Positions 1-64,000 of a stretch of DNA of 64,000 nt are shown here, in pieces. The DNA is taken from NCBI GenBank assembly GCA_016933025.1, contig JAFGBT010000006.1, forward strand, positions 155,078-219,077, given 5' to 3'. The translations under genes were made by a program, and so were the position numbers. Below the pieces are notes generated by a model. It was not told the DNA's origin. It saw only the letters and a program-made list of their open reading frames with translations, and searched no databases. Source of the stretch: Spirochaetota bacterium (lineage in GTDB: Bacteria > Spirochaetota > UBA4802 > UBA5550). Every line of letters starts with the position of its first letter. Position 1 is the first letter of the stretch.

Positions 1-638
1 CGCAGATCACTTTTGACGGGTAGTCCCACATGACCCGGTTCGCCATCCTGACCGTTTCCACCATGTCCTTCCTCGAGCTGTCGAAGAGCTCCTTGATCTC
101 TCCGAAGTCCATGTCCTCGACGAACCGTCTGAATATCGGCTCAAGCTTTTCGGCAAAATAATGCGGGTTGGCGTCGTGCAGCCCGTTGGTGATGCGCGCG
201 AACGATGTTATGATGGCGCCCGCGTGTCCACGGCCGGTGCCGGCAAACATGCCGTCAAGCAGGGCCTTCTTCTCCTCTGCCGGAAGGCCTTCAATACCCT
301 CGACAAACGAACCGGCCGCGCCCATAATTCCCTCAACGACAACAGGCGCCTCCCTCGTCGCCATCGCGATAAATCCCGGGTCTTTCATCAGAGACGCCAT
401 ATCGCGCGTCGTTTCATCATGTGCCCGGCTGATGAAACCGCCGGCGGCGATCTTTTCCAGGATCAGCGCCATCAGCTTTTTAATCGGGTTTCTCCCCGCC
501 CACTGGCCGAGAATGGCCGGAAGGATTCCCCCGATAATGCTGTTGAATTCTCTTGTTTCCGCCACTGCGCCCAGAAGGACGGTCAGCGATTCGGCGAAAT
601 TTCCGCCGGCATCAGTCGTCACCCCGGTTCTGTTCATT
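1..638 (-). CDS. hypothetical protein; 3' end (C-terminus) lies beyond the window start; missed by the ORF track
   Basis: Manual reverse-complement translation gives a clean frame (MNRTGVTTDAGGNFAESLTVLLG...RMANRVMWDYPSKVIC) from ATG at 636-638, preceded by GGGGAG. The two + strand ORFs 161-640 and 168-689 are low-complexity antisense products. Confidence 0.5.
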
Positions 639-709
639 GAACACTCCCCCTCTGTTGATGTGGCCGGCCTGGCGCGACCCGCGTCCTGAAACAGGGGCCA
701 TCATCATGT

Positions 710-1318
710 TTACACTTTCATTTTCGATTTCCCTTTCGGCTTTGATCCGGCATCCTGCCTCAATTTCTTTACGCAATCCATAAACATATCGAGAAACAGG
801 CCAAGCTGTTCGCGGAAAGATGCATCATCATGCAGCATGAGATCGTAATACATGAGCCCGATCATGTGCGTATATATGAACTTCGAGAGCTTCTCCGGCA
901 CGTTGAGATTGTCCGCCATTGCGTCTATGTAATACTGGATATATTCCCTTGTCACCCTCCCCTTGTCGGGACCGTGGTAGTTCCTGAAAAAATCGAGAGC
1001 CAGCAGGATGATGCTCTGATAATAGCTTTTATTGTCAGACCAGTGCTTTCCGTACACCTTCAGTTTTTCCTCGATAGTAAACGATTCATCAACCTGCTCG
1101 AGCACGGAAGCAACGTCGCTGTGGCTCATGTGGTCCGCCATATAGGCGAAAATGGCCTCTTTCGTGGGAAAGTAATGGTAGAGGAGCCCGGTGGAAACGC
1201 CAAGCTCTTTCGATATCTCCCGCATCGTGACATTTGCGTAGCCTTTTCTGCCGAAGAGTTCCATGCATTTATCAGCCAATTCTTTCCGGTATTTTTCATG
1301 GTCGACTATTTTTGGCAT
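710..1318 (-). CDS. TetR/AcrR family transcriptional regulator
   Basis: N-terminal HTH TMREISKELGVSTGLLYHYFPTKEAIF; about 200 aa; same orientation as the gene at the window start. Confidence 0.85.
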   Translation of the reverse strand: MPKIVDHEKYRKELADKCMELFGRKGYANVTMREISKELGVSTGLLYHYFPTKEAIFAYMADHMSHSDVASVLEQVDESFTIEEKLKVYGKHWSDNKSYYQSIILLALDFFRNYHGPDKGRVTREYIQYYIDAMADNLNVPEKLSKFIYTHMIGLMYYDLMLHDDASFREQLGLFLDMFMDCVKKLRQDAGSKPKGKSKMKV

Positions 1319-1349
1319 GTTACCCGTTCCTTGTGCTTTGATACAAAGG

Positions 1350-2720
1350 TCATCTTTTCACTGTCTTCGTTTTTGCCTTTGTCTTCGTCTTCACTTTTGC
1401 TTTCGATTTCAACGGCAGCTTCTTTTCAACAGACAGCTGCTTCGAAAGGCGCTTCGCCAGCGCAAGCAGCGTCAATGTCGGAGGCAGTCCCCACGGCTCC
1501 GGTATGACAGAGCAGTCGCATACCCAGAGGTTTTCAAACTTCTTCACCTTCAGGTTGGAATCGAGTATCTGCCCGATCTTCACGGTGCCTCCCGGATGCG
1601 CCGCCAGGTACGTGGTCCTGTATATCCCCCTGGCGCCGGCCTTCTCCAGTATCTCTGTAGCCCGGCGATATCCGTCCCTCAGCTTTGCCTTGTCCGCTTC
1701 GGTAAGCGCCTTGCGCACACCGCCGCTGTCTGTAATCCTGCCGCTCAGACCGTCCCTCGCCTTTATCATGATCCGCAGCGTCCTGCCTGACTCGAAGAGA
1801 CGCCAGAACCTGAATGCGCCCAGAGCGAAGACCGTCTTGTCGATTATTGCCGGAACGGCCATGTCGGTCATCACGTAGCCTTCCTCCGCCATGAGGCAAC
1901 CGGCGGACATCGGGATCTCGCATTTCAGTTTCCGCGGCGTCTTCACCCTCCCGCACACCGTGATAAGCGGGTCGTAAAAAAAATTATACCCGGCTTCCTT
2001 CACGCCACTCGCGCGCAGAATGACCGCAGACCCTATCCCGCCGGCCGATATGACAATCTTCGGCGCGAAAGCCCTGTGCAGTTTGCCCTTTATTTTAAAC
2101 TCGACACCGACCGCCTTCCTCCCATTAAAAATCACCTTCATCACCCTCGCCTTGTTGAGCAACTCCGCGCCTGTCTTGACCGCGTCGTCTATGAACATCC
2201 GCGAGCTCCACTTGACCCCGTGCGGATCGCCGTAATATCCGAATTTGAACCTCGGCTGCCATCGGTCCTGATACATAAACTTGTCGAGCTTCTTCCATTC
2301 GTACCCGAGGGCCTGTGCGGCCTTCATGATCTTCTTCGCCATCGGCGTCATCATCGCATCTTTCAGAGGAGCGATGGGGACCTCCTTCCTGATCTCTCTT
2401 TCCTCCTGTGTAACGTCGATACCGTATTTCGCCAGCATTGCATGGGGAACCGGGAATGCTGTTGCGTAGTAGAAGAGGGAACTTCCGCCGGTGGCGATCC
2501 CCCTTACCATGCCGACCATCTGCCCGGTTATAAAAAGGCTTTTCCCGGGTATGCACTGTTCCAGAACATATTGCCTGAGCGTCCCCCTGACGGGTCCCCC
2601 CGGCCCCCATTCAAGGATCAAGACCCTCTGCCCTTTCCCTGATAATTCCTTTGCAACGGTTGCTCCCCCCGGGCCGGTACCCACAACGATTACATCGAAC
2701 TTCTTGTTTTCGACATCCAT
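1350..2720 (-). CDS. GMC-family FAD-dependent oxidoreductase with Lys-rich C-terminal tail
   Basis: N-terminal dinucleotide-binding DVIVVGTGPGG; GMC-like C-terminal region; GGAAGGAA RBS upstream of ATG. Confidence 0.8.
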   Translation of the reverse strand: MDVENKKFDVIVVGTGPGGATVAKELSGKGQRVLILEWGPGGPVRGTLRQYVLEQCIPGKSLFITGQMVGMVRGIATGGSSLFYYATAFPVPHAMLAKYGIDVTQEEREIRKEVPIAPLKDAMMTPMAKKIMKAAQALGYEWKKLDKFMYQDRWQPRFKFGYYGDPHGVKWSSRMFIDDAVKTGAELLNKARVMKVIFNGRKAVGVEFKIKGKLHRAFAPKIVISAGGIGSAVILRASGVKEAGYNFFYDPLITVCGRVKTPRKLKCEIPMSAGCLMAEEGYVMTDMAVPAIIDKTVFALGAFRFWRLFESGRTLRIMIKARDGLSGRITDSGGVRKALTEADKAKLRDGYRRATEILEKAGARGIYRTTYLAAHPGGTVKIGQILDSNLKVKKFENLWVCDCSVIPEPWGLPPTLTLLALAKRLSKQLSVEKKLPLKSKAKVKTKTKAKTKTVKR

Positions 2721-3048
2721 TGCAGCTTCCTTCCATTCATTGAATTATTAAGGATTCCTTTTTATATCGAACATTCGTTTTAAATAAAATACAAACCAAC
2801 CGGCCGGTTCGTCAACTTTTTTATATAATTTTATTATATATAATTATAAGATTATACACCATTCATGATTGATAAATAGTATAATACACATAGCAGGATA
2901 ACAATCCGCGACCATCAGGGGTAATATTGTGAATAGATTCCTCTGCATCCCTGCAAGGCCTCTCCTTCATAAAAGTTGTTTACAAAAATCACTTCAGTGG
3001 AAACCTTCCTAATGATATCTGCACAGAAAAACTGACAAGGAGTTCTAC
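2721..3048. promoter_or_regulatory. AT-rich (about 25% GC) divergent promoter region between the GMC oxidoreductase and crotonase genes; contains the perfect palindrome ACCGGCCGGT (2799-2808) and TATAAT-like boxes
   Basis: Sharp GC drop in a 60% GC context; flanked by divergent gene starts; palindrome read directly. Confidence 0.4.
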
Positions 3049-3825
3049 ATGTCAACATGCAACTATACGGTTGATGAGCAGGGCGTCGCCTTCATGATCA
3101 TCGACAATCCGCCGATGAACGCCCTGAGCACCCCCGTGATCAACGATATCCGCGAATGCGTTCAGAAGGCGCTCGGCGACAGCGCCGTGCGCGTCATAAT
3201 ATTCACCGGCGCGGGGCGGGCCTTCATCGCCGGAGCCGACATCGGCGAATTCAAGGACCTGAACACGCAGAGGGCCGGGAGCGACTGGCTGAAAAACGGC
3301 CAGGACCTTCTCAACCTCGTGGAAAACGCCGACAAGCCGTTCATCGCCGCGATCAACGGGTTCGCGCTTGGCGGCGGCACGGAGATGGCGCTCGCCTGCC
3401 ACATCCGCCTCGCCGATGAAACGGCCCAGATGGGCCTTCCGGAAATCAAGCTCGGGATAATTCCCGGCTTCGGCGGCACCCAGCGCTCCCCCCGACTCTT
3501 CGGCACGGGACGGGCATACGAGCTCATCCTCTCGGGCAATTTCATCAGCGGGAAGCTGGCCGCCGAATACGGACTGGTCAACCGCTCGACCCCGAAAGGC
3601 ACCGTGGTCGCCGAGGCCAAAAAGCTTGCGGATGCCATCGCGCTCCGCGGCCGCCCCGCTGTCAGGACCGCCATGGACGTCATCCGCAGGGGTATCACGA
3701 TGAATCTCGCCGACGCGCTTACAATGGAGCGCGACGCATTCGGGGCGCTCTGTGAGACAGAAAACAAGCGTGAGGGCGTGGCCGCGTTTCTCGCCAAGCG
3801 GGACCCGGTTCCGAAGGACCTGTAG
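3049..3825 (+). CDS. enoyl-CoA hydratase/isomerase (crotonase family)
   Basis: Crotonase motifs FIAGADI, AAINGFALGGGTEMALACHIRLA; AAGGAG RBS. Confidence 0.85.
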   Translation: MSTCNYTVDEQGVAFMIIDNPPMNALSTPVINDIRECVQKALGDSAVRVIIFTGAGRAFIAGADIGEFKDLNTQRAGSDWLKNGQDLLNLVENADKPFIAAINGFALGGGTEMALACHIRLADETAQMGLPEIKLGIIPGFGGTQRSPRLFGTGRAYELILSGNFISGKLAAEYGLVNRSTPKGTVVAEAKKLADAIALRGRPAVRTAMDVIRRGITMNLADALTMERDAFGALCETENKREGVAAFLAKRDPVPKDL

Positions 3826-3835
3826 GATAATGGCA

Positions 3836-3935
3836 CTGGGCTGTCTCATAAGCCCCCTAAATCCCCCGAAGGGGGACTTTATGGAGCCTAAGCAACTGAA
3901 AAGCCCCCCTCTGGGGGGTTTGGGGGGCGGCGACG
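3836..3935. repeat. G/C-tract modular hairpin repeat, copy R1 (modules CCCCCGAAGGGGGAC and AAGCCCCCCTCTGGGGGGTTTGGGGGGC)
   Basis: Near-identical modules recur at 7744-7872 and in six or more further intergenic spacers. Confidence 0.6.
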
Positions 3936-3978
3936 CAAAAAACTTTTATGACAGCCCCACGCCGCATATCATATTCTC

Positions 3979-4419
3979 ATGAAGCTAATAATAAGGAAAG
4001 CTGCCATCGAGGACATCGACGCCGTATATGCGATCGAGCGGGAAGGACAGGCGCGGTGGAGCCGTCAGCAGTTCGCCGAAGAACTCGGGCTCGCCTTCTC
4101 GCGGTTCGTCGTCGTCGAGAACGGAACTGGAATCATCGGCTTCTCGGTCTCATGGAATGTTGCCGGCGAGATACAGCTGAACAATATCGGCGTCAGGCGG
4201 GAGCGCAGGCGCCGCGGGACGGGCACCCTCCTCATGGAGGAGATGGTCTCCTCCGCGCGTGAACCCGGCATGCAGGGAAAGATATATCTCGAGGTGAGCG
4301 AGCGGAACGAGGCGGCGGTGGCGTTTTACCTCAAAAACGGCTTTACCGCGACCGGCCGCAGGAAGAATTATTACGACACTATCGATGCCATTCTCATGGA
4401 GCGTGAAGTCCGGAAATGA
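3979..4419 (+). CDS. GNAT family N-acetyltransferase (RimI-like)
   Basis: GNAT motif region QLNNIGVRRERRRRGTGTLLM...AFYLKNGF; 146 aa; overlaps the next gene by 4 nt. Confidence 0.75.
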   Translation: MKLIIRKAAIEDIDAVYAIEREGQARWSRQQFAEELGLAFSRFVVVENGTGIIGFSVSWNVAGEIQLNNIGVRRERRRRGTGTLLMEEMVSSAREPGMQGKIYLEVSERNEAAVAFYLKNGFTATGRRKNYYDTIDAILMEREVRK

Positions 4420-5006
4420 AAATTCGCGACGTCTACTATCTGAAAAGCTGCGGGCGGCCGTCCGATTTTCCGCGCTATTCACACCCCGAATTCGCGTTCA
4501 TGGGCAGGTCGAACGTGGGCAAATCGTCCCTCATCAACATGCTGATGAGGAAAAAGGACCTCGTAAAGACCGGATCGAAGCCGGGAGTGACCAAAACCGT
4601 CAACTTCTTCCTGCTGAACGAGCGGATATCGATTGCCGACCTCCCGGGGTACGGATACGCAAAAGTCCCCCAGCAGCTCAAGAAGACCTTCCTCCCGCTC
4701 ATCCGAAGCTATATCGGCAACCGCGAAAACCTGAGGCTCGTCTTTCTCCTCATCGACGTTCGAAGGATACCCGACAGCTTCGAGCTCGACATCCTCGCCC
4801 TCCTGGCCAAAAACCGTATACCATCCGTAATAACCCTTACCAAGTGCGACAAGCTTTCGCGCAACCAGCGGACGAAAAGCATACGAACCATCAGCGAGGC
4901 GCTCGGAGTTCAGATGGATGCGCTCTTCCCGACATCCGCAAAAACCGGGGACGGGAGAAAAGAACTGCTCGGCCTTATGGAAGAATACGCGGCCGGCGGG
5001 AATTAG
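4416..5006 (+). CDS. engB: ribosome biogenesis GTP-binding protein YihA/EngB
   Basis: G1 motif GRSNVGKSS, G3 DLPGYG, G4 TKCDK; typical 196-aa length. Confidence 0.85.
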   Translation: MKIRDVYYLKSCGRPSDFPRYSHPEFAFMGRSNVGKSSLINMLMRKKDLVKTGSKPGVTKTVNFFLLNERISIADLPGYGYAKVPQQLKKTFLPLIRSYIGNRENLRLVFLLIDVRRIPDSFELDILALLAKNRIPSVITLTKCDKLSRNQRTKSIRTISEALGVQMDALFPTSAKTGDGRKELLGLMEEYAAGGN

Positions 5007-5800
5007 CCGCGCTCGGTTATCTCGGCATACTTGCTCCGAATGTCCTTGTACTGCACCTTGTCGTTGAAGATCTTGTACTGGTTCTTCCCGGAATACTTGG
5101 CGTCGTACAGGGCGTCGTCGGCGGCCTTCTGGAGCTTGAGATACTCCTGCTTGATGGCGTCCGTGTTGATTCGCTTCAGCCTGTTGAATTCCATTGCGAA
5201 AATCGCCACCCCCGCGCTTACGGTGACCCGGACGTCCATGTTGTCGAAGTTGTACTTCAGAGCGCGCAGGTTCTTGTATATCTTGTCGAGGTATGTCACC
5301 GCACCCTTCAGGTCGGTAGAGGGCAGGATCACGTCGAACTCCTCTCCCCCGAAGCGGATTATGTAATCCGTCGGACGGGAATACGTTTTCAGGATCGAAG
5401 CGAGATCGATAAGCACGATGTCGCCCTTGTCATGGCCGAAGCGGTTGTTAAGCTTGGAAAAGTTGTCGATATCGAAGCGGATATAGGAGATTGTGTACTT
5501 GTCGTTCGGGATCATGTCCAGGATCCTGGACGCCGACTTGATGATCATGGTAAGATAGTCGTCCCGGTATTTGAGGAGGTTCGTCTTCCAATCGATGTTG
5601 ACTTTTTCTTCGAGGATGTTGTTCTTGTCGAGAAGCGAGTGATACTCGAAGTTCAGCTTCCTGAGCGTTTCCATAACGTCGTCTTCAACCGCCCCGCTCT
5701 TGTACAGGTGCGTCATGATGTTTATGACATGCAGGTCGAACAGCCCGAGCTCCCGTTCAGTTCTGTCCCGGTCATCAGTAGCCATTTTCCTCTCCTTCAC
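5003..5800 (-). CDS. GGDEF-domain diguanylate cyclase
   Basis: Active-site motif RFGGEEF; GGDEF-domain architecture. Confidence 0.85.
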   Translation of the reverse strand: MKERKMATDDRDRTERELGLFDLHVINIMTHLYKSGAVEDDVMETLRKLNFEYHSLLDKNNILEEKVNIDWKTNLLKYRDDYLTMIIKSASRILDMIPNDKYTISYIRFDIDNFSKLNNRFGHDKGDIVLIDLASILKTYSRPTDYIIRFGGEEFDVILPSTDLKGAVTYLDKIYKNLRALKYNFDNMDVRVTVSAGVAIFAMEFNRLKRINTDAIKQEYLKLQKAADDALYDAKYSGKNQYKIFNDKVQYKDIRSKYAEITERG

Positions 5801-6035
5801 CCGATTGGAAATATCCGCTCATCCCCGCCTGACAACGGCCGCTTATTAGTGGAAACAGATATCGATGTGCAACCGGAAACGCCAACGGTGATTAAAGTAA
5901 AGCAGCTCAATACATCCTGTCAAGTTATAATTTGAACAGGAAGCGCTCTCTGGTGAAGAGGGGAGCGGGACAAAAAAATCTACACCTGCACCTCGCCGCG
6001 CCGCCCGGCATGCTTCGGCCGTGCCGACACTGATC

Positions 6036-6641
6036 TCAGACCTGTGTCATAAGGTACATTATGCGACTGGCCCTGTCAGCCTTGACTTCCGACATCTTCT
6101 GCATGAGGTATGGTGTGATGCTTGTCCTGCCTGCCTCCAGCGCATTCGCGTCAATCTGCCTGAGCACATCGATGATCAGCGTATCTTCCCAGTTCAACAT
6201 TATGCTTACCGCATTTGCCGGCGGCATGTTCACCATCTTGTCGGCGAGCACCTTCACGTTCTGGCGGTAGCCCGAATAACGAGTCTTCTCCTGGTCTAAT
6301 TTCTTTTTCTCGAGGTCCAGCCCCTTGCGCACCTCTTCCATCTTTTCTTTCTGAGCGTCGAGATCCTTTTCTCTTTCAGCGATCAGAGCCTCACGCTTGT
6401 CCAGGCTCTCAACCCGCTCCGCAAACTTCTGTTTCTCCTTTTCGAACTCCTCGCGCTCAACAAGCGACGGCTCGTCGCCACCAGCCTCGGTCACGAGCTC
6501 CGGCTCGCCCCTGAAGCGGTTTACATACGATGAGATGTCGAAGAGACCGATGTAATCGAGCCAGAAAAGGCCGAACCCGGATATAAAAAATATCAGCAGA
6601 ATCAGGTAAAGAATCTTTGCCCTGTTTGATATGTTTCTCAT
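6036..6641 (-). CDS. YlxF/FlbB/MotE-like flagellar-operon protein (TM anchor, coiled coil, MgtE_N-like C-terminal domain)
   Basis: Hydrophobic N-terminus, long charged coiled coil, C-terminal LIIDVLRQIDANALEAGRTSITPYLMQKMSE; position after fliJ. Start chosen at the internal Met with GGTGGAGG RBS (the ORF track extends to 6683). Confidence 0.5.
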   Translation of the reverse strand: MRNISNRAKILYLILLIFFISGFGLFWLDYIGLFDISSYVNRFRGEPELVTEAGGDEPSLVEREEFEKEKQKFAERVESLDKREALIAEREKDLDAQKEKMEEVRKGLDLEKKKLDQEKTRYSGYRQNVKVLADKMVNMPPANAVSIMLNWEDTLIIDVLRQIDANALEAGRTSITPYLMQKMSEVKADRASRIMYLMTQV

Positions 6642-6690
6642 GCACAACCTCCACCGCGGCGCGTCACCGGGCCGCCCCGGCACATAATTC

Positions 6691-7257
6691 TCATTCGCTG
6701 TTCTTCACGTAGGCGTCGATCACCTTCTTAACGTACTCCTGGGTTTCAGGGAAATCGGGTACGCCGCCGCTCTCGTTGACCGCCCTTCTCCCGGCGTTGT
6801 AGGCGGATAGTGCCTTTTTGTAATCTCCGTCATACTCGACGAGCAGATCTTTCAGCATCGTCACGCCGGCGCTTATGTTCTCGCCCGGGTTAAAGGGGTC
6901 CTTCACGCCCAGATCGTTGATTACCGAAGGCATTAGCTGCATCAGGCCCTTCGCCCCCTTCGGGGAGACGGCCCGGGGATTGTAGTTCGATTCGGTCTCG
7001 ATCACCGCCCTCACCAGCTCGGGAGAGACCCGGTTGGCAAGCGCGTAATGATCGGCCAGCTTCCGTATCTCCTCGACTGTCTTCCCCTCGATCCCCTTGA
7101 CGCCCCGATCGGAAGCGACCGCCCGGTCGTGCATGTCCCGATAGGCGTTGCGCGCCCCGCCCTCCGCGGGCAGGGACGCCGGCCGGTGCCGCCCGATCCC
7201 GAATCTGCTGCGGATCTCGTTGATCCGCTTCATGACCGTAAACATGTTGTCTATCAT
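6691..7257 (-). CDS. lytic transglycosylase (SLT domain), flagellum-associated (FlgJ-like muramidase candidate)
   Basis: SLT signature ETESNYNPRAVSPKGAKGLMQLMP; 2-nt gap after the fliJ stop. Confidence 0.85.
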   Translation of the reverse strand: MIDNMFTVMKRINEIRSRFGIGRHRPASLPAEGGARNAYRDMHDRAVASDRGVKGIEGKTVEEIRKLADHYALANRVSPELVRAVIETESNYNPRAVSPKGAKGLMQLMPSVINDLGVKDPFNPGENISAGVTMLKDLLVEYDGDYKKALSAYNAGRRAVNESGGVPDFPETQEYVKKVIDAYVKNSE

Positions 7258-7258
7258 G

Positions 7259-7717
7259 CTAAGCCGATTCCCTCTTTCTCATAGCGTATATTTTCTGATT
7301 GGTCTCGTCATTCTCCTTATTCAGCTCCCTGTTGACCTCGTATGCGTGCTGAGCCTGTTTCCGGTCCCTGAGCTTTTCCACGACCTTGCGGGCGCGCGAG
7401 GCCTCGACCAGCCGGGACCTGACCTCCTGGATCTGCGGCTCCATTCCCCTGATCCTCTCTTCGGCCGTGTCAATGGCTCTCAGCGACACGTCCACGAACC
7501 GCTCGAACAGGATGGCCTCGCCGGATGAAAATGCTCCACGCTTCAGCCTTTCGCCGAAGAGAGACTTCTGCTCCTCAATCCGGCGTCTGAGTTCCGCCTG
7601 TCTTTCGCGCTCGCGGTTCTGGACGCTCAGTATCCTTGCGAGCTCATACTGGATCTCCCGTTCACGGGCCTCCCGGATATTGAGCAGTGTCTGGAGCTTG
7701 AACTTGAATTTTTTCAT
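7259..7717 (-). CDS. fliJ: flagellar export chaperone FliJ
   Basis: 152-aa charged coiled-coil protein immediately downstream of fliI; FliJ-like N-terminus KFKLQTLLNIRE. Confidence 0.7.
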   Translation of the reverse strand: MKKFKFKLQTLLNIREAREREIQYELARILSVQNRERERQAELRRRIEEQKSLFGERLKRGAFSSGEAILFERFVDVSLRAIDTAEERIRGMEPQIQEVRSRLVEASRARKVVEKLRDRKQAQHAYEVNRELNKENDETNQKIYAMRKRESA

Positions 7718-7743
7718 GATACTATCCTGCCCACTTCAGCTTG

Positions 7744-7872
7744 CTCACAAGCCCCCTAAATCCCCCGAAGGGGGACCGCCCTCACCCCCTTCCCCTCTCC
7801 CACAGGGAGAGGGGAGAAGGTATCATAGACATGTTACTAAAGCCCCCCTCTGGGGGGTTTGGGGGGCATCGC
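7744..7872. repeat. G/C-tract modular hairpin repeat, copy R2, inserted in the fliI-fliJ spacer
   Basis: CCCCCGAAGGGGGAC, CCCCTCTCCCACAGGGAGAGGGG, AAAGCCCCCCTCTGGGGGGTTTGGGGGGC; shares over 60 nt with R1. Confidence 0.6.
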
Positions 7873-7904
7873 AACAGGGAGCGCCCCGCCTTCAAAAGCG
7901 TACA

Positions 7905-9305
7905 TCATCGTACTATCCGCGCGAATGCCGGCGTCCTGGAGACGATATCCGGCCTCGCTGACGGCCTCTTTTCTGAAAACATGTCGATCAGCCTCTTCAC
8001 GATAGATGCGTATTCGTCCTGCTCGTATATTCCCTGCCGCAAAAAAGCATTCATCGTATCCATCATTTCAAGTGCCCTGTCGACGGCCGGTACCGAACCC
8101 CGCGCGTACGCGCCCAGGCTGATCTCGTCCTCGTGCTCGGTGTAGGCCGCGAGGAGTTCGCGGAACTTGTTCGCCGCCTCCATGTGCTCAGGGGTAACGA
8201 CGTCTTTCATGCAGCGGGATATGGAGGCGAGCACATCGACCGCCGGGTAATGCCCCTTATGCGCCAGGCGGCGCTCCAGAACGATGTGCCCGTCAAGTAT
8301 GCTTCGGGCGTGATCGGCGATCGGCTCATTCATGTCGTCGGCCTCTACCAGGACCGCGTAAAATCCGGTGATGCTGCCGCCATCGGCGATGGTTCCCGCC
8401 CGCTCCATCAGCTTCGCCATGAGCGAAAAGGTTGATGGCGGATAACCGCGCATCGAGGATGGCTCGCCGGCGGCGATGCCCACCTCCCGCTGGGCCATGG
8501 CAAACCGGGTGATCGAGTCCATCAATAAATTCACGTGGAGTCCTTTATCGCGAAAAAACTCCGCGATTGCGTGGGCCAGGTAGGCCCCGCGTATCCGCAT
8601 CATGGCCGGCTGGTTGGACGTCGCCACGACTACGACCGTGTTCTTCAGGCCCTCCGGCCCCAGCTCCTTCTCGACGAAATCTTTAACCTCGCGGCCGCGC
8701 TCTCCGATGAGCGCCACCACATTCACGTCCGCGTCGGTAAACCGGGATATCATGGCTATGAGCGTAGATTTGCCGACGCCTGAACCGGAGAATATACCTA
8801 TACGCTGTCCCCGTCCCACCGTGTTGAGCCCGTCGATGGCCCTGATCCCGACCGAGAGGGGCCTGTCGATGACCACGCGCTCGAGCGGATTTATCGGCTC
8901 GCTGGTGACCGGATACCGCTCCTTCGTAAAGATGCTGCCCCGGCCGTCAAGCGGTTCGCCCACGCCGGAAATGACCCTGCCGAGGAGCTCCTCCCCAACC
9001 GGGACCATGAGCGCCGTACCGGCAGCGACGACGTCGGCGCCCGGGACGATCCCCTTCATGTCACCTATCGGCATGAGAACGACCCTGTTCTTGTTGAAGC
9101 CGACGACCTCGGCGTGGAGGTATCCGCCCCGGTCGAGCCGTATCTTGCAGAGCTCTCCGTATTCGACATCGGGACCGATCGACTCGATGGTGAGGCCCAC
9201 CACACGCTCGACCCGGCCGGTATACTTGATGGTCTCCAGCTCCTCAATGATACCCCTGTATTTCGAGAGGATATCGACCTTTTCATGTGGCAGGATTTTT
9301 ATCAT
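7905..9305 (-). CDS. fliI: flagellum-specific ATP synthase FliI
   Basis: Walker A GSGVGKST; T3SS ATPase conservation throughout; 466 aa. Confidence 0.95.
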   Translation of the reverse strand: MIKILPHEKVDILSKYRGIIEELETIKYTGRVERVVGLTIESIGPDVEYGELCKIRLDRGGYLHAEVVGFNKNRVVLMPIGDMKGIVPGADVVAAGTALMVPVGEELLGRVISGVGEPLDGRGSIFTKERYPVTSEPINPLERVVIDRPLSVGIRAIDGLNTVGRGQRIGIFSGSGVGKSTLIAMISRFTDADVNVVALIGERGREVKDFVEKELGPEGLKNTVVVVATSNQPAMMRIRGAYLAHAIAEFFRDKGLHVNLLMDSITRFAMAQREVGIAAGEPSSMRGYPPSTFSLMAKLMERAGTIADGGSITGFYAVLVEADDMNEPIADHARSILDGHIVLERRLAHKGHYPAVDVLASISRCMKDVVTPEHMEAANKFRELLAAYTEHEDEISLGAYARGSVPAVDRALEMMDTMNAFLRQGIYEQDEYASIVKRLIDMFSEKRPSARPDIVSRTPAFARIVR

Positions 9306-9335
9306 ACGTTATGTCTCATTGACATCCATTTTTTT

Positions 9336-9385
9336 GGCGCCCTCTGTTAGGGGCGGGTTTAAACCCGCCCCTAACAGAGGGCGCC
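9336..9385. repeat. 50-bp perfect palindrome in the fliH-fliI spacer (GGCGCCCTCTGTTAGGGGCGGG TTTAAA CCCGCCCCTAACAGAGGGCGCC)
   Basis: Read directly; 22-bp arms with a TTTAAA centre; lies 7 nt after the fliH stop and 30 nt before the fliI ATG. Confidence 0.7.
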
Positions 9386-9392
9386 GTATCGA

Positions 9393-10280
9393 TTATATCG
9401 TCGTCGTGCTCCTGATCGCCTCTTCTATGGCGTCAAGCTGCGTTGATATCTTCGCGTCGATGGCGCCGACGTCGGTCTCGATAATGCAGCCTCCCCGCTC
9501 GACCCGGGAGTCCTCGTAGATGTTGACCTTCTTCAGCGATTCCATCATCTTTATCAGCTCGTCCTTGTGCGCGGTGGTCATGTCGAGGTCAGCGAAGTTC
9601 ACGCGGATGTCGATCCGGTCGCGGTCTTTGACGCGCTTGATCGCCTCTTTGATGTTGTTGATGACAACCTCGCGGCGCTCCACGATCTCGTCCTTGATGA
9701 CCTTGCGCGCGATCATAAGGATCATCTCGGTCATCAGCTTCTCCGACGACTTGATGATGTCGTCGCGGATGTCCACGGCCGTGGAGACGATGGTGCCGAG
9801 CCGGTCGATGAGCCGCATGACCTCGGCCTGCCCTTCCTTGTATCCCTCTTCCCGACCGGCGTCGTAGCCCTTCTTGTACGCCTCGTGCTCGATCTCGGAG
9901 ACCTTGAGCTCGGCCTCCTTGATCATCTTCTCGGCCTCGAACTTGCCACGCTCAATCTCCCGCTCCGACTCGACCTTCAGGCGCTCGATCTCCTGGGTAA
10001 TCTGCTCCTTGGAGGTCTGGAGCTCGCGGAAAGCGGCCTGCCGCCCCTCCTCTTCTATCTGCTTGGCCTGCGTGCGGGCCTGCTCGAGCATGTCCTTGAC
10101 TTCTTCTTCTGTCTCGCGCCGGTACCTCTCGAGCTCCGCCTCCATCTCCTCGATGGACGGCCCCTGGTAGACGTCGATAGGATTCCCCTCGTCGTCGACC
10201 TCGAATTCCTTGAATTCCTCGCTTTCTATGAGGTTCTTCTGATATTTTGCCGGAAGCTCGATCTGCTTCGGGATGTTCAT
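9393..10280 (-). CDS. fliH: flagellar assembly protein FliH
   Basis: Charged coiled-coil N-half; FliH/YscL-like C-terminal domain (IRVNFADLDM...GGCIIETDVGAIDAKI). Start placed at the internal ATG 10278-10280, because the 10370 start would overlap fliG by 59 nt; weak RBS. Confidence 0.75.
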   Translation of the reverse strand: MNIPKQIELPAKYQKNLIESEEFKEFEVDDEGNPIDVYQGPSIEEMEAELERYRRETEEEVKDMLEQARTQAKQIEEEGRQAAFRELQTSKEQITQEIERLKVESEREIERGKFEAEKMIKEAELKVSEIEHEAYKKGYDAGREEGYKEGQAEVMRLIDRLGTIVSTAVDIRDDIIKSSEKLMTEMILMIARKVIKDEIVERREVVINNIKEAIKRVKDRDRIDIRVNFADLDMTTAHKDELIKMMESLKKVNIYEDSRVERGGCIIETDVGAIDAKISTQLDAIEEAIRSTTTI

Positions 10281-10311
10281 CTGGCGAATCTCGCCCGGTT
10301 TAAAAACTAAC

Positions 10312-11328
10312 CTAGACAACCAGTTCCTCCTCGCCGGCCCGTGCCACGATAATGTCGCCGGATTCCTCAAGTTTTCTAATTATGTTAACGATTTTCTGCT
10401 GCGATTCCTCAACGTCCCTCAGGCGGATTGGGCCCATGAAGTCCATGTCCTCGCGGAGGAGCGCGGAGGCGCGCTTCGACATGTTCCGGTAGATCTTTTC
10501 CTGCACTTCGGCGTCCACGCCTTTGAGAGCCTTGGCAAGATCCTGCGTGTCGACCTCGCGGAGGACCTTCTGTATCGAACGGTCGTCAAGCAGCACGATG
10601 TCCTCGAACACGAACATCCGCTTCTTGATCTCCTCCGCCAGCTCGGGATCCTCCTCTTCCAGCGCCTCTATGATGATCTTCTCGGTTCCGCGGTCGACGT
10701 TGTTCAGCACCTCTACGATGGCGTCGATGCCGCCGGCGGATGTAAAGTCCTCGCTCGCCAGTGTGGAGAGCTTGCGCTCGAGCACGCGTTCGACCTCGCG
10801 GAGCACGTCAGGCGAGGTCCGGTCCATCTGGGCGATCCGCTTGGCCACGTCCGCCTGTATCTGGTGCGGAAGGCCTGAAAGGATGAGCGCCGATTTCTGC
10901 GGGTCCAGATAGGCAAGTATCAGCGCAATGGTCTGCGGGTGCTCGCCCTGTATGAAGTTCAGAAGATGGCTCGGGTCGGTACGGCGTATGAAGTCAAAGG
11001 GCCTCACCTGCAGCGACGAGGTGAGACGGTTCACGATGTCAATGGCCTTCTGGGTGCCGAGGGCGCGCTCGAGTACGTCGCGGGCATAATCGATGCCGCC
11101 GTTCTGGATGAATTCCTGGGCCATCATCATCTCCTGGAACTCCTGTAAAACCTTGTCGCGGTCTTCCGGCTCGATCCGGTCCAGGCGGGCGATTTCGAAG
11201 GTCAGCTGCTCGATTTCATCTTCCCGGAGGTGCTTGAAAATCTCGGATGAGACCTCCGAACCGAGGGAAACGAGGAAAATGGCCGCTTTCTGGCGCCCCG
11301 ATAATTGCGATTTTTTCGATTGAAGCAT
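10312..11328 (-). CDS. fliG: flagellar motor switch protein FliG
   Basis: 338 aa; N-terminal SGRQKAAIFLVSLGSEVSSEIFKHL; FliG middle and C-terminal domains. Confidence 0.9.
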   Translation of the reverse strand: MLQSKKSQLSGRQKAAIFLVSLGSEVSSEIFKHLREDEIEQLTFEIARLDRIEPEDRDKVLQEFQEMMMAQEFIQNGGIDYARDVLERALGTQKAIDIVNRLTSSLQVRPFDFIRRTDPSHLLNFIQGEHPQTIALILAYLDPQKSALILSGLPHQIQADVAKRIAQMDRTSPDVLREVERVLERKLSTLASEDFTSAGGIDAIVEVLNNVDRGTEKIIIEALEEEDPELAEEIKKRMFVFEDIVLLDDRSIQKVLREVDTQDLAKALKGVDAEVQEKIYRNMSKRASALLREDMDFMGPIRLRDVEESQQKIVNIIRKLEESGDIIVARAGEEELVV

Positions 11329-11417
11329 CAGTTATTCCATCCTAAAGCCAGGTGGATATCATACACTATATTATCGGCCTCACCCTCAAATTAACATTAT
11401 TAATATATCAAAGTCAA

Positions 11418-11480
11418 ACCAAAAATAGCCCCCCTCCGGCCTGCGGCCACCTCCCCCCATTAATGGGGGGAGGACGGGAA
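11418..11480. repeat. G/C-tract hairpin element in the fliF-fliG spacer (CCTCCCCCC ATTAAT GGGGGGAGG palindrome plus an AGCCCCCCTCCGG module)
   Basis: Read directly; related to the modular repeat family. Confidence 0.5.
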
Positions 11481-11485
11481 GGGGG

Positions 11486-13186
11486 TTACTCCTCCGCCAG
11501 CCAGGTCCTGAGAAGCTGGGCCACGTCGTCCGGCCGCTCCCGTGCCAGGTTGATGGCATTCTCCTGAAGCTCCAGCCGGGCCCGTTCCTCCAGGGAGAGC
11601 TCAACATCGATTCCCTCCTCCTCGGCCGCACGCAGTGCGGCTTCCCGCATCTTCTGCTGCTCGAGGGCAAGGGCCTCTTCCTTCGCCCTCCTGCGCCGCT
11701 CCAACTCCTTCGAGATGGTCCGGAACAGAATGAAGCCGAGGAACAGTACGATCACCCCTATAAGCGCCGCGAGGAGTATCTTCTTGATCTGCTCCTTCTT
11801 TCTGAACTCGTTCCGTATCGACTCCCAGTACTTGCTCCGGTCGAACATGATGTTCTCGACAGCAACCTGGTCTCCCCTGGCGTCGCTGTAATTGATCGAT
11901 TTTTTCACCACATTTTCGGCCTTCTTCAGCTCCTCACCCGTAAGAGCAACCTGAACCGGCTCTTTCATCGGGTCGAGATCGTAGTCGCCGTTCGGAAGCT
12001 TCGGGAGGCTCTGTTGGCCGTCAATGGCGATAGCCACCGAGACTCTCGATATGTTGTAGGGATCGCGCTCTATCTTGCGCATGGTCTTGTTGACCGCGTG
12101 ATTTTTGATCTGCTCGTTCTTGCTGTAATTGGCGTACTGATCGTCGCTCGCCTTGTATCCCGGGGGCGTGTTTCCCTCGGTGCCGGCCGGTCCCTCCGGG
12201 TTCCAGCCGTGGCCCTTGAATTTCTCATCCGTCGTTTTTTCGGAAATCACCAGCGAGTCCTTGATCTGCCTGGTCGAGTACGGCTTGGTCGGATCCTGCT
12301 TCTCCAGCTCTATGGGGGTATACTCCTCCTGCTCCTCCAAGACCTTGTCCCAGTTGAATTCCATGTTCAGGCGTAAAATCTGTATCCGATCCGCCGAATA
12401 GATGCGCTCGAGGCCCGATCGGATATCTTTCAGCATCCGGACCCGCGCGCGTTCCTCCAGTTTGTGTCGGTATTCCAGAATTGTGTACTCGGTCTTGGCC
12501 CTGTCGAGCTCGTCGTCGAAATCAGAAATGATATTTCCGTAAGAGTCAGTCACGGTCACGTTCTCAGGCTTAAGCCTGTTGCCGACCCCGCGGGACACGA
12601 GGTATATTATACCCTTGATCTCCTTTTTCGAAAGCTTTTCGTACCCCGACTTCAGGTGGACGGTGACGGCGGCAGTGTACGGGGTTTGGTTATCGGTATA
12701 AATGCTCTCCTCCGTCATGGCAATGTCGACGTCCGCTTTCTCTATGTTTTCAAGCGACTGGATATGACGCTTTATCTCGTCGCGAAGGGCCCGCATGAAC
12801 TTTACGTCGAGCTCGCGCTCGGTCTCGGTCCACTTCGTCATGTCGAAGAGCTTCCAGCCCGGGATCCCTTTCGGTATCATCTTTTCCTGAGCCAGCTTTG
12901 TCATGATAAGATCCCGCTGTGCCGGACGCACCATGATGCTCGTCTGGCCGGCGGTCTGATAGCCGTATCCCATCTCATCGAGCTTCTTGGTGACCTGGCC
13001 GAAATCATCCGCTGATAGTTCCGTGAACAGGACGACATTGGGCTGGCCCGTGGATACGGTAAATAGGACGGCGAAGGCGGCCACAACAACGATGACAACG
13101 ACGCCGATGATGATTTTTTTCGTTCGGTCAAGCTTCCCGAAGAGTTCCTTCATCTGGGCAACTATCTTTTTGAAGAAGTCCTGCAT
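11486..13186 (-). CDS. fliF: flagellar M-ring protein FliF
   Basis: 566 aa; N-terminal TM segment; YscJ/FliF domain; C-terminal TM and charged tail; GGGAGG RBS. Confidence 0.9.
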   Translation of the reverse strand: MQDFFKKIVAQMKELFGKLDRTKKIIIGVVVIVVVAAFAVLFTVSTGQPNVVLFTELSADDFGQVTKKLDEMGYGYQTAGQTSIMVRPAQRDLIMTKLAQEKMIPKGIPGWKLFDMTKWTETERELDVKFMRALRDEIKRHIQSLENIEKADVDIAMTEESIYTDNQTPYTAAVTVHLKSGYEKLSKKEIKGIIYLVSRGVGNRLKPENVTVTDSYGNIISDFDDELDRAKTEYTILEYRHKLEERARVRMLKDIRSGLERIYSADRIQILRLNMEFNWDKVLEEQEEYTPIELEKQDPTKPYSTRQIKDSLVISEKTTDEKFKGHGWNPEGPAGTEGNTPPGYKASDDQYANYSKNEQIKNHAVNKTMRKIERDPYNISRVSVAIAIDGQQSLPKLPNGDYDLDPMKEPVQVALTGEELKKAENVVKKSINYSDARGDQVAVENIMFDRSKYWESIRNEFRKKEQIKKILLAALIGVIVLFLGFILFRTISKELERRRRAKEEALALEQQKMREAALRAAEEEGIDVELSLEERARLELQENAINLARERPDDVAQLLRTWLAEE

Positions 13187-13348
13187 ATAGTCCTCCCGAG
13201 CCCGCCCTGAACAGGGCCCCTGCCAAAATAAATCTCACCAGAAGCAAAGACAATGCGACATAATACAGCTTATCAGGACAAAAAAAAATGTCAATTAATT
13301 TTTCTAAAAATAATAATAAAAATATACATGAAAATTAATTGGATAACA

Positions 13349-13392
13349 GGCGGGCTGTAGGCGAGGTCACGTGACCTCGCCTACAGCCCGCC
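13349..13392 (-). terminator. 44-bp perfect palindrome (GGCGGGCTGTAGGCGAGGTCAC GTGACCTCGCCTACAGCCCGCC) followed on the minus strand by a U-rich tract; candidate fliE terminator; member of the GAGGTCACRTGACCTC palindrome family
   Basis: 8 nt downstream of the fliE stop; an AT-rich tract follows in the minus direction. Confidence 0.55.
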
Positions 13393-13399
13393 TCGCCTA

Positions 13400-13732
13400 T
13401 TATCTAAGGTTTAACAGCTCCCTATAGGACCTGACCGCCTCGTCCCGCACCGCCCTGGTGAAGCTCAGGGCAACCTCTGCCTTCTGCATGGCGATCATTA
13501 CGCTATGGATATCAACCGATTCTGGCTGGAAGATCATTTTCTGCGAAAGGTCCTCGGAATCGGTCTGGAGATCGTTCACCTTTCCCAGCGCCTTCATCAG
13601 TGAATCCGCGAACGAGGTTGAAACATCGTCATACTGCGGCTGGTTTTTCACCCTGTTGTCGTAATGAAGCGGGTGCGTGGTCCTCATGTTCACCACGTGG
13701 CCCGCAGGATCGTTGTTAATGACAAGCATCAT
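13400..13732 (-). CDS. fliE: flagellar hook-basal body complex protein FliE
   Basis: C-terminal VDIHSVMIAMQKAEVALSFTRAVRDEAVRSYRELLNL; start at internal MM with AGAGAGGAG RBS (the ORF track extends to 13804). Confidence 0.8.
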   Translation of the reverse strand: MMLVINNDPAGHVVNMRTTHPLHYDNRVKNQPQYDDVSTSFADSLMKALGKVNDLQTDSEDLSQKMIFQPESVDIHSVMIAMQKAEVALSFTRAVRDEAVRSYRELLNLR

Positions 13733-13901
13733 TGTACTCCTCTCTTGTTTTCGCACCGCATCTCGATCCTGCCCGTCGAGTACAGGTCGCTGACGTGGTC
13801 CCATATCCGATCGTCCCGCTTTACCCTGAAGCGTTTCGAGAGATGGTGAGAGACGTGAATCTCATTGTTAAACGTTGTTTCCCGGTACATGGCCTACCTC
13901 C

Positions 13902-14366
13902 TTATACCCCGCCCCTTCCGATTTCGAGGGCGCGGTTGAACATGGCCTTTTCGTTATTTATCATCTGCACATTGGCCTCATAAGAACGGGAGGCCGATAT
14001 TAGGTCAGTCATCTCAACGACGATATTGATATTGGGCATCTCGACGTACCCGGTTTTCGGGCCCACCTTGATCGCGTCCGGATGGGTCGGGTCGTACGTG
14101 AGCCTGAAGGGCGACTGGTCGTCCTCGATCTTCACGACCCGCACCCCCCTGCCGATACCGTGCCCGATGCGATCGGGGACCAGGGGCGACTTGTAGTTCG
14201 GCCGTATGTTCACGGGAGCGAAAATGGCGCGCTTGCGCCGGTACGGCCCGCCGTCCGGCGTCCTGGTGGTATTGGCGTTGGCGATGTTGTTGCTGATCAG
14301 GTCCATCCTCAGCCGCTGGGCCGTGAGGCCGGTCGCCGATATATTAAAGCTGTCAAACATTCCCAT
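13902..14366 (-). CDS. flgC: flagellar basal-body rod protein FlgC
   Basis: N-terminal FDSFNISATGLTAQRLRMDLISNNIANANTT; C-terminal SRSYEANVQMIN. Confidence 0.9.
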   Translation of the reverse strand: MGMFDSFNISATGLTAQRLRMDLISNNIANANTTRTPDGGPYRRKRAIFAPVNIRPNYKSPLVPDRIGHGIGRGVRVVKIEDDQSPFRLTYDPTHPDAIKVGPKTGYVEMPNINIVVEMTDLISASRSYEANVQMINNEKAMFNRALEIGRGGV

Positions 14367-14422
14367 ATCTTATTTCCTCTCTCCTAATCGCATCATTCTA
14401 ATCTCGACCCGCGGCCCATTGA

Positions 14423-14851
14423 TTATACCGTCCTCATGGCCAGTTTAAGCATCCTGAAATTATGATTCAGGTTGTTGGTGAAGGCATTGTAGCGCATAAG
14501 GTTCTTCGCCGCATCCACCATCTCCTTTTCAACGTCCACGTTGTTGCCGTCGTTTCGGGACGTCGTGTTGTAATCGAGGTTTATGCGGGGCCGCACGGCC
14601 ATGATATCGCGGGGAATGAAGAAGGGGATATGCCGCTCGTCGGTCATAAGCGCCGGCAGCCTGTTTTCCTTCTCCTTCCGGTCCATGATGGCGCGCTTCA
14701 GCTCGCTTTCGAAATTGACCTCGCTCCGCTTGAAGTGCGGGACGTCGACGTTGGAGATATTGTTCGATATCACCTTCCTCCTGAGCGACTCGACATCGAG
14801 CCCCCGTTCCAGGAGGTAGTTGGTCATCATCAATTTGCTGTTCTCGAACAT
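14423..14851 (-). CDS. flgB: flagellar basal-body rod protein FlgB
   Basis: FlgB N-terminus (LERGLDVESLRRKVISNNISNVDVPHFKR) and C-terminal NLMRYNAFTNNLN. Confidence 0.9.
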   Translation of the reverse strand: MFENSKLMMTNYLLERGLDVESLRRKVISNNISNVDVPHFKRSEVNFESELKRAIMDRKEKENRLPALMTDERHIPFFIPRDIMAVRPRINLDYNTTSRNDGNNVDVEKEMVDAAKNLMRYNAFTNNLNHNFRMLKLAMRTV

Positions 14852-14890
14852 CTCTCCATCCTTTCGCTACGGATTTTCTGCCTATTATTC

Positions 14891-14918
14891 AGATCGGCCA
14901 ATTCTGAAATACTTTAAG
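14891..14918 (-). promoter_or_regulatory. possible sigma-28-like promoter upstream of flgB (TAAAGTAT-N10/11-GCCGATCT on the minus strand)
   Basis: Match to TAAAGTTT-N11-GCCGATAA, about 50 nt upstream of the flgB ATG; weak and unverified. Confidence 0.25.
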
Positions 14919-14988
14919 CTTTTTTTAGCAGGGGACATAATTTTTTTGTGAAAATCGGCTCTGTGATTGATTAGGACCCTGTCCGCAT

Positions 14989-15032
14989 GCGCCCCGGGAG
15001 GCGGGGTCTTGTGACCCCGCCTCCCGGGGCGC
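14989..15032 (+). terminator. 44-bp perfect palindrome (GCGCCCCGGGAGGCGGGGTC TTGT GACCCCGCCTCCCGGGGCGC) followed by TCATCTTTTTTAT on the + strand
   Basis: Read directly; terminator-like geometry on the + strand although the nearest upstream + strand gene is about 9 kb away. Confidence 0.5.
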
Positions 15033-15217
15033 TCATCTTTTTTATACACTACCCCCTCCCGGCAGAAAAATTTTGTCATTAAATGCTACATTCCGACACT
15101 ACCTCTTTAGGTGCCCCGATTGATGATAATCCGGCGCGTGCGCACAATTTTCGTACAGCGCCCGAAAAGGGGTATCACGTTCAATTCATATTACATCTAT
15201 CGCGCGAAGGGAGGTTT

Positions 15218-15934
15218 ATGGTGAAAAATTTTCTATCAGCATGCATTGCTTTACTGTCCATTGTACTACTGTCTGCATCGGCCATGGCGATCGGGATTGG
15301 AGGGTATTTCGATATCGGCGCCGGGAGCACAACATGGAGCGGAGACCTCAGCGGAGGAACAACCGACCTGGTTCCCACCGGCGGACTGATCCTCGACACC
15401 GCCGCGGCCAAAAACAAGATATTCAATTACCGCCTTAAATTCGGGGGCGGCAAGATGCTGAGCGGCGACCTTAAACTCGACAAGGTCGGCATGGTACATA
15501 CCTTCGGCCTTTCCCCGTCCAACATGCGAGGCGACGAGGCCAGGTTCTTTTTCGGACCACGTATCGGCCTCCACTATGTCGGCGGGAAATACATGTCATT
15601 GGATGCGCCGGACCCGCTCATGTTCCTGTTCCTGGGACCGTACGCGTGGCTCTTGTCCGGAGACAAAATGGTCCATTTCGACATGTTCCGTTTCGATCTC
15701 GGGCTTGTCCTTCTCGGTTTCAATTTCAACCTCGGGGAGCACGCGACGCTCACCTTTGAGTTCGGTTTCGATTACGGCATTATGCTTGGCGGCGACGAGG
15801 CCTCAATCACGGCAAACGGAATAGAGGGATTCGCCACCCTGGGATTCATGTATCGCATCAACGACCGCTTCGGCGCGGTACAGAAGAACATCGAACGTCC
15901 GGATGAAAATAAAATGAGCATCAACGTTGATTAG
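15218..15934 (+). CDS. putative outer-membrane beta-barrel protein (signal peptide, Gly/aromatic-rich)
   Basis: Signal peptide MVKNFLSACIALLSIVLLSASAMA; alternating amphipathic beta-strand pattern; GGGAGG RBS. The ORF-track start at 15083 was trimmed. Confidence 0.55.
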   Translation: MVKNFLSACIALLSIVLLSASAMAIGIGGYFDIGAGSTTWSGDLSGGTTDLVPTGGLILDTAAAKNKIFNYRLKFGGGKMLSGDLKLDKVGMVHTFGLSPSNMRGDEARFFFGPRIGLHYVGGKYMSLDAPDPLMFLFLGPYAWLLSGDKMVHFDMFRFDLGLVLLGFNFNLGEHATLTFEFGFDYGIMLGGDEASITANGIEGFATLGFMYRINDRFGAVQKNIERPDENKMSINVD

Positions 15935-15961
15935 TGCCCAGGCGCAAGCATTTCTGAACGA

Positions 15962-15997
15962 GGGATCGCTCAAACCTATGCGAGGTCACGTGACGTC
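15962..15997. repeat. imperfect palindrome AAACCTATGCGAGGTCAC GTGACGTCGTATGGGTTT between convergent genes; GAGGTCACGTGAC core family
   Basis: 15 of 18 arm positions pair; shares its core with the 13349 and 18124 palindromes. Confidence 0.45.
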
Positions 15998-16038
15998 GTA
16001 TGGGTTTGCGCGACCCCACCCTCGCACCCGAATCCATT

Positions 16039-16800
16039 TCACGATTCGACGTCTCCGCGTGCGGACAGCTCGTCAAGGATTACGCCGCGGGCCCGTTTGA
16101 TAAGATCGCCGATAGTACTCTCATCGTAGCCGGAAATATCGATGGCCGGGTGAATGACCATGGTTGCGGTCCCCGGGAAGAGGTTCCATGACCTTGGAGA
16201 AAGAATACGTCGCGTTCCCGAGATAGTGACGGCAAGTACCGGAAGGCCGAGCTCACGCGCAATCACGAATGCGCCCTTCTTGAATTCGCCGAGCTCTCCC
16301 GTGCGGCTGCGCGTGCCCTCGGGGAGCATGATGACAGAAGTACCGCCGGTGACCTTCTTCCGGGCGGCATCGAGCGTACTCTTCAGGGCCTCCGGGCTCG
16401 ACCGGTCTATGTAGATGTTGCCGCCCATCTCGCCCGCGTACCCAAACACCGGCACCTTCCGGAGCTCGGCCTTCATCACCCACTTGACCTCGATGCCGAG
16501 CCAGCCATACAGGACCAGAATGTCATAGTGGCTCTGGTGGTTGGCGACAACCATGTACGACCGCCCCTTCTCTATGTTCTCCCTTCCGACAACCTTCACC
16601 CGGATGGGCGTTATATAGCTGACGAACCTCGCCCACCAGACCCCGGTGGTGCGGTGCGCAATCCGGTCGTTGAACAGGACGACGAACAGGGCACCCAATG
16701 CAACGAAGAAACAGGTTGCTATCAACATGAGAGGGACGAACACCAGAAACTTGTAGGGCTGGTATAGAATCCAAATGATTTTTCGCAGCATACTCATCAT
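16039..16800 (-). CDS. plsC: 1-acyl-sn-glycerol-3-phosphate acyltransferase
   Basis: Acyltransferase motifs NHQSHYD and PEGTRS; AAGGGG RBS at the chosen start. Confidence 0.85.
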   Translation of the reverse strand: MMSMLRKIIWILYQPYKFLVFVPLMLIATCFFVALGALFVVLFNDRIAHRTTGVWWARFVSYITPIRVKVVGRENIEKGRSYMVVANHQSHYDILVLYGWLGIEVKWVMKAELRKVPVFGYAGEMGGNIYIDRSSPEALKSTLDAARKKVTGGTSVIMLPEGTRSRTGELGEFKKGAFVIARELGLPVLAVTISGTRRILSPRSWNLFPGTATMVIHPAIDISGYDESTIGDLIKRARGVILDELSARGDVES

Positions 16801-16847
16801 CAACCCCTTGATTAAATGACAGGAATGGAACTCAGAACCATCAGCAA

Positions 16848-17391
16848 TCATTTAAACGGGAAATAAGCGGTCCATACAATGGCGTCCAGCAGTACCGTCT
16901 GCACACAGAAAGCCGCACACCCGACGACCGCAATCCGGTGCGCCCACACCGGCGCGGCAGGCTGCACCATGACCACCGAAGCCAGGAGCAGAAGGGAGGC
17001 GATACCTGTTATCGCCAGGACAAGCCTGACTGCGACCCACGTCAGCAGGGCCGGCTGACCGATCAACGCGAACGTAAACGGCATCCAGAGTGCGGACGGC
17101 ACAAGAATGAAAGCGTAGAGCCAGTTGAACAGACTGTAGGAAAAATGGCCGGCCACCGAGACCTCGTCCGGGTCGAGCCGAAACATGATGAAATAGGTGA
17201 ACGCCAGGTAGCCCGCGGCCGCGCAAAACATCGACACCGTGTAATAGGGCATGAGCGTCCTCGGCACCTCGCCCCAGAGCGCGCCGCGCGTGTCCGGGTG
17301 GGTGATAATGCCGATGGCATAGCTGCCGAGCACCGCGGCGCCGCCGATGATGTTGATCACAAGAAGGATGAGTTTTTGGTTGTGAAAGTTC
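16848..17391 (-). CDS. hypothetical integral membrane protein
   Basis: Five to six hydrophobic helices; start placed at the ATG with GGAGAA RBS; no family recognised. Confidence 0.5.
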
Positions 17392-17559
17392 ATAAAATTC
17401 TCCACGGCACGTAACGTCGAGTATTTATATGTATGATATCTATTGAAAAAAAACGACCGGTCAATCATAAAATCCAGCACACCAATAAATTACTAACGAA
17501 ACCCGAAGAATTCTGGCGGAAATATTGACAGTGACGAAAAATATGACTATAATTATCGC

Positions 17560-18099
17560 ATGAAATATAAACTATTGAAAAACCCGATCTCATTTATTGC
17601 ATCGTCCCTTCTGCTTCTATGTGGCTGCGGTGAAAAGCCGTCTCTTAAAACAGTGACCGGCGTGGACATCAAGCGCTTCATGGGCGACTGGTACGTGATC
17701 GCCAACATTCCCACGTTCCTTGAAAAAGGGGCGCACAACGCGGTCGAGTCGTACTCGCTTGACGCGGACGGAACGATCGCAACGACCTTCACCTTCCGCA
17801 AGGGCGGCTTCGACGGCCCGGTAAAGACCTATCACCCGCGGGGATTCATCCGCGACCCCAAAACAAACGCCGTCTGGGACATGCAGTTTTTGTGGCCGCT
17901 CAGGTCGGAGTATCTCATTATCTATCTCAGCAGGGATTATTCGGTCACGGTCATCGGCCGCAGCAAGCTCGACTATGTCTGGATCATGGCGCGCAGACCC
18001 GCAATCAGCGAAGCCGACTACCGGTCGCTTCTCAAGCTCCTGGCGGACGTCGGGTATGACGTGGACAGAGTGCGGAAGGTGCCGCAGAAATGGGATTGA
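17560..18099 (+). CDS. blc: bacterial lipocalin Blc (outer-membrane lipoprotein)
   Basis: Lipobox LLLCGC; lipocalin SCR1 motif GDWYVIA; about 179 aa. Confidence 0.85.
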   Translation: MKYKLLKNPISFIASSLLLLCGCGEKPSLKTVTGVDIKRFMGDWYVIANIPTFLEKGAHNAVESYSLDADGTIATTFTFRKGGFDGPVKTYHPRGFIRDPKTNAVWDMQFLWPLRSEYLIIYLSRDYSVTVIGRSKLDYVWIMARRPAISEADYRSLLKLLADVGYDVDRVRKVPQKWD

Positions 18100-18123
18100 A
18101 TCATGCATGCCGGGCGGTGTCAC

Positions 18124-18163
18124 GCGCATGTGAGCGAGGTCACATGACCTCGCTCACATGCGC
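18124..18163 (+). terminator. 40-bp perfect palindrome GCGCATGTGAGCGAGGTCA CATGACCTCGCTCACATGCGC, 25 nt after the blc stop, followed by a T8 run
   Basis: Read directly; shares the GCGAGGTCACRTGACCTCGC core with the 13349 palindrome. Confidence 0.55.
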
Positions 18164-18292
18164 ACAAATAATCATTTTTTTTCGTCCTGGAACTTAAACG
18201 TATGCTCCACGTATTTCTTCCCGCCGCACCCCGAGAAAAATGAAACCGTAGCTTCAGAAATTCCGGGGCTCGCAGCGCTATCTACAGCCGAC

Positions 18293-19468
18293 ATGATCGG
18301 CCAATCGCCCGCGGCCGCGGAGGAAGCCGGGAATCCGCTGCACAATATAAGGATCTTCGTCGTGGACGATGAGCCGGTTAACCTCCAGGTCCTCAGGAAT
18401 AACCTCTTCCTGGCCGGGATACAGGTCGAAACAGCGTCCGGCGCATTCGAGGCGCTGGAAAAACTTGAAACTGGATACCTCCCCGACATCATCCTTCTCG
18501 ATATTATGATGCCACGTATGAACGGGTACGAGTTATGCAAGATAATACGGAAGAGCCACAGCATCAGCGAAATGCCGATCATTTTCCTCACCGCGAAGGA
18601 CCGCACGTCGGACCTGATTGAGGGACTCTCGAGCGGTGCCAACGATTACATATCCAAACCCTTTTCGCCTCACGAGCTCATCGCCCGGGTCAACACGCAG
18701 ATCGCGCTGAAAAAGGCTGTCAAGGACAGGGAAAAGCTTGTCTCCATCAGGAACGAGCTCAGAATCGCGAGGGAAATACAGCAGGCCATCATACCCAAGC
18801 ACTACCCGCTCATGTCGGGACTTGACATTCAGGGCGAATATATTCCAATGGAGGCAGTCGGCGGTGATTTTTTTGATTTCCATCTTTTTGACGGGAAGAG
18901 GATCGGCATTGTAATCGCAGACGTATCGGGCCACGGCATTCCGGCAGCAATCGTGGCGGCGATGGTCAAGGTGGCCTTCTCGCTTTCACTCGGCGACGCA
19001 CACCGGCCGGACAGGGTACTGGAGACAATACAGCAAACCCTGATAGACAAGCTGGGCAACAATTTCCTGACCGCGGGCTACGTCTATATTGACGTTGAAG
19101 CCGGGACGATCAGCAGCTCCCGCGCCGGTCACCTGCCAGTGCTGGTCTTCAGGAAAAGCGAGAAAAAATTCTACGAGCTCTACCCCGCCGGCGGCATGAT
19201 CAGCAGGCTGGGGGAAAACCTTTTTGAGACGACTGACATGAAACTCGCTGAAGGTGACCGTATTATACTCTTTACGGACGGGATAGTCGAGATCACCGAC
19301 CGTTCGGACGTCATGTTCGAAACAGAACGTCTGATGAAGTTCATAGAGCGCAATTCAGAAAGAACCGCAAAAGAACTCTGCCGGACACTCGTGAAAGAAC
19401 TGACGATATGGGCCGGCAAGGATACATTCAATGACGATCTCACCCTGCTGATCATAGACATAACATGA
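18293..19468 (+). CDS. response regulator receiver fused to PP2C (SpoIIE/RsbU-type) phosphatase
   Basis: Receiver residues VVDDE...DIILLDIMMP...LTAK; PP2C motifs GGDFFDF, IADVSGHG, ILFTDG. Start placed at the internal ATG 18293 because the 18158 start lies inside the palindrome; start uncertain. Confidence 0.8.
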   Translation: MIGQSPAAAEEAGNPLHNIRIFVVDDEPVNLQVLRNNLFLAGIQVETASGAFEALEKLETGYLPDIILLDIMMPRMNGYELCKIIRKSHSISEMPIIFLTAKDRTSDLIEGLSSGANDYISKPFSPHELIARVNTQIALKKAVKDREKLVSIRNELRIAREIQQAIIPKHYPLMSGLDIQGEYIPMEAVGGDFFDFHLFDGKRIGIVIADVSGHGIPAAIVAAMVKVAFSLSLGDAHRPDRVLETIQQTLIDKLGNNFLTAGYVYIDVEAGTISSSRAGHLPVLVFRKSEKKFYELYPAGGMISRLGENLFETTDMKLAEGDRIILFTDGIVEITDRSDVMFETERLMKFIERNSERTAKELCRTLVKELTIWAGKDTFNDDLTLLIIDIT

Positions 19469-19570
19469 CAGGGCAACACGCGATCCTGTCTTCGGGTAAA
19501 ACAAACGGGGAAAAAATCTTAAGCCGTACCGACGCCTCTTGTCCCAGTCCACCACCCGCGGAAATTGTAT

Positions 19571-20113
19571 TCAGTGTTGAGCGGCGGGGCCGCGCAGCCC
19601 CGTAATCGCCTTTTCAAGGCGGGCAATCGTATCCTCATGCGCGCCCACCTCGCTGAAAACAATATACCCATCGCTGTTGACCAAAAACGTAGCGGGGAGC
19701 ACCTTGCTCGAATTGTATTTCTCAAGCGCCACATGATATATATCGAGAATGAACTCCTCGGAAATGCCGATCTTTTTCAGGAAATCCGATGCCTTTTTCT
19801 TAGCGCTCCCCGAGCTGTCATTGATGTCAGCGGATATAAGCAGGAGCGTGAGATTCTTTTCCCTGCGGTATTTTTTCCCCAATCCGACCACATCGGGGAG
19901 CTCCCTTTTGCAGGGCCGGCAATAGCTGGCAAAAAATGATATGAGAATGTTCCCCTTAATCGACGACTTGAAAACCATTCTGCCGCTGCTGGCGGCAAGG
20001 GCAAAATTCGGAGCCTTCCGATAGGCCGTATGGGCCGGGACCAGTGAAAGCAGAAGCAGAATAATCAGGCCTGTTTGCATTGATTTCATGGAGGCACCGC
20101 CGTCCCTCATCAT
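19571..20113 (-). CDS. TlpA/ResA-like thiol-disulfide oxidoreductase (thioredoxin fold), secreted
   Basis: CRPC active site; signal peptide; thioredoxin-like layout. Confidence 0.7.
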   Translation of the reverse strand: MMRDGGASMKSMQTGLIILLLLSLVPAHTAYRKAPNFALAASSGRMVFKSSIKGNILISFFASYCRPCKRELPDVVGLGKKYRREKNLTLLLISADINDSSGSAKKKASDFLKKIGISEEFILDIYHVALEKYNSSKVLPATFLVNSDGYIVFSEVGAHEDTIARLEKAITGLRGPAAQH

Positions 20114-21108
20114 CAAAATCTCCGGGCCAACCCTATGCTGAAATTAAAGCTCATAGTATTCATCCGGTACGGGTCGACAAAATTCTCCGGCGGAAATACC
20201 ACCGCAATATCACCTGCTCCCATGGCGGCATCCGCAGTATTGTAATGGATATAGCGGCCGATGAAGGTGATGAACATGATGGCGGCGAAACCGCCAAACC
20301 CCGCCCCGACGTAAAAGGCCGTGTTCCTCCCGCGCTCCGCTCTTTTAATTGCGTCCTTCTTGCTCTGGCTGTCCATTAAAAAATAAAGGGCCATGGCCGG
20401 TCCAAATCCCGAGGATCCCGCCAGCATGAACAGCGAGCCGTTGGACTGCATTTTCAAAGGATCGACGGTGAACTTGTAATGCAGCGCTCCGCCGGCGCAC
20501 ACGATGCCACCCGCAATAAGCGACCCCAGTGATATCCATGTGGTCGGATCCGAAACAGCGTCATAGGACGAATATCCTGTATAGGAATAATACCTGACCC
20601 CCTTGATTTTATTTGATGCGTCTTCCTTCGGCTTAGCCTTCTTGCCGGTTATTCGCTCGGTCAGCTTGCTGCAGAACTCATCCACCCCGCTGATCAGGTC
20701 GTTGTGGTTCGATACCGTCACTTTTTCGCTGAACTCATCAATGCCCTTTTCCACATCGACAACCCTGCCGGTGATGGCGATGCTGTCGCCGATCCTCATG
20801 ATGCTGCCGACCAGTATCTTCCGGGCCGACAGGAGCTTGCCCACCTGTACAGCGCAGGTCACATCCGTACAGCCGGTCATCTGGAAGCCCTGCTCCTTCA
20901 GGATCTTGTCCACCTGGGCGCGTTCAATCAATATATATGCGCCGCTGTTTATCAACTCGTTGCGAATGAGCTCCGAAACCTTTACTGCGTCCGCCCGTCT
21001 GAAATCATGGGCGGCGAAATCCATTATCGCCATGGTCATTTTCTCCGCGGCCATGATCGGCTGCGCAACGACCAAAATGAACACCAGTAAAAAAACGATC
21101 CTTTTCAT
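20113..21108 (-). CDS. CsgG-like (COG1462-type) periplasmic domain protein with Gly-rich hydrophobic C-terminal half
   Basis: Signal peptide; MAIMDF...LIERAQVDKILKEQGFQMTG...VGKLLSARKILVGSI pattern; GGGGAA RBS at the trimmed start. Confidence 0.5.
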   Translation of the reverse strand: MKRIVFLLVFILVVAQPIMAAEKMTMAIMDFAAHDFRRADAVKVSELIRNELINSGAYILIERAQVDKILKEQGFQMTGCTDVTCAVQVGKLLSARKILVGSIMRIGDSIAITGRVVDVEKGIDEFSEKVTVSNHNDLISGVDEFCSKLTERITGKKAKPKEDASNKIKGVRYYSYTGYSSYDAVSDPTTWISLGSLIAGGIVCAGGALHYKFTVDPLKMQSNGSLFMLAGSSGFGPAMALYFLMDSQSKKDAIKRAERGRNTAFYVGAGFGGFAAIMFITFIGRYIHYNTADAAMGAGDIAVVFPPENFVDPYRMNTMSFNFSIGLARRF

Positions 21109-21371
21109 ATCGGTTCCCCTGTGGAGAATATACAGATGTCGCCGCAACCGGGCGGAAAAATGGCCTGAAAAATCAGGCCATCGGATTTCGACTTTCAGTT
21201 AAATTTTTATAACCGGTATTAACAGAATATAGATAACAGTTATTTTTCAAATAATCACTGCTATTCGAGTCTATTGTCAATCATTAATTATCAAATGTAT
21301 GCGGTCCGAAGAAAACCGCTGCCGTCGTTACTCGATTTAAGCGGCCAGAGGTCCGGGGATACGGCGGTTTC

Positions 21372-21400
21372 AGTCAAAATAAGCGGCGCTTCACGCGCCG
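21372..21400 (-). terminator. rho-independent terminator candidate after the acyl-CoA dehydrogenase gene (GGCGCGTGAAGCGCC followed by a T-rich run, minus strand)
   Basis: Hairpin at 21385-21399 followed by TTATTTTG on the minus strand. Confidence 0.5.
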
Positions 21401-21429
21401 TTGGCGTGTAGATCAATGAATGTTTTACC

Positions 21430-22587
21430 CTATACGTCGTAGCACCCGATCTTCCTCGATATGACAATCCGCTGGACTTCCGAGGTGCCCTCGCCGATGG
21501 TGAGAAGCTTGTAGTCGCGAAAGAAGCGCTCGATATTGTATTCCTTCATCAGGCCGTAGCCGCCGTGGAGCTGCACCGCCTCGTCGACCACGCAGCCCAT
21601 CACCTCAGAGCAGTAGAGCTTGGCCATGGCAGCCTCCTTGCCGAAGGGCCTCCCGGTATCCTTGAGCTTGCAGGCCTTGTAAAGGAGATTGCGCGCGGCC
21701 TCGATTTCCGTGGCCATGTCGGCCAGTTTGAAGGCGTTCACCTGAAACGTGGAGATCGGCTTGCCGAACTGCTTGCGCTCCTTCGCGTACTTCATCGCCA
21801 GCTCGTACGCGCCCTGGGCCCCGCCGAGCCCCATGGCAGCAATTGCCAGCCTGCCGTTGTCCAGGGTCTGAAGCATCTGGTGAAACCCCTCGCCCCGCCT
21901 TCCGAGAAGGTTCTCCTCCGGGACCCGGCAGTCGTCGAAGTAGAGCTCGCCGGTGTCAGAGGCGCGCCACATCATCTTTCCGGTCATCTTTTTCTGCGCG
22001 AAGCCCTTCGTCCCGTTCGGCACCAGGATGCAGGAGACCTCCTTCTTGCCGTCCGGCTTGGTCCCGGTGATGGACTGCACCGTGCAGACGCCCGCCATCC
22101 TGCTGGTCGAGTTTGTGATGAATATTTTGGAGCCGTTAATGACCCACTCGCCGCTCTCGAGTTTCGCGTTCGTTTTGCTCGCGCCCGCGTCCGAGCCTGC
22201 CTCCGGCTCGGTGAGGCCGAAGGAGGCCAGGATCTCTCCCCTGCAGAGCCGCGGGAGCCACTCCTCCCTCTGCTTCTCGTTCCCGTAATAGTAGATTGGC
22301 CCGATGCCGAGGGAATTGCCGGCCGCCACCGTGGCGCCGTGGGAACCGTCTATCCGGCATATCTCCTCAACGGCGACGCAGTAGGAGAGATAGTCCATGC
22401 CGGCGCCGCCCCACTTCTCCGGGACGTATATGCCGAAAAGGCCCATAGACGCCATCTTCTCCGTTATCTCGCAGGAGAACTCCTCCTTTTCGTCGAGCTC
22501 CCGCGCCTTCGGGCCGATCTCCTTCTCCGCAAACTCGCGCACGTTGTAGCGGAGCATCTTCTGCTCGTCGTTAAGCCAGAAGTCCAT
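21430..22587 (-). CDS. acyl-CoA dehydrogenase (catalytic Glu present: IGEGTSEVQ)
   Basis: Full ACAD architecture, 385 aa; C-terminal YEGT-type motif. Confidence 0.9.
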   Translation of the reverse strand: MDFWLNDEQKMLRYNVREFAEKEIGPKARELDEKEEFSCEITEKMASMGLFGIYVPEKWGGAGMDYLSYCVAVEEICRIDGSHGATVAAGNSLGIGPIYYYGNEKQREEWLPRLCRGEILASFGLTEPEAGSDAGASKTNAKLESGEWVINGSKIFITNSTSRMAGVCTVQSITGTKPDGKKEVSCILVPNGTKGFAQKKMTGKMMWRASDTGELYFDDCRVPEENLLGRRGEGFHQMLQTLDNGRLAIAAMGLGGAQGAYELAMKYAKERKQFGKPISTFQVNAFKLADMATEIEAARNLLYKACKLKDTGRPFGKEAAMAKLYCSEVMGCVVDEAVQLHGGYGLMKEYNIERFFRDYKLLTIGEGTSEVQRIVISRKIGCYDV

Positions 22588-22610
22588 GGTTGTCCTCCAT
22601 TGTTACGGCA

Positions 22611-22715
22611 TTCTTGACAATCCCCCTAAATGGGGCCGCCCCAAAAGTCTCCTGCGACGCCCCCCCAACCCCCCGGAGGGGGGCTTGTGAGACAGCCCCG
22701 TTGGGGGGCGGGACG
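22611..22715. repeat. G/C-tract modular repeat copy R3 (inverted orientation relative to R1)
   Basis: The reverse complement contains GGCTGTCTCACAAGCCCCCCTCCGGGGGGTTGGGGGGGCG, matching the start and second module of R1. Confidence 0.55.
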
Positions 22716-22725
22716 TCGGGCCTCA

Positions 22726-23316
22726 CTAGAAAGAAAACCCCTTCGGCAGCTGATCTGCCTCCGTCCCATCGGGCACCCATGCCAGGTCGAGAATGGTATA
22801 GGTGGGATCCAATGTTTGGAAGATGGGGACCACACGCATGCCCATTTTCGGCTCGCCGACCGAGAGGTAGCTCATCAGGATGGTGCAGACGCCGTCGAAT
22901 TCTATGTTGATAAACTTAATCGGCTTATCAAGAATATTAAAAGCGCCCGACCGCTCGCACACCATGAAGGTGTGGACCTTCGCGGTCTTCTTCGCGATGT
23001 TCGTCATGTCTATCGGCGTCATCTTCGCCAGGCAGTCCGGGCAGTGGATGCGGAACGGCTGGTAGATGGACCCTTTCGTCTCGCATTTCGGGTTGTCGCA
23101 ACGCGTCGCCATCAACCTGCCCTGGCTCAGGGACTCGAAGAAGAGCGCCTCACCGCCGTACGAATGCATATACGTCATATCGCGCGGGTTCGTCACTCCC
23201 ATCAGCTTCCAGGCGTCATCCGCGTTCCGGATCGGGGTATTTGGAGTAAAATGATGGAAGTCTCCCTTTATCTTGTACTGATTGTTTTTAACGTGCACCT
23301 GTCCTATCATACTCAT
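22726..23316 (-). CDS. DUF35 family protein (rubredoxin-like Zn ribbon plus OB-fold), thiolase/aldolase partner
   Basis: Zn ribbon RCDNPKCETKG...HCPDC followed by an OB-fold region; immediately downstream of a thiolase-like gene. Confidence 0.75.
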   Translation of the reverse strand: MSMIGQVHVKNNQYKIKGDFHHFTPNTPIRNADDAWKLMGVTNPRDMTYMHSYGGEALFFESLSQGRLMATRCDNPKCETKGSIYQPFRIHCPDCLAKMTPIDMTNIAKKTAKVHTFMVCERSGAFNILDKPIKFINIEFDGVCTILMSYLSVGEPKMGMRVVPIFQTLDPTYTILDLAWVPDGTEADQLPKGFSF

Positions 23317-23327
23317 GGCCCATCCTC

Positions 23328-24764
23328 CTACGCGTCCTTCTTAATGAGATTTTCGGGGTTCATCAATATCGTCGCCGTCACGTGCGAGCCGACGCCGGCA
23401 TGGCTGATTGCAAGACCGCGCTTTGCGCCCTTGACCTGAAGGTCCGTCCAGTCAGCGGGCTTCTGGCGGCCGAACGCCTTCCATCTCTTCTCGTCGCCGT
23501 GGACCTCCGCCCAGCGGTTCCAGAGATGGCACGCAATCTCGAACACCTGCATGATGCCGGTCGCGCCGACCGAGTGCATGCAGCCGATCAGTCCGCCGGA
23601 GATGTTTGACGGAAGCTTGCCCGGCTTGCCGGTTTTCGGGCTGGTGTGATAGCAGTCTCCTGACTCAACATAGTCGCGGCCGCAGCCGTAGGGCCGCAGC
23701 CCGATGTCCTCGTAGGTCTGTACGTCACTGATGGTGAAGGCGTCGTGCAGCTCGATGACGTCAAGGTCCTCGGTCGGATCCTTGATGCCGACCTGATTAT
23801 AGGCGTAGTACGCCGCCATACGGGCGGCCAGGAACCCGGTGAATCCCGGATAGCGCTCGCCGCCGGGGAATTTCTTGCCGAGGTCCTTGTACTGATCCTT
23901 GGTCTCGTTCGGCAGGAGCGGTATCTCCATGTCGCGCCGGTCCGCCGGCCGCAACGTGTGAGAACCCGCCGTCACCCATATCCGCAGCGGCTTGTGGGGA
24001 GCGTTCTTCGCGAGCTTCATCGCCGTCTCCTCATCGCAGAGAATTCCACACGAAGCGCCGACGCTCATCAGGCAGCAATCCAGAGCGCGAAGCGGGTGCG
24101 CCACCACCGGAGAGTTGAGCACGTCTTCAACCGTTATCTTCATCGGCCCGTGCGCGTAGGGATTCATGCGCGCGTAGCCGTGGTGTTTCACGGATATCTC
24201 CGCCAGGGTTCTCCGGAACGAGTCCTCCTCCTTGCCGAAGACCTTCCAGTACTTCTGCGCCATAACGGCATAGTAGCCCGTGTAAATATGGCCCAGCGGG
24301 GATTCCCAGTCCTTGTCGGCCGCGCATGATATGAGGAAGTTGCCCTCGTCCGTGGGGACCTCGTCCATCCGTTCCCAGCCCATGCAGAGCACGCAGTCGG
24401 AATAGCCGGATGCCACGGCCTTAACGCCCTCCCAGAGTGTTGTGCCGCCGGTCGCGCCGCCTGTTTTAACGCCGCAGTTGCCCAGCGGGTCGAGCCCGAG
24501 CCGGTCATGGATGACCGCCTCGCCGAGGAGCTGGTCGCCGAAATGGTCGGCAAAATGACCGTAGTAACAGGTGTGGATGTAACTCTTGAGCTCCGCCGGG
24601 GTCATGTCGATCATCTCCGCCGCCTGCGTGAGTGCATCGATGCAGAGCTCCTCCGTCCTTTTGCCCGGGAAGGCACGATCGAACTTCGACTGCCCCGCGG
24701 TCACCAGATAGACCGGCCGCATCAATTTAGGTATTGATAGTTGTCTGTCGCTGAATGTTATCAT
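23328..24764 (-). CDS. SCP2-type thiolase-like protein lacking the nucleophilic Cys (Ltp2-like retro-aldolase candidate)
   Basis: Thiolase fold (KTGGATGG...VASGYSDCVLCMGWERM; C-terminal ISGGLIGCMHSVGATG). Gly aligns with the Cys of paralog 30361-31518. Start uncertain (24764 or 24722). Confidence 0.75.
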   Translation of the reverse strand: MITFSDRQLSIPKLMRPVYLVTAGQSKFDRAFPGKRTEELCIDALTQAAEMIDMTPAELKSYIHTCYYGHFADHFGDQLLGEAVIHDRLGLDPLGNCGVKTGGATGGTTLWEGVKAVASGYSDCVLCMGWERMDEVPTDEGNFLISCAADKDWESPLGHIYTGYYAVMAQKYWKVFGKEEDSFRRTLAEISVKHHGYARMNPYAHGPMKITVEDVLNSPVVAHPLRALDCCLMSVGASCGILCDEETAMKLAKNAPHKPLRIWVTAGSHTLRPADRRDMEIPLLPNETKDQYKDLGKKFPGGERYPGFTGFLAARMAAYYAYNQVGIKDPTEDLDVIELHDAFTISDVQTYEDIGLRPYGCGRDYVESGDCYHTSPKTGKPGKLPSNISGGLIGCMHSVGATGIMQVFEIACHLWNRWAEVHGDEKRWKAFGRQKPADWTDLQVKGAKRGLAISHAGVGSHVTATILMNPENLIKKDA

Positions 24765-24854
24765 AAACCAAATACCTCGTGTATAAAATCTTTAACGTAA
24801 TATCGCATATCCGCCTGAAGGCGCGGTTGCGTTCCCGCGCCTTCAGGCGGAAGC

Positions 24855-25241
24855 CTATACTTCCACCTCCGCCTCGACCTTCTGGAGCACCTCGACGCCG
24901 GTCTGCCTGGTGACTTTCAGGTCGACCTTTGCCCTGTTGCCCTGTATGTCTGACACGGCGCCCTCTATCGATATCGTGTCCTCGAGCATCACCGGCGCGC
25001 TGAACCGGCACCTGATCTTCTTGAGCTTGCCCGGATCGCCCGCCCAGTCGGTGACGGTCTTTGCCGCAAACGCGAGGGTGCAGAGACCCTGTAAAATTGC
25101 TCCGCCCAGGCCGACCATCTTGCCGAAATCCGGGTCGATGTGGATCGGGTTGAAATCTCCTGACGCGCCGGCATAATATATGGCCCGGTATTTATCGACT
25201 TTCTCGCTGCCGCTGAATGTCTCTCCTTTTTCGATAGCCAT
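24855..25241 (-). CDS. MaoC-like (R)-specific enoyl-CoA hydratase, C-terminal hot-dog subunit
   Basis: Motif GDFNPIHID; start at the internal ATG with AGGAGG RBS. Confidence 0.75.
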   Translation of the reverse strand: MAIEKGETFSGSEKVDKYRAIYYAGASGDFNPIHIDPDFGKMVGLGGAILQGLCTLAFAAKTVTDWAGDPGKLKKIRCRFSAPVMLEDTISIEGAVSDIQGNRAKVDLKVTRQTGVEVLQKVEAEVEV

Positions 25242-25252
25242 GGGCGTTCCTC

Positions 25253-25690
25253 CTACTTTCTCACCACAAAAGTGTATAACCCCCGGCACACGCTCCTGCC
25301 GTGCTGGTTCTTCGAAATCCCCTCGATGGTTATAACATCGAGCTTCTCCTTGTTCCTGATATCGCTGATTTTCGCCGTCGTGGTGATGGCATCGCCGGCC
25401 TTCACGACCTCGAAGAATTCGAACTCCTGCTCGCCGTGGACCAGCATCGCCATGTTCAGGTTAAGCTCGCTGTCCAAGAATATTGGCTCGATCAGATACG
25501 CGCCGAACACGACCGCGAAGGTCGGCGGAGCAATGATCGCGCCATATTTCGATTTTTTCGCAAACGCCTCGTCCATGAAATGGGGATCCTGGTTCTTGAT
25601 GGCCTTGGCGTACTCCTTGATCTTGTCCTTGCTCACATCGTAGGTGTACGACGGATACTCCTTGCCGATGAACTTCGTGTCTATTGCCAT
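25253..25690 (-). CDS. MaoC-like dehydratase N-terminal-type hot-dog subunit
   Basis: Hot-dog fold with HGEQEFEF; pairs with the adjacent C-terminal-type subunit. Confidence 0.7.
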   Translation of the reverse strand: MAIDTKFIGKEYPSYTYDVSKDKIKEYAKAIKNQDPHFMDEAFAKKSKYGAIIAPPTFAVVFGAYLIEPIFLDSELNLNMAMLVHGEQEFEFFEVVKAGDAITTTAKISDIRNKEKLDVITIEGISKNQHGRSVCRGLYTFVVRK

Positions 25691-25710
25691 ATCGTTTACT
25701 CCTTCTCATT

Positions 25711-25750
25711 CCCCCCCTCTCACCGTGGGAGAGGGGGTTGGGGGGGTGAA
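25711..25750. repeat. short G/C-tract repeat copy (CCCCCCCTCTCACCGTGGGAGAGGGGGTTGGGGGGGTG)
   Basis: Matches modules of R2 and R7. Confidence 0.4.
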
Positions 25751-25753
25751 GCA

Positions 25754-26929
25754 TCATTTCCCTCCGTACTTCCTTATCAAGTCCTTGGCGATCAATATCC
25801 GCTGGATCTCCGACGTTCCCTCGCCGATCTCGCCAAGCTTGGCGTCGCGGTAAAGCCGCTCCACCGGGAACTCCTTGATGTACCCGTACCCGCCGTGGAC
25901 CTGGACCGCCATGCTCGAAATCTGCGTCGCCGCTTCGGAGGCCCAGACCTTGGCCACGGAGGCCAGCACGGCGGCCTCGGGGTCCTTCATCTGCTTGGCC
26001 CACGCCGCCTGATAGATGAGGAGGCGCGCCACGTCTGTCTGAATCATCATGTCCGCGATCTTGAATGAAATCTCCTGATAGCGGTTTATCGGCCTGCCGA
26101 AGGCCTTCCGCTCCTTGGAGTACTTGTTTGCCAGCTCCAGGCACTTCGCCGCGATCCCGAGGCACACGGTGGCCATGCCTATCCTGCCGTACTCGAGGGT
26201 CTGCATCGCCTGGATAAAGCCCCTCCCCACCTCGCCGAGAACGGCGCCCGCGGGCACCTCGCAATCCTCGAAGATTAGCTCTGCCGTGGGCGAGCCGCGG
26301 AAGCCCATCTTGTCGAAGGGCTTGCTCACGGAAAACCCCTTCGTGCCCTTGTCAACCAGGAAACAGGTAACGCCTGCGCCCGGCCCCTTCTCCCGGTCAT
26401 TGTAAGCGAAGACCAGTGCCACGTCCGCGATCGTCGCGTTGGTTATGAAGGTCTTGGTGCCATTGATTACCCACCGGTCCCCCTTCTTCACGGCGTTCGT
26501 CTTGATGGAGGCCGCGTCGGTGCCGGCCTCCGGCTCGGTTAGACCGAAACAACCTAAGATCTCGCCCTTGATGATGCCGGGTATATACTTCTTTTTCTGG
26601 GCCTCGCTGCCGAAGAACCGAAGCGGCATGCCGAAGAGGCCTGACGAGGCCCCGCAGGAAAGGAAAGTCGAGGCGCACGCCTTGGCAACCTCCTCCCCCG
26701 CTATCGCCTGGCTGATCAGATCAAGGTCGGTGCCGCCGTACGCCTCCTCGTGGCCCATGCCGAGATAGCCGATATCCGCGAGCTTTCTGATGTTCTCCTT
26801 GATGAGTTTGTCAACGTCATCATGGGACGCCTGGTCGAGCATCTGGGCGCGCGGCTCGATCTCCTTCACGCAGAATTTTACAAAATTTTCCTTTATTGAT
26901 AACTGCTCGGATGTCAGATCGTAATTCAT
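25754..26929 (-). CDS. acyl-CoA dehydrogenase (catalytic Glu present: IGEGTSEIQ)
   Basis: Full ACAD architecture, 391 aa. Confidence 0.9.
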   Translation of the reverse strand: MNYDLTSEQLSIKENFVKFCVKEIEPRAQMLDQASHDDVDKLIKENIRKLADIGYLGMGHEEAYGGTDLDLISQAIAGEEVAKACASTFLSCGASSGLFGMPLRFFGSEAQKKKYIPGIIKGEILGCFGLTEPEAGTDAASIKTNAVKKGDRWVINGTKTFITNATIADVALVFAYNDREKGPGAGVTCFLVDKGTKGFSVSKPFDKMGFRGSPTAELIFEDCEVPAGAVLGEVGRGFIQAMQTLEYGRIGMATVCLGIAAKCLELANKYSKERKAFGRPINRYQEISFKIADMMIQTDVARLLIYQAAWAKQMKDPEAAVLASVAKVWASEAATQISSMAVQVHGGYGYIKEFPVERLYRDAKLGEIGEGTSEIQRILIAKDLIRKYGGK

Positions 26930-26975
26930 GGTCTCATTCTCCTCTCTGCTGTTTGGTTGCCCCGCCTCTCCTGTG

Positions 26976-28127
26976 TTAGAACATGCTCAGAATCCGGGAT
27001 ATGATAAAGCGCTGGATTTCCGACGTGCCGCCGCCTATCTGCGCCAGCTTGGCGTCGCGGAGGAACCGCTCGATCGGATAATCGTGGATGTAGCCGTATC
27101 CGCCGAAGACCTGGGTCGCCTCGCTGGCGGCCTTCACGCCCCAGTCGCCGACCAGCGCCTTGGCGATGGAGGTATGCATGTGGTTAAGGGGCTTCCCTGA
27201 ATCTTTGTCGAAAGCGACACGATAGACCACCATCTTCGCCGCTTCCTTTATGATCCTGAGGTCCGCCAGCTTGTGCTGGATCGCCTGAAACGAGCCGATC
27301 GGCTTGTCGAACTGCACCCGCTCCTGCGCGTACTTCGTGCACTCCTCTATCGCGAACTGCATTCCGCCAACGAAGGGGGAGAGGAGCGAGCTCCGGTCCC
27401 AGGAGAGCGTCTCATGGGCGTACTCCATCCCCTTCCCGACCTCGCCGATCAGGTTCTCCTCCGGGACCTCGCAGTTGTCGAGGAACACCTCGGAAGTCGA
27501 CGAGGCCCGTACGCCCATTTTGTGAAACGGCTTGCCCGTGGAAAAGCCTGGGAACCCGCGCTCCACGATGAAGGCGGCGATGCCGTTATGCTTCAGCTTT
27601 TTATCGATCGTCGCGTAGACCACGCATATGTTGCAGACCGGCGCGTTGGTTATGAAGGTCTTGGAGCCGTTGAGCATCCAGCGGTCGCCCTTCTTGACCG
27701 CTGTGGTCGACATTGCGGCTGCGTCGGAACCCGACCCGGGCTCGGTGAGACCCATGCAGCCTATCCACTCGCCGCTTGCAAGCTTGGGCACGTATTTCTT
27801 TCTCTGAGAGTCGTTGCCCTGCTTGTACAATGTGTCGGTGCAGAGATAGGTGTGTGCGCCCAGCGCCAGCAGGTGCCCCTGGTCGACGCCGGCGTGGCCG
27901 AGGGCCTCCCCCGCGAGGCAGCAGGTGACGACATCCGCACCAGAGCCGCCGAGCTCTTCAGGGAACGGAAGCCCCAGAAGCCCCATCTCCCCCAGTTTGC
28001 CCCAAACTTCAGGTGAAAACTCCGACTTGAGATCGGCCTCCTCGACGAGCGGAACGATCTCCTTCTTCGCGTACCGGTACACCGTCTCTCTGAACATCAA
28101 TTGCTCTTCAGTAAACCCAAACTCCAT
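26976..28127 (-). CDS. acyl-CoA dehydrogenase-like subunit with Gly replacing the catalytic Glu (IGGGTSEIQ)
   Basis: ACAD fold; motif substitution read directly; start at the internal ATG with AGGAGG RBS. Confidence 0.85.
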   Translation of the reverse strand: MEFGFTEEQLMFRETVYRYAKKEIVPLVEEADLKSEFSPEVWGKLGEMGLLGLPFPEELGGSGADVVTCCLAGEALGHAGVDQGHLLALGAHTYLCTDTLYKQGNDSQRKKYVPKLASGEWIGCMGLTEPGSGSDAAAMSTTAVKKGDRWMLNGSKTFITNAPVCNICVVYATIDKKLKHNGIAAFIVERGFPGFSTGKPFHKMGVRASSTSEVFLDNCEVPEENLIGEVGKGMEYAHETLSWDRSSLLSPFVGGMQFAIEECTKYAQERVQFDKPIGSFQAIQHKLADLRIIKEAAKMVVYRVAFDKDSGKPLNHMHTSIAKALVGDWGVKAASEATQVFGGYGYIHDYPIERFLRDAKLAQIGGGTSEIQRFIISRILSMF

Positions 28128-28184
28128 GCGCTCCTCCTTTGTAATACGGTCCGGGACGGACAACGCGCTCCGTCACCAACCCGG

Positions 28185-28811
28185 CTATTTCTTCTTTATG
28201 ACCAGATCGTTAATATGCTTCATGATCTTTTTCACGTAATCCTCATAATTGAAGGCGTTGTTGTCTATGACGTACTGTATAATCATGCCCTGGATGATCG
28301 AGATTATCACGGCCGCCGTGTAATCCAGGTCCATCTTCATGAAGATGCCCTTGTCAATCCCCTCGTTGAGGATCTTTATGATCTCGTCCCGGTAGCTCTT
28401 GAAGAGCTTGATATTCGCCCGCTTCATCCGCTCGTTCTTGTTGACCTGGGTCCAGAAATCGATGACGATGTAGAAGTAGTCTTTCTCGTTCTTCACCAGG
28501 TCAAAGGCCTGCATCATGAAGATGTTGAGCTTCTCTCTCGGGTCTTCCGCCTTGCCAATGGCCTTGTTCAGGATGGCCGTCATGTTGGTGTTGATTTCCT
28601 TTAACAGATTAAGGAGAAGGTCCTCCTTGTTCTTGAAATAGTAGTGAACCAGGCCTGTGGACAGACCCGCCTCACGCGCGATATCGCGGATGGTGAAATC
28701 ATAATACCCCTTCTGTCCCACGACCTTATATGCTGCGCGCGTCAGCTGCCCTCGCCTCATATTCATGATGTCGCTCTTGGTTTTCTCGTTCATGGCTGCA
28801 ATCACTCCCAT
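28185..28811 (-). CDS. TetR/AcrR family transcriptional regulator
   Basis: HTH TIRDIAREAGLSTGLVHYYFKNKEDL. Confidence 0.85.
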   Translation of the reverse strand: MGVIAAMNEKTKSDIMNMRRGQLTRAAYKVVGQKGYYDFTIRDIAREAGLSTGLVHYYFKNKEDLLLNLLKEINTNMTAILNKAIGKAEDPREKLNIFMMQAFDLVKNEKDYFYIVIDFWTQVNKNERMKRANIKLFKSYRDEIIKILNEGIDKGIFMKMDLDYTAAVIISIIQGMIIQYVIDNNAFNYEDYVKKIMKHINDLVIKKK

Positions 28812-28865
28812 TCTTATTTATTCCTCTCAAACGCGCCGCTCAATCACCGGCGACAAATTTCATCA

Positions 28866-29738
28866 TCACTCAAGGACCTCGACTCCCGCGCCCTCGAGCA
28901 GGGCGGCGCGTCCGCTCCACTCGTTCTCCTGCACCCACCGGCCGTCCGATCCCGGGGGATATTCCCCGAGAAAGGCTTTCTCCTCGTTCGGCCGCGTCCC
29001 GCCTACGATGACGGCCCTTCCCGCAGCTCGCTCAACCCTGAACGGGTCGATGATAATGAAGCCTATATCATCATGCTCGAACTCTCCCCTGTTCGCATCG
29101 AGGACGCCGTGCATCCGTTCGCACACGCACTCACCGGGAGCCGCGTCGAGGAGCGTGCGCTCCCCTGAAAAAAGGGAGCGACCGGCGCAGTAACGAAGCA
29201 GGTCGTCGAAGCCGTCGGTCGCCAGAATCAGCCTGCTGTCACGGTTTGCCACTCGGTGCTCGGTGACGCCTGCGATCTCCATGCTCCTCCCCGCAAAATT
29301 CATGTCTGGCGCCGTCCGAAATTCAACGGCGCCGCCGGCAGGATCGACCAGCGTCACCACGCTGTCCCCGCCGTGTGACACGATCAGGGTCACCCCCGCT
29401 TCATCGTTCGCGAGGGCGACGCAGCTCAGGGTGGTCTTGTGCTGAAATTTCTGTTCCGAATATACCTCGCCGTTTATCAGCTCCTTCCACTCCTCCGCGG
29501 TCCCGGGCGCGCCGCTCCGGACCAGGCACTTCCACAACCGCCGCAGCAGGTCGCGCGACGCCCAGGGAAAACGCTCGGTCCCGTCCGCCACGGCGAATAC
29601 CATCCTCCCGAAATCGAGGTACAGGCAATCGCCGTTCCCGTATCCGCTCCGAATCTTTTCTGTGCCCGTTATGACCGACCCGCATGCCGCGCCTGTCTGC
29701 CTCACGATGCGCCTCGATGGACTGATCTCTATCGCCAC
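28866..29738 (-). CDS. PP2C/PPM-like phosphatase-fold protein (degenerate motifs), function unknown
   Basis: FAVADGTER, SHGGDS, LILATDGFDDLL resemble PPM motifs; weak assignment. Confidence 0.4.
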   Translation of the reverse strand: MAIEISPSRRIVRQTGAACGSVITGTEKIRSGYGNGDCLYLDFGRMVFAVADGTERFPWASRDLLRRLWKCLVRSGAPGTAEEWKELINGEVYSEQKFQHKTTLSCVALANDEAGVTLIVSHGGDSVVTLVDPAGGAVEFRTAPDMNFAGRSMEIAGVTEHRVANRDSRLILATDGFDDLLRYCAGRSLFSGERTLLDAAPGECVCERMHGVLDANRGEFEHDDIGFIIIDPFRVERAAGRAVIVGGTRPNEEKAFLGEYPPGSDGRWVQENEWSGRAALLEGAGVEVLE

Positions 29739-29751
29739 AGGCCCCCTGCCG

Positions 29752-30216
29752 TCAGTCTATGACCCTGAAAAACTCTATGTCCCGGATGCTCCCCTTCGGG
29801 TTCATTGAAAAGACCGGCTCGACACGGGCGCCGATCCTGATCTTCTTCTCGTCCTCAACGCTGATATAATGCTGGAAAAGCGTGTCCGCTCCGTCCAGCC
29901 TGATGAAGCCGTATCCGTAGGGCACGGGCTTCTGATGACCCGTCTCCGGATCAATGAACGCGAACCGGAGGATCGTAAAGGTGCCGATGACGCCTCCCGG
30001 TCCCACCTCGACCCAGTCGTTCATCTCCACAAAGCAGTCGCCGCAGACGCCGCGCGGGGGAATGTAGACCTTTTTGCATTTCGGGCACCTGATACCCATG
30101 AACCGCCGGTTGTCCCGTATCTCGGTGAAAAATTTGCTCCCGTGCATCCCGATTGAATAGGTGAAGGGCTGCACCGCGTCGCCTGACTCAATAATGATAT
30201 GATTGCTGTCTGCCAT
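29752..30216 (-). CDS. DUF35 family protein (Zn ribbon plus OB-fold)
   Basis: CPKC...CGDC ribbon; OB-fold C-terminal half; GGAGG RBS at the trimmed start. Confidence 0.8.
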   Translation of the reverse strand: MADSNHIIIESGDAVQPFTYSIGMHGSKFFTEIRDNRRFMGIRCPKCKKVYIPPRGVCGDCFVEMNDWVEVGPGGVIGTFTILRFAFIDPETGHQKPVPYGYGFIRLDGADTLFQHYISVEDEKKIRIGARVEPVFSMNPKGSIRDIEFFRVID

Positions 30217-30240
30217 GATATTTCCTCCACTTTGCTCCAA

Positions 30241-30352
30241 TCTTTTCTCTTAAGCCCCCTCCGGGCGTTGCACTGAACGGTTCAACAGGCTTGTCCTGAG
30301 CTTGCCGAAGGGCTCACCACAGGCCTGTCGAAGTGGGGTTTGGGGGGATGGT
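30241..30352. repeat. G/C-tract modular repeat copy R5
   Basis: AAGCCCCCTCCGGG ... GTGGGGTTTGGGGGGATGG modules. Confidence 0.5.
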
Positions 30353-30360
30353 TCTCAGAA

Positions 30361-31518
30361 TCATTTCGGCTTCTTCCTGCCGTGAAGTATCATGTCTGTC
30401 CACCAGCACCCGCCGAATCCTGTGCTGAAGGCGAAATTTACGTCCGGCACCTGCCGGCCCTCGGCCTTACCCATCACCTGCATCGCGGCCTCTGCGCACC
30501 GGATAAGCCCGGTCGCGCCGATCGGGTTGCAGGATATAACGCCGCCGGACGGGTTAATGGGGAGCTCACCCCCCATGTCGGTATTCCCGTCCCAGATGTA
30601 CTGCGGCGCCTCGCCCGGGCCGACGATTCCCATGTCCTCTATCCAGATGAGCCCGCCGAACGAATAGGGCTGGTACAGCTCGATCACGTCCAGCTCCTTC
30701 CGGGGCTCTTTGATGCCGGTTTTCTTCCATATCTCCTGCGCGCCCTCCCGCATGCTGGTGAGGCGGCCGTAATCGGCGTCCCCCAGGTAGGTGTAGGAGT
30801 GACGCGCCGCGGTCGCCCATATCCAATCCGGCTTCGGCGCGATCTTCTCCGCGAGTTCCCCGCTCGCCATGATGACCGCGCAGGCGCCGTCCGTGCGCGG
30901 ACAGACGTCGAGTAGATGTATCGGGTCCGCCAGCATCGGCGACGCCAGGACCTCCTCCAGAGCCACCTCCTTGCGGAGCTGGGCGTGGGGATTGTTCATC
31001 GCATGCCTGCGGTCCCGCACGCTGACGCGCGCGCCGTCCCGATCGGTCGCGCCGTACCGTGCCATGTAGGCCTGCGCCTCGGCGGCAAGGCCCGATATGG
31101 CGCCGGCAAACACCAGGCGGTCCCATATCGGATCGAACGCCGTGGTGATGGCGCCGGTCGTGTCCGACTCTGAATTCTTCTCCCAGCCGATTATCAAAAC
31201 TTTATCGAACATGCCCGACGCCACAAGATGGTACCCGCCGATCGCCACGGTGCACCCGGTCGTCCCGCCGGTCGTGAGCTTGATGATCGGCTTCATGGTC
31301 CCGCCGGAGCCGTCAACGCTCCAGCAGTCGACATAGTTTATTCCCTCGAAATGGTCCATGTTGCCAATGACGACGGCGTCGATATCCTTCATTTTCAGGT
31401 CAGCATCTTGAAGGGCGCGCACCACCGCCTCGTTTATCAGCTCCTGCCCGTTGACGTCGGGGCGATGGCTCTTATGGAACGTCTGGCCGGTTCCTACAAT
31501 CGCAACTCGTTTTCCCAT
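30361..31518 (-). CDS. SCP2-type thiolase-like protein, subfamily A (Cys present at the nucleophile position)
   Basis: TTGGTTGCTVAIGG...LVASGMFD...IGWEK; C-terminal GGVISCNPIGATG. Confidence 0.85.
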   Translation of the reverse strand: MGKRVAIVGTGQTFHKSHRPDVNGQELINEAVVRALQDADLKMKDIDAVVIGNMDHFEGINYVDCWSVDGSGGTMKPIIKLTTGGTTGCTVAIGGYHLVASGMFDKVLIIGWEKNSESDTTGAITTAFDPIWDRLVFAGAISGLAAEAQAYMARYGATDRDGARVSVRDRRHAMNNPHAQLRKEVALEEVLASPMLADPIHLLDVCPRTDGACAVIMASGELAEKIAPKPDWIWATAARHSYTYLGDADYGRLTSMREGAQEIWKKTGIKEPRKELDVIELYQPYSFGGLIWIEDMGIVGPGEAPQYIWDGNTDMGGELPINPSGGVISCNPIGATGLIRCAEAAMQVMGKAEGRQVPDVNFAFSTGFGGCWWTDMILHGRKKPK

Positions 31519-31529
31519 GGCTTCTCCTC

Positions 31530-32672
31530 CTACCTGTCCCCCAGGAGCCAGACGCAGTGCGACTGGCCGCCCAGACCGTTCACCCCGTGGACGAGGCCCG
31601 TTCTCGCCTTCTTCACCTGAAAGCCGCCCGCTTCGCCCCTGATCTGCCTGACCACGGCGGCCATGCTGTACAGACCGGCGGCGATAACCGGATGACCCGA
31701 CAGGAGCCCGCCCGAAGGATTTACCGGAAGCCTGCCGTCAATATTGTACTCCCCTTTTTCAAGATGCCTTCCCGCCGACGATTCATCGGCGAGGCCCATC
31801 TCCTCGAGCCACATGAGCTCCTGGTAGGTAAAGGCGTCGTGTATTTCAGCAACATCGATCTCCGTGCGCGGGTCTTTTATCCCCGCCATCGCGAATGCCT
31901 TCTTCGCCGCCTCGGTGAGCGACCTGGCTCGCGAAAGATCCCGGTCACCGAAGAAAAAAGAGTCGGCGCAGAGAGATACTCCCCTGATCCACACCGGCTT
32001 CTTCCTGAATTTCTTCGCAACCGACTCATGGGCAATGACAACCGCCGCGCACCCGTCTGAGACCGGCGAGCAGTCGAGCTTTCGGAGCGGATCTGCTATC
32101 ATCTCGGAATCCAGGACGTCTTTAACCGTGATATCCATGGGGAGCTGGGCGTGAGGGTTCTTGAGCGCATTGCCGTGGTTCTTCACCGACACCATCGCCG
32201 TCTGCTCGCGCGTTGTCTTCGTCCGGTGCAGGTAGGCATTCGCCTGCATCGCGCACGCGGTAATCATGTCCATACCGAGCATCCGCTCGTAGATCGGGTC
32301 GAAGGCGCAGTTCGTTATCAGGCTCGACACGCTCTCCGATCCCTTGGAATGGCCCGTCACCAGGGTTGTTTTGTACGATCCCGAGAGGCACCTTGCCATG
32401 CCGTAAAAGGCGCCGTACGTTCCGTCGCCCTCCACGCAGGAGACGTTTTTGTGCGCGGCGCCGCTCGCGTCGCCGACGGCCATGCAGGATATCGTTCGCC
32501 CGTCCCAGAAATCGCTTGATGTGGTGACGACATTGTCGATGTCGTCGATGGTCATGCCGGCGTCCTCGAGAGCCCCGTTCACGGCCTGCCATGCCATGTC
32601 GGCAAAGGTCTCACGTACCTTCCTCTTCTCGATCTTGACCGTCCCGACGCCTACTATCGCTGCTCTGTCCAT
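31530..32672 (-). CDS. SCP2-type thiolase-like protein, subfamily B
   Basis: Thiolase fold (YGMARCLSGSYKTTLVTGHSKG...NPSGGLLSGHPVIAAG); 11-nt gap to the subfamily A partner. Confidence 0.85.
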   Translation of the reverse strand: MDRAAIVGVGTVKIEKRKVRETFADMAWQAVNGALEDAGMTIDDIDNVVTTSSDFWDGRTISCMAVGDASGAAHKNVSCVEGDGTYGAFYGMARCLSGSYKTTLVTGHSKGSESVSSLITNCAFDPIYERMLGMDMITACAMQANAYLHRTKTTREQTAMVSVKNHGNALKNPHAQLPMDITVKDVLDSEMIADPLRKLDCSPVSDGCAAVVIAHESVAKKFRKKPVWIRGVSLCADSFFFGDRDLSRARSLTEAAKKAFAMAGIKDPRTEIDVAEIHDAFTYQELMWLEEMGLADESSAGRHLEKGEYNIDGRLPVNPSGGLLSGHPVIAAGLYSMAAVVRQIRGEAGGFQVKKARTGLVHGVNGLGGQSHCVWLLGDR

Positions 32673-32687
32673 GTCTGCGCTCCTTTT

Positions 32688-33155
32688 CTATCGTACCGGC
32701 CTGAAATGGGATATATCGCGGATGGTCCCCTTCCGCTCTTCGGCGAAGACCGCCTTCACGCGCATGCCGATGCTCACGTCTTCCGGCTTAACATCGCCCA
32801 GATAATGGAGCAGGGCCGTGTCCGCGCCGTCCAGCTTCACCAGCCCCCAGATGACCGGCGCCTTCAGCTCCCGGGGAATTGACGCGAATTGCCGCCGGGC
32901 GACCGTGAACGAGAGAAGCGTCCCCTCATCGGATACATCCACCCACTCGGTATCGCCGGTGAAGCAGGCCGGGCAGCTCTTGCGCGGCGGGAGATACGTC
33001 TTCCCGCAGGTCATGCATCTCGTCGCGATGATTTTCTTCTCGTCCCTGAGAGAGATGAAAAACCTGGACGCCGTGTCCCCCGCCCACCATGAATAGGGGA
33101 TATTGATCATGCTCTCGTATACCATCGGCTCAATGCCCTTGAATTGGTCTGTCAT
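32688..33155 (-). CDS. DUF35 family protein (Zn ribbon plus OB-fold)
   Basis: CMTC...CPAC ribbon; OB-fold. Confidence 0.8.
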   Translation of the reverse strand: MTDQFKGIEPMVYESMINIPYSWWAGDTASRFFISLRDEKKIIATRCMTCGKTYLPPRKSCPACFTGDTEWVDVSDEGTLLSFTVARRQFASIPRELKAPVIWGLVKLDGADTALLHYLGDVKPEDVSIGMRVKAVFAEERKGTIRDISHFRPVR

Positions 33156-33175
33156 GATGATTCTCCTTGTAATAC

Positions 33176-33272
33176 CTCACCCCCTTCCCCCTCTCCTCAA
33201 AGGAGAGGGGGAGAAGAAGAATATCGCATTCTTCTCCTCCCCTTCTTCCTGTGGGAGAAGGGGCCGGGGGAT
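33176..33272. repeat. G/C-tract modular repeat copy R6 (CCCTCTCCT CAAA GGAGAGGG and CCCCTTCTTCC TGTG GGAGAAGGGG hairpins)
   Basis: Read directly; same module style as R2 and R7. Confidence 0.5.
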
Positions 33273-33277
33273 GATGT

Positions 33278-34048
33278 CTATCTTCCTATAATATACCGGT
33301 GCGGGTCCACCTGCTCGCGGAGGATCCGCAGTTCATCCGCGTGCGGGGGCTCGGTATCCGTGAGCCTGTCGGCCCACATCAGCTCGAACCCGCAGTTCGC
33401 CTGGATGTCCTCCCGGTCATAGCCGGGATTGACGCTCAGAACCTTCATCCGCTTCGATATCTCATCGAACCCCATGATCGCCATGTTGGTGATGATCCGG
33501 TAGGGCCCGGTACCCTTCGGCAATCCCGCCTCGTAGCGGGAATTCCCGCCCTGCAGATAACCGGGCGAGGTGATGAAATCGCACTTTTCGGTGAATCGCT
33601 TGGCGTCCTGCGGGGTCATCATCATGGTCCTCCAGCAGAGGGAGGCCAGGTCGTTCGCCCCGCCCGATCCCGGAAAGCGGACCTTCGGCCTCGCGTGGTT
33701 ATCGCCGATCATCGTCGAGTTGATGTTGCCGTACATGTCGATCTGCGCGCCGCCCAGGAAGGTGTAGTCCACCATCCCGCGCTGGCATGTCTCCATCACG
33801 TCCGGCATGGAGCTGGCGAGTATCGCCTTGTGAAAGGTCCGCGAATCGCCGACGGATATCGGCATCGAGGGCAAAAACGGCGCCACGCCGCCCGCCTCGA
33901 ACATGATGGTGAGATTGGGCGAATGCGTCTTCTGCGCCAGCATAGCGGCCGCGCACGGGGCGCCGGTGCCGACCACGACCGTCGCGCCGTCCTCCAGGTT
34001 GCGCGCCGCAACGCATATCATCAATTCCATAGGGTTATAGTCTGCCAT
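33278..34048 (-). CDS. CoA-transferase subunit B (glutaconate/3-oxoacid CoA-transferase family)
   Basis: Family I CoA-transferase beta-subunit conservation (GGAQIDMYGNIN, SGGANDLAS). Confidence 0.8.
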   Translation of the reverse strand: MADYNPMELMICVAARNLEDGATVVVGTGAPCAAAMLAQKTHSPNLTIMFEAGGVAPFLPSMPISVGDSRTFHKAILASSMPDVMETCQRGMVDYTFLGGAQIDMYGNINSTMIGDNHARPKVRFPGSGGANDLASLCWRTMMMTPQDAKRFTEKCDFITSPGYLQGGNSRYEAGLPKGTGPYRIITNMAIMGFDEISKRMKVLSVNPGYDREDIQANCGFELMWADRLTDTEPPHADELRILREQVDPHRYIIGR

Positions 34049-34049
34049 C

Positions 34050-35054
34050 TCATTTCTCCTTGTTGTTCGCGACCAGGTTCTCGATGGCGCGAAGCTTCAG
34101 GATCCTTTCGATCCCGCCGTTCAGCTCCAGGTATTCGTAAAAGTCCTTCGTGTCGAGGATTTGCTTCCGGTAAAATTTCCTGAACTCTTCCGGGTCCTTC
34201 TCAACGGTGAGCCACTCCCTCAGGTGCTCCTCGTCGGAAAAATACTCGTAGGGCATGTTGCCGGGGTAGCTCCCGAAGGGGACCTCGACCACTGCGTCGA
34301 CGCACCAGAAGGGAATGAAGGTCGCATGGGGCGTATGCCTGATTTCATCGTTCGGTATGATCCGCTCAGTGGTCAGCACAACCCGCTTCGACGCCCGCGC
34401 AAGGTCCTGGTCGGACACGGACGCGCCTAAAACGCGGGCATTGCCGTACACGTCGCACTCATGCACGTGGATGGCGGCAAAATCCGGATAAAGCGCCGGG
34501 TATGCCGCGTATTTCTGCCCGGTAAAGGGACACAGTATCTCCTTCGCCGCGCTGTAGTTAAAGGTGTCGGTGCCGAGAATGTTGCGCGCCGGCAAAAAAG
34601 AGAGCCCCATCGCCGCCGCCTTGAGCCGCCACGAGAGCGTCGCGTTGGTCCACTCGGTGAGCTTGATATTCCCGCTCTCGACGGCGCGGCGGGAACTCGG
34701 CGAAAGGCCCCGCGCCTCCAGTCCTATGATGTAGGCGATGTCGAGACGGTCGATGCAGCCGCCCCCGACCAGGATCTGCATGTCATGGGTCGAGGTATGG
34801 CCGGCAAAGGCCAGATTTTTCTTCCCCTGACGCGCGATCTCATGAAGAACGGCGGTCGGGATCCTGTTGGCCCCGAACCCGCCGATGGCTATGTAGTCCC
34901 CGTCTTTCAACAGGGTCTTCACGGCCTCCCGCACCGTAGTGACCTTGTTCACCATGGCGCGCGACTTCTGCCTGAAAAATTGACGCGCGGCGTCGGCATC
35001 CGGGTCGGAGAACAACTGGTTCCGGCCTTCCTTCAATTCAACTGGATTGCTCAT
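34050..35054 (-). CDS. CoA-transferase subunit A (GctA-like)
   Basis: GctA-like length and motifs (IAIGGFG...); 1-nt gap to subunit B. Confidence 0.8.
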   Translation of the reverse strand: MSNPVELKEGRNQLFSDPDADAARQFFRQKSRAMVNKVTTVREAVKTLLKDGDYIAIGGFGANRIPTAVLHEIARQGKKNLAFAGHTSTHDMQILVGGGCIDRLDIAYIIGLEARGLSPSSRRAVESGNIKLTEWTNATLSWRLKAAAMGLSFLPARNILGTDTFNYSAAKEILCPFTGQKYAAYPALYPDFAAIHVHECDVYGNARVLGASVSDQDLARASKRVVLTTERIIPNDEIRHTPHATFIPFWCVDAVVEVPFGSYPGNMPYEYFSDEEHLREWLTVEKDPEEFRKFYRKQILDTKDFYEYLELNGGIERILKLRAIENLVANNKEK

Positions 35055-35105
35055 AATTCCGCTCCTTGGCTCTTAAGGTTTTCCCGGTACTCAATCCATT
35101 CCGGA

Positions 35106-36947
35106 TTATTTCTTTTCGAATAAACCATCCGCTGCCTCTTTCGCGTACATCTCTTCGATGAGGTCCCTGTACTTCTCCTGTACCACTTTGCGCTTGACCT
35201 TCAGCGACGGGGTAAGCTCGCCGCCGTTCTGCGAAAACTCGGTCTTGATGATCCTGAACTGCTTTATTCCCTCGTACCTGGCGAGGTGCGAGTTACGCTC
35301 ATCCACGTGCCTCTGCACAACCGATAGAAACTTCTGATCGTCCAGGAGGCCGGCCGGATCCCCGAAGGCGATGCCTTCCGCCTTCGCGATTCGCGCGGCC
35401 TCCTCGATGTTGATGTTGCACAGGCCGGTCAGGTACTTCCTCTTCTCGCCGATGACGATAAACTGCGTGAACAGCGGGTCCGATTTGAAGAGATTCTCGA
35501 TCTTCTGGGGCGCGACGTTCTTCCCGCCCGAGGTGATAATCAGGTCCTTCTTGCGGTCGGTGATGAGAAGGTTCCCCTCGTCATCGAACATGCCGATATC
35601 GCCCGACATGAAATAGCCGTCGGGGGTGAATGCGTCTTTCGTCTCGTCCGGAAGCTTCCAGTAGCCCCTGATGACATTCCCTCCCTTGATTAAAATCTCC
35701 CCGTCGTCCGCAATTTTGATATCCTCTCCCGGAATCGGCTTACCGGTGGTCCCGATCCGGTAATCGGCGAGGGACTGCATGGTGGCCGGCGCGGTCGTCT
35801 CGGTCATGCCGTACCCCTGGATGACGGTGATGCCGGCGGCGTTGAAGAAGCGGATGATCTCCTCGGCCGTGGGAGCGCCGGACGCGGTCATCCAGGTGAC
35901 CCGCCCTCCCAGCTTGTCCTGGAGCTTCTTGAAAATCATGGCGTAGGCGATCCTGTATTTCAGCTTCAGCCAGAATGGTATGCGCCTGTGCATCTCCCGG
36001 CGCCTGCTGATCCTGCTGCCGACCTTCTGTCCCCAGTAGAACACTCTCTGCTTGAAGGCGGACTGCTCCTGCACCTGCGCCATGATCTTCTGGTAGACCT
36101 TCTCGCAGACGCGGGGCACGGCCAGGATCATGGTGGGCCGCCTCTCCTCGAAGTCGGCCAGCAGGGTGTCGATGCTCTCGGCGTACGAGGCCGTGATGCC
36201 GCAGTACATGCCGTAGAAGTGCCCTGCGATCCGCTCGAACACGTGTGAGAGCGGGAGGAAGGGAACGGTGCAGTCCGTATCCGAGGCAAAATGCGGCCGG
36301 ATCGCGTCGAGCGACTGGACCACCCAGAAAATGTTCCCATGACTGATCATCGCGCCCTTGGGGAGTCCGGTCGTCCCAGAGGTATAGACCAGGGTCGCCA
36401 GGTCGTCCGGACCAACATCGGCCGCCAGCTTCTCGAACAGGTTCCGGTCCGCCTCCTGTTGTTTGCGTCCCAGCTCCATCAGCTCATTGAAGGAAATCAC
36501 CTTCGGGTTCGACCTGTCCGCGTCGCCATCCTCCATGACGACAATCTTCTCCAGTTTCGGGCATTTATCCGCTATCTCGAGTATCTTGGTCAGCTGGTTC
36601 TTATTTTCAGATATGATTATTCTTGATTCCGAATTGTTGAGGATGTATTCTATCTCCTCGGCCACCAGCGTCGGATATACCGGTATGAGGACGCCGCCGA
36701 TTCCCATGATCCCCATGTCGGAATACAGCCACTCGAGGCGGTTCTCGGAGAGAAGAGCCACCATGTCCCCCTTCCGTATGCCGAGATAATACAGGCCGAG
36801 GCCGGTCGCGCGCGCCCGTTCATAATATTCGTTCCAGGAAGCGCCGTGCCAAACGCCTTTCAGTTTTTTCTCTATCGCAAGTCTGTCGCCGTATTTCTCA
36901 ACGCGATTGCGGAAAACATCATTGACGGTCCTTTCTGCTGATTCCAC
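35106..36947 (-). CDS. long-chain-fatty-acid--CoA ligase (AMP-binding)
   Basis: AMP-binding motif TSGTTGLPKG; 613 aa, FadD-like. Confidence 0.85.
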   Translation of the reverse strand: MESAERTVNDVFRNRVEKYGDRLAIEKKLKGVWHGASWNEYYERARATGLGLYYLGIRKGDMVALLSENRLEWLYSDMGIMGIGGVLIPVYPTLVAEEIEYILNNSESRIIISENKNQLTKILEIADKCPKLEKIVVMEDGDADRSNPKVISFNELMELGRKQQEADRNLFEKLAADVGPDDLATLVYTSGTTGLPKGAMISHGNIFWVVQSLDAIRPHFASDTDCTVPFLPLSHVFERIAGHFYGMYCGITASYAESIDTLLADFEERRPTMILAVPRVCEKVYQKIMAQVQEQSAFKQRVFYWGQKVGSRISRRREMHRRIPFWLKLKYRIAYAMIFKKLQDKLGGRVTWMTASGAPTAEEIIRFFNAAGITVIQGYGMTETTAPATMQSLADYRIGTTGKPIPGEDIKIADDGEILIKGGNVIRGYWKLPDETKDAFTPDGYFMSGDIGMFDDEGNLLITDRKKDLIITSGGKNVAPQKIENLFKSDPLFTQFIVIGEKRKYLTGLCNINIEEAARIAKAEGIAFGDPAGLLDDQKFLSVVQRHVDERNSHLARYEGIKQFRIIKTEFSQNGGELTPSLKVKRKVVQEKYRDLIEEMYAKEAADGLFEKK

Positions 36948-37014
36948 GGAACACCTCCTGCATAAAATATTATGCCTGATTCAGACTGTTATATTTCAGT
37001 TCAATATGTATACC

Positions 37015-37054
37015 GCGGCGCCTCCCTGTTTTTTGGGAGACAGGGAGGCGCCGC
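37015..37054 (-). terminator. stem-loop GCGGCGCCTCCCTG(N12)CAGGGAGGCGCCGC downstream of the crotonase gene
   Basis: 14-bp perfect stem; weak U-tract. Confidence 0.4.
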
Positions 37055-37064
37055 ATAACATACC

Positions 37065-37844
37065 TTATCTCCCCTTGAAACTCGGCCTCCGCTTCTCTAA
37101 AAACGCGGCAATCCCCTCTTTCTTGTCCTCGCTCTCCGCAAGCCCTCCGAAGAGCCGGCTCTCCAGCTTCAACCCGTCCGCCAGTGGCATCTTCCCGCCG
37201 ACCAGGACAGCCTCGATGACGGCGCTCACGGCGAGCCGGCCCTTGAACGAAAGGTCCTTCGCGAACTTCATGGCCTCCTCCATGAGGGCGGCATGGGGGA
37301 CGACGCGGTTGACCAGCCCGATCCTCTCGCACTCGGACGCCGGTATGAATTTACCGGTGAGCATGATCTCAAGCGCCCGCGCCGGCCCCAGGAGCCGCGC
37401 CGCCCGCTGGGTTCCGCCGAACGCCGGCATGATGCCGAGCAGGATCTCCGGCAGGCCCATCTGCGCCTGGTCGCCGATGAACCGCATGTGGCATGCCATG
37501 GCAAGCTCGGTGCCGCCCCCCAGACAGAGGCCGTTGATCGCGGCGATTACAGGCTTTCGAAGGTTTTCTATCAGATTTATAATCCCCTGGGCCTCTGACG
37601 TGAGCGCCTCGCCCTTCTCGCGCGTGTCGACTTCCCGCACCTTGTTGACGTCGGCCCCGACGATAAATGTCGGGCCCTCGCCGGTGATTACCACGACCTT
37701 CACCGAATCGTCGGCGGCGATCTTCTTCATCGAGCTTTCAAGCTGGCGCATGGTCTCCTCATCCAGCGCGTTCATCGGGGGGTTGTTGATCTTCAGAAGG
37801 GCAACGCCCCGCTCGTTGACTTCGTAATAGCATTTGTCAGCCAT
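37065..37844 (-). CDS. enoyl-CoA hydratase/isomerase (crotonase family)
   Basis: AAINGLCLGGGTELAMACHMRF; paralog of the 3049-3825 gene. Confidence 0.85.
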   Translation of the reverse strand: MADKCYYEVNERGVALLKINNPPMNALDEETMRQLESSMKKIAADDSVKVVVITGEGPTFIVGADVNKVREVDTREKGEALTSEAQGIINLIENLRKPVIAAINGLCLGGGTELAMACHMRFIGDQAQMGLPEILLGIMPAFGGTQRAARLLGPARALEIMLTGKFIPASECERIGLVNRVVPHAALMEEAMKFAKDLSFKGRLAVSAVIEAVLVGGKMPLADGLKLESRLFGGLAESEDKKEGIAAFLEKRRPSFKGR

Positions 37845-37865
37845 ACAATCTCTCCTCGCTTAAAC

Positions 37866-37905
37866 ACCCTCACCCCTGCCCCTCTCCCACGGGGAGAGGG
37901 TACAC
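37866..37905. repeat. G/C-tract repeat copy R7 (CCCTCACCCCTGCCCCTCTCCCACGGGGAGAGGG)
   Basis: Near-identical to the middle module of R2. Confidence 0.4.
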
Positions 37906-37917
37906 CGTGGCGTGAGG

Positions 37918-39345
37918 TCATTTCTTCCTCAATCCCATGATCGCGCGGGCCTCGTCGCAGGTGGCAATCGGCCTGCCGAGACATTCGGCGACCCCGACCG
38001 CCACCTCGACCAGCTCGTAGCTGCCCTTGGCCAGCTCGCCGTTCGGCATCCTGATATTGTCCTCCAGGCCGACCCGCATGTGCCCGCCGAGGAGGCACGA
38101 CTGCATGATGCACGGAAACTCGTCGGTGCCGACGCCGCAGGTGGTGAAGTTCGCCTTCGGCGGGAGCGCGTTCATCATCGCTATGAAGGTCTCGGCCCTG
38201 AAGGCCTGGCCGCCGGCCACGCCCCAGACGAAATTGAAGTTCATCGGATCGGTGAAGAAACCCTGCTTCGAGATCAACATGGTGTTGTCGAGCCCCCCCA
38301 TGTCATAGCACTCGATCTCCGGCTTCACGCCGTTCTCCTCCATGGCCTTGCCGAAATCCTGCAGCATGGTAAAGGTGTTCTCGAACACGTAGTCGATGAA
38401 GATCTTTCCGGTCTTCCGGTCGATGATACTGAAATTCATCGTATTGGTGTTCAGAGACGCCATCTCGGGCTTGATCTCCACGATCTGGCTGATGCGCTGC
38501 TCGGCGGTCTTGCCCATGCCGACGGCCGAGCTCAGGTTCACGATCAGCTCCGGGCTCTTCTGCTTGATGGCGTCGTGGGTCGCCCGGATCCTGTCGATCT
38601 CGTGCGTCGCGAAGCCGTTGTCCATGCGCGCGTGCACGTGCACCATGGCCGCGCCCGCCTTCCAGCACTTGTGCGCCTCTTCCGCGAACTCCGCCGGCGT
38701 GTATGGGACGCTCGGGTTCTGGTTCTTCATGGTCGCCGCGCCGGTAAGGGCGGCGGTGATTATTACTGGCTTTGACATATCCGGTTTTCCTCCCCTTCGT
38801 TTTTCCTGAGTTTCAGGCTCGTCCGACGGAACCCATTGTTTACGCAACTTGCTGCGCTCGTGTACCGACAGCGTTTCAACCGCCGGCCTGAAGTGATCGA
38901 TGTCGAGAATGGTGCTCGTCGTTTTCTCGGCGAACACCGCCTCAACCTTCATCCCTATCTTGACGTCCTCTATCTTACACTCTTCGACAATATGCAAGAA
39001 GGGCGTGTCCGCGCCTTCCAGCTTGATGAGAGCGAGGACGAACGGCGCCTTTCGCGGCAGGTGCTTGTCGTCGTAGCGCACCACCGTGAAGTTCGTCACC
39101 GTTCCGCTTGAGCCCACTTCGACCCAGTTGTCCCGTATATCCGTTAAATCCTTGTCGCAGACCTGCCGCGGCGGCAGGTACACCATGCCGCAGGCCGGGC
39201 ACTTCACTCCCATTATCTTCTTCTTGTCCCGGATCGTCGTGATGAACTTGCTGCCGACGCGTCCGGCGAAATAGCTGTACGGGAGCGCCATCTTGCCTTC
39301 AATGATGTAGCTGTCTTCATATCCCTTTATTTGCTTATCTATCAT
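37918..39345 (-). CDS. fusion protein: N-terminal DUF35 (Zn ribbon/OB-fold) domain and C-terminal BKACE/DUF849 (3-keto-5-aminohexanoate cleavage enzyme-like) domain
   Basis: Single uninterrupted frame (the ORF track reports 37918-39453). N-half GVKCPACGMVYLPPRQVC plus OB-fold; C-half starts MSKPVIITAALTGA. Start chosen at ATG 39345 with TAAGGAG RBS, 11 nt after the upstream stop. Confidence 0.6.
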   Translation of the reverse strand: MIDKQIKGYEDSYIIEGKMALPYSYFAGRVGSKFITTIRDKKKIMGVKCPACGMVYLPPRQVCDKDLTDIRDNWVEVGSSGTVTNFTVVRYDDKHLPRKAPFVLALIKLEGADTPFLHIVEECKIEDVKIGMKVEAVFAEKTTSTILDIDHFRPAVETLSVHERSKLRKQWVPSDEPETQEKRRGGKPDMSKPVIITAALTGAATMKNQNPSVPYTPAEFAEEAHKCWKAGAAMVHVHARMDNGFATHEIDRIRATHDAIKQKSPELIVNLSSAVGMGKTAEQRISQIVEIKPEMASLNTNTMNFSIIDRKTGKIFIDYVFENTFTMLQDFGKAMEENGVKPEIECYDMGGLDNTMLISKQGFFTDPMNFNFVWGVAGGQAFRAETFIAMMNALPPKANFTTCGVGTDEFPCIMQSCLLGGHMRVGLEDNIRMPNGELAKGSYELVEVAVGVAECLGRPIATCDEARAIMGLRKK

Positions 39346-39356
39346 GTCCCGGCTCC

Positions 39357-40550
39357 TTACTCGTCGATTTCGAAATATTTGATGTCCCAGATATCGCCGG
39401 CCCGTTTTTCCTCCCAGACCGGACGAACGCGCGTTCCCTTCTTCTCGTTCCATCCCATCTCGATCTTTTCAATCTGGTCCTTCCGTATAAAATGAGGGAG
39501 GGTCTCGTTGCCCTTGCATCCGTCCAGGAGAATCATGATCGACCCGTAGGGCGTCTCTCGCGCCACTCCGGTCAGCGGGTCGGGAAGAGCGTAGTAGACG
39601 ACATCCATGTACCGGACTTCTCCCTTCGGCCCGACCTCTACAAATTCAGATACGCGTACCCTGCACTCGGCGCACATCTCCCGCGGCGGGAGCTGTATGC
39701 GGCCGCACTTCGGGCACCGGTTCCCGTATATCTTTTTATCCTTCAGTCCCTTGAGGAACCTGCCCATGACCGGGCCGGTCGCGTACTTCTGGTTGACCGA
39801 GATAATCTTCTTCAACACCAGAAGCTCCTGCTCGGGTACGGCGCCGCCCATCGGGTCCTTGTATTTCTCGAACATGACCGGCCATTTCGTCTGAATGAGG
39901 TTGATATCGCCTTTGGCCGATCCCTTGCCCGCCGCCAGCAGGGTCTGCGCGTCTATCTTACCGAGGATAAAATCGACATAGTCCTTCGCGTCGTTGAATT
40001 CGAGGGTCACGGTCGGATTGCCCTCGATGGTCGTCGCAATCGTGCACTTCTTGTCCTTGACGGATACCGTCCACGTGCCGCCGTCCGGGCCGCCGAGATC
40101 GTAGGCGAACGACGCGTCCACGTCCTCCGCCTCCTCGGGCTTGAATCGCGACACGATCGTCCCGAACATGTCCTCTATGTACTCCCGGGTCGACATCTCC
40201 TTCTTCGCGATGACGAACTTGCGAAACATCCTGCCGGTCTTGCCGAACGCGCCCATGTCGCCCTCAACCTTGACCTTGCCTCCCATGAAGGCGTTCGTCG
40301 CGTCGACCTTGCCGGTGTTCACGCCGACGAAGGTCTCGCCGTCGGCGCTCATCGTCGCGACGCATCCGGTTATTCCGTCGACCCTCTCAACCGCCGCGAG
40401 CGTTCCGTTATACACGGTCACCTTCCATTTTCCTTCCCCGGCGATATCGTATCCGTACGAGGCCGTTACGCCCTGCGCGCCCTCGGGACGGAACCGTTCC
40501 TGCATGGTATTGAATATATCTTCAACTTTAATTCCCCAGTATTCTGCCAT
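39357..40550 (-). CDS. fusion protein: two tandem SCP2 sterol-carrier domains and C-terminal DUF35 domain
   Basis: Two AFMGGKVKVEGDM-type SCP2 signatures, then NRCPKCGRIQLPPREMCAECR plus OB-fold; AGGAGG RBS at the trimmed start. Confidence 0.65.
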   Translation of the reverse strand: MAEYWGIKVEDIFNTMQERFRPEGAQGVTASYGYDIAGEGKWKVTVYNGTLAAVERVDGITGCVATMSADGETFVGVNTGKVDATNAFMGGKVKVEGDMGAFGKTGRMFRKFVIAKKEMSTREYIEDMFGTIVSRFKPEEAEDVDASFAYDLGGPDGGTWTVSVKDKKCTIATTIEGNPTVTLEFNDAKDYVDFILGKIDAQTLLAAGKGSAKGDINLIQTKWPVMFEKYKDPMGGAVPEQELLVLKKIISVNQKYATGPVMGRFLKGLKDKKIYGNRCPKCGRIQLPPREMCAECRVRVSEFVEVGPKGEVRYMDVVYYALPDPLTGVARETPYGSIMILLDGCKGNETLPHFIRKDQIEKIEMGWNEKKGTRVRPVWEEKRAGDIWDIKYFEIDE

Positions 40551-40560
40551 GATTGTCCTC

Positions 40561-41760
40561 CTACCAGTTGAGTTCCTTCTCGAGCATCGTGAGCACGGTC
40601 CACATCGTGCCGCCAAAGCCCGAGGCCAGCGCGTGGTTTACCGGGGTCGGGATCTGGTGATCGCCCGCGCCGCCCCGTACCTGAAGGGCGGCCTCGGCGA
40701 CCCGTACCAGCGCAGTCGCTCCGATCGGGTTCGACGCGATGACCCCGCCCGACGGGTTGATCGGCAGCTTCCCGCCTATCATGACCTCTTTGTCCTCAAT
40801 CAGCCTGAGGTGCTCATCGCCCTTGAGATCGAAAAAGTCCCTGAGCCAATCTATGGCCCACCACGATGCGGGATCGTACATCTCGAACACGTCAAAATAA
40901 TTCAACGGGTCCTTGATGTCATTCCGTTTGAAAAGCTGTTCCGCCGCGAACTTGTGGCTCTTGGTAACGGGGAACGCCCTGTTGTATCCGAAGATGGTGA
41001 ATATCTCTTCCTTGTGGATGGCGATATGGTCCCGAACCCAAACCGGCCGCCGTGACAGCTCCTTCGCCTTTTTCTCGGAGGCGTATATGACCGCGCACGC
41101 TCCGTCCGACTGAGAGCACATCTCGATCAGCTTCAGATCGCCGACGAGCTTCGGGGACGACTTGATCAGGTCGTCGATCTGGCTGAAGTCGAGGCCGAAG
41201 GCGCGGTGCGCGTTCGGGTTAAGGCACGCGTGCTTGTCCATTATGATGCGGTATGTCAGGGAGACCCTGTTGGCCCTCTCGAGGCCGAATTCCCGCGAGA
41301 CATCGTACGCCGATGACCCGGTCAGGGCCCCCGCCTGGATCTTGCGGAACCAGAGCGGGTCCGCCATGTTGGTGATGCCGGCTGTGGTGTGCCCCTCCTG
41401 CAGTTTCTCGAAGCCGATGGCCATGACGATGTCGTACATGCCCGACGCCACCAGGTTGTCCGCGGCGCAGGATATGGTTGCGCCCGACGTGCCGCCCGTT
41501 GTGATCCTGATGCTGTCCTTGCCGTAGGCGCCTGTTCCCAGCATGTGCCACATGTCCGGCTGGTGAATCATCTCGAAGAGCTCCATATTGCCGTGAACGA
41601 CACAGTCGACGTCATTCATCGTCAGGTTCGCGTCTTGCAGCGCGAGGCTGACCGCCTCGTATATCATCTCCGGCTGGTTCACGTCCTCGCGGTGGCTCGA
41701 ATGCTTTGTCTGCCCCACGCCTATTATACCGACGTTTCTGTTCTTTTTTCTGTGTGCCAT
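40561..41760 (-). CDS. SCP2-type thiolase-like protein, subfamily A (Ala at the position of the Cys in paralog 30361)
   Basis: TTGGTSGATISCAADNLVASGMYD...IGFEKL; C-terminal GGVIASNPIGATA. Confidence 0.85.
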   Translation of the reverse strand: MAHRKKNRNVGIIGVGQTKHSSHREDVNQPEMIYEAVSLALQDANLTMNDVDCVVHGNMELFEMIHQPDMWHMLGTGAYGKDSIRITTGGTSGATISCAADNLVASGMYDIVMAIGFEKLQEGHTTAGITNMADPLWFRKIQAGALTGSSAYDVSREFGLERANRVSLTYRIIMDKHACLNPNAHRAFGLDFSQIDDLIKSSPKLVGDLKLIEMCSQSDGACAVIYASEKKAKELSRRPVWVRDHIAIHKEEIFTIFGYNRAFPVTKSHKFAAEQLFKRNDIKDPLNYFDVFEMYDPASWWAIDWLRDFFDLKGDEHLRLIEDKEVMIGGKLPINPSGGVIASNPIGATALVRVAEAALQVRGGAGDHQIPTPVNHALASGFGGTMWTVLTMLEKELNW

Positions 41761-41772
41761 TGTTCTTCCTCC

Positions 41773-42918
41773 CTAAGCTTCCATTACGATAACGGCCTGG
41801 TGCTGGCCGGCGCCGCCGGTCGCGGCCTGGGCGACGGCCCTCTTCACTCCCTTGACCTGGCGGTCGCCCGCCTGACCTGAAAGCTGATAGTAGCATTCGA
41901 TAGCCCGCGCCGCCCCCCCGAGGAGGAGCGGATTGCCGTTGAGATGGCCGCCAGACAGGTTGACATTGAACTTTTCCATACCGCCGTCATCAATCCACTT
42001 ACCGCCCTTCCCTTCATCGGCAATACCGACCCCCTCAGCCCACATCGGGAGCTGGTACGCCGCGTGATCGCTCAGCTCGAAGAGCTGGACGTCCTTTCGC
42101 GGGTCCTTGATGCCCGCCCTGGCGTAGGCCCTCTGCGCGGCTTGTTTCAGCGAGAAGTTCGAGCAAAGATCCCGGTCGCCTATGAAATACCGGTCCATGC
42201 AGCTGCCGTATCCGGTGAGCCAGACCGGTTTTTTGGTGAATTCCTTGACGCGTTCCTCGCAACAGAGGAGTATCCCGTACGCCCAGTCGGTGACCGGATA
42301 CACGTGAAGTTCGCGCAGCGGGTCCGCATACATCGGCGAATTCATCACCTCTTTCTCATCCACTTGTCTGTTCTCCCGCGCGTAGGGGTTCTTCTTAGCG
42401 TTTTTCCTGGAACGGACGACTATCTTCGCCAGGTGCTCCTCGGTAACGCCGGACTTCTCCATGTACTCCCGGGCCTGCAGGGCGTCGACGTTCTGAAAGT
42501 CCATCCCGACCGGCCGGCAGTAAAATGGATCGCAGGCGAGATTGGTCGCCATCCGCCTGCTCTCTCCCTGAGACTCCTTGCAGTGCCCCATGAAGAGTAT
42601 CACATCGTCATGGCCGCTCAGGATACAGGCCATAGCGTACCCGAGCCCGTTGATGCTCTCCTGAGCCATCTTCTCTTCGCCCCTGAAGTGGGCGCCCACG
42701 ACGTCAGTCACGCCGTTGTCTGATATGGTCCGCGCATCGAACACGTCATCGGAGCATGTTATAATGTTTCTGATACCCCTTTCCATGTCAAAGGTGACGC
42801 CGGTCTGCTCCATGATAGGCTCGAAGCACTCGAGCAGCATGTTCTGGAAGCGCATGTGCGCGTATTCCGGCTCGTTCTTGACCTGCGCCACTGCGCATAC
42901 CGCTATTCTTTTACTCAT
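41773..42918 (-). CDS. SCP2-type thiolase-like protein, subfamily B
   Basis: YAMACILSGHDDVILFMGHCKESQGES aligns with the 31530 paralog; GAGGAGG RBS. Confidence 0.85.
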   Translation of the reverse strand: MSKRIAVCAVAQVKNEPEYAHMRFQNMLLECFEPIMEQTGVTFDMERGIRNIITCSDDVFDARTISDNGVTDVVGAHFRGEEKMAQESINGLGYAMACILSGHDDVILFMGHCKESQGESRRMATNLACDPFYCRPVGMDFQNVDALQAREYMEKSGVTEEHLAKIVVRSRKNAKKNPYARENRQVDEKEVMNSPMYADPLRELHVYPVTDWAYGILLCCEERVKEFTKKPVWLTGYGSCMDRYFIGDRDLCSNFSLKQAAQRAYARAGIKDPRKDVQLFELSDHAAYQLPMWAEGVGIADEGKGGKWIDDGGMEKFNVNLSGGHLNGNPLLLGGAARAIECYYQLSGQAGDRQVKGVKRAVAQAATGGAGQHQAVIVMEA

Positions 42919-43019
42919 TACCAATCCTCCTCTCAATTCTTTTACGGCAACGGATCATGATAATACCACCTCGCATAACAGATTTGACATGGGCTTTGAT
43001 ATTGCCGCCTCGTGAATCT

Positions 43020-43568
43020 TCAGACATAACAGTTCCAGAATTTTCCATTCTTAATGGCTTTTAATATGGCGTCCTTTTCGCGCTTCGAGTCGAGCTCTAT
43101 CCATGCCCGCCCGATGCCGATGAGCGTATGCGAATCGTCCGATGCGATCTTGGGATACCGGATGTTCAGCGATTCAAAAATTGTGTCCCGGAAGCCTTTT
43201 GTCGTGATCTCGACGGCGTCAAGGGGGTACATCTTCTCGAGCTCGGCCAGGCGTTCAAGAACCTGTTCCGGCGTTAGATCGTATTCGCCGATGTGATTGA
43301 ATATGTGGAGCACCTCTTCATCGCCCTCTATCTTTGACACGTGGATGTATCCCTTCACAAATACCGTCAGCTCAATCCCGTGAAAAATAATCATGTCGGT
43401 CTTGACCTGTGAATACAGATCGCGGTAATTCGGTTTCACCAGGTAGTCGTGGTCTGTAAAGGCGATAAAATCATACCCTTTTGATTCATAGGCATTGACC
43501 ACCTGCTGCGGCGTCAGCTTTCCGTCAGAGCAGGTCGTGTGAGTATGTAGACATCCTTTTAATAGCAT
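43020..43568 (-). CDS. small PHP-domain phosphoesterase
   Basis: HTHTTCSDG PHP signature; lower local GC. Confidence 0.7.
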   Translation of the reverse strand: MLLKGCLHTHTTCSDGKLTPQQVVNAYESKGYDFIAFTDHDYLVKPNYRDLYSQVKTDMIIFHGIELTVFVKGYIHVSKIEGDEEVLHIFNHIGEYDLTPEQVLERLAELEKMYPLDAVEITTKGFRDTIFESLNIRYPKIASDDSHTLIGIGRAWIELDSKREKDAILKAIKNGKFWNCYV

Positions 43569-43639
43569 ACTTCCCTGCGTATTGCCGTCTCATGAAAAAA
43601 TGCGGATCGGAGCCATACTCGCACGTATATAAATCTTTG

Positions 43640-43773
43640 ATTGGATGTTCAACCAATTACCTGGTCCCGATCCACCCCTTCTGACACAGCATTATTCAAA
43701 TAAAAACGGTTATATCGTTATCACTGGATATTTAAATTAATGTCCAATTTATGAGTTGGACGGCCAACCAACT
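43640..43773. promoter_or_regulatory. two related palindromic sites (ATTGG-N8-CCAAT at 43640-43657 and AGTTGG-N8-CCAACT at 43754-43773) in the AT-rich region upstream of the PHP gene
   Basis: Read directly; candidate operator pair; no cognate regulator identified. Confidence 0.25.
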
Positions 43774-43896
43774 ACTTATTAATTAATCACTCCGCCTGTT
43801 ATTGTCAATTAAAAAGTATCCAAACAGATGAAAAATTTTTCTGCACGCCTGGTATCGACGATCGACATCGTCCGGGGGCTGGCCCCGGGCAGAGAA

Positions 43897-44538
43897 TCAC
43901 TCCTTGTTTTCAAGGGATTTTTTCAAATCCTTTCCCATCTGATCAAGTATGTATTCCCTGCACCGGTTCAGGGTCATCGAATCGGTGACCTCATACGAGC
44001 GCTCGGGGCGGTCGTTCTTTATGGTCAGGATCGTGCCGCCGCTCGAGGTTGACACGAGGCGGGCCTGCACCTGGAAATAAAAGAATTTTTTCTTCTTCCT
44101 CTTCTTGACCTTTTCGGTCTCCTTCGTAACGGGATTCTTCACGTAATCGATGTATTCAACCCACTTCGTCTCTTCGCTGTTCCGGGTCACGTTTCCGAAC
44201 AGAAGCGCCTGCGCGCCGGTCAGGCGGCCGATCTCCTCGGAGTCCGATACCACCCCGGACTGGGAGCGTTCGATCTCCCTGAGTATCGTCCTCAGTTTCG
44301 CCCGCTCGACAACGTTCTTTCCCGCATCGATGAAGCTGCTCCGGAAGGCATCCTCGCACTCGACAGCGATCGCCCTCGGTATCCCCGGGGCCTTGTCAAA
44401 ATCCATTATCGCGAGCGTTTCGACCCTGTTCATTTCCGACTTGTTCAGCGAAATCTTTGAGGTCGAACAGGACATCATGATGATTGAAATGACCGCCGCG
44501 CCCGTGATAACGCCAATGACACACATTACTCTTTTCAT
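43897..44538 (-). CDS. CsgG-like (COG1462-type) lipoprotein
   Basis: Lipobox IMMSCS; LAIMDFDKAPG...VERAKLRTILREIERSQSG...ALLFGNV pattern; KKRKKKK stretch. Confidence 0.5.
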   Translation of the reverse strand: MKRVMCVIGVITGAAVISIIMMSCSTSKISLNKSEMNRVETLAIMDFDKAPGIPRAIAVECEDAFRSSFIDAGKNVVERAKLRTILREIERSQSGVVSDSEEIGRLTGAQALLFGNVTRNSEETKWVEYIDYVKNPVTKETEKVKKRKKKKFFYFQVQARLVSTSSGGTILTIKNDRPERSYEVTDSMTLNRCREYILDQMGKDLKKSLENKE

Positions 44539-44687
44539 ATATTATGCTCCTGGTACCTGTGGCCGCGCCCGGTAGCCGCGGCATATACTATGCCTGACAT
44601 GGCATGCACGCATTGCAGCAATGATAGCAGCGAAACAATTCCTGTCAATTATAATGCGTGCGGGGTTATAATTATCATGACCGCCCT

Positions 44688-46205
44688 TCAGGGTCCGAGA
44701 CGCGCGCTGATGCCGTCGGCCACGTGCGTGGAGAGCGCCATGATGGTAATCTGGGGATTCACCCCGAGCGACGTGGGGACGATGCTGCCGTCGGCGACAT
44801 ACAGGTTCTTCACCTCGAAACTTTCGCCGCTCCCGTCCACGGCGCCCCGTGACGGATCGGCCGCCATGCGGCAGGTCCCCAGGGGATGGAAGGCCATGGT
44901 CTCTATCTGGCTCGGCTTGATACGGGTCTCCAGAAGCCTGTCCGCGTCAGCGGCCGAATGGAGTACGGGCATTTTCGCTATGGCGGTGTAGACAAGCCTG
45001 GCCCCGGCCGCGAAGAAAATCTTCGAGAGATAGGCGATCCCCCGCTTGAGCTTGTCGGCATCGGCCTGCTTGATTAAATAGGTCGCGAAGATGCCCGCGT
45101 TCTTCCGGGTATCAAATCCCTTAAGCACCCTCCCCTCGGTCTCATCGTGGGCCATTATGCCGAAGACCGCCAGGCTGTTGTACTTGAGCGCCATCTCCTT
45201 GTGCTCGTACCCCACCCCCGGGAGCGCCGCCAGGAGGAGCGAGGGATGTACCATCACCCCCTCCATCATGATCCCCTCTCCCTCGAAATCGGGGATGTAG
45301 GCGCCCTGCGATACGCCCTTCCAGCCCTCGACGGTCTCGTCCATCAGGGCGACCACCCTGCCCGCCGGATGGATCTGCAGGTGCCTTCCGATGTGCCTGT
45401 TCTTCAGACCGCTCCATTTAAGGAACGACGGCGTGATCATCGATCCGCAGGAAACCACGACGACGCGCGACTTCACGCTGACGCGTCGTGTCCGCCTCCC
45501 CGTTTTCGGCTCCACCACCGAGCCTTCAACGCCCGCCGCGACGCCGCCGCTGACAATCACCCGCTCCGCCCTGCAGTTGGCATAGACCCGCGCCCCCGCC
45601 TTCACGGCCAGGGGGACATAGGTTACGTTCACGCTCTGCTTGGCGTTCTCCGGGCATCCGAACTGGCAGGGTCCGCATCCCTTGCAATCCTTAACGTTAT
45701 GTCTGAGGGGCAGGCAGGTATACCCCAGTTTATCGCAACCGCGCTTTACGATACTCGCGTTATTGCCCAGGATATCCCAGGTGAGCTCGGTGACATTGAT
45801 GATTTTCTCCACCCTGTCGAAGTAGGGACCAAGAGTATCCTCGGACATGGCTCCGAGTCCAAGCTCGTCGCGCCACCGGTCAAGGACCGGACCGGGCGTC
45901 CTGAAGCAGGTTGCCGAGTTCACCGTGCTGGTCCCGCCTATGCACTTCCCCAGGGTAATGGATATGAAGGGATTCCCCAGCGTCCCGGTTGTGCCGCCGC
46001 CGCGGTACATTGCCGACATCCCGCTTGCCGGTCTGCCGTCCCAGTCGTCCACGGTGAAGTGCCCCCCCTCCTCCAGAAGCACCACCGAATGGCCCTTCTC
46101 CGCGAGCTCCTTCGCGACCACCCCGCCGCCCGGCCCGCTGCCTATGACGCATACATCGCAGGATTCATCGATATCGCCGGTGTAGTCTTTATATGTCTTT
46201 ATCAT
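44688..46205 (-). CDS. GMC-family FAD-dependent oxidoreductase (large subunit)
   Basis: CVIGSGPGGG dinucleotide motif; GMC C-terminal region (HPLGTCRM...NLYVADGSIVP). Confidence 0.85.
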   Translation of the reverse strand: MIKTYKDYTGDIDESCDVCVIGSGPGGGVVAKELAEKGHSVVLLEEGGHFTVDDWDGRPASGMSAMYRGGGTTGTLGNPFISITLGKCIGGTSTVNSATCFRTPGPVLDRWRDELGLGAMSEDTLGPYFDRVEKIINVTELTWDILGNNASIVKRGCDKLGYTCLPLRHNVKDCKGCGPCQFGCPENAKQSVNVTYVPLAVKAGARVYANCRAERVIVSGGVAAGVEGSVVEPKTGRRTRRVSVKSRVVVVSCGSMITPSFLKWSGLKNRHIGRHLQIHPAGRVVALMDETVEGWKGVSQGAYIPDFEGEGIMMEGVMVHPSLLLAALPGVGYEHKEMALKYNSLAVFGIMAHDETEGRVLKGFDTRKNAGIFATYLIKQADADKLKRGIAYLSKIFFAAGARLVYTAIAKMPVLHSAADADRLLETRIKPSQIETMAFHPLGTCRMAADPSRGAVDGSGESFEVKNLYVADGSIVPTSLGVNPQITIMALSTHVADGISARLGP

Positions 46206-46291
46206 AATCTATAATCCTTTTGATAATTAAATCTTAAAGTATAAGAGATAAAATATATAGAGCATGGCGGATGCATCCGCCGCTATATTTT

Positions 46292-46747
46292 TTATTTTTT
46301 CCAGGTACACCCGTGCTCGTACCCGGTAAGGCACGCCCGTTCGTCGCTCTCGTAAAACGTCAGCATGGTTATCAGCTTGAGCAGAAGCATGATCATCCGC
46401 TTGTAAAAGAAGCGGCTCTTCTCCATCGATTCAAGAAAGCGGATCCTCTTTTCCTCGCTTAACCGCGTGAACACCTTTCCATGCCTGGTTAACGCGCCGT
46501 ACTGAACGTATTTCAGCATCACCGGGAAGAGCTTCCTGATCGATGGGTCATAGCTCATGATGAGCTCGCCGGCGCGCGGCAGGAGGTCATAATCGGCGGC
46601 GCCGGGACCGAACGCGCCGCCCCGCGGGATTATTGTGTCCATCACCGACCTGAGTATCTCGCCGCTCCCACCACGGAGCACGCCCGGCCCTGCGATCCCT
46701 TCTGTTCTCTTCATACCGATATCCCTCCGCGAGATTCTTGAACGCAC
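46292..46747 (-). CDS. gluconate 2-dehydrogenase subunit 3-like small subunit of the GMC oxidoreductase
   Basis: LRSVMDTIIPRGGAFGPGAADYDLLPRAGELI pattern typical of small subunits paired with GMC enzymes; start uncertain. Confidence 0.55.
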   Translation of the reverse strand: MRSRISRRDIGMKRTEGIAGPGVLRGGSGEILRSVMDTIIPRGGAFGPGAADYDLLPRAGELIMSYDPSIRKLFPVMLKYVQYGALTRHGKVFTRLSEEKRIRFLESMEKSRFFYKRMIMLLLKLITMLTFYESDERACLTGYEHGCTWKK

Positions 46748-46820
46748 CGATATATAATGTATTTATATCCTATATATCAAAAAAACGAGGCTGTCGTCTG
46801 GAATGATAATTCCGGAAGGA

Positions 46821-47666
46821 TTAACCGGTTTTTTTCGCGGCCCGGCCGACCCAGTCCTCCATGCTCTTCCCGATGCCGAAGACCTTCGAGGCGAGAAACA
46901 TTATGATAAAATCCGGGACCAGGCCCCTCATGAGAGCGCCCAGGTGGAGAGTGGCCGGAATTTTGACGGTGTTGCGTCTCTTTTTGACCGCCTTCCCGAC
47001 AATGGCGCGGGCGACAATATCCGGGGATTTTATCCGGGGCAGCAGAAGCTCGCCGAGCCGGTTGAGGTGCCCGCCGGCGAACAGCCCCTCCTTGAGAAAG
47101 TGGGGATGCACCGATGCGACATGGATATCTTTACCGTCCGCAATTACTTCAAGCCTGATGGATTCGGTAAAACCCCAGACCGCCCACTTGGTTGCGCAGT
47201 AGGCCGCGAGGTCGGCTACCCCGATGATGCCGGCCGCAGACGAGATATTCACTATCCACCCTGAATTTCTCTCGTACATGCGGGGGAGGACCGCATGGGT
47301 CGTGTAAAAAATAGAGAGCAGGTTGACATCCACGACCTTTTCCCATTCTGACAACGGAACGGCGCAGAAACGGCCGTGGCGCTCGATCCCGGCGTTGTTC
47401 ACGAGAATATCGACGCCCCCCATGTCGGAAACCGCCTTGCGCACGAGTGTGAGCACCGCTTCCCTTTTGGTTACATCGCACTGGTACGCGAAAACCCTTC
47501 CGGGCCCGGCGCCCTTCAATTCCCTCACCGTTTCCTTGAGGGCCGCGGCGTTGACGTCGCAAATGGCGACATCGACGCCCTCGGCGACGAGCATGCGGGC
47601 TGTCGCGCGGCCTATCCCCATTCCGCCGCCGGTGACTATCGCTTTTTTCCCCTTGATCGACAACAT
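46821..47666 (-). CDS. SDR family oxidoreductase
   Basis: TGGGMGIGR, NNAG, Y-x3-K (YCATK) motifs. Confidence 0.85.
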   Translation of the reverse strand: MLSIKGKKAIVTGGGMGIGRATARMLVAEGVDVAICDVNAAALKETVRELKGAGPGRVFAYQCDVTKREAVLTLVRKAVSDMGGVDILVNNAGIERHGRFCAVPLSEWEKVVDVNLLSIFYTTHAVLPRMYERNSGWIVNISSAAGIIGVADLAAYCATKWAVWGFTESIRLEVIADGKDIHVASVHPHFLKEGLFAGGHLNRLGELLLPRIKSPDIVARAIVGKAVKKRRNTVKIPATLHLGALMRGLVPDFIIMFLASKVFGIGKSMEDWVGRAAKKTG

Positions 47667-47701
47667 GGCACCCTCCTTTCAACCCTGACGTTATGATATC
47701 G

Positions 47702-49519
47702 TTAGCTGCTTCTCAGCATCAGCATCATGGTGAGGTCATCCTCGATACGCTTCCCGCCTGTCCACCTTTCCAGGTCGCCCATGATATGCCTGGCGGCCTC
47801 GGCCGCGCTTCCGACCGGCGCAGTCTCAAAAGACGCGATAAGCCTCCCAAGGCCGTAATGCTCCTTTCCGGCATCCGCCGCCTCTATCAGCGCATCGGTG
47901 TACAGGAGGAGCATGTCTCCCGGCGCCACCTTGAAGGTCATGACATCGAACCTCGAGACCATCTCCGGAACGCCGAGAAACGCGCCCCTGAAATCCCGGT
48001 CGGGCAGATTGACGATTGAGACCGCACCGCCGTCCCCCCGCTTCAGGAGGAGGTGGGTGTGCCCCGCATTGACATATTCAACGGCGCCGTCCCCGATCCG
48101 AAGCAGGATGCCCGTGATAAAGTTGTCGATGTGGCCGATGTCCCTGACCAGCTCGTCGTTGATCAGCCGGGCGACATGGTTCAGCGGGGCGTCCGTGTGC
48201 GAGGTAAAAATCCGGTAGACGATCGATTTAGCGATCATGGTTATGAGTCCCGCGGCCACGCCATGGCCCGAGACGTCGAAGAGGGACACCCCGCGCAGCC
48301 TCCTTTCTGATACGTAAAAATCGTAGAAATCGCCCGATACCGGAAAGACCGGCCTGAACACCATGGAGACGCTCCATCCCTCTATCCCGGAGGGAGGGGA
48401 CGGAAAAATGCCGGACTGGACACGCGCCGCCATTTCCATGTCGATGTCGACCATGCGCTGCATCTCTATCAGCTTTTTGGTCTCGCGCATGTCATATCCG
48501 ACAAACACGAATCCCAATAGATCGCCCTCGGCGTCGCGTATGGAAGAGCAGGAAAGGCGAACCGGGATGGTGCTCCCGTCGCCGGTCCTGAAATGGACAT
48601 CGGAGATGCTGCTGTCCCGCGGGAGGAAACGGAAATGGCGCATCTCATCATCGATCTGGTCACTCTCTACAACCAGAAAACCAATCGGTTTCCGGATAAG
48701 ATCGGCACGGCCGTACCCGAGGGCGGCGCAGGTGCGCGGGCTGACATGGCTGATAATGCCGTCATAGTCGGCCAGCACCATCAGGTCTCGCATGCTCTTG
48801 ATGATCTCGCTCGCCGCGAAGGACGTGCTCAGCACCATCAGCCGGTATTTCTTTACGGCGAACCACAGGCCAACGAGCCATATCATTCCCATCACCGGCG
48901 CCATCACCGGAATGACCGCTATATTCATGGCCGGAAGCATGACGTCGATGAACGACCCGAACGCGAGCGCCACCACGGAGGTTGCGATGATGATCCGCAT
49001 CTGCTTCTTTTCCCTCCTGAATCGGGCCCGCCTTCCCCAGAGATAGAGCGCGGTAAAGCCGGTCACAAGATAAAGCACATAGGCGGAGACATACACAAGC
49101 ACCGGATGGAAGCTGATGTTGTACACCGGGACCCAGCCGCCGGGGACCTTGCGCAGAATCCCCGGGTGCAGGACATGCGCGTTCGCATAAATGATGCCAG
49201 CAACCGCGGGCGCGTACATGATGACAAGGGTCCATGGGTTGACGAACCGCTTGTTATGCGACATCAGCAGAAGGAGATGAAGCGTGAGGGGAACGAACAT
49301 GTTCCAGCCGACGGAAGAAATCCGGTACCAGGCGAATGCGTCATAACGGCCGGCGGCGGCGTGCATGAACGCGAACGAAAAGGCCCACAGGGTATACGAG
49401 ATACAGAGGAGCAGCATGACGCGGTTCACCATCGACTTTTTATCGAGGCGGTACGTGATAATGCCCAGGTAGAGGTAATTAAAGCACGCAAAGAATAATA
49501 GGAGAGAAAATATATTCAC
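47702..49519 (-). CDS. membrane sensor (multi-TM, PAS-like) with C-terminal PP2C/SpoIIE phosphatase
   Basis: About 8 hydrophobic helices; PP2C motifs SGDFYDF, LFDVSGHG, LLYTDAL. Confidence 0.75.
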   Translation of the reverse strand: MNIFSLLLFFACFNYLYLGIITYRLDKKSMVNRVMLLLCISYTLWAFSFAFMHAAAGRYDAFAWYRISSVGWNMFVPLTLHLLLLMSHNKRFVNPWTLVIMYAPAVAGIIYANAHVLHPGILRKVPGGWVPVYNISFHPVLVYVSAYVLYLVTGFTALYLWGRRARFRREKKQMRIIIATSVVALAFGSFIDVMLPAMNIAVIPVMAPVMGMIWLVGLWFAVKKYRLMVLSTSFAASEIIKSMRDLMVLADYDGIISHVSPRTCAALGYGRADLIRKPIGFLVVESDQIDDEMRHFRFLPRDSSISDVHFRTGDGSTIPVRLSCSSIRDAEGDLLGFVFVGYDMRETKKLIEMQRMVDIDMEMAARVQSGIFPSPPSGIEGWSVSMVFRPVFPVSGDFYDFYVSERRLRGVSLFDVSGHGVAAGLITMIAKSIVYRIFTSHTDAPLNHVARLINDELVRDIGHIDNFITGILLRIGDGAVEYVNAGHTHLLLKRGDGGAVSIVNLPDRDFRGAFLGVPEMVSRFDVMTFKVAPGDMLLLYTDALIEAADAGKEHYGLGRLIASFETAPVGSAAEAARHIMGDLERWTGGKRIEDDLTMMLMLRSS

Positions 49520-49565
49520 GTGATTATCCCTGACGTACGATATAACGCTACAGCGGGCGTGTCAA

Positions 49566-50669
49566 TCATTTCCCCTGCCTTTTCCTGAACGCCTGCGGGG
49601 AGAGCCCGGTAAACCGGGAAAACGCTTCGTAAAACGCGGATTTTGAATTGAATCCGACATCAAGAGAGATTGCCAGCACCGTTTTCTCCGGCTCGTTCAG
49701 AAGGGCATTCTTCGCCGCCTCAATCCGACGCTGGTTGATATACGCGTTGAAATTGGTGTTGAGCCGTTCATTCAGGAGCTGCGACAGCTGATGGGGTGTT
49801 ATGGAAAGCTCGTCCGCCACGTCGCGCAGGGTGAGCTGGTCGTCGGTGTATATCCGTTCCCGGTCCATGAGGAGTTCAAGCCTTCCGATCAGCGCGGCGA
49901 CATCGACTCCTTCCAGCAGCGATCGGCCGCAGTGTTTCTTCTCCGCCTCGAACATCAGGAGCTGGAGTATCTTCGGATGCCTCTGGCTTATCAGGTACGC
50001 GCAGATGACAAGGAGGCCCGCCAGGTTCGTTCCCCACCGGAGAAGGGTATACGATCCAATCAGGTATCCGAGAATGATAATCACCGTGAGCGCCGCGATG
50101 ATGATCACGCTGCTAATCATCACATAGATGATCGTCACGTTTTCCCCTTCAACCCTGGTGGCCCGCATCCTCCTGAACAGAAAGCCCATGTAGACAAGCA
50201 TCTGGACACCGGCGCCCGCGATGACAAGCCGTGCGGCCAACGCGCAGGGAGAATGCCCGCCGGCGAACAATGCGCTCAGCAGAGCGACCCTCTCGCCGGC
50301 CGGCAGCACCATGTATCCGATGTCCGCGGCAAGGCCGACAACCACCGGAAGAAACAGGAAGGCCATTCTCCGCGGCATGCTTTCGACCGGCAGGATCACC
50401 AGGTAATCGGCGATATAGACGATGGGCGCCATGAAGTAGAGGGCGGTACCATGGAAGAAGAGGAGCCCCGGGTGGGCCAGGAATGCGTCATTGACAATCA
50501 CGCAGACCTGGAAAAAAATCGCTCCCAGGCAAAACAGGTACAGAGCGAGCACATAGTTCTCGAAATACCGTATCTTACCGGAGAGCTGGCCCAGACAGAG
50601 GAGGAACGATAGACCGGAGGAAAAAAATATGAAAGCCGCCGATATGAATTCAATGCTCAGTATTTCCAT
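49566..50669 (-). CDS. membrane-anchored AraC-family transcriptional regulator
   Basis: About 6 N-terminal TM helices; C-terminal HTH_AraC (LTLRDVADELSITPHQLSQLLNERL...SLDVGFNSKSAFYEAFSRFTGLSPQAFRKR). Confidence 0.75.
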   Translation of the reverse strand: MEILSIEFISAAFIFFSSGLSFLLCLGQLSGKIRYFENYVLALYLFCLGAIFFQVCVIVNDAFLAHPGLLFFHGTALYFMAPIVYIADYLVILPVESMPRRMAFLFLPVVVGLAADIGYMVLPAGERVALLSALFAGGHSPCALAARLVIAGAGVQMLVYMGFLFRRMRATRVEGENVTIIYVMISSVIIIAALTVIIILGYLIGSYTLLRWGTNLAGLLVICAYLISQRHPKILQLLMFEAEKKHCGRSLLEGVDVAALIGRLELLMDRERIYTDDQLTLRDVADELSITPHQLSQLLNERLNTNFNAYINQRRIEAAKNALLNEPEKTVLAISLDVGFNSKSAFYEAFSRFTGLSPQAFRKRQGK

Positions 50670-50678
50670 GAGCCGCCG

Positions 50679-51356
50679 TCACCTGAATATGAGCGCGGAT
50701 ATGAAAAGGAGCTCCACGAGAAAATGAAAAAGGAATGGAAGCCATATGCTCCGTGTCTTCAGGGCGAGCCAAGAGAGGATCGGCGAGCCGACCAGCAGCC
50801 CGAGCGCCTCGAGTTCTGGCTTAACGAAATGGAAAACCACCTCGAATATCCAGGCCACGGCCACCGCCAGCATTACCGCAGTCTCCTCGCGTATTCCCTC
50901 CCGCTCGGTCAGTACGTATCTGAGGCCCATGAGGAGAAACCCCCTGTGCAGGAACTCCCACCCCGTGAGCGTTGACGCGGTGAAGACCATAAAGCTCGCG
51001 AAGCGATCGAACCGGCTCCCTCCCCCGAACGAATAGGCATAGTGGGAAAAATATCCCTGTATGAAATATATCCCGGCAAAAATGACTATCAGGACGACGA
51101 TACCGGCGATAACGACAGTGCGCATCTTCCGGTCCAGGCGGGGAAGGCCGAGGCCGATCCGGGAAAACGGAATTTTCAGAGCCATCAGGACGATAACCGG
51201 TACCACGATGCGGAGAACGACCCAGAGCGCGTAAAAGGAATCTCCAATGATAAACGACTTCGCGTGGTACGAGCCTGCGAGCTGCGCCGCCAGCGCGGTG
51301 AAGATGATGATCAGGAATGACGATACAGCGGGAAACCCGCGGGTCTTAGAGGCCAT
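50679..51356 (-). CDS. CPBP-family intramembrane metalloprotease (CAAX protease-like)
   Basis: Polytopic; candidate motifs WEFLHRG and FHF..H. Confidence 0.6.
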   Translation of the reverse strand: MASKTRGFPAVSSFLIIIFTALAAQLAGSYHAKSFIIGDSFYALWVVLRIVVPVIVLMALKIPFSRIGLGLPRLDRKMRTVVIAGIVVLIVIFAGIYFIQGYFSHYAYSFGGGSRFDRFASFMVFTASTLTGWEFLHRGFLLMGLRYVLTEREGIREETAVMLAVAVAWIFEVVFHFVKPELEALGLLVGSPILSWLALKTRSIWLPFLFHFLVELLFISALIFR

Positions 51357-51388
51357 GGAGCACCCTCCCGGGGAATGCAGACGCGTGA

Positions 51389-52360
51389 TTATTCCTCTGA
51401 TCGAGTCTCATCAGGCTTGTCCTTCCCGAATTTTATTGAATAGACGGCGGACAAGACAATTCCGTAGAAGTGATCGTACTTGCCGTCATAGTGCGCGAAT
51501 TCATAGTAGTATTTCCATCCGGTATTCGGCTGAATGAAATAGAGAACCTGATACCGGAACCCGAGGGAGAGCGAAATGTTCGCCTTGCTGATGTAATAGG
51601 CGAACGAGAGGGAGCTGTTTCCGGCAATCGCGTAAAAATTCGACTTGCGGTACTGGGTGGGATTCTGCTGGACGCCACTATCCCCTATCAGGATAAAATA
51701 ATTATGTTGAAACGAAAAATGCTCCTGACCGAACAGAAATGAAGCAGAACCGTTTATCAGCACATAAAAATTCTCAATGAGAGGAATGTTGAAACCGAGG
51801 CCCAGCCCCAGCCCCAGGTTTCTCATGACGTCGCGGGCGTTTCTGGCAAAAAGCGCACCTTCCTCTGTAAAGTTGGCAAACCACATGTTCTCCCGGTAGG
51901 TATATCCCTGGTATTTAAATCCAAGGAAAAGCCTGAAATACCTGTTGACCTGGCAGTTTAACGTGGAGTCGCTGTCATATTTTTCGATCTTTTTCCTGTA
52001 CCTTGTATCACCCAGATACCCGAATCCGGTGAGGCGGGGACCGTTCGAAACGAACTCGAACCTGCCGTACATGAACACCGAAGCCACGCTCCACCGATGG
52101 TCAAACCCGATCATGAGCATCGGGCCATAGAGAAACGACATGTCAGAGGTAAAATCATTTAATTTTATCGGCACCGGTACGGGTGGAAAATCACCCGTCA
52201 GGGTCGCCGGCACCCTGAATTTCCAGTATGCCCAGGCAGGCTCCCACTTGCTGTACCAGGTGGTGCCGCCGAAGGCGATCTGAAATGAATAGGCGGGGAT
52301 CGCTGCGGTCGTCACAATGACACTTATGAGTAACAGCACCACTCTCGGAAGATATTTCAT
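51389..52360 (-). CDS. putative outer-membrane beta-barrel protein
   Basis: Signal peptide MKYLPRVVLLLISVIVTTAAIPAYS; aromatic-rich beta-strand pattern; C-terminal F; AGGAGG RBS at the trimmed start. Confidence 0.5.
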   Translation of the reverse strand: MKYLPRVVLLLISVIVTTAAIPAYSFQIAFGGTTWYSKWEPAWAYWKFRVPATLTGDFPPVPVPIKLNDFTSDMSFLYGPMLMIGFDHRWSVASVFMYGRFEFVSNGPRLTGFGYLGDTRYRKKIEKYDSDSTLNCQVNRYFRLFLGFKYQGYTYRENMWFANFTEEGALFARNARDVMRNLGLGLGLGFNIPLIENFYVLINGSASFLFGQEHFSFQHNYFILIGDSGVQQNPTQYRKSNFYAIAGNSSLSFAYYISKANISLSLGFRYQVLYFIQPNTGWKYYYEFAHYDGKYDHFYGIVLSAVYSIKFGKDKPDETRSEE

Positions 52361-52601
52361 AGACTCCCTCCTGGCTCCATGGCACATTTACCGAAGGCTG
52401 GCAGCCAAACGATGTTCCACCACGCCTTTCATGCATACGAATATCAAAAATAACCTGAAATGAATAATATTTCAAGAAAAATATGATGGGCGGCATGCGG
52501 TCGCTTAAAAATTACTTGCTGAAAGTGCTTTTCACTATCATTATTCTGTAATACCATGTATATTATATACCAACAGAGCGTATCTTCTACGGAGAATCTT
52601 C

Positions 52602-54281
52602 ATGGAATATGACTTCGCGGTAATCGGAAGCGGGTTCGGCGGCAGCGTGGCCGCCCTCAGACTGGCAGAGAAAGGATACTCGGTCATCGTGCTCGAGCAG
52701 GGCGGGCGCGTGTCGCCGCAGGACATGGAGGATGCTTCGAAGAGCGTCAGGAAGCTCTTCTGGATGCCGCGGCTCGGCATGAGGGGCTTTTTCACCCAGC
52801 GCTTCTTTTCACAGGCCTACATAGTCGGCGGCGCGGGCGTGGGCGGCGGGAGCATCGTGTACGCGGCTGTCCTTCTCCGGCCGAAGGACGATTTCTACCG
52901 TGACGCTTCGTGGAGCGGCCTGGGCGTCGACTGGAAGAAGGAGCTGAAGCCGCACTACAATACCGCCATGAAAATGCTCGGGGCGGTGAAGAATCCCGGC
53001 TTCGACATCATGGACGACTATCTGAAAAGAACGGCCAAGCGGATGGGGGCGCTCGCCACATTCGGGCCGACGATAAACGGCATCTATTTCGGCACGCCGG
53101 AAGTGACGCGGGACGACCCCTACTTCGGCGGCCGCGGACCCTCGAGGACGGGGTGCCGCCTCTGCGGTGAGTGCCTGACGGGGTGCAAGTACGGATCCAA
53201 GAACACGCTCGACAGAAACTACCTCTATCTCGCCGAGAGGCTCGGGGCCACCATACTTCCCAACCGGAAGGTGGTCAATATCGTGCCGCAGCGCGACGGC
53301 GCCTATCTCCTCAAAATGAAGGACCCGACACGGAGGCTTTCGCGCTGCCCTGATATCCGGGCGAAGAAGATCGTGATCGCGGCTGGCGTGCTCGGCACGC
53401 TCGAGCTCATGTTCCGGTGCCGGGACGTCACCCGCGCCCTCCCCGGCATCTCGCAGCAACTCGGCAGGATAGTGCGCACCAACAGCGAATCGATCGTGGG
53501 AGCGCTCTCGCCGGACAGGGGGCTTGACATATCGCATGGCACCACCATCTCGTCCGATTTCTATCCGGACGCCCACACCCATATCACGCAGAACCGGTTC
53601 CCCGTCGGCTACAACTTCATGAGGATGTACGCCGGTCCTCTGGTCAACGGCGACATCCCGTTCGTCAGGGCGCTTACAACCCTGGGTAAAATCGTCATCA
53701 ACCCGATGTCCCTGTTCCGCAACTGGTTCGCCGCTGACTGGAACAGGAGGTCGACGTTTCTCACCGTGATGCAGAACCTCGACAACCGCATATCCTTTGC
53801 CTACGGCAGGAAGGCATCGGCCCTCTTTCTCGCGCGCGGCCTCAAGTCCAGGCGCTGGAAGGGCAAGGAGGCGCCCGTGTATATCCCGATCGCCAACGGT
53901 GCGGCGAGGGTCCTCGCCGAAGAGATGGGGGGCATGCCCCTCAACGTCATCATGGAAAGCCTCATGAACCGCTCGACCACCGCGCACATCCTGGGCGGGT
54001 GCCACATGGGCAAATCGGCGGAAGACGGCGTTATCAGCACCGGCAACGAGGTGTTCGGCTGCCCGGGAATCTACGTGATCGACGGCTCGGCCATCTCGGC
54101 GAACGTCGGTGTCAACCCGAGCCTCACCATCACCGCGCTGGCGGAGCGGGCCATGGGCCTTATACCGTCGAAGAAAACGGCGCAGAAGGACTTTTTAAAA
54201 AACGAGCCGCGCATACCGGCGAAGAACGCCATCATGCAAATAGCCAAGAAAAAGAGACGGGTCGGGCCGGACAGGGAGTAG
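52602..54281 (+). CDS. GMC-family oxidoreductase, cholesterol-oxidase/long-chain alcohol oxidase-like
   Basis: FAVIGSGFGGSVAALRLAEKG; cholesterol-oxidase-like GCRLCGECLTGCKYGSKNTLDRNYL segment; GMC C-terminal region. Confidence 0.85.
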   Translation: MEYDFAVIGSGFGGSVAALRLAEKGYSVIVLEQGGRVSPQDMEDASKSVRKLFWMPRLGMRGFFTQRFFSQAYIVGGAGVGGGSIVYAAVLLRPKDDFYRDASWSGLGVDWKKELKPHYNTAMKMLGAVKNPGFDIMDDYLKRTAKRMGALATFGPTINGIYFGTPEVTRDDPYFGGRGPSRTGCRLCGECLTGCKYGSKNTLDRNYLYLAERLGATILPNRKVVNIVPQRDGAYLLKMKDPTRRLSRCPDIRAKKIVIAAGVLGTLELMFRCRDVTRALPGISQQLGRIVRTNSESIVGALSPDRGLDISHGTTISSDFYPDAHTHITQNRFPVGYNFMRMYAGPLVNGDIPFVRALTTLGKIVINPMSLFRNWFAADWNRRSTFLTVMQNLDNRISFAYGRKASALFLARGLKSRRWKGKEAPVYIPIANGAARVLAEEMGGMPLNVIMESLMNRSTTAHILGGCHMGKSAEDGVISTGNEVFGCPGIYVIDGSAISANVGVNPSLTITALAERAMGLIPSKKTAQKDFLKNEPRIPAKNAIMQIAKKKRRVGPDRE

Positions 54282-54285
54282 CGCC

Positions 54286-54495
54286 ATGAACAAGATACGG
54301 CTCGCCCACAATGCCACCTGTGAAGTCTGCGGGAAGAAGCAGGCGGTGGTCTACTGCGACGGCTGCGACAAGCCGCTCTGCGAAGAATGCCGCGTCTTCG
54401 ATATCTGGTGCTCCGGGTGCGGCTATGGCGAACCGCATGTCTTCTGCAAGGCATGCAATGAAAACCCGAAGATCAATATATGGAAGGGGCTGTAA
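54286..54495 (+). CDS. small Cys-rich protein with five CxxC motifs (Zn-ribbon or metal-binding candidate)
   Basis: 69 aa; CEVC, CDGC, CEEC, CSGC, CKAC; GGAG RBS; 4-nt gap after the GMC oxidoreductase stop. Confidence 0.5.
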   Translation: MNKIRLAHNATCEVCGKKQAVVYCDGCDKPLCEECRVFDIWCSGCGYGEPHVFCKACNENPKINIWKGL

Positions 54496-54509
54496 ATTCC
54501 GATTTGTCT

Positions 54510-54684
54510 GCCCCCCCCCCAAATCCCCCGGAGGGAGACTTGCCCTCACCCCCGACACTGAGTGACAGGATGTCACGAATGCAGCAGCGTACACGGATGT
54601 ACAAGCTGCTGCCTCCCAGAGGGAGAGGGGAGGAGTTGTCAGATACATTTTCTTATAGCCCCCCTCTGGGGGGCTTGGGGGGAT
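54510..54684. repeat. largest G/C-tract modular repeat copy (R8) with nested hairpins (GTGACA GGA TGTCAC; CAGCAGCGTACA...TGTACAAGCTGCTG; AGCCCCCCTCTGGGGGGCTTGGGGGGA)
   Basis: Shares CCCTCACCCCC, AGAGGGAGAGGGGA and the terminal module with R1 and R2; ends at the coaE stop. Confidence 0.55.
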
Positions 54685-55317
54685 TCATGCCGATATTTTC
54701 CTGCGCAGTTCCTTGAAGAGCTTTTCAACCTGTTTTTTCGTTTCGGCCAGGGTCCCGGTATTGTCGATCAGGTATTTCGCCCACCCCTTCTTCTCTTCAA
54801 TGTCCATCTGCGCCCTGATAGTTATCGCCGCGGTTTCGCGGTCCAGGCCGTCGCGCTTCATGAGACGCTCGATCTGGAGCGGTACTGGCGCGTACACCAG
54901 TATCGCTTCCGGAAACATCGTATCCCACCCGGATTCGTACAGAAGGGGCACATCGATGATGATAGGCATTCCGTCCTTTTTCGCGGCGTGTACGGCGATG
55001 CGTTCCAATACGATTTCGTTGATTTTTGGATGGGTGATGCTGTTGAGCCTGTTTCTCTTTTCCGGGTCGCGGATGATGAGGCCGCGCAGCTCCTCCCGGT
55101 TCAGCGTCCCGTCCGAATTGATGACGCCATCGCCGAAAAATTCACGGATCTCCCCGAGGGCCGGCTGGCCGGGCTCCACCACCGCGCGGGCTATACGATC
55201 GGTATCGATGATATGGGCGCCCATGTCCGCGAGCATCGAGGCCACGGCCGACTTACCGGTCCCGATGGCACCGGTAAGGGCGAAGCAGTTCTTGATATTA
55301 CCGTAAACATCCGTCAT
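54685..55317 (-). CDS. coaE: dephospho-CoA kinase
   Basis: P-loop GAIGTGKS; CoaE length and layout. Confidence 0.85.
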   Translation of the reverse strand: MTDVYGNIKNCFALTGAIGTGKSAVASMLADMGAHIIDTDRIARAVVEPGQPALGEIREFFGDGVINSDGTLNREELRGLIIRDPEKRNRLNSITHPKINEIVLERIAVHAAKKDGMPIIIDVPLLYESGWDTMFPEAILVYAPVPLQIERLMKRDGLDRETAAITIRAQMDIEEKKGWAKYLIDNTGTLAETKKQVEKLFKELRRKISA

Positions 55318-55394
55318 TAAATATTCTCCAAAACTTATGAGCCGCTATCTTAAACGGTTAAATTACGACAGCCCACAAACACTGAGGGATGCGA

Positions 55395-55916
55395 TCAGGT
55401 CTTCAAAAAATTCTCTTCAATCAGATCAGCAAGCTTCCCGACCTCATCGAGTCCGAGACAGATACAGCCCACACCCAAAGGCACATCGCTCATCACCGCC
55501 ATCACGTCATCAATCGTGCGGCAGAGCGGCTCCTCGCCGAGCGCCTCCCGAAAAACCTCTATTTTCGGCGCTGAATCCCTCTTGAACCCCTCGGACAGTA
55601 TGATGTCCGCGTCGTGGATAAACCGGTCCCTAATTTCATCCAGCGAGGCATCGTGGTCCATGTCGCGTACGAGCGCCAGCTGGCCCGCGGATGAAAGCAC
55701 CGTGCACGCGGCGCCCGCCTTCCGGTGCCGCCAGGTGTCCTTGCCCTCCCGGTCCATGTCAAAGCCGTGCGAGTAGTGCTTCACCGTAGCGACGCGACAC
55801 CCCCGCCCCGCGAGCTCCGGAATCAGTTTCTCCAGAAGGGTGGTCTTGCCGGAGCCCGACCATCCGATTATGGAAACAATGGGGACTTTTGCTGACTTTT
55901 TCATCACATCAAACAA
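55395..55916 (-). CDS. mobB: molybdopterin-guanine dinucleotide biosynthesis adaptor MobB
   Basis: P-loop GWSGSGKTT; MobB-like length. Confidence 0.8.
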   Translation of the reverse strand: MFDVMKKSAKVPIVSIIGWSGSGKTTLLEKLIPELAGRGCRVATVKHYSHGFDMDREGKDTWRHRKAGAACTVLSSAGQLALVRDMDHDASLDEIRDRFIHDADIILSEGFKRDSAPKIEVFREALGEEPLCRTIDDVMAVMSDVPLGVGCICLGLDEVGKLADLIEENFLKT

Positions 55917-56179
55917 TTGTTAATAATAAAAAAATTACAATAAAAAAATTATTGGGCGGCCGCAGACGCGGTATGACTTAACGGCAGGCGGAAAATTATC
56001 AACCAATCAGCCCGACTTCTGGGATCCGGTTATAGTTTGCGCTCCCAGAAAATAGTTTCATTTAATTTTAAGTCGCCTGCCCGGAATTTTTGCCTGTCAT
56101 GGCTTATCAGATGTATGATTGTCGGCTCCAACAAGGTCCTTCACGTCTATCCCGCAGGGCCGGCCGGCGGTGCAACATC

Positions 56180-58279
56180 CTATACGGTCTTTTTCAAGTA
56201 TTTCACCAAAACAATTCTGTTCCCCTTTTCATTGAACCTGACAACGTCAAACGTATCGCTGATCATCATGAGACCGCGGCCGTGCATGAGCCCGGCATTG
56301 TCCGCATCATCACAATCACAATTCATCGCCGATTCATGATCGAAGCCGTCCCCCTCGTCGGCAATCGTGTATTCTACGCTATCCCCGTTCAATGAGTACG
56401 CCACGTGGACCTTTCTCTCGGCAACCGCCTGCGCCGCCTGCCGTTCCTTCACCACATCGAAGTAACGACCTGCCGCCAGGCATTCGGATTTCTCCTCGAA
56501 TGAGAGGTTGAGGTTCCCGTGCTCGATCGCGTTGATAATCGCCTCCCGCAGAGCGATCCTGACCTCGGATATTGTCGAGCCGTCCAGGAATTTATACAAA
56601 TTCCTGACCAGCCGCTGGCTGATGAGGTCGGCGTTGCTCAAGTAGTTGTTGAGGTTATACTCATGCCGCTCCGACTCGAGAAAATACGATATGACGTCGT
56701 CAATAACCGGCGAAGCCCGGCCCAGGATGACATAGTCGGTATCCATGCCCCCCGTATATTCCAGCGTCACGGCAAACTCCTTCGGCTCGTGACTGTATTT
56801 ATCCTTTATTGTGGTGCGGAACTTGACGCTCCCCTTTTTCCTTGCCTTGAGGTCGGAAATGTATTCCAGCACAACATGACGCGCGATATTGGTCTTTTTA
56901 TGCCACGTCTCCACGATCAGATCGGGAAAATCGGCGTTCGCGAGCTCCTCGGGCGTGAATCCGAGATGCACCTTCGCCGCGCCGTTGACGCTCTGAATTC
57001 TGTTGCTCTCGTCAAGGGTGAAAATTATCTCTCCGGTGCTTTCTACGAGGTGCCGGTACCGGCTCTCCCCCGCATCAATGACGTCTTTCATCCTGTTGAT
57101 CTTGTCCGCCATGCCGAAGGAGAGGAGTACCAGGGCAGAAGCAAAGCCGAGCTGCATTGACCAGCGGGTTAAGAAATTCGCGGGCAGCACGCCCATCATG
57201 GTCAGAATGACGATCGGTATCGTCACCATGACAAGAAAAAACGCGATGAGCAGGATTCTGACCTGACGGGATGGCGGTTTTCTGAAGAACGCCAGATATA
57301 TTCCGATAATCATCACCGGAAGGGTGAGCATGCCCACGAAGGCGTATATAATCTGCAGGCTTACATCCACACGGACGATGAGCGACAGCACGGCCAGGCC
57401 GGGACAGGCCAGCATCAGGACCCAGATGACAAGCCTGTGCAGACGCGGATGAATCTTTTTGTATTCCGCGAATTCAATAATGAACATATACGCGAAAAAA
57501 ATCTGGATGCTGACGAAAACCGACTGGGCATGCTGCGTCCACCAGGGAACATTCGGCCACAGGTACTGCGCGGCGAAGCCCTTGAAATTTAATTCAAACA
57601 GCACATTGAAGACGACCGTCCCGGCCAGGTAGAGGTAGCCCGTTTCCCTGGTGAATACGAAGAGCACCAGATAGTAGAGGGCCATGACCACCATGAGGCC
57701 GAAAAAGAGCCAGTATATCGGCATGTCAGTGTACAGCCGATCAATAAAGTAATCGGTGGAGAGCATATTTAAATTGAAATTCAATGAATGGTCGGAAGTG
57801 ATGCGGATATAGCACTGCATGGGGCCCGGCTTCTGATCAATCCTGAAGATAAAGTTAATGTATTTCATTTCCCTGGTGTCGAACGGAAGCGTGTCGCCCG
57901 TTCTCTTGACGCGATATCCGCCATGACCGTCCGGGAGATACAGCTCTATCAGATCAAGTGTGGGAAAATCGAGCTCCAGCAGCCAGCGAAGAACCTTGTC
58001 CGCCTCGTTATCAACGGTGAAGCGGAACCAGTAGGCAGACCTGGTATAGCCGAAATTAATATTGTCCCTTTTCGGCTGTTTCCATTTCAGCGGCACCCCC
58101 CCGGAAACGTCACTTATGGTCAGGGTCTTTTTTGCATCCTCACAATATTCGATACGGCCGGTGATGTTCCTGAATGAAAGGCTTTCGTCAAAGGAAATCG
58201 GCTCGGCTGCGAACGCAGGGCAGGCCAGGCACAGGACGATGAAGCATGCCGGAAAGATTGTTCTCTGTAGAGTCTTCAT
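56180..58279 (-). CDS. 7TMR-DISM-type membrane sensor (periplasmic domain, 7 TM, PAS) with C-terminal RsbW/SpoIIAB-like HATPase (Ser kinase) domain
   Basis: Signal peptide; extracytoplasmic domain; 7 hydrophobic helices; C-terminal REAIINAIEHGNLN...DEGDGFD...GRGLMMISDTF. Confidence 0.7.
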   Translation of the reverse strand: MKTLQRTIFPACFIVLCLACPAFAAEPISFDESLSFRNITGRIEYCEDAKKTLTISDVSGGVPLKWKQPKRDNINFGYTRSAYWFRFTVDNEADKVLRWLLELDFPTLDLIELYLPDGHGGYRVKRTGDTLPFDTREMKYINFIFRIDQKPGPMQCYIRITSDHSLNFNLNMLSTDYFIDRLYTDMPIYWLFFGLMVVMALYYLVLFVFTRETGYLYLAGTVVFNVLFELNFKGFAAQYLWPNVPWWTQHAQSVFVSIQIFFAYMFIIEFAEYKKIHPRLHRLVIWVLMLACPGLAVLSLIVRVDVSLQIIYAFVGMLTLPVMIIGIYLAFFRKPPSRQVRILLIAFFLVMVTIPIVILTMMGVLPANFLTRWSMQLGFASALVLLSFGMADKINRMKDVIDAGESRYRHLVESTGEIIFTLDESNRIQSVNGAAKVHLGFTPEELANADFPDLIVETWHKKTNIARHVVLEYISDLKARKKGSVKFRTTIKDKYSHEPKEFAVTLEYTGGMDTDYVILGRASPVIDDVISYFLESERHEYNLNNYLSNADLISQRLVRNLYKFLDGSTISEVRIALREAIINAIEHGNLNLSFEEKSECLAAGRYFDVVKERQAAQAVAERKVHVAYSLNGDSVEYTIADEGDGFDHESAMNCDCDDADNAGLMHGRGLMMISDTFDVVRFNEKGNRIVLVKYLKKTV

Positions 58280-58463
58280 AGCTTCATTGAGGAAATGCCC
58301 ACCTCCCGCATGGCCTTTGCATCATAAAAAATATATTTTATAGACCCCTGTCCAGAACTTTTTACTTTTTAAAAGCCTCAGATGGGCTATACCTGCTTCA
58401 GACAAACCCTGTTGTGCCGCACGATCCCCGGCAGTAGCAGGAACTCATTCCCGAATGATAATC

Positions 58464-59867
58464 TTACCGTATACCGTGCTCAAAATCAAAGGAGAAGGAA
58501 TAGTCCTCGCGGCTAAACCCGACGTACGCGTGAAGGATGGTCGACTGGTTCCAGGGCACCACGACGCCGCCGCCGTAGCAGTACCTGTAGTCATCCCAGC
58601 GGGGATGGGCGAAGGGGTCCCCCGGCTCGTCATAGACATTGCCCGCCTCGACAAAGGCGACAAGCTTGATGCCGAAGCGTCCCAGGAGCGGGACATCGAA
58701 ATCGACGACATGGTAGCGGAGCTCGAAGTTGGCAAGGGTCATTGTCTTGCCCACGAAGCGGTCCACCCGGTAGCCCCGCAGGGTACGCGGGCCGCCCAGG
58801 CCCGCCTCGCGGTTCCAGAAAAAGGCGAACCGATCCATCTCGAAAAAGGGCATGTTGCGCGCCGATGTGGTATAGGCGAAGCGGATTACGTGCATCAATC
58901 CCTTGTAGTATGTCTGGTACCACCTGAACCCGAAGGTGTTGCGGTAGTACACGTAGTCTGAACCGAAAAAACGATGGGAGGTCTCCATGCAGTACTCTAT
59001 TCGCACCCCCTTCCTCGGGTCCGGCTCGAAGTCGATAGTGCTGAACGCCAGGCCGAGCCGAATGAAGTTGGTCCAGCCTCCGCGGTAGCCCCGCGGCCGT
59101 TCCCGGTTGATCCTCGTGGGATTGAGCTCGACGAAGCGGCGGCCGTTAACCCGGTACCCTCGCAGGTCCCAGCGGCTGATCCGCGTGTGCCCGGCCTGAA
59201 AGCCGGCCAGATACTCGAAGTTCTTGAGAACGGGGGCATCATCCGTGAACGTCCCGTAGAGATTGAAATATCCCTTCGGCTGCACGTACCCGTAGTTGTC
59301 GTACTTGTAGTTCACGAAATGCCACCACTCGCCCCGGGCGAAATTGCGGTAATCATCCTTTAAGAACCGGCGGTAGTAGTGCTGTCGAGAATCGTGCACC
59401 GCGAAATTCCCGTCCTCCAGGTTTCTGCGCGTCGTCCGGGAACCGATGCCGAAATAATTGGCGTTGATCTTCTTTTCATACATCACGCAGGCCCGCACCC
59501 TGAGGCTCGTCCCGCCGAGGCGGAATTGGTCCCATTGCAGCATGTGCTGGGTCCATCCGTTCGTGGTCTGGAAAAACTGGCCGTATAACTGCGTGAAGTA
59601 TGGCGTTTCGTCAAAGCCGGGATCTTCATCTCTGCCGTTCTGGTAAAAATAGACGCCCGCGCCGTAGCCGAGGCCGTTATCGCTCGTTAAATTCAGGATC
59701 GGCATGCCGGTGAAATACCAGCCCCGCTTCTTGTTCTTCAACGTGTAATCGTCGAGCTTCCCGGCAGCCAGCACCCGGGACCCGATCAGGCAATACACAA
59801 GGACGCAGCCGAGCAGTCCGGCCGTTATCCGGCAAAACCGGGCCGCCATATTACCCGGGGCGCTCAT
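58464..59867 (-). CDS. putative outer-membrane beta-barrel protein (surface-antigen/Omp85-like?)
   Basis: Signal peptide; Tyr/Phe/Arg/Gly-rich beta-strand pattern; family not recognised. Confidence 0.5.
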   Translation of the reverse strand: MSAPGNMAARFCRITAGLLGCVLVYCLIGSRVLAAGKLDDYTLKNKKRGWYFTGMPILNLTSDNGLGYGAGVYFYQNGRDEDPGFDETPYFTQLYGQFFQTTNGWTQHMLQWDQFRLGGTSLRVRACVMYEKKINANYFGIGSRTTRRNLEDGNFAVHDSRQHYYRRFLKDDYRNFARGEWWHFVNYKYDNYGYVQPKGYFNLYGTFTDDAPVLKNFEYLAGFQAGHTRISRWDLRGYRVNGRRFVELNPTRINRERPRGYRGGWTNFIRLGLAFSTIDFEPDPRKGVRIEYCMETSHRFFGSDYVYYRNTFGFRWYQTYYKGLMHVIRFAYTTSARNMPFFEMDRFAFFWNREAGLGGPRTLRGYRVDRFVGKTMTLANFELRYHVVDFDVPLLGRFGIKLVAFVEAGNVYDEPGDPFAHPRWDDYRYCYGGGVVVPWNQSTILHAYVGFSREDYSFSFDFEHGIR

Positions 59868-60886
59868 CCCCGAAACCAGTCGACCTGCGGGGTGTCCCTG
59901 GCGATGACGCCGTCAATTTTTCCGACCGGATATCCGAGCGCGATGCAAGTGACCGCCTTCCAGGGCCGGGCTATGCTGAGCTTTTTCCTGAATCCCTTCA
60001 TCAGCGGGAGGTTCATCGACTTAATGGCAAGCGATATATAGCAGGTACCCAGGCCGAAGGAATGCGCCGCCAGCACCATGTTCTGGCAGCATATGCCGAC
60101 ATCGAGGTCAGGATTGCTGATGCCGAGCGTGTTCTTGAGCACCATAATGACGACCGGCGCGTCCCAGTATATCTTCTCGTCGATCCGGTCCGCCTTCTCC
60201 ACCGCCGTGAACGGACGCGGGTCCATGCTCTGCGGATCGAACCAGCTGTAGACGGTGAAAAAAATTCTCTTCCATAACGGACGCTTCCCCTTCCCGGATT
60301 TGTCGAAGTAGAGATTTTTAAGGAGCCGGAGCGACCTCATGGCGCCGTGCTCCAGCTCTTGAATGATTTTTTTATCGCTGATCACGATGAACCGGTACGG
60401 CTGGTTGTTGCCGGCTGACGGGGCGAACCTTCCGGCCTCGAGGACGCGGTTGACCGTCTCCTCCGGAACCGCCTTCTTCTGGTTGAACAGCCTGTTGGAC
60501 CGTCTCGTGTAGACGACGCGCTCTACTTCAGTGAGCTGCTTCGCATATGATTCATAGGGCCTCCTGTCCTTCTCGCCGAAAGGATGGGGAAGGCTGATAT
60601 TTTTCCTGAGATAGGTCTTATGCCTCCCCCTGTCCACGTAATAGGCGCCCTCAACCCTGATGGCACCGTGCGGGCACACGGCCACGCAGTTCCAACAGCT
60701 TATGCATGCGTCCGGGTATCCACCGTATCCGTGCGGATGCGGATAATTATCGTCCCCCCACACATAACCATAGCTGGGGCAGGCGTCGAAACAGCGCCTG
60801 CAGCTCTTGCATTTCGAATAGTCGACGATCCTCCGTGGAAAGGTGATCGTCTTAGGCATATACGCGTTCGTGAATATTCCCATCAT
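59864..60886 (-). CDS. 4Fe-4S dicluster ferredoxin domain fused to a nitroreductase-family domain
   Basis: CKSCRRCFDACP and CISCWNCVAVCP cluster motifs; nitroreductase segment AGRFAPSAGNNQPYRFIVI. Confidence 0.75.
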   Translation of the reverse strand: MMGIFTNAYMPKTITFPRRIVDYSKCKSCRRCFDACPSYGYVWGDDNYPHPHGYGGYPDACISCWNCVAVCPHGAIRVEGAYYVDRGRHKTYLRKNISLPHPFGEKDRRPYESYAKQLTEVERVVYTRRSNRLFNQKKAVPEETVNRVLEAGRFAPSAGNNQPYRFIVISDKKIIQELEHGAMRSLRLLKNLYFDKSGKGKRPLWKRIFFTVYSWFDPQSMDPRPFTAVEKADRIDEKIYWDAPVVIMVLKNTLGISNPDLDVGICCQNMVLAAHSFGLGTCYISLAIKSMNLPLMKGFRKKLSIARPWKAVTCIALGYPVGKIDGVIARDTPQVDWFRG

Positions 60887-60902
60887 GCACCTCCCTTGTC
60901 CG

Positions 60903-62510
60903 TTATACTGTTATCGCCGCGACGTTCGCGGCGTCCGGCCTGAAAATATCGCGCAGCACCCGCTCGAGCGCCTTCTCCGTCACCGTTTTCGGAATCTCGT
61001 CGACGATCTGAATATAACCCGGAATCGAGTTGCGCTCGAGCTTGGAGAGGCATAGCTTTTTGATCCCGTCCACGTCGACCTTCTTCCCCTCAAACGGCGC
61101 GACCGCGGCCACGATATCGCTCTCACCCGGCGCGCCGGAAGCGGCAGGGATCCCGTAGACGCAAACCTCCGACACGCTCTCATGCTCGCCGATTATCTTC
61201 TCGATCAGGTCCGGCTGGATGAAATCGCCCTGCCGCCTGAGGCCGCCGCCCTTACGAAAATCGAAATAGAGAAAGCCGTTTTCGTCCTGATGGCAGATAT
61301 CGCCGCTCCGCAGCCATCCTCCCCTCGTTTTCTCCTCGGATTCTTTTTTCTTGCCGTAGTAGGTGACCTCGGTGTCGCCGCTTTTCATCCGGCTGATCAG
61401 CTCTCCCTTCACGCCGGGCGGGCACTCGTTGTCGTTCTCGTCCACGATCTTCACCTCGATGATCCCCTCGATCGGCTTGCCGAACGAGCCGACCGGCCCC
61501 GTGCCCGGAGGATTGTGGGCGAAGCCGCCCTCAATCGCCGCGTACCACTCGTGTATCTTCACGTTGAAGCGCTTCTCGAACTCCACCCAGATGGAACGGG
61601 GAGTGCCGGCGCTTATCACCACGCGAACCGGGTTGTCGCCGTCGTCCGGCCGCGGCGGCTCGTTATAGATGCCGGCAAGCATCCCGCCCAGCGACGAGAA
61701 GGTGGTGCACCCGTACTTTCTGCAGATGTCCCATATCCTGCTCTTGGTGAACTTCTCGCCTATGACCGCCGGTATCCCCTTCGCGAGCGACGGAATTATC
61801 GTGACAGACTGCGAGTTGCCGTGTGTCATGGACAGGCCCGTGTAGGGAATGTCGTCGGGCTGGTACTTCCAGACCAACGCCCCGAGAAAGGCATAGGTCG
61901 TGTACCGGTTGGCCTTGAGCACAACACCTTTCGGGTCGCCGGTCGTACCGGAGGTGTGTATGATCTGGGCCGGGGCGTTCCCGTCAAACGGCAGGGTCCT
62001 ATCGGGAGGGTTCTGGTCGCCGTGGGCCAGCACTTCGTCAAGCGAAGGATAGGCCGTGCGTTCGGCCACTCCATGGTGCTTCTTGTAGGCGACGCCGATC
62101 ACCGGCACACCCTTAACGTCGGCGGCAATCTCATCGAGGCTTTCGATGAACTCCCCGGTCAGGATGATGCCCTTCGACTTCGTGTTGTTGATCTGGAACG
62201 ACAGCTTCCTCTCCTTCGATCGGGGATCGATGGGGACCGCAATTGCGCCGATGGAGAGCGCCGCAAACATCGCGTAGAGGAATTCCGGATGATTCCTCAT
62301 TAAAATGCTGAAGGTGTCCCCCTTGCCGATGCCCGCCTTGAGCAGGGTATGCGCCACCCTGTTCGTGTTTTCAAAGAGCTGCAGGTAGGTTATCTTCTCG
62401 TCCGAGCCGTCGGTGTTCACGAACGTGAAGGCCGTCTTATCGGGCTGGACGGTGTTCAGGCCCACCCCCTTGAATATCGGGAGATCTTCAATCTTGACTC
62501 TCATAGGCAC
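60903..62510 (-). CDS. acyl-CoA synthetase (AMP-binding)
   Basis: TSGTTGDPKG AMP-binding motif. Confidence 0.85.
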   Translation of the reverse strand: MPMRVKIEDLPIFKGVGLNTVQPDKTAFTFVNTDGSDEKITYLQLFENTNRVAHTLLKAGIGKGDTFSILMRNHPEFLYAMFAALSIGAIAVPIDPRSKERKLSFQINNTKSKGIILTGEFIESLDEIAADVKGVPVIGVAYKKHHGVAERTAYPSLDEVLAHGDQNPPDRTLPFDGNAPAQIIHTSGTTGDPKGVVLKANRYTTYAFLGALVWKYQPDDIPYTGLSMTHGNSQSVTIIPSLAKGIPAVIGEKFTKSRIWDICRKYGCTTFSSLGGMLAGIYNEPPRPDDGDNPVRVVISAGTPRSIWVEFEKRFNVKIHEWYAAIEGGFAHNPPGTGPVGSFGKPIEGIIEVKIVDENDNECPPGVKGELISRMKSGDTEVTYYGKKKESEEKTRGGWLRSGDICHQDENGFLYFDFRKGGGLRRQGDFIQPDLIEKIIGEHESVSEVCVYGIPAASGAPGESDIVAAVAPFEGKKVDVDGIKKLCLSKLERNSIPGYIQIVDEIPKTVTEKALERVLRDIFRPDAANVAAITV

Positions 62511-62530
62511 CTCCAGAGATATAATATATA

Positions 62531-63343
62531 TTATGCATCTTTCTTCAAGGCGAAATTGGATATGGCGTCAACAATCACTCTCGGCGTAATGCGGTTCAGC
62601 ACCAGGTGGACGAACTTGTTCACCAGCCCGGGCACGTATACCGGCCTGCCTTTCACCAGGGCCCGCACGCCCTTGCGCGCGATGACCGCCGGGTCGGCGA
62701 GACCGCTGATCCTGATCCACCTGACCTTTTCGGGGAAGCCCCCTTTTTTCAACAGAGGCGTGTCCGTGTATGAAGGACAGAGCGCCGTAATCCGCACCCC
62801 CGTGCCCCGGAGCTCCTGGTTCACCGCTTCGGAAAGGCTCTGGATGAAGGCCTTGGTGGCGCCGTAGACCGCGTGGTGCGGCGTCGGCTGGAACGCCGAC
62901 ACCGAGCTGACGTTCAGGACCCTCCCCCCGCCGCGCTTTATCATCCCGGGGGTGGAGAGCCGCATGAGGTCCATGTAGGCGATGGCGTTCACCCGCACCA
63001 GGTTTTCCTGGGGGCCAAGGCGCGCCCGGTGGAAAGGGCCATAGACCACCATGCCCGCGTTGTTCACCAGGACATCAAGCCGCGGCACGTTCCTCGACAC
63101 CTTTCGGTACAACTTTTCCGGTCCTCCCCTGTCCAGAAAGTCCTCGAACAGGCACCAGACCTTCACGGCATGCTTTTCTCTCAGCTCCCGTCCCAGAGCG
63201 GCAAGCGTCTTGCGCTGCCCCGGCAGGGCATGGAGAACACAGTTCGCCCCTGCCGCCGCGAAGCAGCGCGACAGCTCCTTTCCGATGCCGGTAGCCGCGC
63301 CGGTGATGAGAACGTATTTGCCTTTCAGATCGTATTTTGACAT
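62531..63343 (-). CDS. SDR family oxidoreductase
   Basis: TGAATGIGK, NNAG, Y-x3-K (YGATK). Confidence 0.85.
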   Translation of the reverse strand: MSKYDLKGKYVLITGAATGIGKELSRCFAAAGANCVLHALPGQRKTLAALGRELREKHAVKVWCLFEDFLDRGGPEKLYRKVSRNVPRLDVLVNNAGMVVYGPFHRARLGPQENLVRVNAIAYMDLMRLSTPGMIKRGGGRVLNVSSVSAFQPTPHHAVYGATKAFIQSLSEAVNQELRGTGVRITALCPSYTDTPLLKKGGFPEKVRWIRISGLADPAVIARKGVRALVKGRPVYVPGLVNKFVHLVLNRITPRVIVDAISNFALKKDA

Positions 63344-63346
63344 ATG

Positions 63347-64000
63347 TCACACCTTCCGGAGAATATGGATGCACATCGCCGCCTCTTCCACGCGGATGTT
63401 GCCGCCGCCGTTCTCCGCGAGGCCGATACGCGCCTTTTCTACCTGTCGCCTGCCCGCCTCTCCCCTGAGCTGCAGCACCAGCTCGTGGATCTGGGCCAGG
63501 CCCGAGGCGCCGATGGGATGCCCCCTGCACTCGAGACCGCCGCTAGTGTTGACAGGCCGCTTGCCGCCGAGTCGCGTCGCGCCGGACTCGGCGTACGGCC
63601 CGCCCTCTCCCATCGGGCAGAAGCCCATCGCCTCGGTCTGATGCAGCTCGCCCCAGGAGGTCGCGTCGTGCAGCTCGGCGAGGCTGATGTCCTCCGGCCC
63701 GACCCCGGCCATCTCGTACGCCTGCTTGGCCAGCCGCTCGCCTATGTCCTCGCCGTCCATGTCGCGGTCGCTCCCCTGACCCGGGACCGACGCGATGATC
63801 TCGACCGGCCGCGCTCCGGCGAGCTTCTTCAAATATTTTTCCGAACAGACGATCGCGGCTGCCGCGCCGTCGCCCACCGGCGCGCACATCGGCCTGGTGA
63901 GGGGCCAGGCGACCAGCCGGTCCGCAAGCACCTCATCGACCGTCATGTCCTGCTGGTACTGCGCCAGCGGGTTGAGCGATCCGTGAAAGTGGTTCTTGGC
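63347..64000 (-). CDS. SCP2-type thiolase-like protein; 5' end (N-terminus) lies beyond the window end
   Basis: C-terminal thiolase domain (NTSGGLECRGHPIGASG); the frame continues upstream of the listed Met (AKNHFHGSLNPLAQYQQD), so the gene is truncated by the window edge. Confidence 0.75.
   Translation of the reverse strand, partial: AKNHFHGSLNPLAQYQQDMTVDEVLADRLVAWPLTRPMCAPVGDGAAAAIVCSEKYLKKLAGARPVEIIASVPGQGSDRDMDGEDIGERLAKQAYEMAGVGPEDISLAELHDATSWGELHQTEAMGFCPMGEGGPYAESGATRLGGKRPVNTSGGLECRGHPIGASGLAQIHELVLQLRGEAGRRQVEKARIGLAENGGGNIRVEEAAMCIHILRKV

Follow-up and report, generated by a model that had tools for sequence, protein, structure and literature searches.

The window, a stretch of 64,000 nucleotides, comes from an uncultured anaerobic Spirochaetota-type bacterium, a non-actinobacterial host as had been noted before, and carries the following genes and features, all of which lie on the minus strand.

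21384..21400, minus strand: terminator-like hairpin with a T-rich tail, 3' of ACADc
21430..22587, minus strand: ACADc, short-chain (butyryl-CoA-type) acyl-CoA dehydrogenase (ACAD), third gene of module 2
22726..23316, minus strand: DUF35x, divergent stand-alone DUF35 protein
23328..24764, minus strand: THLx, thiolase-fold protein of 478 aa, NCBIfam NF004982/PRK06365 family
24811..24850, minus strand: perfect 17-bp hairpin in the 90-bp HotC–THLx spacer
24855..25241, minus strand: HotC, MaoC/HadB-like hot-dog subunit
25253..25690, minus strand: HotN, HadA-like hot-dog subunit (FAS1_DH_region)
25754..26929, minus strand: ACADb, ACAD with an MCAD-type base
26976..28127, minus strand: ACADa, ACAD with Gly366 at the position of MCAD Glu376
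28185..28811, minus strand: TetR-family regulator, 5' of ACADa–ACADb in every instance
28866..29738, minus strand: orf290, conserved protein of unknown function with a weak SpoIIE/PP2C match, module 1
29752..30240, minus strand: DUF35_1, canonical DUF35 protein (zf-ChsH2 plus OB_ChsH2_C)
30361..31518, minus strand: THL1, Cys-less thiolase-like protein
31530..32672, minus strand: THL2, Cys-less thiolase-like partner of THL1
32688..33155, minus strand: DUF35_2, canonical DUF35 protein
33278-34048, minus strand: CoATb, glutaconate-type CoA-transferase (pair 33278..35054)
34050-35054, minus strand: CoATa, glutaconate-type CoA-transferase (pair 33278..35054)
35106..36947, minus strand: acyl-CoA ligase (AMP-binding), first module 1 gene as conserved at loci L074 and L075

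The seven genes from ACADa to ACADc have the strand, order and positions given in the preliminary description, and Pfam annotation identified among them three full-length ACADs, two hot-dog proteins and one 478-aa thiolase-like protein. The length of the ORFs, their strong domain matches and their conserved orthologs indicate that these are not chance reading frames. ACADa most likely starts at ATG 28127, as its orthologs are 383 aa long, and HotC most likely at ATG 25241; the hairpin at 21384..21400 probably marks the end of a THLx–DUF35x–ACADc unit.

Gene order was compared across about 75 loci, using a sample of 57 genome loci for THLx–DUF35x and a separate sampling of loci by ACADa. This comparison showed that the block consists of two gene modules placed end to end, and not of one igr-like operon. 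Module 1 (24855-36947) comprises the ligase, CoA-transferase, DUF35, THL2, THL1, DUF35, orf290, TetR, ACADa, ACADb, HotN and HotC genes, and module 2 (21430-24764) comprises THLx, DUF35x and ACADc. The THLx–DUF35x pair was invariant in the 57 genome loci, with ACADa/ACADb alongside in only about nine of them, and in more than 40 loci it occurs without the ACAD/hot-dog unit, which was itself also found without THLx among the loci sampled by ACADa. At L074 and L075 the same ligase/CoAT/DUF35/THL/THL/DUF35 genes (with a 286-aa orf290 ortholog at L074) lie 5' of TetR–ACADa–ACADb–HotN–HotC, and no THLx follows. A further support for two separate modules is the strong hairpin in the HotC–THLx spacer (dG −43.6 kcal/mol, z −7.15), the only one of its kind within the window and probably a transcript boundary or processing site between the modules; in Spirochaetota loci the hydratase gene and THLx are kept apart by an XRE-cupin regulator gene.

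The seven genes had originally been read as a single igr-like module, in which a dead ACADa in an alpha2beta2 ACAD, a heteromeric MaoC hydratase and THLx–DUF35x as an Ltp2-type retro-aldolase would act on a steroid or isoprenoid side chain. Their co-directional arrangement, shared by the window and a Smithella locus (L008), favours such an interpretation, and the two modules may co-operate functionally where they are adjacent, which is compatible with their independence. However, the two halves were found independently of each other, and together with the evidence given below this leads us to regard the single-module reading as improbable.

The motifs that distinguish the three ACADs were as reported: ACADa (26976-28127) carries IGGGTSEIQ, whereas ACADb carries IGEGTSEIQ and ACADc IGEGTSEVQ. 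ACADa and ACADb also form the pair that had been claimed, being strictly co-conserved with ACADb directly downstream of ACADa in every instance. The absence of the MCAD-type Glu from the J–K loop of ACADa, where Gly366 is likewise invariant among homologs, is in keeping with a dead subunit of the igr type. Against this, the FAD motifs of ACADa (TEPxxGSD and KTFITN) are intact, and Asp244, within L[SE]WDRS, occupies the position of IVD Glu254 and LCAD Glu261 and was kept in 120 of 120 homologs. The best structure alignments of ACADa were with Bcd and IVD, and in the latter LSWDRS stands opposite LDYERV and IGGGTSE opposite IGAGTSE. A helix-G base is established for both IVD and LCAD (PMC10925408). 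From these residue states, ACADa is probably active and not a FadE28-like dead subunit, and would be an IVD/LCAD-type dehydrogenase with its base moved to helix G (Asp244), probably acting on a β-branched or bulky acyl-CoA alongside ACADb as a conventional Glu-base ACAD. Asp244 thus appears to come close to the base retained elsewhere in ACADa that the preliminary description had itself named as evidence against its proposal. Asp is, however, an unusual ACAD base, which counts against our reading, so that ACADa could instead be weakly active or regulatory in a heteromer with ACADb.

The proposed split hydratase was borne out, as the catalytic Asp/His of the hot-dog pair are present in one subunit only: HotC has the hydratase-2 catalytic motif GDFNPIH, and HotN is without a hydratase catalytic motif. 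The best solved match of HotC is HadB (E 4e-15), ChsH1/ChsH2 reaching only about 7e-6, and the two proteins would form a HadAB-like (R)-specific hydratase. The branched or hindered substrate that had been envisaged for the block is plausible for its ACAD/hydratase part, given the IVD/LCAD-type architecture of ACADa and one related locus (L073) where the ACADa/b unit lies beside Atu/Liu-type carboxylase genes, an Atu-like context that would also suit the igr-like interpretation.

The nucleophile column of the thiolase-like proteins was set by aligning THLx with thiolase 6esq (CASG) and with 6hsj (CSTG), which places it at the second G of KTGG (Gly103). The nucleophile is therefore absent from THLx, as had been claimed, although the column quoted in support lies four residues past the nucleophile position. 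At the true column the supposed Cys paralog (30361-31518, THL1) has Gly and not Cys, and does not qualify as an authentic thiolase. THL1 has Tyr at the catalytic-base position of Ltp2 and Sal (YQPY replacing HDCF), and THL2 has HDAF with the His of GHP kept. Ltp2 and Sal provide a precedent for non-thiolytic cleavage: both have the thiolase fold, Gly as the nucleophile-position residue and a DUF35 partner, and both are retro-aldolases (PMC12329534). Since THL1 resembles Ltp2 and Sal in the Tyr of this motif, unlike THLx, it is a stronger candidate than THLx for the aldolase of the ACADa/b plus hot-dog unit; module 1 would then be the real ‘dehydrogenate, hydrate, cleave’ set, with the Cys-less THL1/THL2 pair and the two DUF35 proteins most likely forming its cleaving enzyme.

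THLx lacks both thiolase cysteines, with Gly103 at the nucleophile and Ala342 at the second position (HDAF for HDCF), and retains His340 and His397, both histidines of the oxyanion hole that stabilizes the enolate. A further histidine, His455, is clade-specific and lies in the catalytic C-terminal loop, and there are two insertions, at about 280-310 and 415-440. The motifs GGATGG, HDA[FY] and SHAG are common to the whole PRK06365-type clade, and in 40 canonical relatives both positions are Cys. The Gly at the nucleophile and the presence of a DUF35 partner are both shared with Ltp2 and Sal and fit an Ltp2-type assignment, but the defining aldolase Tyr is missing, THLx having HDAF in place of YDHF (Ltp2) or YDCY (Sal) (PMC12329534), and in sequence and fold searches with THLx both aldolases scored below ordinary thiolases. 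An AF2 model of THLx was of low confidence in the active-site loops. THLx is without every known catalytic residue for C–C cleavage.

THLx is most likely a non-thiolytic C–C lyase on short acyl-CoAs. Together with DUF35x it would form an enolate and might perform the retro-aldol split of a short 3-hydroxyacyl-CoA into acetyl-CoA and a small aldehyde or ketone, its substrate coming from the neighbouring short-chain ACAD together with a hydratase. Module 2 stands on its own as a set of three genes that occurs in strict anaerobes of both domains, and its pathway would be one of amino-acid or short-chain-acid catabolism. This reading as a whole, i.e. two modules, a helix-G base in ACADa, cleavage by THL1/THL2 in module 1 and a THLx–DUF35x lyase, is one that we favour only tentatively, as THLx is without the Tyr essential in both characterized thiolase-fold aldolases and any replacement base is putative.

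The genomic context of THLx bears on its substrate. The genes that usually surround THLx encode a short-chain ACAD, a glutaconate-type CoA-transferase and a crotonase; an ACAD, CoA-transferase A/B or crotonase was present in the nine neighbourhoods annotated with Pfam and 3-hydroxyacyl-CoA dehydrogenase (3HCDH) in none of them, in keeping with the lyase reading, and one six-gene operon reads THLx, DUF35x, ACAD, CoAT-A, CoAT-B, ECH. ACADc, whose best solved relatives are Bcd/SCAD enzymes, follows DUF35x in about 27 of the 57 genome loci, and orthologs of CoATa/CoATb, which keep the catalytic Glu (FEAGG), adjoin THLx–DUF35x–ACAD in other genomes. These surroundings suggest substrates that are short-chain or derived from amino acids and, with no steroid genes in those parts of the window that were annotated, do not bear out the steroid context originally proposed. 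They also weaken the lyase reading, as no aldehyde- or ketone-processing enzyme recurs beside THLx in the neighbourhoods compared and a hydratase is missing in many of them.

THLx–DUF35x might instead cleave acetoacetyl-CoA (or 2-methylacetoacetyl-CoA) in a retro-Claisen reaction that involves no cysteine acyl-enzyme, for instance through direct attack by CoA that DUF35x helps to bind. A butyryl-CoA-type ACAD and a CoA-transferase beside THLx would fit acetoacetyl-CoA cleavage equally well, as would acetoacetyl-CoA-synthetase-like genes (assigned by sequence inspection alone) adjoining THLx at L039 and L007 and a liu-like cluster with HMG-CoA-lyase-like genes 3' of THLx at L015. Further points in its favour are the glutaconate/acetoacetate type of the CoA-transferase, the crotonase, both retained oxyanion-hole histidines and, in Asgard loci, the acetoacetate-releasing BKACE enzymes that lie near THLx. 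However, it would demand thiolase activity without a nucleophilic Cys, and no thiolase is known to function in this way; the clade as a whole lacks the two catalytic cysteines, and 3HCDH, which would make the 3-keto substrate, was found in none of the nine annotated neighbourhoods. We consider this cleavage rather unlikely. Similarly doubtful is another enolate-forming activity, that of a decarboxylase (malonyl-, methylmalonyl- or glutaconyl-CoA type; compare KS-Q/CLF and TbSLP) or an acyl-CoA isomerase. Retention of the histidines with loss of the nucleophile, as seen in THLx, is the pattern of decarboxylating thiolase-superfamily members, and a glutaconate-type CoA-transferase is a neighbour, but known decarboxylating KS domains have Gln or Ser at the nucleophile position, where THLx has Gly, and most THLx neighbourhoods do not imply a carboxylated substrate. 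A precedent exists in the weak decarboxylation of malonyl-CoA by TbSLP (PMC12329534).

DUF35x lies immediately downstream of THLx at all loci where that DNA is present. The stand-alone DUF35 assignment of 22726-23316 held at the profile level only: the protein missed the Pfam cut-offs for the two DUF35 domains (E 0.011 and 0.041), but a 13-sequence profile matched 3irb (E 3.6e-7) and 6esq_E (5.6e-5), both of them DUF35 structures, and hhalign against a canonical DUF35 of the window gave 97.6% probability. DUF35x combines a zinc ribbon (C73-x4-C78...C92-x2-C95) with an OB fold, and its N terminus carries a conserved, family-specific extension of about 56 aa. The first description of THLx, as Cys-less, of the thiolase fold and paired with a stand-alone DUF35 protein of its own, therefore holds. 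A scaffolding role is documented for DUF35 proteins (PMC12329534), and THLx–DUF35x might be a non-catalytic scaffold or acyl-CoA-binding/channelling module organizing ACADc and other enzymes, with DUF35x acting as in the archaeal thiolase/HMGCS and KT/KCR/MaoC complexes. The loss from THLx of all canonical thiolysis and aldol-cleavage residues would be explained in this way, but we think it quite unlikely given the very high conservation of this uncharacterized pair, which is common to many anaerobic bacteria and archaea. THLx is 63–93% identical (mostly 75–93%) among Spirochaetota, Syntrophales, Planctomycetota, Thermoplasmatota and Asgard archaea, with a mean column identity of 84% across phyla and domains, and neither its active-site histidines nor its loop motifs vary, which argues for a constrained active site and not for a mere scaffold.

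The seven genes that the preliminary description had joined into a single module resembling the igr cluster (FadE28-FadE29, ChsH1-ChsH2 and Ltp2), probably acting on a substrate such as a steroid or isoprenoid side chain, were all confirmed on the minus strand with unchanged coordinates, and are given here together with a neighbouring regulator gene and an inverted repeat.

28185-28811, minus strand, TetR regulator, directly upstream of ACADa
26976-28127, minus strand, ACADa, full-length acyl-CoA dehydrogenase (ACAD; Pfam, NCBIfam)
25754-26929, minus strand, ACADb, full-length ACAD (Pfam, NCBIfam)
25253-25690, minus strand, HotN, HadA-like hot-dog protein
24855-25241, minus strand, HotC, MaoC/HadB-like hot-dog protein of 128 aa
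24811-24850, minus strand, hairpin, a perfect 17-bp inverted repeat in the 90-bp HotC-THLx spacer, directly past the HotC stop codon
23328-24764, minus strand, THLx, thiolase-like protein of 478 aa
22726-23316, minus strand, DUF35x, divergent DUF35 protein of 196 aa
21430-22587, minus strand, ACADc, full-length ACAD (Pfam, NCBIfam)

Comparison with loci from other genomes indicates that these genes are not one module, as the ACADa/ACADb-hot-dog unit and the THLx-DUF35x pair are also found apart. In a scan of 57 THLx loci (one genome per species), DUF35x directly follows THLx wherever the DNA is present, an invariant adjacency, and ACADc comes after DUF35x in approximately 27 loci, whereas ACADa-ACADb accompanies THLx in only approximately nine. 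An XRE-HTH/cupin regulator gene lies immediately upstream of THLx in approximately 25 loci, and in those from Spirochaetota it sits between the hydratase gene and THLx. Conversely, two loci found through ACADa (L074 and L075) carry genes for a ligase, CoAT-A and CoAT-B (the CoA-transferase subunits), a DUF35 protein, two thiolase-like proteins, a second DUF35 protein, orf286, TetR, ACADa, ACADb, HotN and HotC, which is the order of the window from 36947 down to 24855, and then unrelated genes with no THLx. A third such locus, L073 (1055-13059), has TetR, ACADa, ACADb, ligase, HotN and HotC and no thiolase-like genes; this unit adjoins genes for a carboxyltransferase, a biotin carboxylase, BCCP, a crotonase and AtuA, i.e. 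an Atu/Liu-like (acyclic-terpene/leucine) cluster. The HotC-THLx spacer folds with a dG of -43.6 kcal/mol (z -7.15) into a hairpin without a T tract, and a terminator-like site follows ACADc. The separate occurrence of the two units and the spacer hairpin together show that the seven genes straddle a boundary between a module 1 at 24855-36947 and a module 2 at 21430-24764. We rejected the idea that the hairpin is a repeated REP-like element, as it is unique in the window. An additional gene of module 1, orf290 (28866-29738), always lies between the DUF35_1 gene and TetR and has only a weak SpoIIE/PP2C match; its orthologues are 52-59% identical, the one in L074 having 286 aa.

The residues of THLx were assigned by alignment to the archaeal thiolase 6esq and the zebrafish SCP2-thiolase 6hsj. 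The earlier view that THLx is Cys-less holds, with Gly103 replacing the nucleophile (KTGG-ATG compared with EAAC-ASG in 6esq and NNNC-STG in 6hsj), but the column on which that view was based (TTGGTTGCTV) lies four residues past the nucleophile. The paralogue at 30361-31518 (THL1), which had served as the Cys-bearing reference, has Gly at the true nucleophile column and was rejected as a 'true thiolase' standard; indeed, all five thiolase-like proteins of the window are missing the nucleophilic Cys. In addition, Ala342 of THLx takes the place of the acid/base Cys in HDCF, giving HDAF, so that both cysteines of the canonical SCP2/archaeal thiolases are gone, whereas the oxyanion-hole histidines, His340 and His397 (the latter within GCMHSVGATG), are retained. 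Gly103, His340 and His397 are invariant in 22 THLx orthologues. A wider Cys-less clade, defined by searching 1.84 billion cluster representatives exhaustively and tabulating their motifs, comprises 13 sequences, 36-47% identical to THLx and 420-490 aa in length, of which all have His397 and ten have His340. Its members share the motifs GGATGG, HDA[FY] and GH and, within the catalytic loop at the C terminus, S454-H455-A-G, which is specific to the clade, whereas 40 canonical 385-aa relatives have Cys at both columns. Further clade-specific conserved residues are Tyr161, Arg272, Asp275 and Arg276, as well as Tyr305-Pro306, which lies within an insertion of approximately 30 aa in the THLx clade.

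THLx has an SCP2-type thiolase fold according to Pfam (Thiolase_C_1/Thiolase_N), matches to thiolases in the PDB and Foldseek. The AF2 model, built from a shallow alignment, has a pLDDT of 66.6 and a pTM of 0.77, with active-site loops below 50, and was used for fold assignment only. Its Foldseek matches have TM-scores of 0.72-0.83, normalized to target length, and the search ranks SCP2 and archaeal thiolases first, with Ltp2 28th and Sal 46th. With 702.1 bits over residues 1-470, THLx just passes the cut-off of 695 for NCBIfam NF004982 (PRK06365), 'thiolase domain-containing protein', a name that carries no function. The parts of both modules belong to known superfamilies, and the THLx family is named in the database with no function assigned there.

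The proposal that THLx is an Ltp2-type aldolase is not borne out by its motif. The defining feature of the Ltp2 and Sal aldolases is an essential Tyr that opens the motif at this site (YDHF in Ltp2 and YDCY in Sal, generally Y-D-[H/C]-[F/Y]), the catalytic residues being Tyr294 of Ltp2 and Tyr302 of Sal, and the Sal variants Y302F and C304A/S are inactive (PMC12329534). THLx shares with these enzymes the replacement of the nucleophilic Cys by Gly; however, it has H340-D-A342-F at the SCP2 HDCF position and, having His and Ala at the Tyr and Cys positions, it lacks both the catalytic Tyr and, at the position of Sal Cys304, the second catalytic residue (Cys304 in Sal, Tyr344 in Ltp2). Like Ltp2-ChsH2 (6OK1) and Sal-Shy (9MYR), THLx combines the SCP2-type fold and the Gly with a dedicated zinc-ribbon/OB (DUF35) partner gene, and in the window ACAD and MaoC-type hydratase genes adjoin it. 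In contrast with Ltp2 and Sal, which have approximately 390-400 aa, THLx has two insertions, and its matches to them are weaker than those to true thiolases in both sequence and fold; the phmmer alignment with 6ok1 covers only residues 102-266 of THLx. Nor did we find a steroid setting, with no ring or side-chain catabolic genes among the annotated genes of the window and no steroid genes in nine annotated THLx neighbourhoods.

The closest solved relatives of THLx, in sequence and fold, are instead the archaeal thiolase/HMG-CoA synthase/DUF35 complex (6ESQ/6ET9) and the Sulfolobus KT/DUF35/KCR/MaoC fatty-acid synthase complex. As in these systems, the thiolase-like gene is followed directly by a DUF35 gene, and MaoC-type hot-dog enzymes are possible complex partners; however, the archaeal thiolases carry out Claisen chemistry with both catalytic cysteines in place, whereas THLx has neither Cys. 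THLx also resembles TbSLP from Trypanosoma brucei (5AB4-7) and other Cys-less thiolase-like proteins in having a thiolase fold without the nucleophilic Cys, but TbSLP, whose YDCF motif contains both the Tyr and the Cys, lacks a DUF35 partner (PMC12329534), in contrast with the HDAF and obligate DUF35 neighbour of THLx. The putative catalytic configuration of THLx, with no Cys, no Tyr and three conserved histidines, is, as read from the alignments, new with respect to the characterized thiolase-fold/DUF35 systems. Such complexes are emerging as a platform for C-C chemistry that includes thiolysis, HMG-CoA synthesis, Friedel-Crafts acylation and steroid aldol cleavage.

The partner protein DUF35x had been called a DUF35 protein from the outset, an assignment that fails at the Pfam gathering thresholds (15.9 and 14.2 bits compared with 23.2 for PF12172 zf-ChsH2 and 27.1 for PF01796 OB_ChsH2_C) and stands at the profile level. 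A profile of 13 orthologues matches the solved DUF35 proteins 3irb (E 3.6e-7) and 6esq_E (5.6e-5), and hhalign gives a probability of 97.6% for the match between DUF35x and one of the window's canonical DUF35 proteins, making DUF35x a divergent DUF35. The zinc-ligand cysteines C73, C78, C92 and C95 are invariant, with an unusual spacing (C-x4-C...C-x2-C). In addition, residues 1-56 form a family-specific N-terminal extension of approximately 56 aa that is conserved in all orthologues and contains the invariant residues P44, R45, H51, Y53, G54 and E56; the extension could add residues, such as H51, Y53 or E56, to the THLx active site. Unlike the DUF35 domains of ChsH2 and Shy, DUF35x stands alone, with this unique extension and no fusion to a hydratase, and a DUF35 protein with such an extension is new with respect to the characterized thiolase-fold/DUF35 systems.

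Homologues of THLx in the protein database are 77-91% identical and bear source names of Spirochaetota, Deltaproteobacteria, Desulfobulbales genera, Krumholzibacteria, Planctomycetes, FCB-group bacteria, Thermoplasmatota and Promethearchaeota, and the proteins of the 57 scanned loci are mostly 75-93% identical, with two outliers at 63-67%. Identity between this bacterium and the Thermoplasmatota and Promethearchaeota archaea is approximately 78%, and the mean column identity over 22 diverse orthologues is 84%. Such identity across phyla and domains indicates a strong constraint on THLx and, being far above what vertical descent would lead one to expect, suggests that the THLx-DUF35x pair probably spread by horizontal transfer. 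In the literature searched, no paper deals with the THLx family. How widely THLx-DUF35x is distributed across anaerobic Bacteria and Archaea, and how strongly it is conserved there, is likewise new with respect to the characterized systems. The pair is common to dozens of lineages of anaerobes, Thermoplasmatota and Asgard archaea among them, and carries the annotation 'acetyl-CoA acetyltransferase' throughout; should it be a lyase, reconstructions of syntroph and sediment-archaeal metabolism that treat it as a thiolase would err at that step.

Whereas Ltp2 and Sal act in steroid catabolism, THLx lies amid genes for short-chain and amino acid catabolism of anaerobes. The recurring partners in nine further genomes, identified by Pfam, are a short-chain ACAD, a two-subunit CoA-transferase and a crotonase, with one six-gene operon comprising THLx, DUF35x, ACAD, CoAT-A, CoAT-B and ECH; ACADc of the window is closest to butyryl-CoA and short-chain dehydrogenases. 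Neighbours in Desulforhopalus encode a VOR-type 2-oxoacid:ferredoxin oxidoreductase, a branched-chain aminotransferase and a Liv-type transporter, and others encode histidine-utilization proteins and peptidases. At L015 (6444-17800), downstream of the trio THLx-DUF35x-ACADc come genes for a carboxyltransferase, a crotonase, two HMGL-like proteins and a MerR regulator, forming a liu-like leucine/isovalerate cluster that also encodes a 560-aa protein resembling, by inspection, an acyl-CoA ligase. MerR regulators of this same cluster follow the trio in several Smithella-type loci. In the Asgard loci L061 and L063, a stand-alone BKACE (beta-keto-acid cleavage enzyme) separates THLx-DUF35x from a second thiolase-like pair that comes with two DUF35 proteins, and the Asgard THLx loci also hold two crotonases.

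A 3HCDH-family 3-hydroxyacyl-CoA dehydrogenase is absent from all nine annotated neighbourhoods, which add up to a beta-oxidation-like gene set minus the oxidation step; one locus, L010, has a separate upstream set with an apparent SDR (by sequence inspection) and a Cys-containing thiolase (confirmed by Pfam). Given this gene set, the Gly at the nucleophile, the retained oxyanion hole and the precedent of Ltp2 and Sal, the best single reading is that THLx is a non-thiolytic, enolate-forming C-C lyase acting on a short 3-hydroxyacyl-CoA. No aldehyde-handling gene recurs beside THLx, and there are live rivals to a lyase: THLx-DUF35x may be a non-canonical enzyme cleaving acetoacetyl-CoA, THLx may be a decarboxylase, or the pair may act as a scaffold. 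The idea that THLx replaces HMG-CoA lyase in a liu-like pathway is weakened by the two HMGL-like proteins encoded beside it at L015. A route of isovaleryl-CoA biosynthesis with THLx as the HMG-CoA synthase analogue would have followed had the CoA-transferase pair of the window been an AibA/AibB-like 3-methylglutaconyl-CoA decarboxylase; this was rejected, since its best solved match is glutaconate CoA-transferase 1poi (E 1e-39 and 1e-45) and it keeps the catalytic Glu (FEAGG) that is lost in AibB. Extending the lyase reading to its full form, we put forward tentatively, and think rather unlikely as a whole, that THLx-DUF35x constitutes a new Cys-independent and Tyr-independent class of thiolase-superfamily C-C lyases, passed horizontally between strictly anaerobic bacteria and archaea (the Asgard group among them), which would shortcut the beta-oxidation of short or branched acyl-CoAs by converting 3-hydroxyacyl-CoA into acetyl-CoA and an aldehyde or ketone, with no NAD-dependent dehydrogenase and no thiolase. 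If true, this would alter the redox bookkeeping of syntrophic and amino-acid-fermenting metabolism.

Turning to module 1, the motif difference on which the case for a dead ACAD subunit was built is real: the sequence is IGGGTSEIQ in ACADa compared with IGEGTSE[IV]Q in ACADb and ACADc, so that ACADa is without the MCAD-type base Glu. In isovaleryl-CoA dehydrogenase (IVD; Glu254) and LCAD (Glu261/291), however, the base lies on helix G and not in the J-K loop (PMC10925408). IVD is the second-best solved match of ACADa in a PDB sequence search, and in the alignment of the two IGG366GTSE pairs with IGAGTSE and LSWD244RS with LDYERV, placing Asp244 at the helix-G position of IVD Glu254 and LCAD Glu261. 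ACADa therefore shows the IVD/LCAD pattern of a small residue at the MCAD Glu376 position (here Gly) and an acidic residue on helix G, although with Asp rather than Glu and, unlike these enzymes, always paired with the ACADb gene; the pattern occurs in 120/120 homologues. Both L[SE]WDRS and IGGGTSE are carried by 117 of 120 database homologues, among which Asp244 and Gly366 are invariant wherever those residues are present. ACADa keeps the FAD-contact motifs TEPxxGSD and KTFITN, and QxxGGxG is seen in its own sequence. With Asp244 at the helix-G site and the FAD motifs retained, ACADa appears to be an active enzyme of the IVD/LCAD type, its base an unusual Asp, and does not resemble a FadE28-like dead subunit, a result close to what the preliminary description had itself accepted as counter-evidence. 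Scores against the NCBIfam models for heteromeric ACAD subunits (IpdE2, PimC/PimD) are far below the cut-offs, whereas ACADa and ACADb each match homotetrameric Bcd/IVD structures at approximately 320-330 bits (E ~1e-95). An ACADa-ACADb heteromer is nevertheless possible. As in FadE28-FadE29 (ChsE1-ChsE2), the genes are strictly co-conserved, adjacent in every architecture seen, and only one product has the J-K loop Glu. Unlike that pair, both proteins are full length, and ACADa has not lost its FAD-binding residues and has a candidate base.

The split MaoC hydratase was correctly recognized. HotN and HotC form a split double hot-dog, as in HadAB/HadBC and ChsH1-ChsH2, with the hydratase-2 Asp/His motif in HotC (GDFNPIH, aligned to GDLNPIH of HadB) and absent from HotN, which matches HadA/FAS1_DH_region. 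The best solved matches are mycobacterial HadB for HotC (E 4e-15) and a HadA-like protein for HotN (E 9e-18), those to ChsH1/ChsH2 being much weaker (~7e-6), and thus HotN/HotC are nearer to HadAB. In contrast with ChsH2 and Shy, the hydratase has no fused DUF35 domain, HotC ending without a C-terminal domain and the DUF35 genes of the window being separate from it.

The other four thiolase-like proteins of the window are encoded as two adjacent pairs, THL1/THL2 (30361-32672) and THL3/THL4 (40561-42936). At the HDCF position THL1 has YQPY and THL3 (40561-41760) has YDPA, with Tyr at the Ltp2/Sal base site, and both have Asn in place of the GHP His; their partners THL2 and THL4 have HDAF and SDHA. 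THL1 matches Ltp2 (6ok1) over its full length (E 2e-29) and is nearer to the Ltp2 family than THLx is. Pairing of the THL1/THL2 type recurs in L074 and, with 50 and 43% identity, in the Asgard locus L061. In their arrangement, both pairs resemble Ltp3/Ltp4 of actinobacterial C24-branched sterol side-chain degradation, where two Cys-less thiolase-like genes lie side by side next to a DUF35 gene and are proposed to encode a heteromeric aldol-lyase; host and gene context differ. Beside THL3/THL4, at 37918-39453, an N-terminal DUF35 OB domain is fused to a BKACE (Kce-like, 272 bits compared with a cut-off of 382).

In module 1, a substrate would be activated by the ligase and CoA-transferase, oxidized by two ACADs, one of them with the helix-G base typical for beta-branched or bulky substrates, hydrated in a HadAB-like (R)-hydratase step and passed to a heteropair of thiolase-like proteins that lacks the Cys but carries the Tyr, accompanied by two DUF35 proteins. 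With the THL1 Tyr, the pairing, the ACADs, the hydratase and the activation genes, module 1 therefore holds everything that had been sought in the seven-gene block; for module 1 the igr analogy offers a useful lead, but it does not describe that block correctly. A 3-methyl-branched substrate, derived from isoprenoids or leucine, would fit the Atu/Liu-type carboxylase genes of the single locus L073. The Tyr-bearing heteropairs and the Asp-base ACAD family offer leads on how anaerobes may handle beta-branched acyl-CoAs without carboxylation.

The remaining genes of the window encode flagellar proteins (among them fliH, fliG and fliF at 9393-13186), GMC oxidoreductases, an SDR, regulators and another ligase. 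The flanks, FliF included, are syntenic with Spirochaetota/Leptospirales MAG loci (L002, L004, L005 and L054), which places the window in that lineage. The stretch at 44688-54281 encodes two GMC-family FAD oxidoreductases, an SDR, an AraC regulator and a PAS/SpoIIE signalling protein; this set may oxidize alcohols or hydroxy acids and thereby supply the acyl-CoA modules.

Follow-up and report, generated by a model that had tools for sequence, protein, structure and literature searches.

The window, a 64,000-nucleotide stretch of DNA from a Spirochaetota bacterium, harbours a strongly conserved gene island of ~22 kb that is common to many uncultured anaerobic bacteria. The interval 21430-42936, in which a preliminary description had counted 22 genes, holds 21, all on the minus strand; the 22nd gene of the conserved unit lies just outside it, on the same strand, and is the first of the unit, encoding a PHP-domain metal phosphoesterase of 182 aa (43020-43568; Pfam PHP and PHP_C). 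Further upstream, in a spacer of 328 bp and likewise beyond that interval, stands an operator-like site, the 20-bp palindrome TTGGTTGAACATCCAATCAA (43637-43656, minus strand). Downstream of the PHP gene follow the thiolase-fold proteins T1 (41773-42936; likely start 42918, 381 aa; Pfam Thiolase_C_1) and T2 (40561-41760; Pfam and alignment), the fusion proteins SCP2-SCP2-DUF35 (39357-40550; two Pfam SCP2 domains and zf-ChsH2) and DUF35-BKACE (37918-39345; 475 aa; Pfam BKACE at 313 bits, OB_ChsH2_C and zf-ChsH2), a crotonase-type enoyl-CoA hydratase (37065-37844; Pfam ECH_1, 210 bits), a long-chain-type, FadD11-like acyl-CoA ligase (35106-36947; Pfam AMP-binding and AMP-binding_C_3) and a two-subunit family-I CoA-transferase (33278-35054; A at 34050-35054, B at 33278-34048; Pfam CoA_trans in both subunits). 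Next come the stand-alone DUF35 protein D2 (32688-33155; Pfam and PDB DUF35 matches), the thiolase-fold proteins T3 (31530-32672) and T4 (30361-31518), both assigned by Pfam and alignment, the stand-alone DUF35 protein D3 (29752-30240; likely start 30216; Pfam, conserved beside T4), an orphan PPM/PP2C-fold protein (28866-29738; 279 aa from 29702) and a TetR-family regulator with a YsiA/BetI-type C-terminal domain (28185-28811; Pfam, position conserved). The remainder comprises the ACADs AD1 (26976-28163) and AD2 (25754-26929), both found by Pfam, the hot-dog subunits MH1 (25253-25690; FAS1_DH/HadA-like) and MH2 (24855-25289, also placed at 24855-25241; MaoC, HadB-like), both assigned by Pfam and NCBIfam, the thiolase-fold protein T5 (23328-24764; 478 aa; NCBIfam NF004982), its partner D5, a divergent DUF35 protein (22726-23316; PDB structure match), and a third ACAD, AD3 (21430-22587; Pfam), which travels with T5-D5. 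Pfam bears out the earlier reading of three ACADs, two hot-dog subunits, five thiolase-fold proteins, a BKACE, a CoA-transferase, a ligase, a crotonase and a TetR regulator. Several of the longest-ORF starts are too long, and with the ATG starts of orthologues the overlaps vanish, leaving spacers of 10-15 nt.

Synteny in related genomes, proposed earlier as a check on the cluster, is extensive. The gene order PHP-T1-T2-SCP2D-DBK-(ECH)-LIG-(CTA-CTB)-D2-T3-T4-D3-PP2C-TetR-AD1-AD2-(MH1-MH2), where SCP2D denotes SCP2-SCP2-DUF35, DBK DUF35-BKACE, LIG the ligase and CTA/CTB the CoA-transferase subunits, recurs in ~70 species-level MAGs of Spirochaetota, Syntrophales/Smithella and other Thermodesulfobacteriota (Deltaproteobacteria MAGs). 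It is this synteny that marks the cluster as non-random; co-directionality, which had been taken as its mark, is uninformative alone, since ~33 consecutive minus-strand genes span 19.5-52.4 kb of the window. T4 is 91-95% identical across phyla, which points to horizontal transfer of the island. Variation affects individual components: the crotonase has no counterpart in Syntrophales versions, the CoA-transferase is missing from some Smithella-type loci, and the PHP gene is absent from Desulfobacterales versions. Among Spirochaetota and Syntrophales loci with enough stored sequence to show it, most have PHP immediately upstream of T1, as do loci L136 and L139. T5 and D5 remain paired in 51 metagenome loci, at varying locations, with the order T5-D5-AD3 recurring in many. 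All hosts found are MAGs, none of them a cultured organism, and they come from anoxic habitats, in keeping with the anaerobic setting suggested earlier. Our literature searches returned no papers that treat DUF35 together with either BKACE or Smithella; this real unit appears, as had been proposed, to be undescribed.

The palindrome TTGGTTGAACATCCAATCAA is its own sole match in the window, where 0.01 would be expected by chance, and 24 of 50 distinct PHP-upstream regions from related loci share 10-mers with it. It is the probable binding site of the TetR regulator and start of the regulated unit.

The catalytic residues of the thiolase-fold proteins set the island apart from ordinary beta-oxidation. 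All five have lost the nucleophilic Cys. In an alignment with 6esq, 7yvy and 6hsj, T1 carries Ile, Leu or Val at this position, and its HDxF and GHx motifs read SDHA and GNP, so that neither the catalytic Cys nor the His is present. The other four carry an invariant Gly (70 orthologues of T2, 45 each of T3 and T4, 41 of T5). In T2, TTGGT and EMYDP are invariant in the 70 orthologues, with Y-D-P at the HDxF position; T4 has an invariant YQPY and an Asn for the catalytic His; T5 keeps HDAF and the His, with motifs invariant in its 41 orthologues, and passes NF004982 at 702 bits (cut-off 695). T3 has an invariant EGDG motif, with Gly at the Cys position, and keeps GHP. Its HDxF motif is HDAF in this window, and 42 of 45 orthologues have YDAF instead. 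In 40 of the 45, a Cys lies five residues upstream of the usual nucleophile position; this semi-conserved residue might serve as a shifted nucleophile. The paralogues T1 and T3 share 37% identity, T2 and T4 42%. In the steroid aldolases Ltp2 (YDHF) and Sal (YDCY), the catalytic base is a Tyr (PMC12329534). A Tyr also occupies this position in T2 (YDP), T4 (YQPY) and 42 of 45 T3 orthologues, whereas SCP2-thiolases have the His of HDCF there; T1 and T5 lack the Tyr, and the T3 of the window itself has His. The T proteins are nonetheless nearer in sequence to the true archaeal/SCP2 thiolases 6esq, 7yvy and 6hsj than to Ltp2 or Sal (for T4, E-values of ~1e-40 versus 2e-29 and 2e-19, respectively), so any aldolase function would have evolved convergently. 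Neither a 3-hydroxyacyl-CoA dehydrogenase nor an SDR was found inside the unit, here or in the four variant loci with precomputed Pfam, on which gene content was judged in these five loci; a hydroxyacyl-CoA dehydrogenase acting in trans could come from SDR genes elsewhere in the window (at 46821-47666 and 62531-63343). The island looks like fatty-acid beta-oxidation with no hydroxyacyl-CoA dehydrogenase and, as predicted from its motifs, no working thiolase. This is the real anomaly of the locus, and it was beyond the reach of the preliminary description, which had pointed instead to the density of DUF35 domains; five of these to five SCP2/archaeal-type thiolase-fold proteins is the usual 1:1 partnership.

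The count of five DUF35 domains, three stand-alone and two fused, holds: four are recognized by Pfam, and D5, which has no Pfam hit, matches the Zn ribbon and OB fold of the DUF35 structure 3irb (E 2e-4) and has four Zn-ribbon cysteines invariant in 39 orthologues. Those of SCP2-SCP2-DUF35 are invariant in 65 orthologues. The C-terminal domain of this protein shares 34% identity with D3, and D2 shares 47% with the DUF35 domain of the BKACE fusion. The BKACE fusion (100% identical to protein P0001) is matched by Kce (2y7d) at E 5e-50, and the Zn ligands of its BKACE domain, HxH and ED, are invariant in 68/68 orthologues. In other lineages, the DUF35 partners of T1/T2 also occur stand-alone, BKACE may stand alone beside PHP, and the first partner can be a 1010-aa AMP-ligase with three SCP2 domains and DUF35 (L076). 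The second partner can be a DUF35-MaoC protein (L076, L136, L138), built like the steroid hydratase Shy, whose docking partner is the aldolase Sal (PMC10398937, PMC11321319). These alternative fusions, to a MaoC hydratase, a triple-SCP2 ligase or BKACE, support a role of DUF35 as a docking staple and lend independent support to the DUF35-docked multi-enzyme machine envisaged earlier.

The segment AD1-AD2-MH1-MH2-T5-D5 is laid out like the igr operon of Mycobacterium tuberculosis. AD1 has an invariant Gly at the canonical Glu position, and its invariant Asp lies at what we take to be the catalytic-base position of isovaleryl-CoA dehydrogenase, on an alignment by eye with the human IVD sequence; AD2 keeps the Glu. 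MH2 carries the hydratase-2 motif in its translation (YxxxxGDxNPIH) and MH1 is without it, and together they are predicted to form a heteromeric R-hydratase. The ligase scores 381 bits against NCBIfam FadD11, below the family cut-off, and the CoA-transferase weakly matches the 3-oxoacid CoA-transferase A family. The cluster contains no oxygenase gene, as noted earlier. A lipocalin and several GMC flavoenzymes are encoded nearby.

The explanation that we favour, with a probability of about 0.45, is a TetR-controlled, horizontally spread catabolic island for a beta-oxidation-like pathway, in which a lipophilic carboxylic acid undergoes non-thiolytic C-C cleavage. By analogy, the carbon chain is probably cut by an aldolase route resembling that of steroid side chains. 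The acid would be activated by the long-chain-type ligase or the CoA-transferase, desaturated by the ACADs and hydrated by the crotonase or the heteromeric MaoC hydratase, and the 3-hydroxyacyl-CoA would undergo retro-aldol cleavage in three DUF35-stapled, cysteine-less thiolase-fold units. Two of these would be paralogous four-component units (T1 and T2 with SCP2-DUF35 and DUF35-BKACE; T3 and T4 with D2 and D3), the third being the simple pair T5 and D5. BKACE, docked through its own DUF35 on the T1/T2 core, would convert a beta-keto acid and acetyl-CoA into a shortened acyl-CoA and acetoacetate, which the CoA-transferase would re-activate. In the most economical version, the aldolase substrate would be a 3-hydroxy-3-substituted, HMG-CoA-like intermediate, since its cleavage to acetyl-CoA and a beta-keto acid would yield the two substrates of BKACE.

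A lipophilic branched acid, likely with a tertiary or otherwise hindered beta-carbon, is the probable substrate; acids from isoprenoid, alicyclic or sterol side-chain precursors are examples. The sterically demanding acyl-CoA proposed earlier may be apt, by analogy with steroid side-chain enzymes. For a methanogenic limonene culture, omics data have led to the proposal that a 3-substituted glutaryl-CoA is cleaved as a tertiary alcohol (PMC12583861), which we count as a precedent for the aldol-type reading. Against this explanation, the cluster contains neither an aldehyde dehydrogenase for an aldehyde product nor a carboxylase that would turn a ketone into a beta-keto acid, and the proposed scheme gives no part to the PHP and PP2C proteins. 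The observation in the preliminary description is partly confirmed and its interpretation partly supported.

Ordinary beta-oxidation of straight long-chain fatty acids, by archaeal/SCP2-type thiolase-DUF35 pairs with non-canonical catalytic residues and a hydroxyacyl-CoA dehydrogenase encoded elsewhere, is the strongest alternative, albeit an unlikely one. Fatty-acid use is known from host lineages such as Syntrophales and relatives of Leptospirales. Ligases of the FadD11-like, long-chain type and TetR regulators with a YsiA-like domain also operate in ordinary fatty-acid degradation, and their presence here counts against the aldolase route. The ACADs are generic short/medium-chain types, T3 retains HDxF/GHP-type motifs and a nearby Cys, and the two SDR genes could be called upon. 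However, the nucleophilic Cys is gone from all five thiolase-fold proteins, with Gly invariant in four, a dehydrogenase lies inside the unit in none of the five loci, and the heteromeric MaoC hydratase, the SCP2 domains and BKACE would have no role.

Somewhat less probable still is a narrower form of the favoured explanation, the anaerobic degradation of sterol, steroid or hopanoid side chains. The module of ACADs, MaoC heteromer, Cys-less thiolase-fold proteins and DUF35 is igr-like, sister clusters have the Shy-type fusions, sterol-carrier (SCP2) domains are present, and the lipocalin and GMC genes close by would fit, among them a cholesterol-oxidase-like GMC enzyme (52602-54281) that matches PDB cholesterol oxidases at E 1e-23. 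Its match to NF058674, however, though full-length, scores 498 bits where the family cut-off is 850, and its linkage to the island is putative, judged from this one window. Steroid ring-degradation genes are absent from the window, BKACE is not known to take part in steroid pathways, Ltp2 and Sal are not among the close relatives of the T proteins, and the host groups are not known to degrade steroid side chains.

BKACE and aldol reactions are reversible, and the DUF35-stapled units could, in an improbable anabolic alternative, form C-C bonds with BKACE towards an unusual lipid or polyketide-like compound, on the model of the archaeal thiolase/HMG-CoA synthase/DUF35 complex and the PhlABC and MucABC acyltransferases. 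The T proteins do match 6esq and PhlC, but an HMG-CoA-synthase-like subunit, reductases and carrier proteins are missing, and the three ACADs, the ligase, the CoA-transferase and the fatty-acid-type TetR regulator argue for catabolism. Some known DUF35 complexes are indeed biosynthetic, but their acetyltransferase subunits retain the catalytic Cys that is lost here (PMC12960953).

That the island provides the enzymes of Smithella-type propionate dismutation, which turns two propionates through a C6 intermediate into acetate and butyrate and whose enzymes are unknown (PMC8892533), is very improbable despite its presence in several Smithella and Syntrophaceae MAGs: it is at least equally common in Spirochaetota, has a long-chain-type ligase and lipid-binding SCP2 domains, and lacks a mutase that could rearrange the skeleton as this pathway requires. 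Because no catalytic Cys is present, propionyl-CoA is unlikely to undergo Claisen condensation. BKACE enzymes can reportedly cleave beta-ketohexanoate-type acids, which would favour such a role.

The 'G-rich repeat', taken earlier as a marker of sub-operons, is a family of C/G-rich palindromic hairpins of the form CCCCTCTCC-loop-GGAGAGGGG, located between genes at 25713-25737, 33187-33211, 33239-33263 and 37880-37900, with degenerate copies near 22630-22675 and 30330. An identical hairpin type occurs outside the cluster at 7792-7814, and the hairpins are present in only some related loci; they are genome-wide intergenic elements rather than cluster-specific ones.

The acyl-CoA gene island lies on the minus strand at 21430–43568, and its genes, taken from high to low coordinates, were catalogued by ORF listing and Pfam scans. 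A phosphoesterase gene (PHP, 43020–43568) stands directly upstream of the first of five thiolase-fold proteins, T1 (41773–42936), and is followed by T2 (40561–41760), an SCP2-SCP2-DUF35 protein (SCP2D, 39357–40550), a DUF35-BKACE fusion (DBK, 37918–39345), a crotonase (ECH, 37065–37844), a FadD11-like ligase (LIG, 35106–36947) and the two subunits of a CoA-transferase (CTA and CTB, 33278–35054). Next come the stand-alone DUF35 protein D2 (32688–33155), the thiolase-fold proteins T3 (31530–32672) and T4 (30361–31518), a further stand-alone DUF35 protein, D3 (29752–30240), and an orphan PP2C-type protein of 279–290 aa (28866–29738), which has a weak SpoIIE match and a PPM fold with conserved metal-binding Asp residues. 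The series ends with a TetR regulator (28185–28811), the ACADs AD1 and AD2 (25754–28163), the HadA/HadB-like hot-dog hydratase pair MH1 and MH2 (24855–25690), T5 (23328–24764), the divergent DUF35 protein D5 (196 aa, 22726–23316), without a Pfam match, and a third ACAD, AD3 (21430–22587). For 21430–42936 this agrees with the gene content in the preliminary description, except that the genes number 21 and not 22; apparent overlaps turn into gaps of 10–15 nt once the ATG starts of orthologues are adopted. None of the ACADs, nor the crotonase, ligase or transferase, received a specific name from NCBIfam.

Since some 33 consecutive genes between 19.5 and 52.4 kb share the minus strand, strand alone cannot delimit the unit. 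Its limits are set instead by the flanking spacers, which measure 282 bp below AD3 and 328 bp, AT-rich, above PHP, by the place of PHP in related loci and by a palindrome upstream of PHP, described below. Its G+C content is 57–61%, against 51–54% in the flanking 2-kb windows. PHP directly precedes T1 in most of the Spirochaetota and Syntrophales loci that are stored to sufficient length, and also in the related loci L136 and L139, while it is missing from the Desulfobacterales versions of the island.

The thiolase-fold proteins and their orthologues were aligned with the thiolases 6esq, 7yvy and 6hsj using MAFFT. The nucleophilic Cys at the N-terminus of helix Nα3 (C-A/S-S/T-G motif) is missing in all five: its position is Ile in the T1 of the island (I/L/V across the family) and an invariant Gly in T2 (70 orthologues), T3 (45), T4 (45) and T5 (41). 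The HDxF position reads SDHA in T1, YDPA in T2 (Y, D and P invariant), HDAF in the T3 of the window and YDAF in 42 of its 45 orthologues, YQPY in T4 and HDAF in T5, the last two invariant. At the GHx position, T1 to T5 have GNP, SNP, GHP, CNP and MHS, respectively, the catalytic His being retained in T3 and T5 only; in T3, moreover, a semi-conserved Cys precedes the canonical position by five residues. Given the loss of the Cys, none of T1–T5 can be a canonical thiolase.

Thiolase-fold proteins without catalytic cysteines have a precedent in the steroid aldolases Ltp2 and Sal, in which the HDCF-equivalent motif is YDHF or YDCY, the Tyr acts as catalytic base and a backbone Gly (Gly89 in CtSal, also Gly in TcLtp2) touches the β-hydroxyl (PMC12329534). 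This aldolase Gly probably occupies the position of the thiolase Cys. The combination of Gly and Tyr found in Ltp2 and Sal is common to T2, T4 and most T3 orthologues; judged by the published HDCF equivalence, and for the first of the two catalytic residues (the second is Tyr344 or Cys304), the base-position Tyr is invariant in T2 and T4, present in 42 of the 45 T3 orthologues and absent from T1, T5 and the T3 of the window. In sequence, T1–T5 resemble true thiolases more than they do Ltp2 or Sal. According to Pfam, neither a 3-hydroxyacyl-CoA dehydrogenase (3HCDH) nor an SDR is encoded in 21430–43568 or in the variant loci L001, L003, L136 and L138, and the missing dehydrogenase is consistent with the aldolase-like residues. 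SDR genes do occur elsewhere in the window. A classical β-oxidation operon (FadE, FadB/J, FadA/I) combines a dehydrogenase with an active thiolase, and the island has neither; with BKACE and SCP2 domains present as well, we consider it unlikely that the island serves ordinary long-chain fatty-acid β-oxidation.

The DUF35 architecture, a four-Cys Zn ribbon followed by an OB fold, was recognized by Pfam in four domains and in D5 through PDB 3irb only, with a match that covers ribbon and fold (E 2e-4) and four ribbon cysteines that are invariant in 39 orthologues. The DUF35 domain of DBK keeps C-x2-C...C and has E/D/N in place of the fourth Cys in 68 orthologues, for which reason it may form a three-Cys site, recalling the atypical Cys3His site described for the DUF35 of Shy. 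The five DUF35 domains always adjoin the five thiolase-fold genes. Their density had been read as an anomaly; the 5:5 ratio matches the 1:1 pairing that is usual for thiolases of this class, and the density thus follows from the presence of five such proteins. Pairwise identities of 37% (T1 and T3), 42% (T2 and T4), 47% (D2 and the DUF35 of DBK) and 34% (D3 and the DUF35 of SCP2D) divide the set into two paralogous units of four components, in each of which the two thiolase-fold subunits differ from one another, as do the two DUF35 proteins, and the simple pair T5/D5.

What is fused to DUF35 differs between lineages. In Desulfobacterales and another proteobacterial MAG, the position of the BKACE fusion is held either by a plain DUF35 protein (L076:10386–10913) or by a DUF35-MaoC protein (L076:3057–3956, L136:14764–15660, L138:3226–4119). 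In a Desulfobacterales MAG the SCP2 partner is a 1010-aa fusion of an AMP-ligase with three SCP2 domains and a DUF35 Zn ribbon (L076:2–3034), and the Shy-like DUF35-MaoC protein comes next; in L136, a stand-alone BKACE lies just upstream of PHP. Shy is a DUF35-MaoC hydratase that docks on the aldolase Sal via its DUF35, and the stand-alone DUF35 protein ChsH4 has been proposed as a similar staple for the aldolase Atf1 (PMC10398937; PMC11321319). The fusions suggest that the T1/T2 core has repeatedly been wired, by way of DUF35, to the hydratase that forms 3-hydroxyacyl-CoA, an activating ligase, lipid-binding domains and, here, a BKACE. They provide the strongest available support, in silico, for the putative DUF35 channelling machine envisaged in the preliminary description. 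Several Desulfobacterales MAGs (L079, L081, L084, L138) also carry tandem duplications of T1-T2 modules.

The BKACE domain of DBK (PF05853) scores 313 bits against a cut-off of 24.8, and its Zn ligands, HxH and ED in alignment with Kce 2y7d, are intact in 68 of 68 orthologues; it stays below the NCBIfam equivalog cut-offs for Kce (272 vs 382), 3-oxoadipate (200 vs 350) and 3,5-dioxohexanoate (181 vs 430). The hydratase-2 motif, as read from the translation, is found in MH2 only and not in MH1. In AD1, an invariant Gly replaces the canonical Glu, the FAD-site motifs are kept and an invariant Asp presumably marks the position of the isovaleryl-CoA-dehydrogenase (IVD) base. The Glu-less, IVD-type-Asp pattern occurs in ACADs for branched or long substrates. 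A steroid-type α2β2 assignment of AD1/AD2 was not adopted, AD1 retaining both the FAD-site motifs and the IVD-type Asp.

Several known systems resemble the island in part. The igr system of Mycobacterium tuberculosis (ChsE1-ChsE2/ChsH1-ChsH2/Ltp2; TcLtp2-ChsH2DUF35, PDB 6ok1) shares with it adjacent ACAD genes, a heteromeric MaoC hydratase in which one subunit is catalytic and the other is not, a thiolase-fold protein lacking the nucleophilic Cys and accompanied by DUF35 (their binding is known for igr and predicted here) and regulation by a TetR-type repressor, likewise predicted here. Retro-aldol cleavage replaces dehydrogenase and thiolase in igr, and the same is proposed for the island. 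However, DUF35 is fused to the hydratase in igr and forms the separate protein D5 here, Ltp2 has YDHF where T5 has HDAF, the T proteins have little sequence similarity to Ltp2 (T5, E 1e-11; T4, 2e-29), the ACADs of the island all look FAD-competent and not clearly of the α2β2 igr type, and its hosts, unlike those of igr, are anaerobes with steroid ring-degradation genes out of view. In Shy-Sal, which acts on the bile-acid side chain in proteobacteria (PDB 9myr), and in mycobacterial ChsH4-Atf1-KstR3, a DUF35 'molecular staple' docks the hydratase on a Cys-less aldolase. T2, T4 and most T3 orthologues share with Sal (YDCY) a Tyr in first place of the HDxF-equivalent motif, the sister clusters of the island have DUF35-MaoC proteins with exactly the domain order of Shy, and the stand-alone DUF35 partners in the island are comparable to ChsH4. 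In contrast to Shy-Sal, the cores of the island would be heteromeric (T1/T2, T3/T4), each with two different DUF35 partners, the motifs YDP(A/S), YQPY and YDAF are without the Cys of YDCY, BKACE or SCP2 domains are tethered beyond a hydratase alone and an aldehyde dehydrogenase like Sad is not in the island.

The best sequence matches of T1–T5 (E down to 1e-40) are to archaeal thiolase/HMG-CoA synthase/DUF35 and PhlABC-type complexes, in which DUF35 bridges two different thiolase-superfamily subunits and a shared CoA site serves channelling. These complexes keep the catalytic Cys in the thiolase/acetyltransferase subunit as well as an HMG-CoA-synthase (HMGS)-like subunit, whereas the island is without both; its pairs consist of two SCP2/archaeal-thiolase-like subunits, and its context is catabolic. 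A PhlABC-type C-acyltransferase was ruled out, as neither the Cys of PhlC nor an HMGS-like subunit is present. BbsAB of anaerobic toluene degradation (PDB 7pxp) belongs to a comparable anaerobic, β-oxidation-like setting with CoA-transferase, ACAD and hydratase, and pairs DUF35 (BbsA) with a thiolase-fold cleavage enzyme (BbsB), but BbsB is a true thiolase with catalytic Cys and its operon includes the hydroxyacyl-CoA dehydrogenase BbsCD, both of which the island lacks. With the BKACE pathways compared (Kce in lysine fermentation, dehydrocarnitine cleavage and triacetate acetoacetate-lyase in anaerobic phloroglucinol degradation), the island shares the Zn-dependent TIM-barrel with conserved HxH and ED ligands and the underlying logic, in which a β-keto acid and acetyl-CoA give acyl-CoA and acetoacetate and a nearby 3-oxoacid-type CoA-transferase activates the acetoacetate. 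It differs in the fusion of the domain to DUF35 within a thiolase-fold/DUF35 cluster and in having no dehydrogenase that makes the β-keto acid from a 3-hydroxy or 3-amino acid. Peroxisomal MFE-2/SCPx, which handles 2-methyl-branched fatty acids and bile-acid precursors, has MaoC (hydratase-2) and SCP2 domains and an SCP2-type thiolase fold in common with the island; it also has an SDR dehydrogenase and an active thiolase with catalytic Cys, neither of which is found here, and its SCP2 domain is fused to thiolase or hydratase, not to DUF35.

In what we take to be the most likely pathway, the substrate would be activated by the ligase or the transferase, dehydrogenated by an ACAD, hydrated by ECH or MH1/MH2 and cleaved by a retro-aldol reaction in the T complexes; BKACE would turn a β-keto acid and acetyl-CoA into acyl-CoA and acetoacetate, and the transferase would re-activate the latter. 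Retro-aldol cleavage is needed only where the β-carbon is not oxidizable to a ketone or is too hindered, which suggests an isoprenoid, alicyclic or sterol-side-chain origin for the substrates. As a special case, an HMG-CoA-like 3-hydroxy-3-substituted glutaryl-CoA would be cleaved to exactly the two substrates of BKACE, and omics data from a limonene-degrading methanogenic culture have led others to propose such a tertiary-alcohol cleavage (PMC12583861). The pathway is weakened by the lack of aldehyde dehydrogenase and carboxylase genes in the island, by the closer resemblance of the T proteins to true thiolases, by the upstream Cys of T3 and by the SDR genes elsewhere in the window, and it leaves the PHP and PP2C proteins unaccounted for. 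A bolder reading, to which we assign a probability of about 15%, is a hitherto unrecognized thiolase- and NAD-independent shortening of acyl chains by a DUF35-stapled megacomplex of ligase, lipid-binding domains, hydratase, retro-aldolase and BKACE. An HMG-CoA-like (3-hydroxy-3-substituted) intermediate would be split into acetyl-CoA and a β-keto acid, both of which would be handed straight to the tethered BKACE and converted to a shortened acyl-CoA and acetoacetate, and this would constitute a general anoxic route by which bacteria of methanogenic zones (Syntrophales, uncultured Spirochaetota) attack isoprenoids, alicyclic acids, sterol side chains and other lipids that contain tertiary or quaternary carbons.

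A pathway specific for sterol side chains, which we hold to be quite unlikely, draws some support from a cholesterol-oxidase-like GMC flavoenzyme gene at 52602–54281 (+): its product matches the NCBIfam 'cholesterol oxidase ChoxAB' family over its full length at 498 bits, below the cut-off of 850, has cholesterol oxidases as its best PDB matches (E 1e-23) and conserves the catalytic His and Asn motif regions. Yet no steroid ring-degradation genes are seen within the 64-kb window, and the GMC linkage is known from this window alone. Two ORFs without family matches (54311–55320) follow this gene. A biosynthetic condensing complex is highly unlikely, as it fits poorly with the ACADs, the ligase and TetR, and both the Cys and an HMGS-like subunit are missing.

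Homology searches found the BKACE fusion in more than 85 cluster representatives at 69–92% identity, and scanning a single genome for each species yielded 80 loci, every one of them from a MAG, with hosts in Spirochaetota and uncultured Leptospirales, Syntrophaceae/Smithella/Syntrophales, other Deltaproteobacteria and Desulfobacterales. Synteny, proposed earlier as a check, was assessed by BLASTP of locus ORFs against the window proteins and with precomputed Pfam assignments, and about 70 of the 80 loci proved to share the order PHP-T1-T2-SCP2D-DBK-(ECH)-LIG-(CTA-CTB)-D2-T3-T4-D3-PP2C-TetR-AD1-AD2-(MH1-MH2). ECH is missing in Syntrophales versions and the transferase in some Smithella versions, and some genomes have an additional, abridged copy (T1-T2-SCP2D-DBK-AD1-AD2). 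T5-D5(-AD3) forms a mobile sub-module of its own: T5 and D5 are always together in the 51 metagenome loci, located after AD2, after MH2, beside a transferase paralogue or alone. Spirochaetota and Syntrophales proteins (e.g. T4) are 83–95% identical, far above expectation for vertical descent across phyla, and the island has therefore moved horizontally. Smithella propionate dismutation, in conflict with this distribution and with the long-chain features of the island, is hardly credible.

Exchanged between phyla, the island occurs in about 100 or more lineages of species rank, a breadth that suggests an ecologically important and portable trait. No cultured host appeared among the best matches listed in the protein searches or in the one-genome-per-species scan. 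The building blocks are all known, namely DUF35 staples, Cys-less thiolase-fold aldolases, BKACE and the igr-like layout. Neither the literature searched nor any cultured organism yielded heteromeric four-component units, DUF35-BKACE or SCP2-DUF35 fusions, or a 22-gene acyl-CoA island wholly without thiolase and dehydrogenase, and a wide spread of such an island in uncultured anaerobes was not found in that literature either. Searches on DUF35 with BKACE, DUF35 with Smithella and Kce with Syntrophaceae returned nothing relevant, a Desulfobacteraceae proteogenomics paper does not mention the island proteins and the NetSyn paper on BKACE does not describe a thiolase or DUF35 context. The observation is solid and its comparative support good; the mechanism is what we infer. 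Little is understood of how lipids of the branched, alicyclic and sterol-like kinds are mineralized in methanogenic peat, sediments, aquifers and digesters, and the organisms involved are uncultured. DUF35 staples and the repurposing of thiolases as aldolases are known so far from the synthesis of archaeal mevalonate and of antibiotics and from the aerobic degradation of steroids; if the retro-aldol reading is true, both principles would extend to heteromeric four-component assemblies in strict anaerobes, and a BKACE would for the first time be physically coupled to a DUF35/thiolase-fold core. Defined genes, a candidate operator and predicted catalytic residues, among them Tyr295 of T2 (YDP) and Tyr282 of T4 (YQPY), supply testable parts.

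The candidate operator of the TetR is a 20-bp palindrome, TTGGTTGAACATCCAATCAA, at 43637–43656, which occurs once in the window and shares 10-mers with the sequence upstream of PHP in 24 out of 50 distinct related loci. The 'G-rich repeats', reported earlier as lying between sub-operons, form C/G-rich palindromic hairpins, CCCCTCTCC-loop-GGAGAGGGG, with clear copies at 25713–25737, 33187–33211, 33239–33263 and 37880–37900 and degenerate ones near 22630–22675 and 30330. An equal hairpin lies outside the cluster at 7792–7814, and only a few Spirochaetota loci, all closely related, have hairpins in the corresponding spacers; a role as cluster-specific regulatory elements was therefore rejected. 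They behave like REP-type intergenic palindromes of the lineage or genome and are not a defining part of the island; they may stabilize mRNA segments. The copy at 7792–7814 and a further one at 11450–11473 are perfect C/G-rich hairpins located between flagellar genes. A scan for promoters and terminators gave no enrichment over shuffled sequence (13 vs 7.9 and 17 vs 17.0), and no sub-operon structure is therefore claimed. Three AT-rich spacers (21148–21429, 43569–43896 and 44539–44687) share a promoter-like element, ATTGACA-N16/17-TGATTA or TATCAT, which may represent a local σ70-type promoter consensus that the simple scan missed.

The last two of these spacers flank a CsgG-like lipoprotein gene (43897–44538), and directly upstream of the island, at 44688–47666 (-), lie genes for a GMC oxidoreductase, a small gluconate-2-dehydrogenase-subunit-3-like protein and an SDR. 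The GMC, small-subunit and CsgG-like genes keep their position only in the closest Spirochaetota relatives (L005-L007, L009, L029, L033, L070; the CsgG-like gene was not detected in L070). The enzymes of this group might serve lipid-alcohol oxidation ahead of activation. Partner-switching-type signalling proteins are encoded at 18158–19468 (+), 47702–49519 (-) and 56180–58279 (-), the trio comprising a response regulator with SpoIIE, a 7TM-PAS-SpoIIE protein and a 7TMR-DISM-PAS protein with an anti-sigma-kinase-like ATPase; counting the orphan PP2C of the island, the window has three PPM-type phosphatases. At the window edge, 60903–64000 (-), a second acyl-CoA group consists of an AMP-ligase, an SDR and an SCP2/archaeal-type thiolase-fold protein with HDAT and GHP motifs, its N-terminus lost at the window end, and a Fer4-nitroreductase gene adjoins this group.

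Follow-up and report, generated by a model that had tools for sequence, protein, structure and literature searches.

Within the window, the whole 64,000-nt stretch of Spirochaetota DNA that we analysed, four ORFs occur at the coordinates given in an earlier note on this sequence. All lie on the minus strand and are read in the order DUF35_1, B, A, DUF35_2, with a fifth gene close behind:

32688-33155, minus strand: DUF35_1, 155 aa (Pfam OB_ChsH2_C, PF01796, 64.5 bits; zf-ChsH2, PF12172, 35.2 bits)
31530-32672, minus strand: thiolase-like protein B, 380 aa (Pfam Thiolase_C_1, 126.6 bits)
30361-31518, minus strand: thiolase-like protein A, 385 aa (Pfam Thiolase_C_1, 101.2 bits)
29752-30216, minus strand: DUF35_2, 154 aa (OB domain 46.5 bits, zf domain 32.9 bits)
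28866-29738, minus strand: PP2C/PPM-fold protein X290, starting 13 nt after DUF35_2

The 11-nt gap between B and A, the peptides quoted from both proteins and the count of five thiolase-fold genes in the window all agree with that note. Shine-Dalgarno sites within the module overlap or adjoin the stop codons of upstream genes; the one in the B-A gap (GGAGGAG) overlaps the stop codon of B, and the ATG of DUF35_2 lies 8 nt after GGAGG.

Relatives of A were found in 484 species genomes, and 593 plasmid records match A. Among the best 80 related loci, whose hosts belong to Syntrophales/Smithella, Desulfobacterales and Spirochaetota (three phyla), 72 keep the order DUF35_1-B-A-DUF35_2, and seven of the eight remaining loci are broken off at contig ends. 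DUF35_1 likewise precedes B in 72 of the 80. Median gaps in related loci are 26 nt between B and A and 18 nt between A and DUF35_2. The arrangement is far beyond chance. Conservation within the module is highest for A (median identity 87% over the 80 loci), the corresponding value for B in this subfamily being 77%, and a B-type gene is found directly upstream of the A-type gene in every A-type locus examined. The PP2C-fold gene directly follows DUF35_2 in 60 of the 65 loci with sequence at that place and adds a fifth conserved member to the module. The AlphaFold2 model of X290 (pLDDT 89.4) has MspP, PstP, tPphA and SpoIIE as top Foldseek matches, with a probability of 1.0 and a TM-score of about 0.5. 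Its invariant Asp residues (37, 52, 125, 175, 179, 223, 224 and 231) fall in DG, DGxxD and DD motifs. The Pfam SpoIIE model scores 20.3 bits, below its 25-bit cutoff, and X290 is best called a putative phosphatase.

The module is embedded among genes of acyl-CoA metabolism:

35106-36947, minus strand: FadD11-like long-chain acyl-CoA ligase (Pfam and NCBIfam)
34050-35054 and 33278-34048, minus strand: family-I CoA-transferase subunits A and B, facultative neighbours
28185-28811, minus strand: TetR regulator, co-conserved with the module
26976-28163, minus strand: acyl-CoA dehydrogenase (ACAD) without the catalytic Glu, member of a co-conserved pair
25754-26929, minus strand: ACAD with the catalytic Glu, member of the same pair
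25253-25690 and 24855-25289, minus strand: MaoC hydratase pair, co-conserved

The TetR-ACAD-MaoC genes form a co-conserved catabolic block (24855-28811). A FadD11-like ligase is present on the same strand, at most 2.5 kb upstream of the module, in 44 of 60 loci, and CoA-transferase genes in roughly half the related loci. A 3-hydroxyacyl-CoA dehydrogenase is not among the conserved neighbours of the module. The combination of an ACAD pair with one Glu-less member, a MaoC pair and no such dehydrogenase fits a dehydrogenase-hydratase-aldolase route.

A and B are 35% identical. The earlier note had called both SCP2-type thiolases, which holds for the fold: the SCP2-like C-terminal domain PF22691 is matched with 101 bits by A and 127 bits by B, PF00108 is matched too, and in the PDB both proteins match SCP2-type and archaeal thiolases best (E about 1e-40 to 1e-47; archaeal thiolase match about 1e-38 to 1e-40), being less close to Ltp2 (2e-29 and 5e-21). 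It does not hold for the function. In alignments, the nucleophilic Cys is found in none of the five thiolase-fold proteins of the window, and the full catalytic triads that had been considered for each subunit are absent from A and from B when their catalytic residues are checked. Judged by these residues, neither A nor B is a competent thiolase.

In HMMER alignments of A to solved SCP2-type and archaeal thiolases, Gly85 stands where the nucleophilic Cys would be, Y282-Q-P-Y285 replaces HDCF and C330-N331-P332 replaces GHP, so that every canonical thiolase catalytic residue, both His included, is missing from A when it is compared with solved thiolases. The replacements are themselves fixed: G85, Y282, P284, Y285 and N331 are invariant among 121 A sequences. 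In solved thiolase-fold aldolases the catalytic Tyr opens the motif equivalent to HDCF (YDHF in Ltp2, YDCY in Sal), and the substrate hydroxyl is bound by the backbone of the Gly that takes the place of the Cys (PMC12329534). A shows this retro-aldolase feature, a Gly at the Cys site together with a Tyr opening the equivalent motif. The residue equivalent to Tyr344 of Ltp2 or Cys304 of Sal is missing, Pro284 being at the Sal Cys304 position and Asn331 at or near that of Ltp2 Tyr344, in a register only estimated from coordinates. These two are the second catalytic residues of the aldolases characterised so far, and without either a full acid/base pair cannot be named for A. From its conserved residues, A is nevertheless the probable catalytic subunit.

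The loop of B at the nucleophile site reads SCVEGDG and has no Cys at that position, which is occupied by Glu81 or falls into a 3-residue deletion, depending on the aligner. HDCF is changed to HDAF, GHP is kept, and close orthologues all have C79, E81, D83 and H327. Position 278 varies, with Tyr in 94, Ser in 19 and His in 7 of 121 orthologues, and is His in this window; in the B-type clade at large, Ser predominates there and Asn at position 327. Degeneration of the catalytic motifs is widespread among B-type proteins, and some of them are truncated to about 300 aa, which argues for their working only with a partner. The strong conservation of B in this subfamily suggests that here it may not be inert but active in its own right.

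The distinction between two subfamilies drawn in the earlier note is borne out by whole-sequence clustering of 50%-identity representatives, which separates 50 A-type, 40 B-type and 19 canonical Cys proteins. The first two form old, separate clades whose members always occur side by side with two DUF35 genes. A groups with members of PRK08313 and B with members of PRK07937. Each protein is a relative rather than a member of its family: PRK08313 is the best NCBIfam model for A and scores 363 bits against a cutoff of 514, and PRK07937 scores 189 bits for B against 419. A second, paralogous set in the window contributes one member to each clade (pair at 40561-42936):

37918-42936, minus strand: paralogous second set, comprising the four genes below
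41773-42936, minus strand: Thl387, B-type by clustering
40561-41760, minus strand: Thl399, A-type by clustering
39357-40616, minus strand: SCP2-SCP2-DUF35 protein
37918-39453, minus strand: DUF35-BKACE fusion

DUF35_1 and DUF35_2 both pass the Pfam gathering thresholds for PF01796 and PF12172 and carry a CxxC...CxxC motif, with a zinc ribbon and an OB fold. Among PDB entries, DUF35_1 is related to SSO2064 and to the CtShy, archaeal and ChsH2 DUF35 proteins, and DUF35_2 to SSO2064, PhlB and the archaeal DUF35 protein. In Actinobacteria two DUF35 units are fused in one protein beside the B-A pair, and another protein, P0448, is a thiolase fused to two DUF35 units. The opinion that paired thiolase-fold genes with two DUF35 partners are not a textbook arrangement was overstated: the pair occurs widely together with two DUF35 domains and fits the Rv3521-ltp4-ltp3 layout. 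Non-identical thiolase-fold subunits bridged by DUF35 have, moreover, solved precedents in PhlABC and in the archaeal thiolase/HMG-CoA synthase/DUF35 complex.

The gene order in M. tuberculosis is Rv3521-ltp4-ltp3 (PMC6429209). In Tsukamurella and Streptomyces clavuligerus a fused double-DUF35 protein, whose halves match DUF35_1 and DUF35_2, is followed by a PRK07937 'lipid-transfer protein' and then by a PRK08313 protein; this actinobacterial set adjoins an acyl-CoA ligase and, in Tsukamurella, also a crotonase. We tentatively equate PRK07937 with Ltp4 and PRK08313 with Ltp3 on the basis of family names, lengths and gene order. The Rv3521-Ltp4-Ltp3 operons resemble our module in having a B-type followed by an A-type gene, two DUF35 units, and an acyl-CoA ligase and a crotonase nearby. 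They also resemble it in the missing nucleophilic Cys and in family affinity, since PRK08313 is best for A, B-type proteins lean to PRK07937, and true members of the two families are paired in Tsukamurella. They differ in that the DUF35 units of our module are separate genes flanking the pair, in that identity is only about 39% (A) and 30% (B), both proteins being below family cutoffs, and in that strict anaerobes and spirochaetes are the hosts here. Our module has a PP2C-fold gene in addition, and its B keeps the GHP motif that most Ltp4-like proteins have lost. In the passage of PMC6273163 that cites Wilbrink 2012, Ltp3 and Ltp4 are described as aldol-lyases required only for branched sterol side chains; this role in the degradation of C24-branched side chains was assigned from genetic evidence only.

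With moderate confidence, we propose that the four genes and the PP2C-fold gene encode one multi-subunit, Cys-less thiolase-fold C-C lyase, with retro-aldolase as its likeliest activity. The complex is most likely related to the little-studied Ltp3/Ltp4 proteins of sterol-degrading actinobacteria and no true thiolase. A heteromeric A/B/DUF35 assembly is the best reading of the genomic evidence, because the two subfamilies are paired with two DUF35s, because DUF35 fusions exist and because the B-type proteins are degenerate. By analogy with solved complexes, it could have DUF35 bridging separate A2 and B2 homodimers instead of containing an AB heterodimer. Such an enzyme would break a C-C bond without forming the covalent acyl-cysteine of thiolases, converting a 3-hydroxyacyl-CoA into an aldehyde or ketone and a short acyl-CoA, as in Ltp2 and Sal; the same reaction has been genetically inferred for Ltp3/Ltp4. 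Catalysis would reside in A, with Gly at the former Cys site and the invariant Tyr282 at the position of the catalytic Tyr of the aldolases. B would act as a partner that shapes or widens the substrate pocket or binds a second ligand. DUF35_1 and DUF35_2 would staple the thiolase-fold subunits together, the presence of two different thiolase-fold surfaces explaining the need for two different DUF35 proteins. The acyl-CoA substrate would be supplied by the adjoining FadD-like ligase or CoA-transferase and then processed by the heteromeric acyl-CoA dehydrogenase and the hydratase. A branched or bulky acid is the probable substrate. In a single genome a TRAP carboxylate transporter lies ahead of the module and the vicinity contains no ligase; such a setting would suit a small free acid no less well than a bulky CoA ester.

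The retro-aldolases Ltp2-ChsH2 and Sal-Shy (PDB 6ok1, 9myr) share with A the SCP2-thiolase fold lacking the nucleophilic Cys, the Gly at the Cys site and the leading Tyr. They depend on DUF35, whose genes lie beside the thiolase-fold genes in our locus, and like the locus they have heteromeric ACAD and MaoC genes adjoining. Unlike our module, they are homodimers flanked by a single kind of DUF35, which is hydratase-fused; their Tyr344 or Cys304 is missing from A, and similarity is modest (E = 2e-29). They are nonetheless the model for an unlikely alternative of two separate enzymes, DUF35_1 with B2 and DUF35_2 with A2, each alpha-beta-beta-alpha as Ltp2/Sal, which would catalyse different, possibly consecutive steps and be neighbours only through their common pathway. 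The mirrored gene order, setting each DUF35 beside one thiolase-fold gene, agrees with this, as do the homodimeric thiolase-fold cores of all solved DUF35 complexes, e.g. CtSal (PMC12329534), and the strong conservation of B in this subfamily, including E81, D83 and H327. However, catalytic motifs are not kept across the B-type clade, some of whose members are truncated to about 300 aa, the B-type gene never leaves its place upstream of the A-type gene in the loci examined, and DUF35 units fused in one chain would tie both enzymes together anyway.

A Cys-less thiolase-fold decarboxylase or other non-aldolase lyase, acting for example on an alkylmalonyl- or carboxy-acyl-CoA from anaerobic hydrocarbon or branched-acid catabolism, appears improbable. 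Precedents exist in KS-Q/chain-length-factor domains and in a trypanosomal SCP2-thiolase-like protein, TbSLP (PDB 5ab4), a Cys-less relative with a YDCF motif. The loss of the Cys with retention of oxyanion-hole-type residues (GHP) in B would suit such an activity, and Smithella and Desulfobacterales are known hydrocarbon and fatty-acid degraders. Nevertheless, the conserved neighbours include no genes for a carboxylase, a mutase or fumarate addition, and the conserved Tyr of A and the ACAD and hydratase genes better fit hydration followed by retro-aldol cleavage.

It is distinctly improbable that the module encodes a condensing or acyl-transfer assembly working in the biosynthetic direction or without CoA. 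The models would be two complexes whose components (PhlC, PhlB, the archaeal thiolase and its DUF35) are among the PDB relatives and which are solved cases of non-identical thiolase-fold subunits bridged by DUF35. The PhlA-PhlC-PhlB acyltransferase (PDB 5m3k, 9skh) combines two non-identical thiolase-fold proteins with DUF35, PhlC and PhlB being detectable relatives, but its PhlA is KAS-III-like with a catalytic Cys, it has one DUF35 species, and its reaction is biosynthetic and CoA-independent. The archaeal acetoacetyl-CoA thiolase/HMG-CoA synthase complex (PDB 6esq) includes, in its thiolase, one of the closest solved relatives of A and B and has two dimers of different thiolase-superfamily proteins stapled together by DUF35, but both catalytic partners retain Cys, the reaction is a condensation, and again there is one DUF35 species. 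The locus with a TRAP transporter instead of a ligase before the module would also be compatible with such an assembly. Both precedents, however, depend on an active-site Cys in one subunit or more, whereas A and B have none, and the conserved neighbours (TetR, ACADs, hydratases, acyl-CoA ligase) are catabolic.

Finally, it is very improbable that A and B are ordinary beta-ketothiolases, perhaps with a displaced Cys (C79 in B; C89, C206 or C330 in A): the source annotations read 'acetyl-CoA C-acetyltransferase' and 'propanoyl-CoA acyltransferase', the fold with its Thiolase_N and Thiolase_C_1 domains is present, and C79 and C206 are invariant in close orthologues, but the canonical Cys is missing from both proteins and both His from A, C89 varies among the 121 sequences (A, S or C), C330 is Thr in six of the 121, other B-type families have Lys or Arg in place of C79, and C206 also occurs in true SCP2 thiolases, where it is non-catalytic. 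The benzoylsuccinyl-CoA thiolase BbsAB (PDB 7pxp) similarly pairs an SCP2-type thiolase-fold subunit with a DUF35 subunit in anaerobes, but BbsB forms a homodimeric core and is a genuine Cys thiolase. Identity with BbsAB was rejected, as the NCBIfam BbsB model gives 134 and 155 bits against a cutoff of 750, and the BbsA model 24.6 against 250.

Two intergenic features accompany the genes:

30217-30360, no strand assigned: 144-nt spacer between A and DUF35_2, lineage-specific and outside the conserved module, with an element core at 30335-30347
33208-33242, minus strand: 16-bp G/C-rich hairpin, between the CoA-transferase genes and DUF35_1

The spacer is missing from most related loci, where A and DUF35_2 are 15-26 nt apart, and it shows no special fold (z = 0.3). 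Where a G-rich repeat had been reported, a repeat copy is indeed present, but the spacer overall is not G-rich (39 G and 40 C in 144 nt). The copy is a single degenerate one of a dispersed intergenic G/C hairpin element, about GCCCCCCTCTGGGGGGTTTGGGGGG, whose core occurs at seven distinct sites in the window (nine overlapping matches, against 0.2 expected). The hairpin upstream of DUF35_1 may mark a transcript boundary or serve as a processing site.

The four genes analysed here, two thiolase-fold proteins (A and B) with a zinc-ribbon and OB-fold protein on either side (DUF35_1 and DUF35_2), are enclosed in a long run of minus-strand genes. Their positions and order match exactly those of the earlier note:

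32688-33155, minus strand: DUF35_1, 155 aa
31530-32672, minus strand: thiolase-like protein B, 380 aa
30361-31518, minus strand: thiolase-like protein A, 385 aa
29752-30216, minus strand: DUF35_2, 154 aa, counted from the ATG behind GGAGG

For both domains, the ChsH2-type zinc ribbon and the OB fold, DUF35_1 and DUF35_2 score above the Pfam thresholds, and each contains the four zinc-ribbon cysteines. A and B, which are 35% identical, each match Thiolase_N and the SCP2-like Thiolase_C_1. An NCBIfam scan of the four proteins met no family cutoff. Shine-Dalgarno sequences lie directly on or after the preceding stop codon at the DUF35_1/B and B/A junctions and for DUF35_2, and no terminator-like site was found on the transcribed (minus) strand within the block. 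B has a 100% identical counterpart on a 'Spirochaetes bacterium' MAG contig; flagellar genes are also present in the window.

The catalytic residues of A and B were compared with those of solved SCP2-type, archaeal and BbsB thiolases by using HMMER alignments, in which no gaps occur around the nucleophile helix. In A, Gly85 occupies the position of the catalytic Cys, YQPY replaces the HDCF motif and CNP replaces GHP. For B, the aligners differ: either Glu81 takes the place of this Cys or three residues are deleted there. HDAF and GHP are kept. Residues G85, Y282, P284, Y285 and N331 of A are without variation in 121 close sequences, as are C79, E81, D83 and H327 in 121 sequences of B, where the histidine position of HDAF is occupied by Y (94), S (19) or H (7). 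Cys89 of A cannot be a displaced nucleophile because this position holds A, S or C among the 121 close homologues, and C79 of B is an unlikely one, Lys or Arg being found there in other B-type families. Since A and B both lack the catalytic Cys, neither is able to run acyl-cysteine thiolase chemistry. Canonical thiolase function is ruled out by these alignments, so that the proteins are not the SCP2-type thiolases they had been taken for, and the database name 'acetyl-CoA C-acetyltransferase' is almost certainly wrong as a function.

HMMER, run against all 1.84 billion cluster representatives, retrieved 8022 relatives. Of the best 150, those of full length were classed by motif, together with the five thiolase-fold proteins of the window. 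Fifty are A-type, with Gly at the Cys site, Tyr (33/50) and Pro (29/50) in the HDCF-equivalent motif and Asn at the GHP histidine (40/50). Forty are B-type: they carry the three-residue deletion and a conserved Asp-Gly, and every other motif is degenerate in them. Canonical residues (C, HDCF, GHP) are found in 19, and 6 fall outside all three classes. Identity-based average-linkage clustering of the whole sequences gave the same three groups, and A-type and B-type proteins represent two old clades. No natural B-A fusion was found among the best 150 of the 8022 50%-identity representatives, the long matches being thiolase-SCP2 and thiolase-double-DUF35 fusions. P0448 (731 aa), for example, is a natural single chain with a thiolase-fold domain and two DUF35 units.

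The other three thiolase-fold proteins of the window are encoded on the same strand, two of them in a paralogous set:

41773-42936, minus strand: Thl387, B-type
40561-41760, minus strand: Thl399, A-type
37918-42936, minus strand: paralogous set with Thl387, Thl399, then an SCP2-SCP2-DUF35 protein and a fusion of DUF35 with a beta-keto-acid cleavage enzyme (BKACE)
23328-24764, minus strand: Thl478, 478 aa, with Gly at the nucleophile site, HDAF and a His kept, and large insertions

Thl387 and Thl399 form a second adjacent pair, again B then A with one member per clade, and the content of the set suggests DUF35 as the tether of this pair to a lipid-binding module and a Claisen-type enzyme. Thl478 groups with canonical thiolases, outside the A and B clades, and its gene occurs only in spirochaete-type loci (8 of the 80 best related loci). 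From the residues of all five proteins, there is no canonical thiolase among them.

Cysteine-less enzymes of this fold are known. In the steroid aldolases with solved structures, a Tyr that opens the HDCF-equivalent motif serves as catalytic base (YDHF in TcLtp2, YDCY in CtSal), the former Cys site has a Gly whose backbone binds the substrate hydroxyl, and each subunit of the homodimeric enzyme is flanked by a DUF35 domain (PMC12329534). A has this Gly and Tyr in common with TcLtp2 and CtSal and lacks their second catalytic residue, in a register taken from coordinates only. Its best NCBIfam model is PRK08313 (363 bits, under the cutoff of 514), and B-type proteins lean to PRK07937 'lipid-transfer protein'. 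A Tsukamurella plasmid encodes true members of both models (593 and 734 bits) side by side, B then A. A 309-aa protein of two DUF35 units directly precedes them, and an AMP-binding ligase and a crotonase are encoded nearby. The same arrangement is found in Streptomyces clavuligerus. In Rhodococcus and Simplicispira, the A-type gene comes after a B-type gene truncated to ~300 aa, and the DUF35 genes are separate. In the fused double-DUF35 proteins, both halves match DUF35_1 and DUF35_2.

PRK07937 has a length of 353 residues, and Ltp4 has 354 aa. From this length, the family name and the gene order, we infer that PRK07937 corresponds to Ltp4. The layout of a double-DUF35 protein, a B-type and an A-type protein is that of M. 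tuberculosis, where the order is Rv3521 (conserved hypothetical protein)-ltp4-ltp3 (PMC6429209). In PMC6273163, with reference to Wilbrink et al. 2012, Ltp3 and Ltp4 are described as aldol-lyases that, along with FadD19, are needed only for sterols with branched side chains. The literature searched on the biochemistry of Rv3521, Ltp3 and Ltp4 and on anaerobic (Sterolibacterium) equivalents yielded genetic statements only. The earlier note had considered the arrangement not to be a textbook one; it is not unprecedented, the module being a version of the poorly characterised Ltp4/Ltp3-type paired thiolase-fold systems. Its distinguishing features are split DUF35 genes, anaerobic hosts and a linked PP2C gene.

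Relatives of A occur in 484 species genomes. The DUF35_1-B-A-DUF35_2 order is intact in 72 of the 80 best loci; seven of the other eight end at contig edges and one has a split B gene. The co-occurrence of the four genes is more than chance. Median identity to the window proteins is 87% for A, 77% for B, 76% for DUF35_2 and 70% for DUF35_1. The hosts are Smithella and other Syntrophales, Desulfobacterales (with Desulfosarcina widdelii PP31 as a cultured isolate) and Spirochaetota/Leptospirales. A surrounding island of ~20 kb shows 80-95% amino acid identity between Spirochaetota contigs, some of 1.7-4.8 Mb, and Smithellaceae/Syntrophales contigs, which suggests recent horizontal transfer among co-resident anaerobes.

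A further gene follows DUF35_2:

28866-29738, minus strand: PP2C/PPM-fold protein, 290 aa, no family annotation

It lies directly after DUF35_2 in 60 of the 65 loci with sequence at that place and is therefore a fifth conserved member of the module. Its 228 known homologues are all 'hypothetical'. The confident AlphaFold model (pLDDT 89.4, pTM 0.91) matches the bacterial PP2C phosphatases MspP, PstP, tPphA and SpoIIE (probability 1.0, TM ~0.5), and metal-site-like aspartates in DG, DGxxD and DD motifs are invariant. No kinase gene was found alongside. The simplest reading of the model is a putative regulatory phosphatase dedicated to the complex.

Neighbouring genes were counted systematically across the 80 best loci:

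Acyl-CoA dehydrogenase (ACAD) pair: 50/80 loci
FadD11-like acyl-CoA ligase: 48/80 loci
TetR regulator: 47/80 loci
DUF35-BKACE fusion: 42-44/80 loci
CoA-transferase pair: 32-37/80 loci
Crotonase: 23/80 loci
MaoC pair: 22-23/80 loci

There is no 3-hydroxyacyl-CoA dehydrogenase among the conserved neighbours in these loci, and no Cys thiolase in the surrounding island. Two of the pairs adjoin in the window:

25754-28163, minus strand: ACAD pair, with the subunit at 26976-28163 lacking the catalytic Glu
24855-25690, minus strand: MaoC pair, one subunit non-catalytic and N-type, the other with the hydratase-2 motif

The subunit at 26976-28163 has Gly for the catalytic Glu (IGGGTSEIQ versus IGEGTSEIQ), as in heteromeric sterol ACADs, and the two pairs together have the heteromeric architecture of sterol side-chain enzymes. 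Heteromers with one dead subunit (ChsE, ChsH, FadE pairs) are typical for bulky or branched substrates. The island contents fit a dehydrogenase-hydratase-aldolase route over classical beta-oxidation. The flanks of the module vary. In a deltaproteobacterial MAG (L045 3125-10525), the five genes follow a TRAP carboxylate transporter (DctP, DctQM) and have no ligase nearby. In Desulfosarcina widdelii (L069 1-14284), the module has crotonase, SDR and second ligase genes at one end; at its other end are ferredoxin-like, DUF6989 and nitroreductase-like genes. A trio of nitroreductase-ferredoxin, ligase and SDR is also present at 59864-63343 in the window.

Most likely, the module encodes one multi-subunit, cysteine-less thiolase-fold C-C lyase. 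A would be the catalytic subunit, with Tyr282 as the probable base, B its degenerate partner, and DUF35_1 and DUF35_2 would act as staples, two kinds being required by the two kinds of thiolase-fold surface. Substrates would pass from dehydrogenase to hydratase to aldolase instead of through classical beta-oxidation. The heteromeric A/B/DUF35 assembly proposed earlier is likely from the co-conservation of the genes, but its core proteins are not thiolases. In PhlABC and in the archaeal thiolase/HMG-CoA synthase complex, homodimers of different thiolase-fold proteins are bridged by DUF35; by these precedents, a particle of A2 plus B2 homodimers is as plausible as an AB heterodimer. Possibly, A and B are two separate enzymes: B is conserved enough that it may have an activity of its own, and the constant four-gene order stands on the side of a single complex.

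Starting from the single C-C lyase, a wider proposal, which we regard as rather unlikely, places the module at the centre of an island for 'aldolytic' beta-oxidation in strict anaerobes. Thiolase-fold heteromers that lack the Cys would perform all C-C cleavage. One would be an asymmetric particle of DUF35_1, B, A and DUF35_2 that has only one active site and is controlled by a dedicated PP2C phosphatase; in the other, DUF35 would tether the second B/A pair to SCP2 domains and to the beta-keto-acid cleavage enzyme. If so, syntrophs and sulfate reducers could break down acids that are branched or bulky (isoprenoid-, hopanoid- or steroid-like) and would need no 3-hydroxyacyl-CoA dehydrogenase/thiolase step, and the role of Ltp3/Ltp4-type pairs would be revealed. 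The retro-aldol reading of the module, if true, would itself hint at how methanogenic and sulfate-reducing communities degrade branched or bulky carboxylic acids anaerobically, and correct metabolic reconstructions for Smithella, Syntrophales and spirochaete MAGs. A and B belong to two large cysteine-less clades, paired with DUF35 partners in hundreds of genomes, whose biochemistry is essentially limited to ltp3/ltp4 knockouts in sterol degraders. The version found here is very highly conserved and compact, consists of four small genes and occurs in a cultured isolate, Desulfosarcina widdelii PP31, so that questions of assembly and cleavage can be approached in practice.

The G-rich repeat between A and DUF35_2, listed in the earlier note as part of the arrangement, lies in a spacer that is not conserved. 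This spacer is 144 nt long here and 15-26 nt in most related loci, with unrelated G/C-rich insertions in a few others. The G run in it represents a degenerate copy of a short element, approximately GCCCCCCTCTGGGGGGTTTGGGGGG, that is dispersed between genes and made of a 6-bp G/C hairpin, TTT and a G run, in that order. The 13-nt core, one mismatch allowed, is matched 9 times in the window, overlaps included, at seven distinct intergenic sites, where 0.2 matches are expected:

3915, 7854, 22660, 25733, 30335, 54515 and 54670: matches to the core of the dispersed element

Compared with shuffled sequence, the spacer shows no better folding (z = 0.3). That the G-rich repeat is a regulatory feature of the operon was rejected on these grounds: no significant fold, missing from most loci, copy of a dispersed element. 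Another structure lies upstream of the module:

33208-33242, minus strand: perfect 16-bp hairpin GGGGAGGAGAAGAATGCGATATTCTTCTTCTCCCC that separates DUF35_1 from the CoA-transferase genes and has no clear U tract

This hairpin may be a transcript boundary, which fits the module occurring without the transferase in many genomes. Partner-switching-type signalling genes are found around the island at 18158-19468 (plus strand), 47702-49519 and 56180-58279 (both minus strand), encoding response regulator-SpoIIE, 7TM-PAS-SpoIIE and 7TMR-DISM-PAS-HATPase_c_2 proteins. The window also contains three GMC oxidoreductases (1350-2720, 44688-46205 and 52602-54281).
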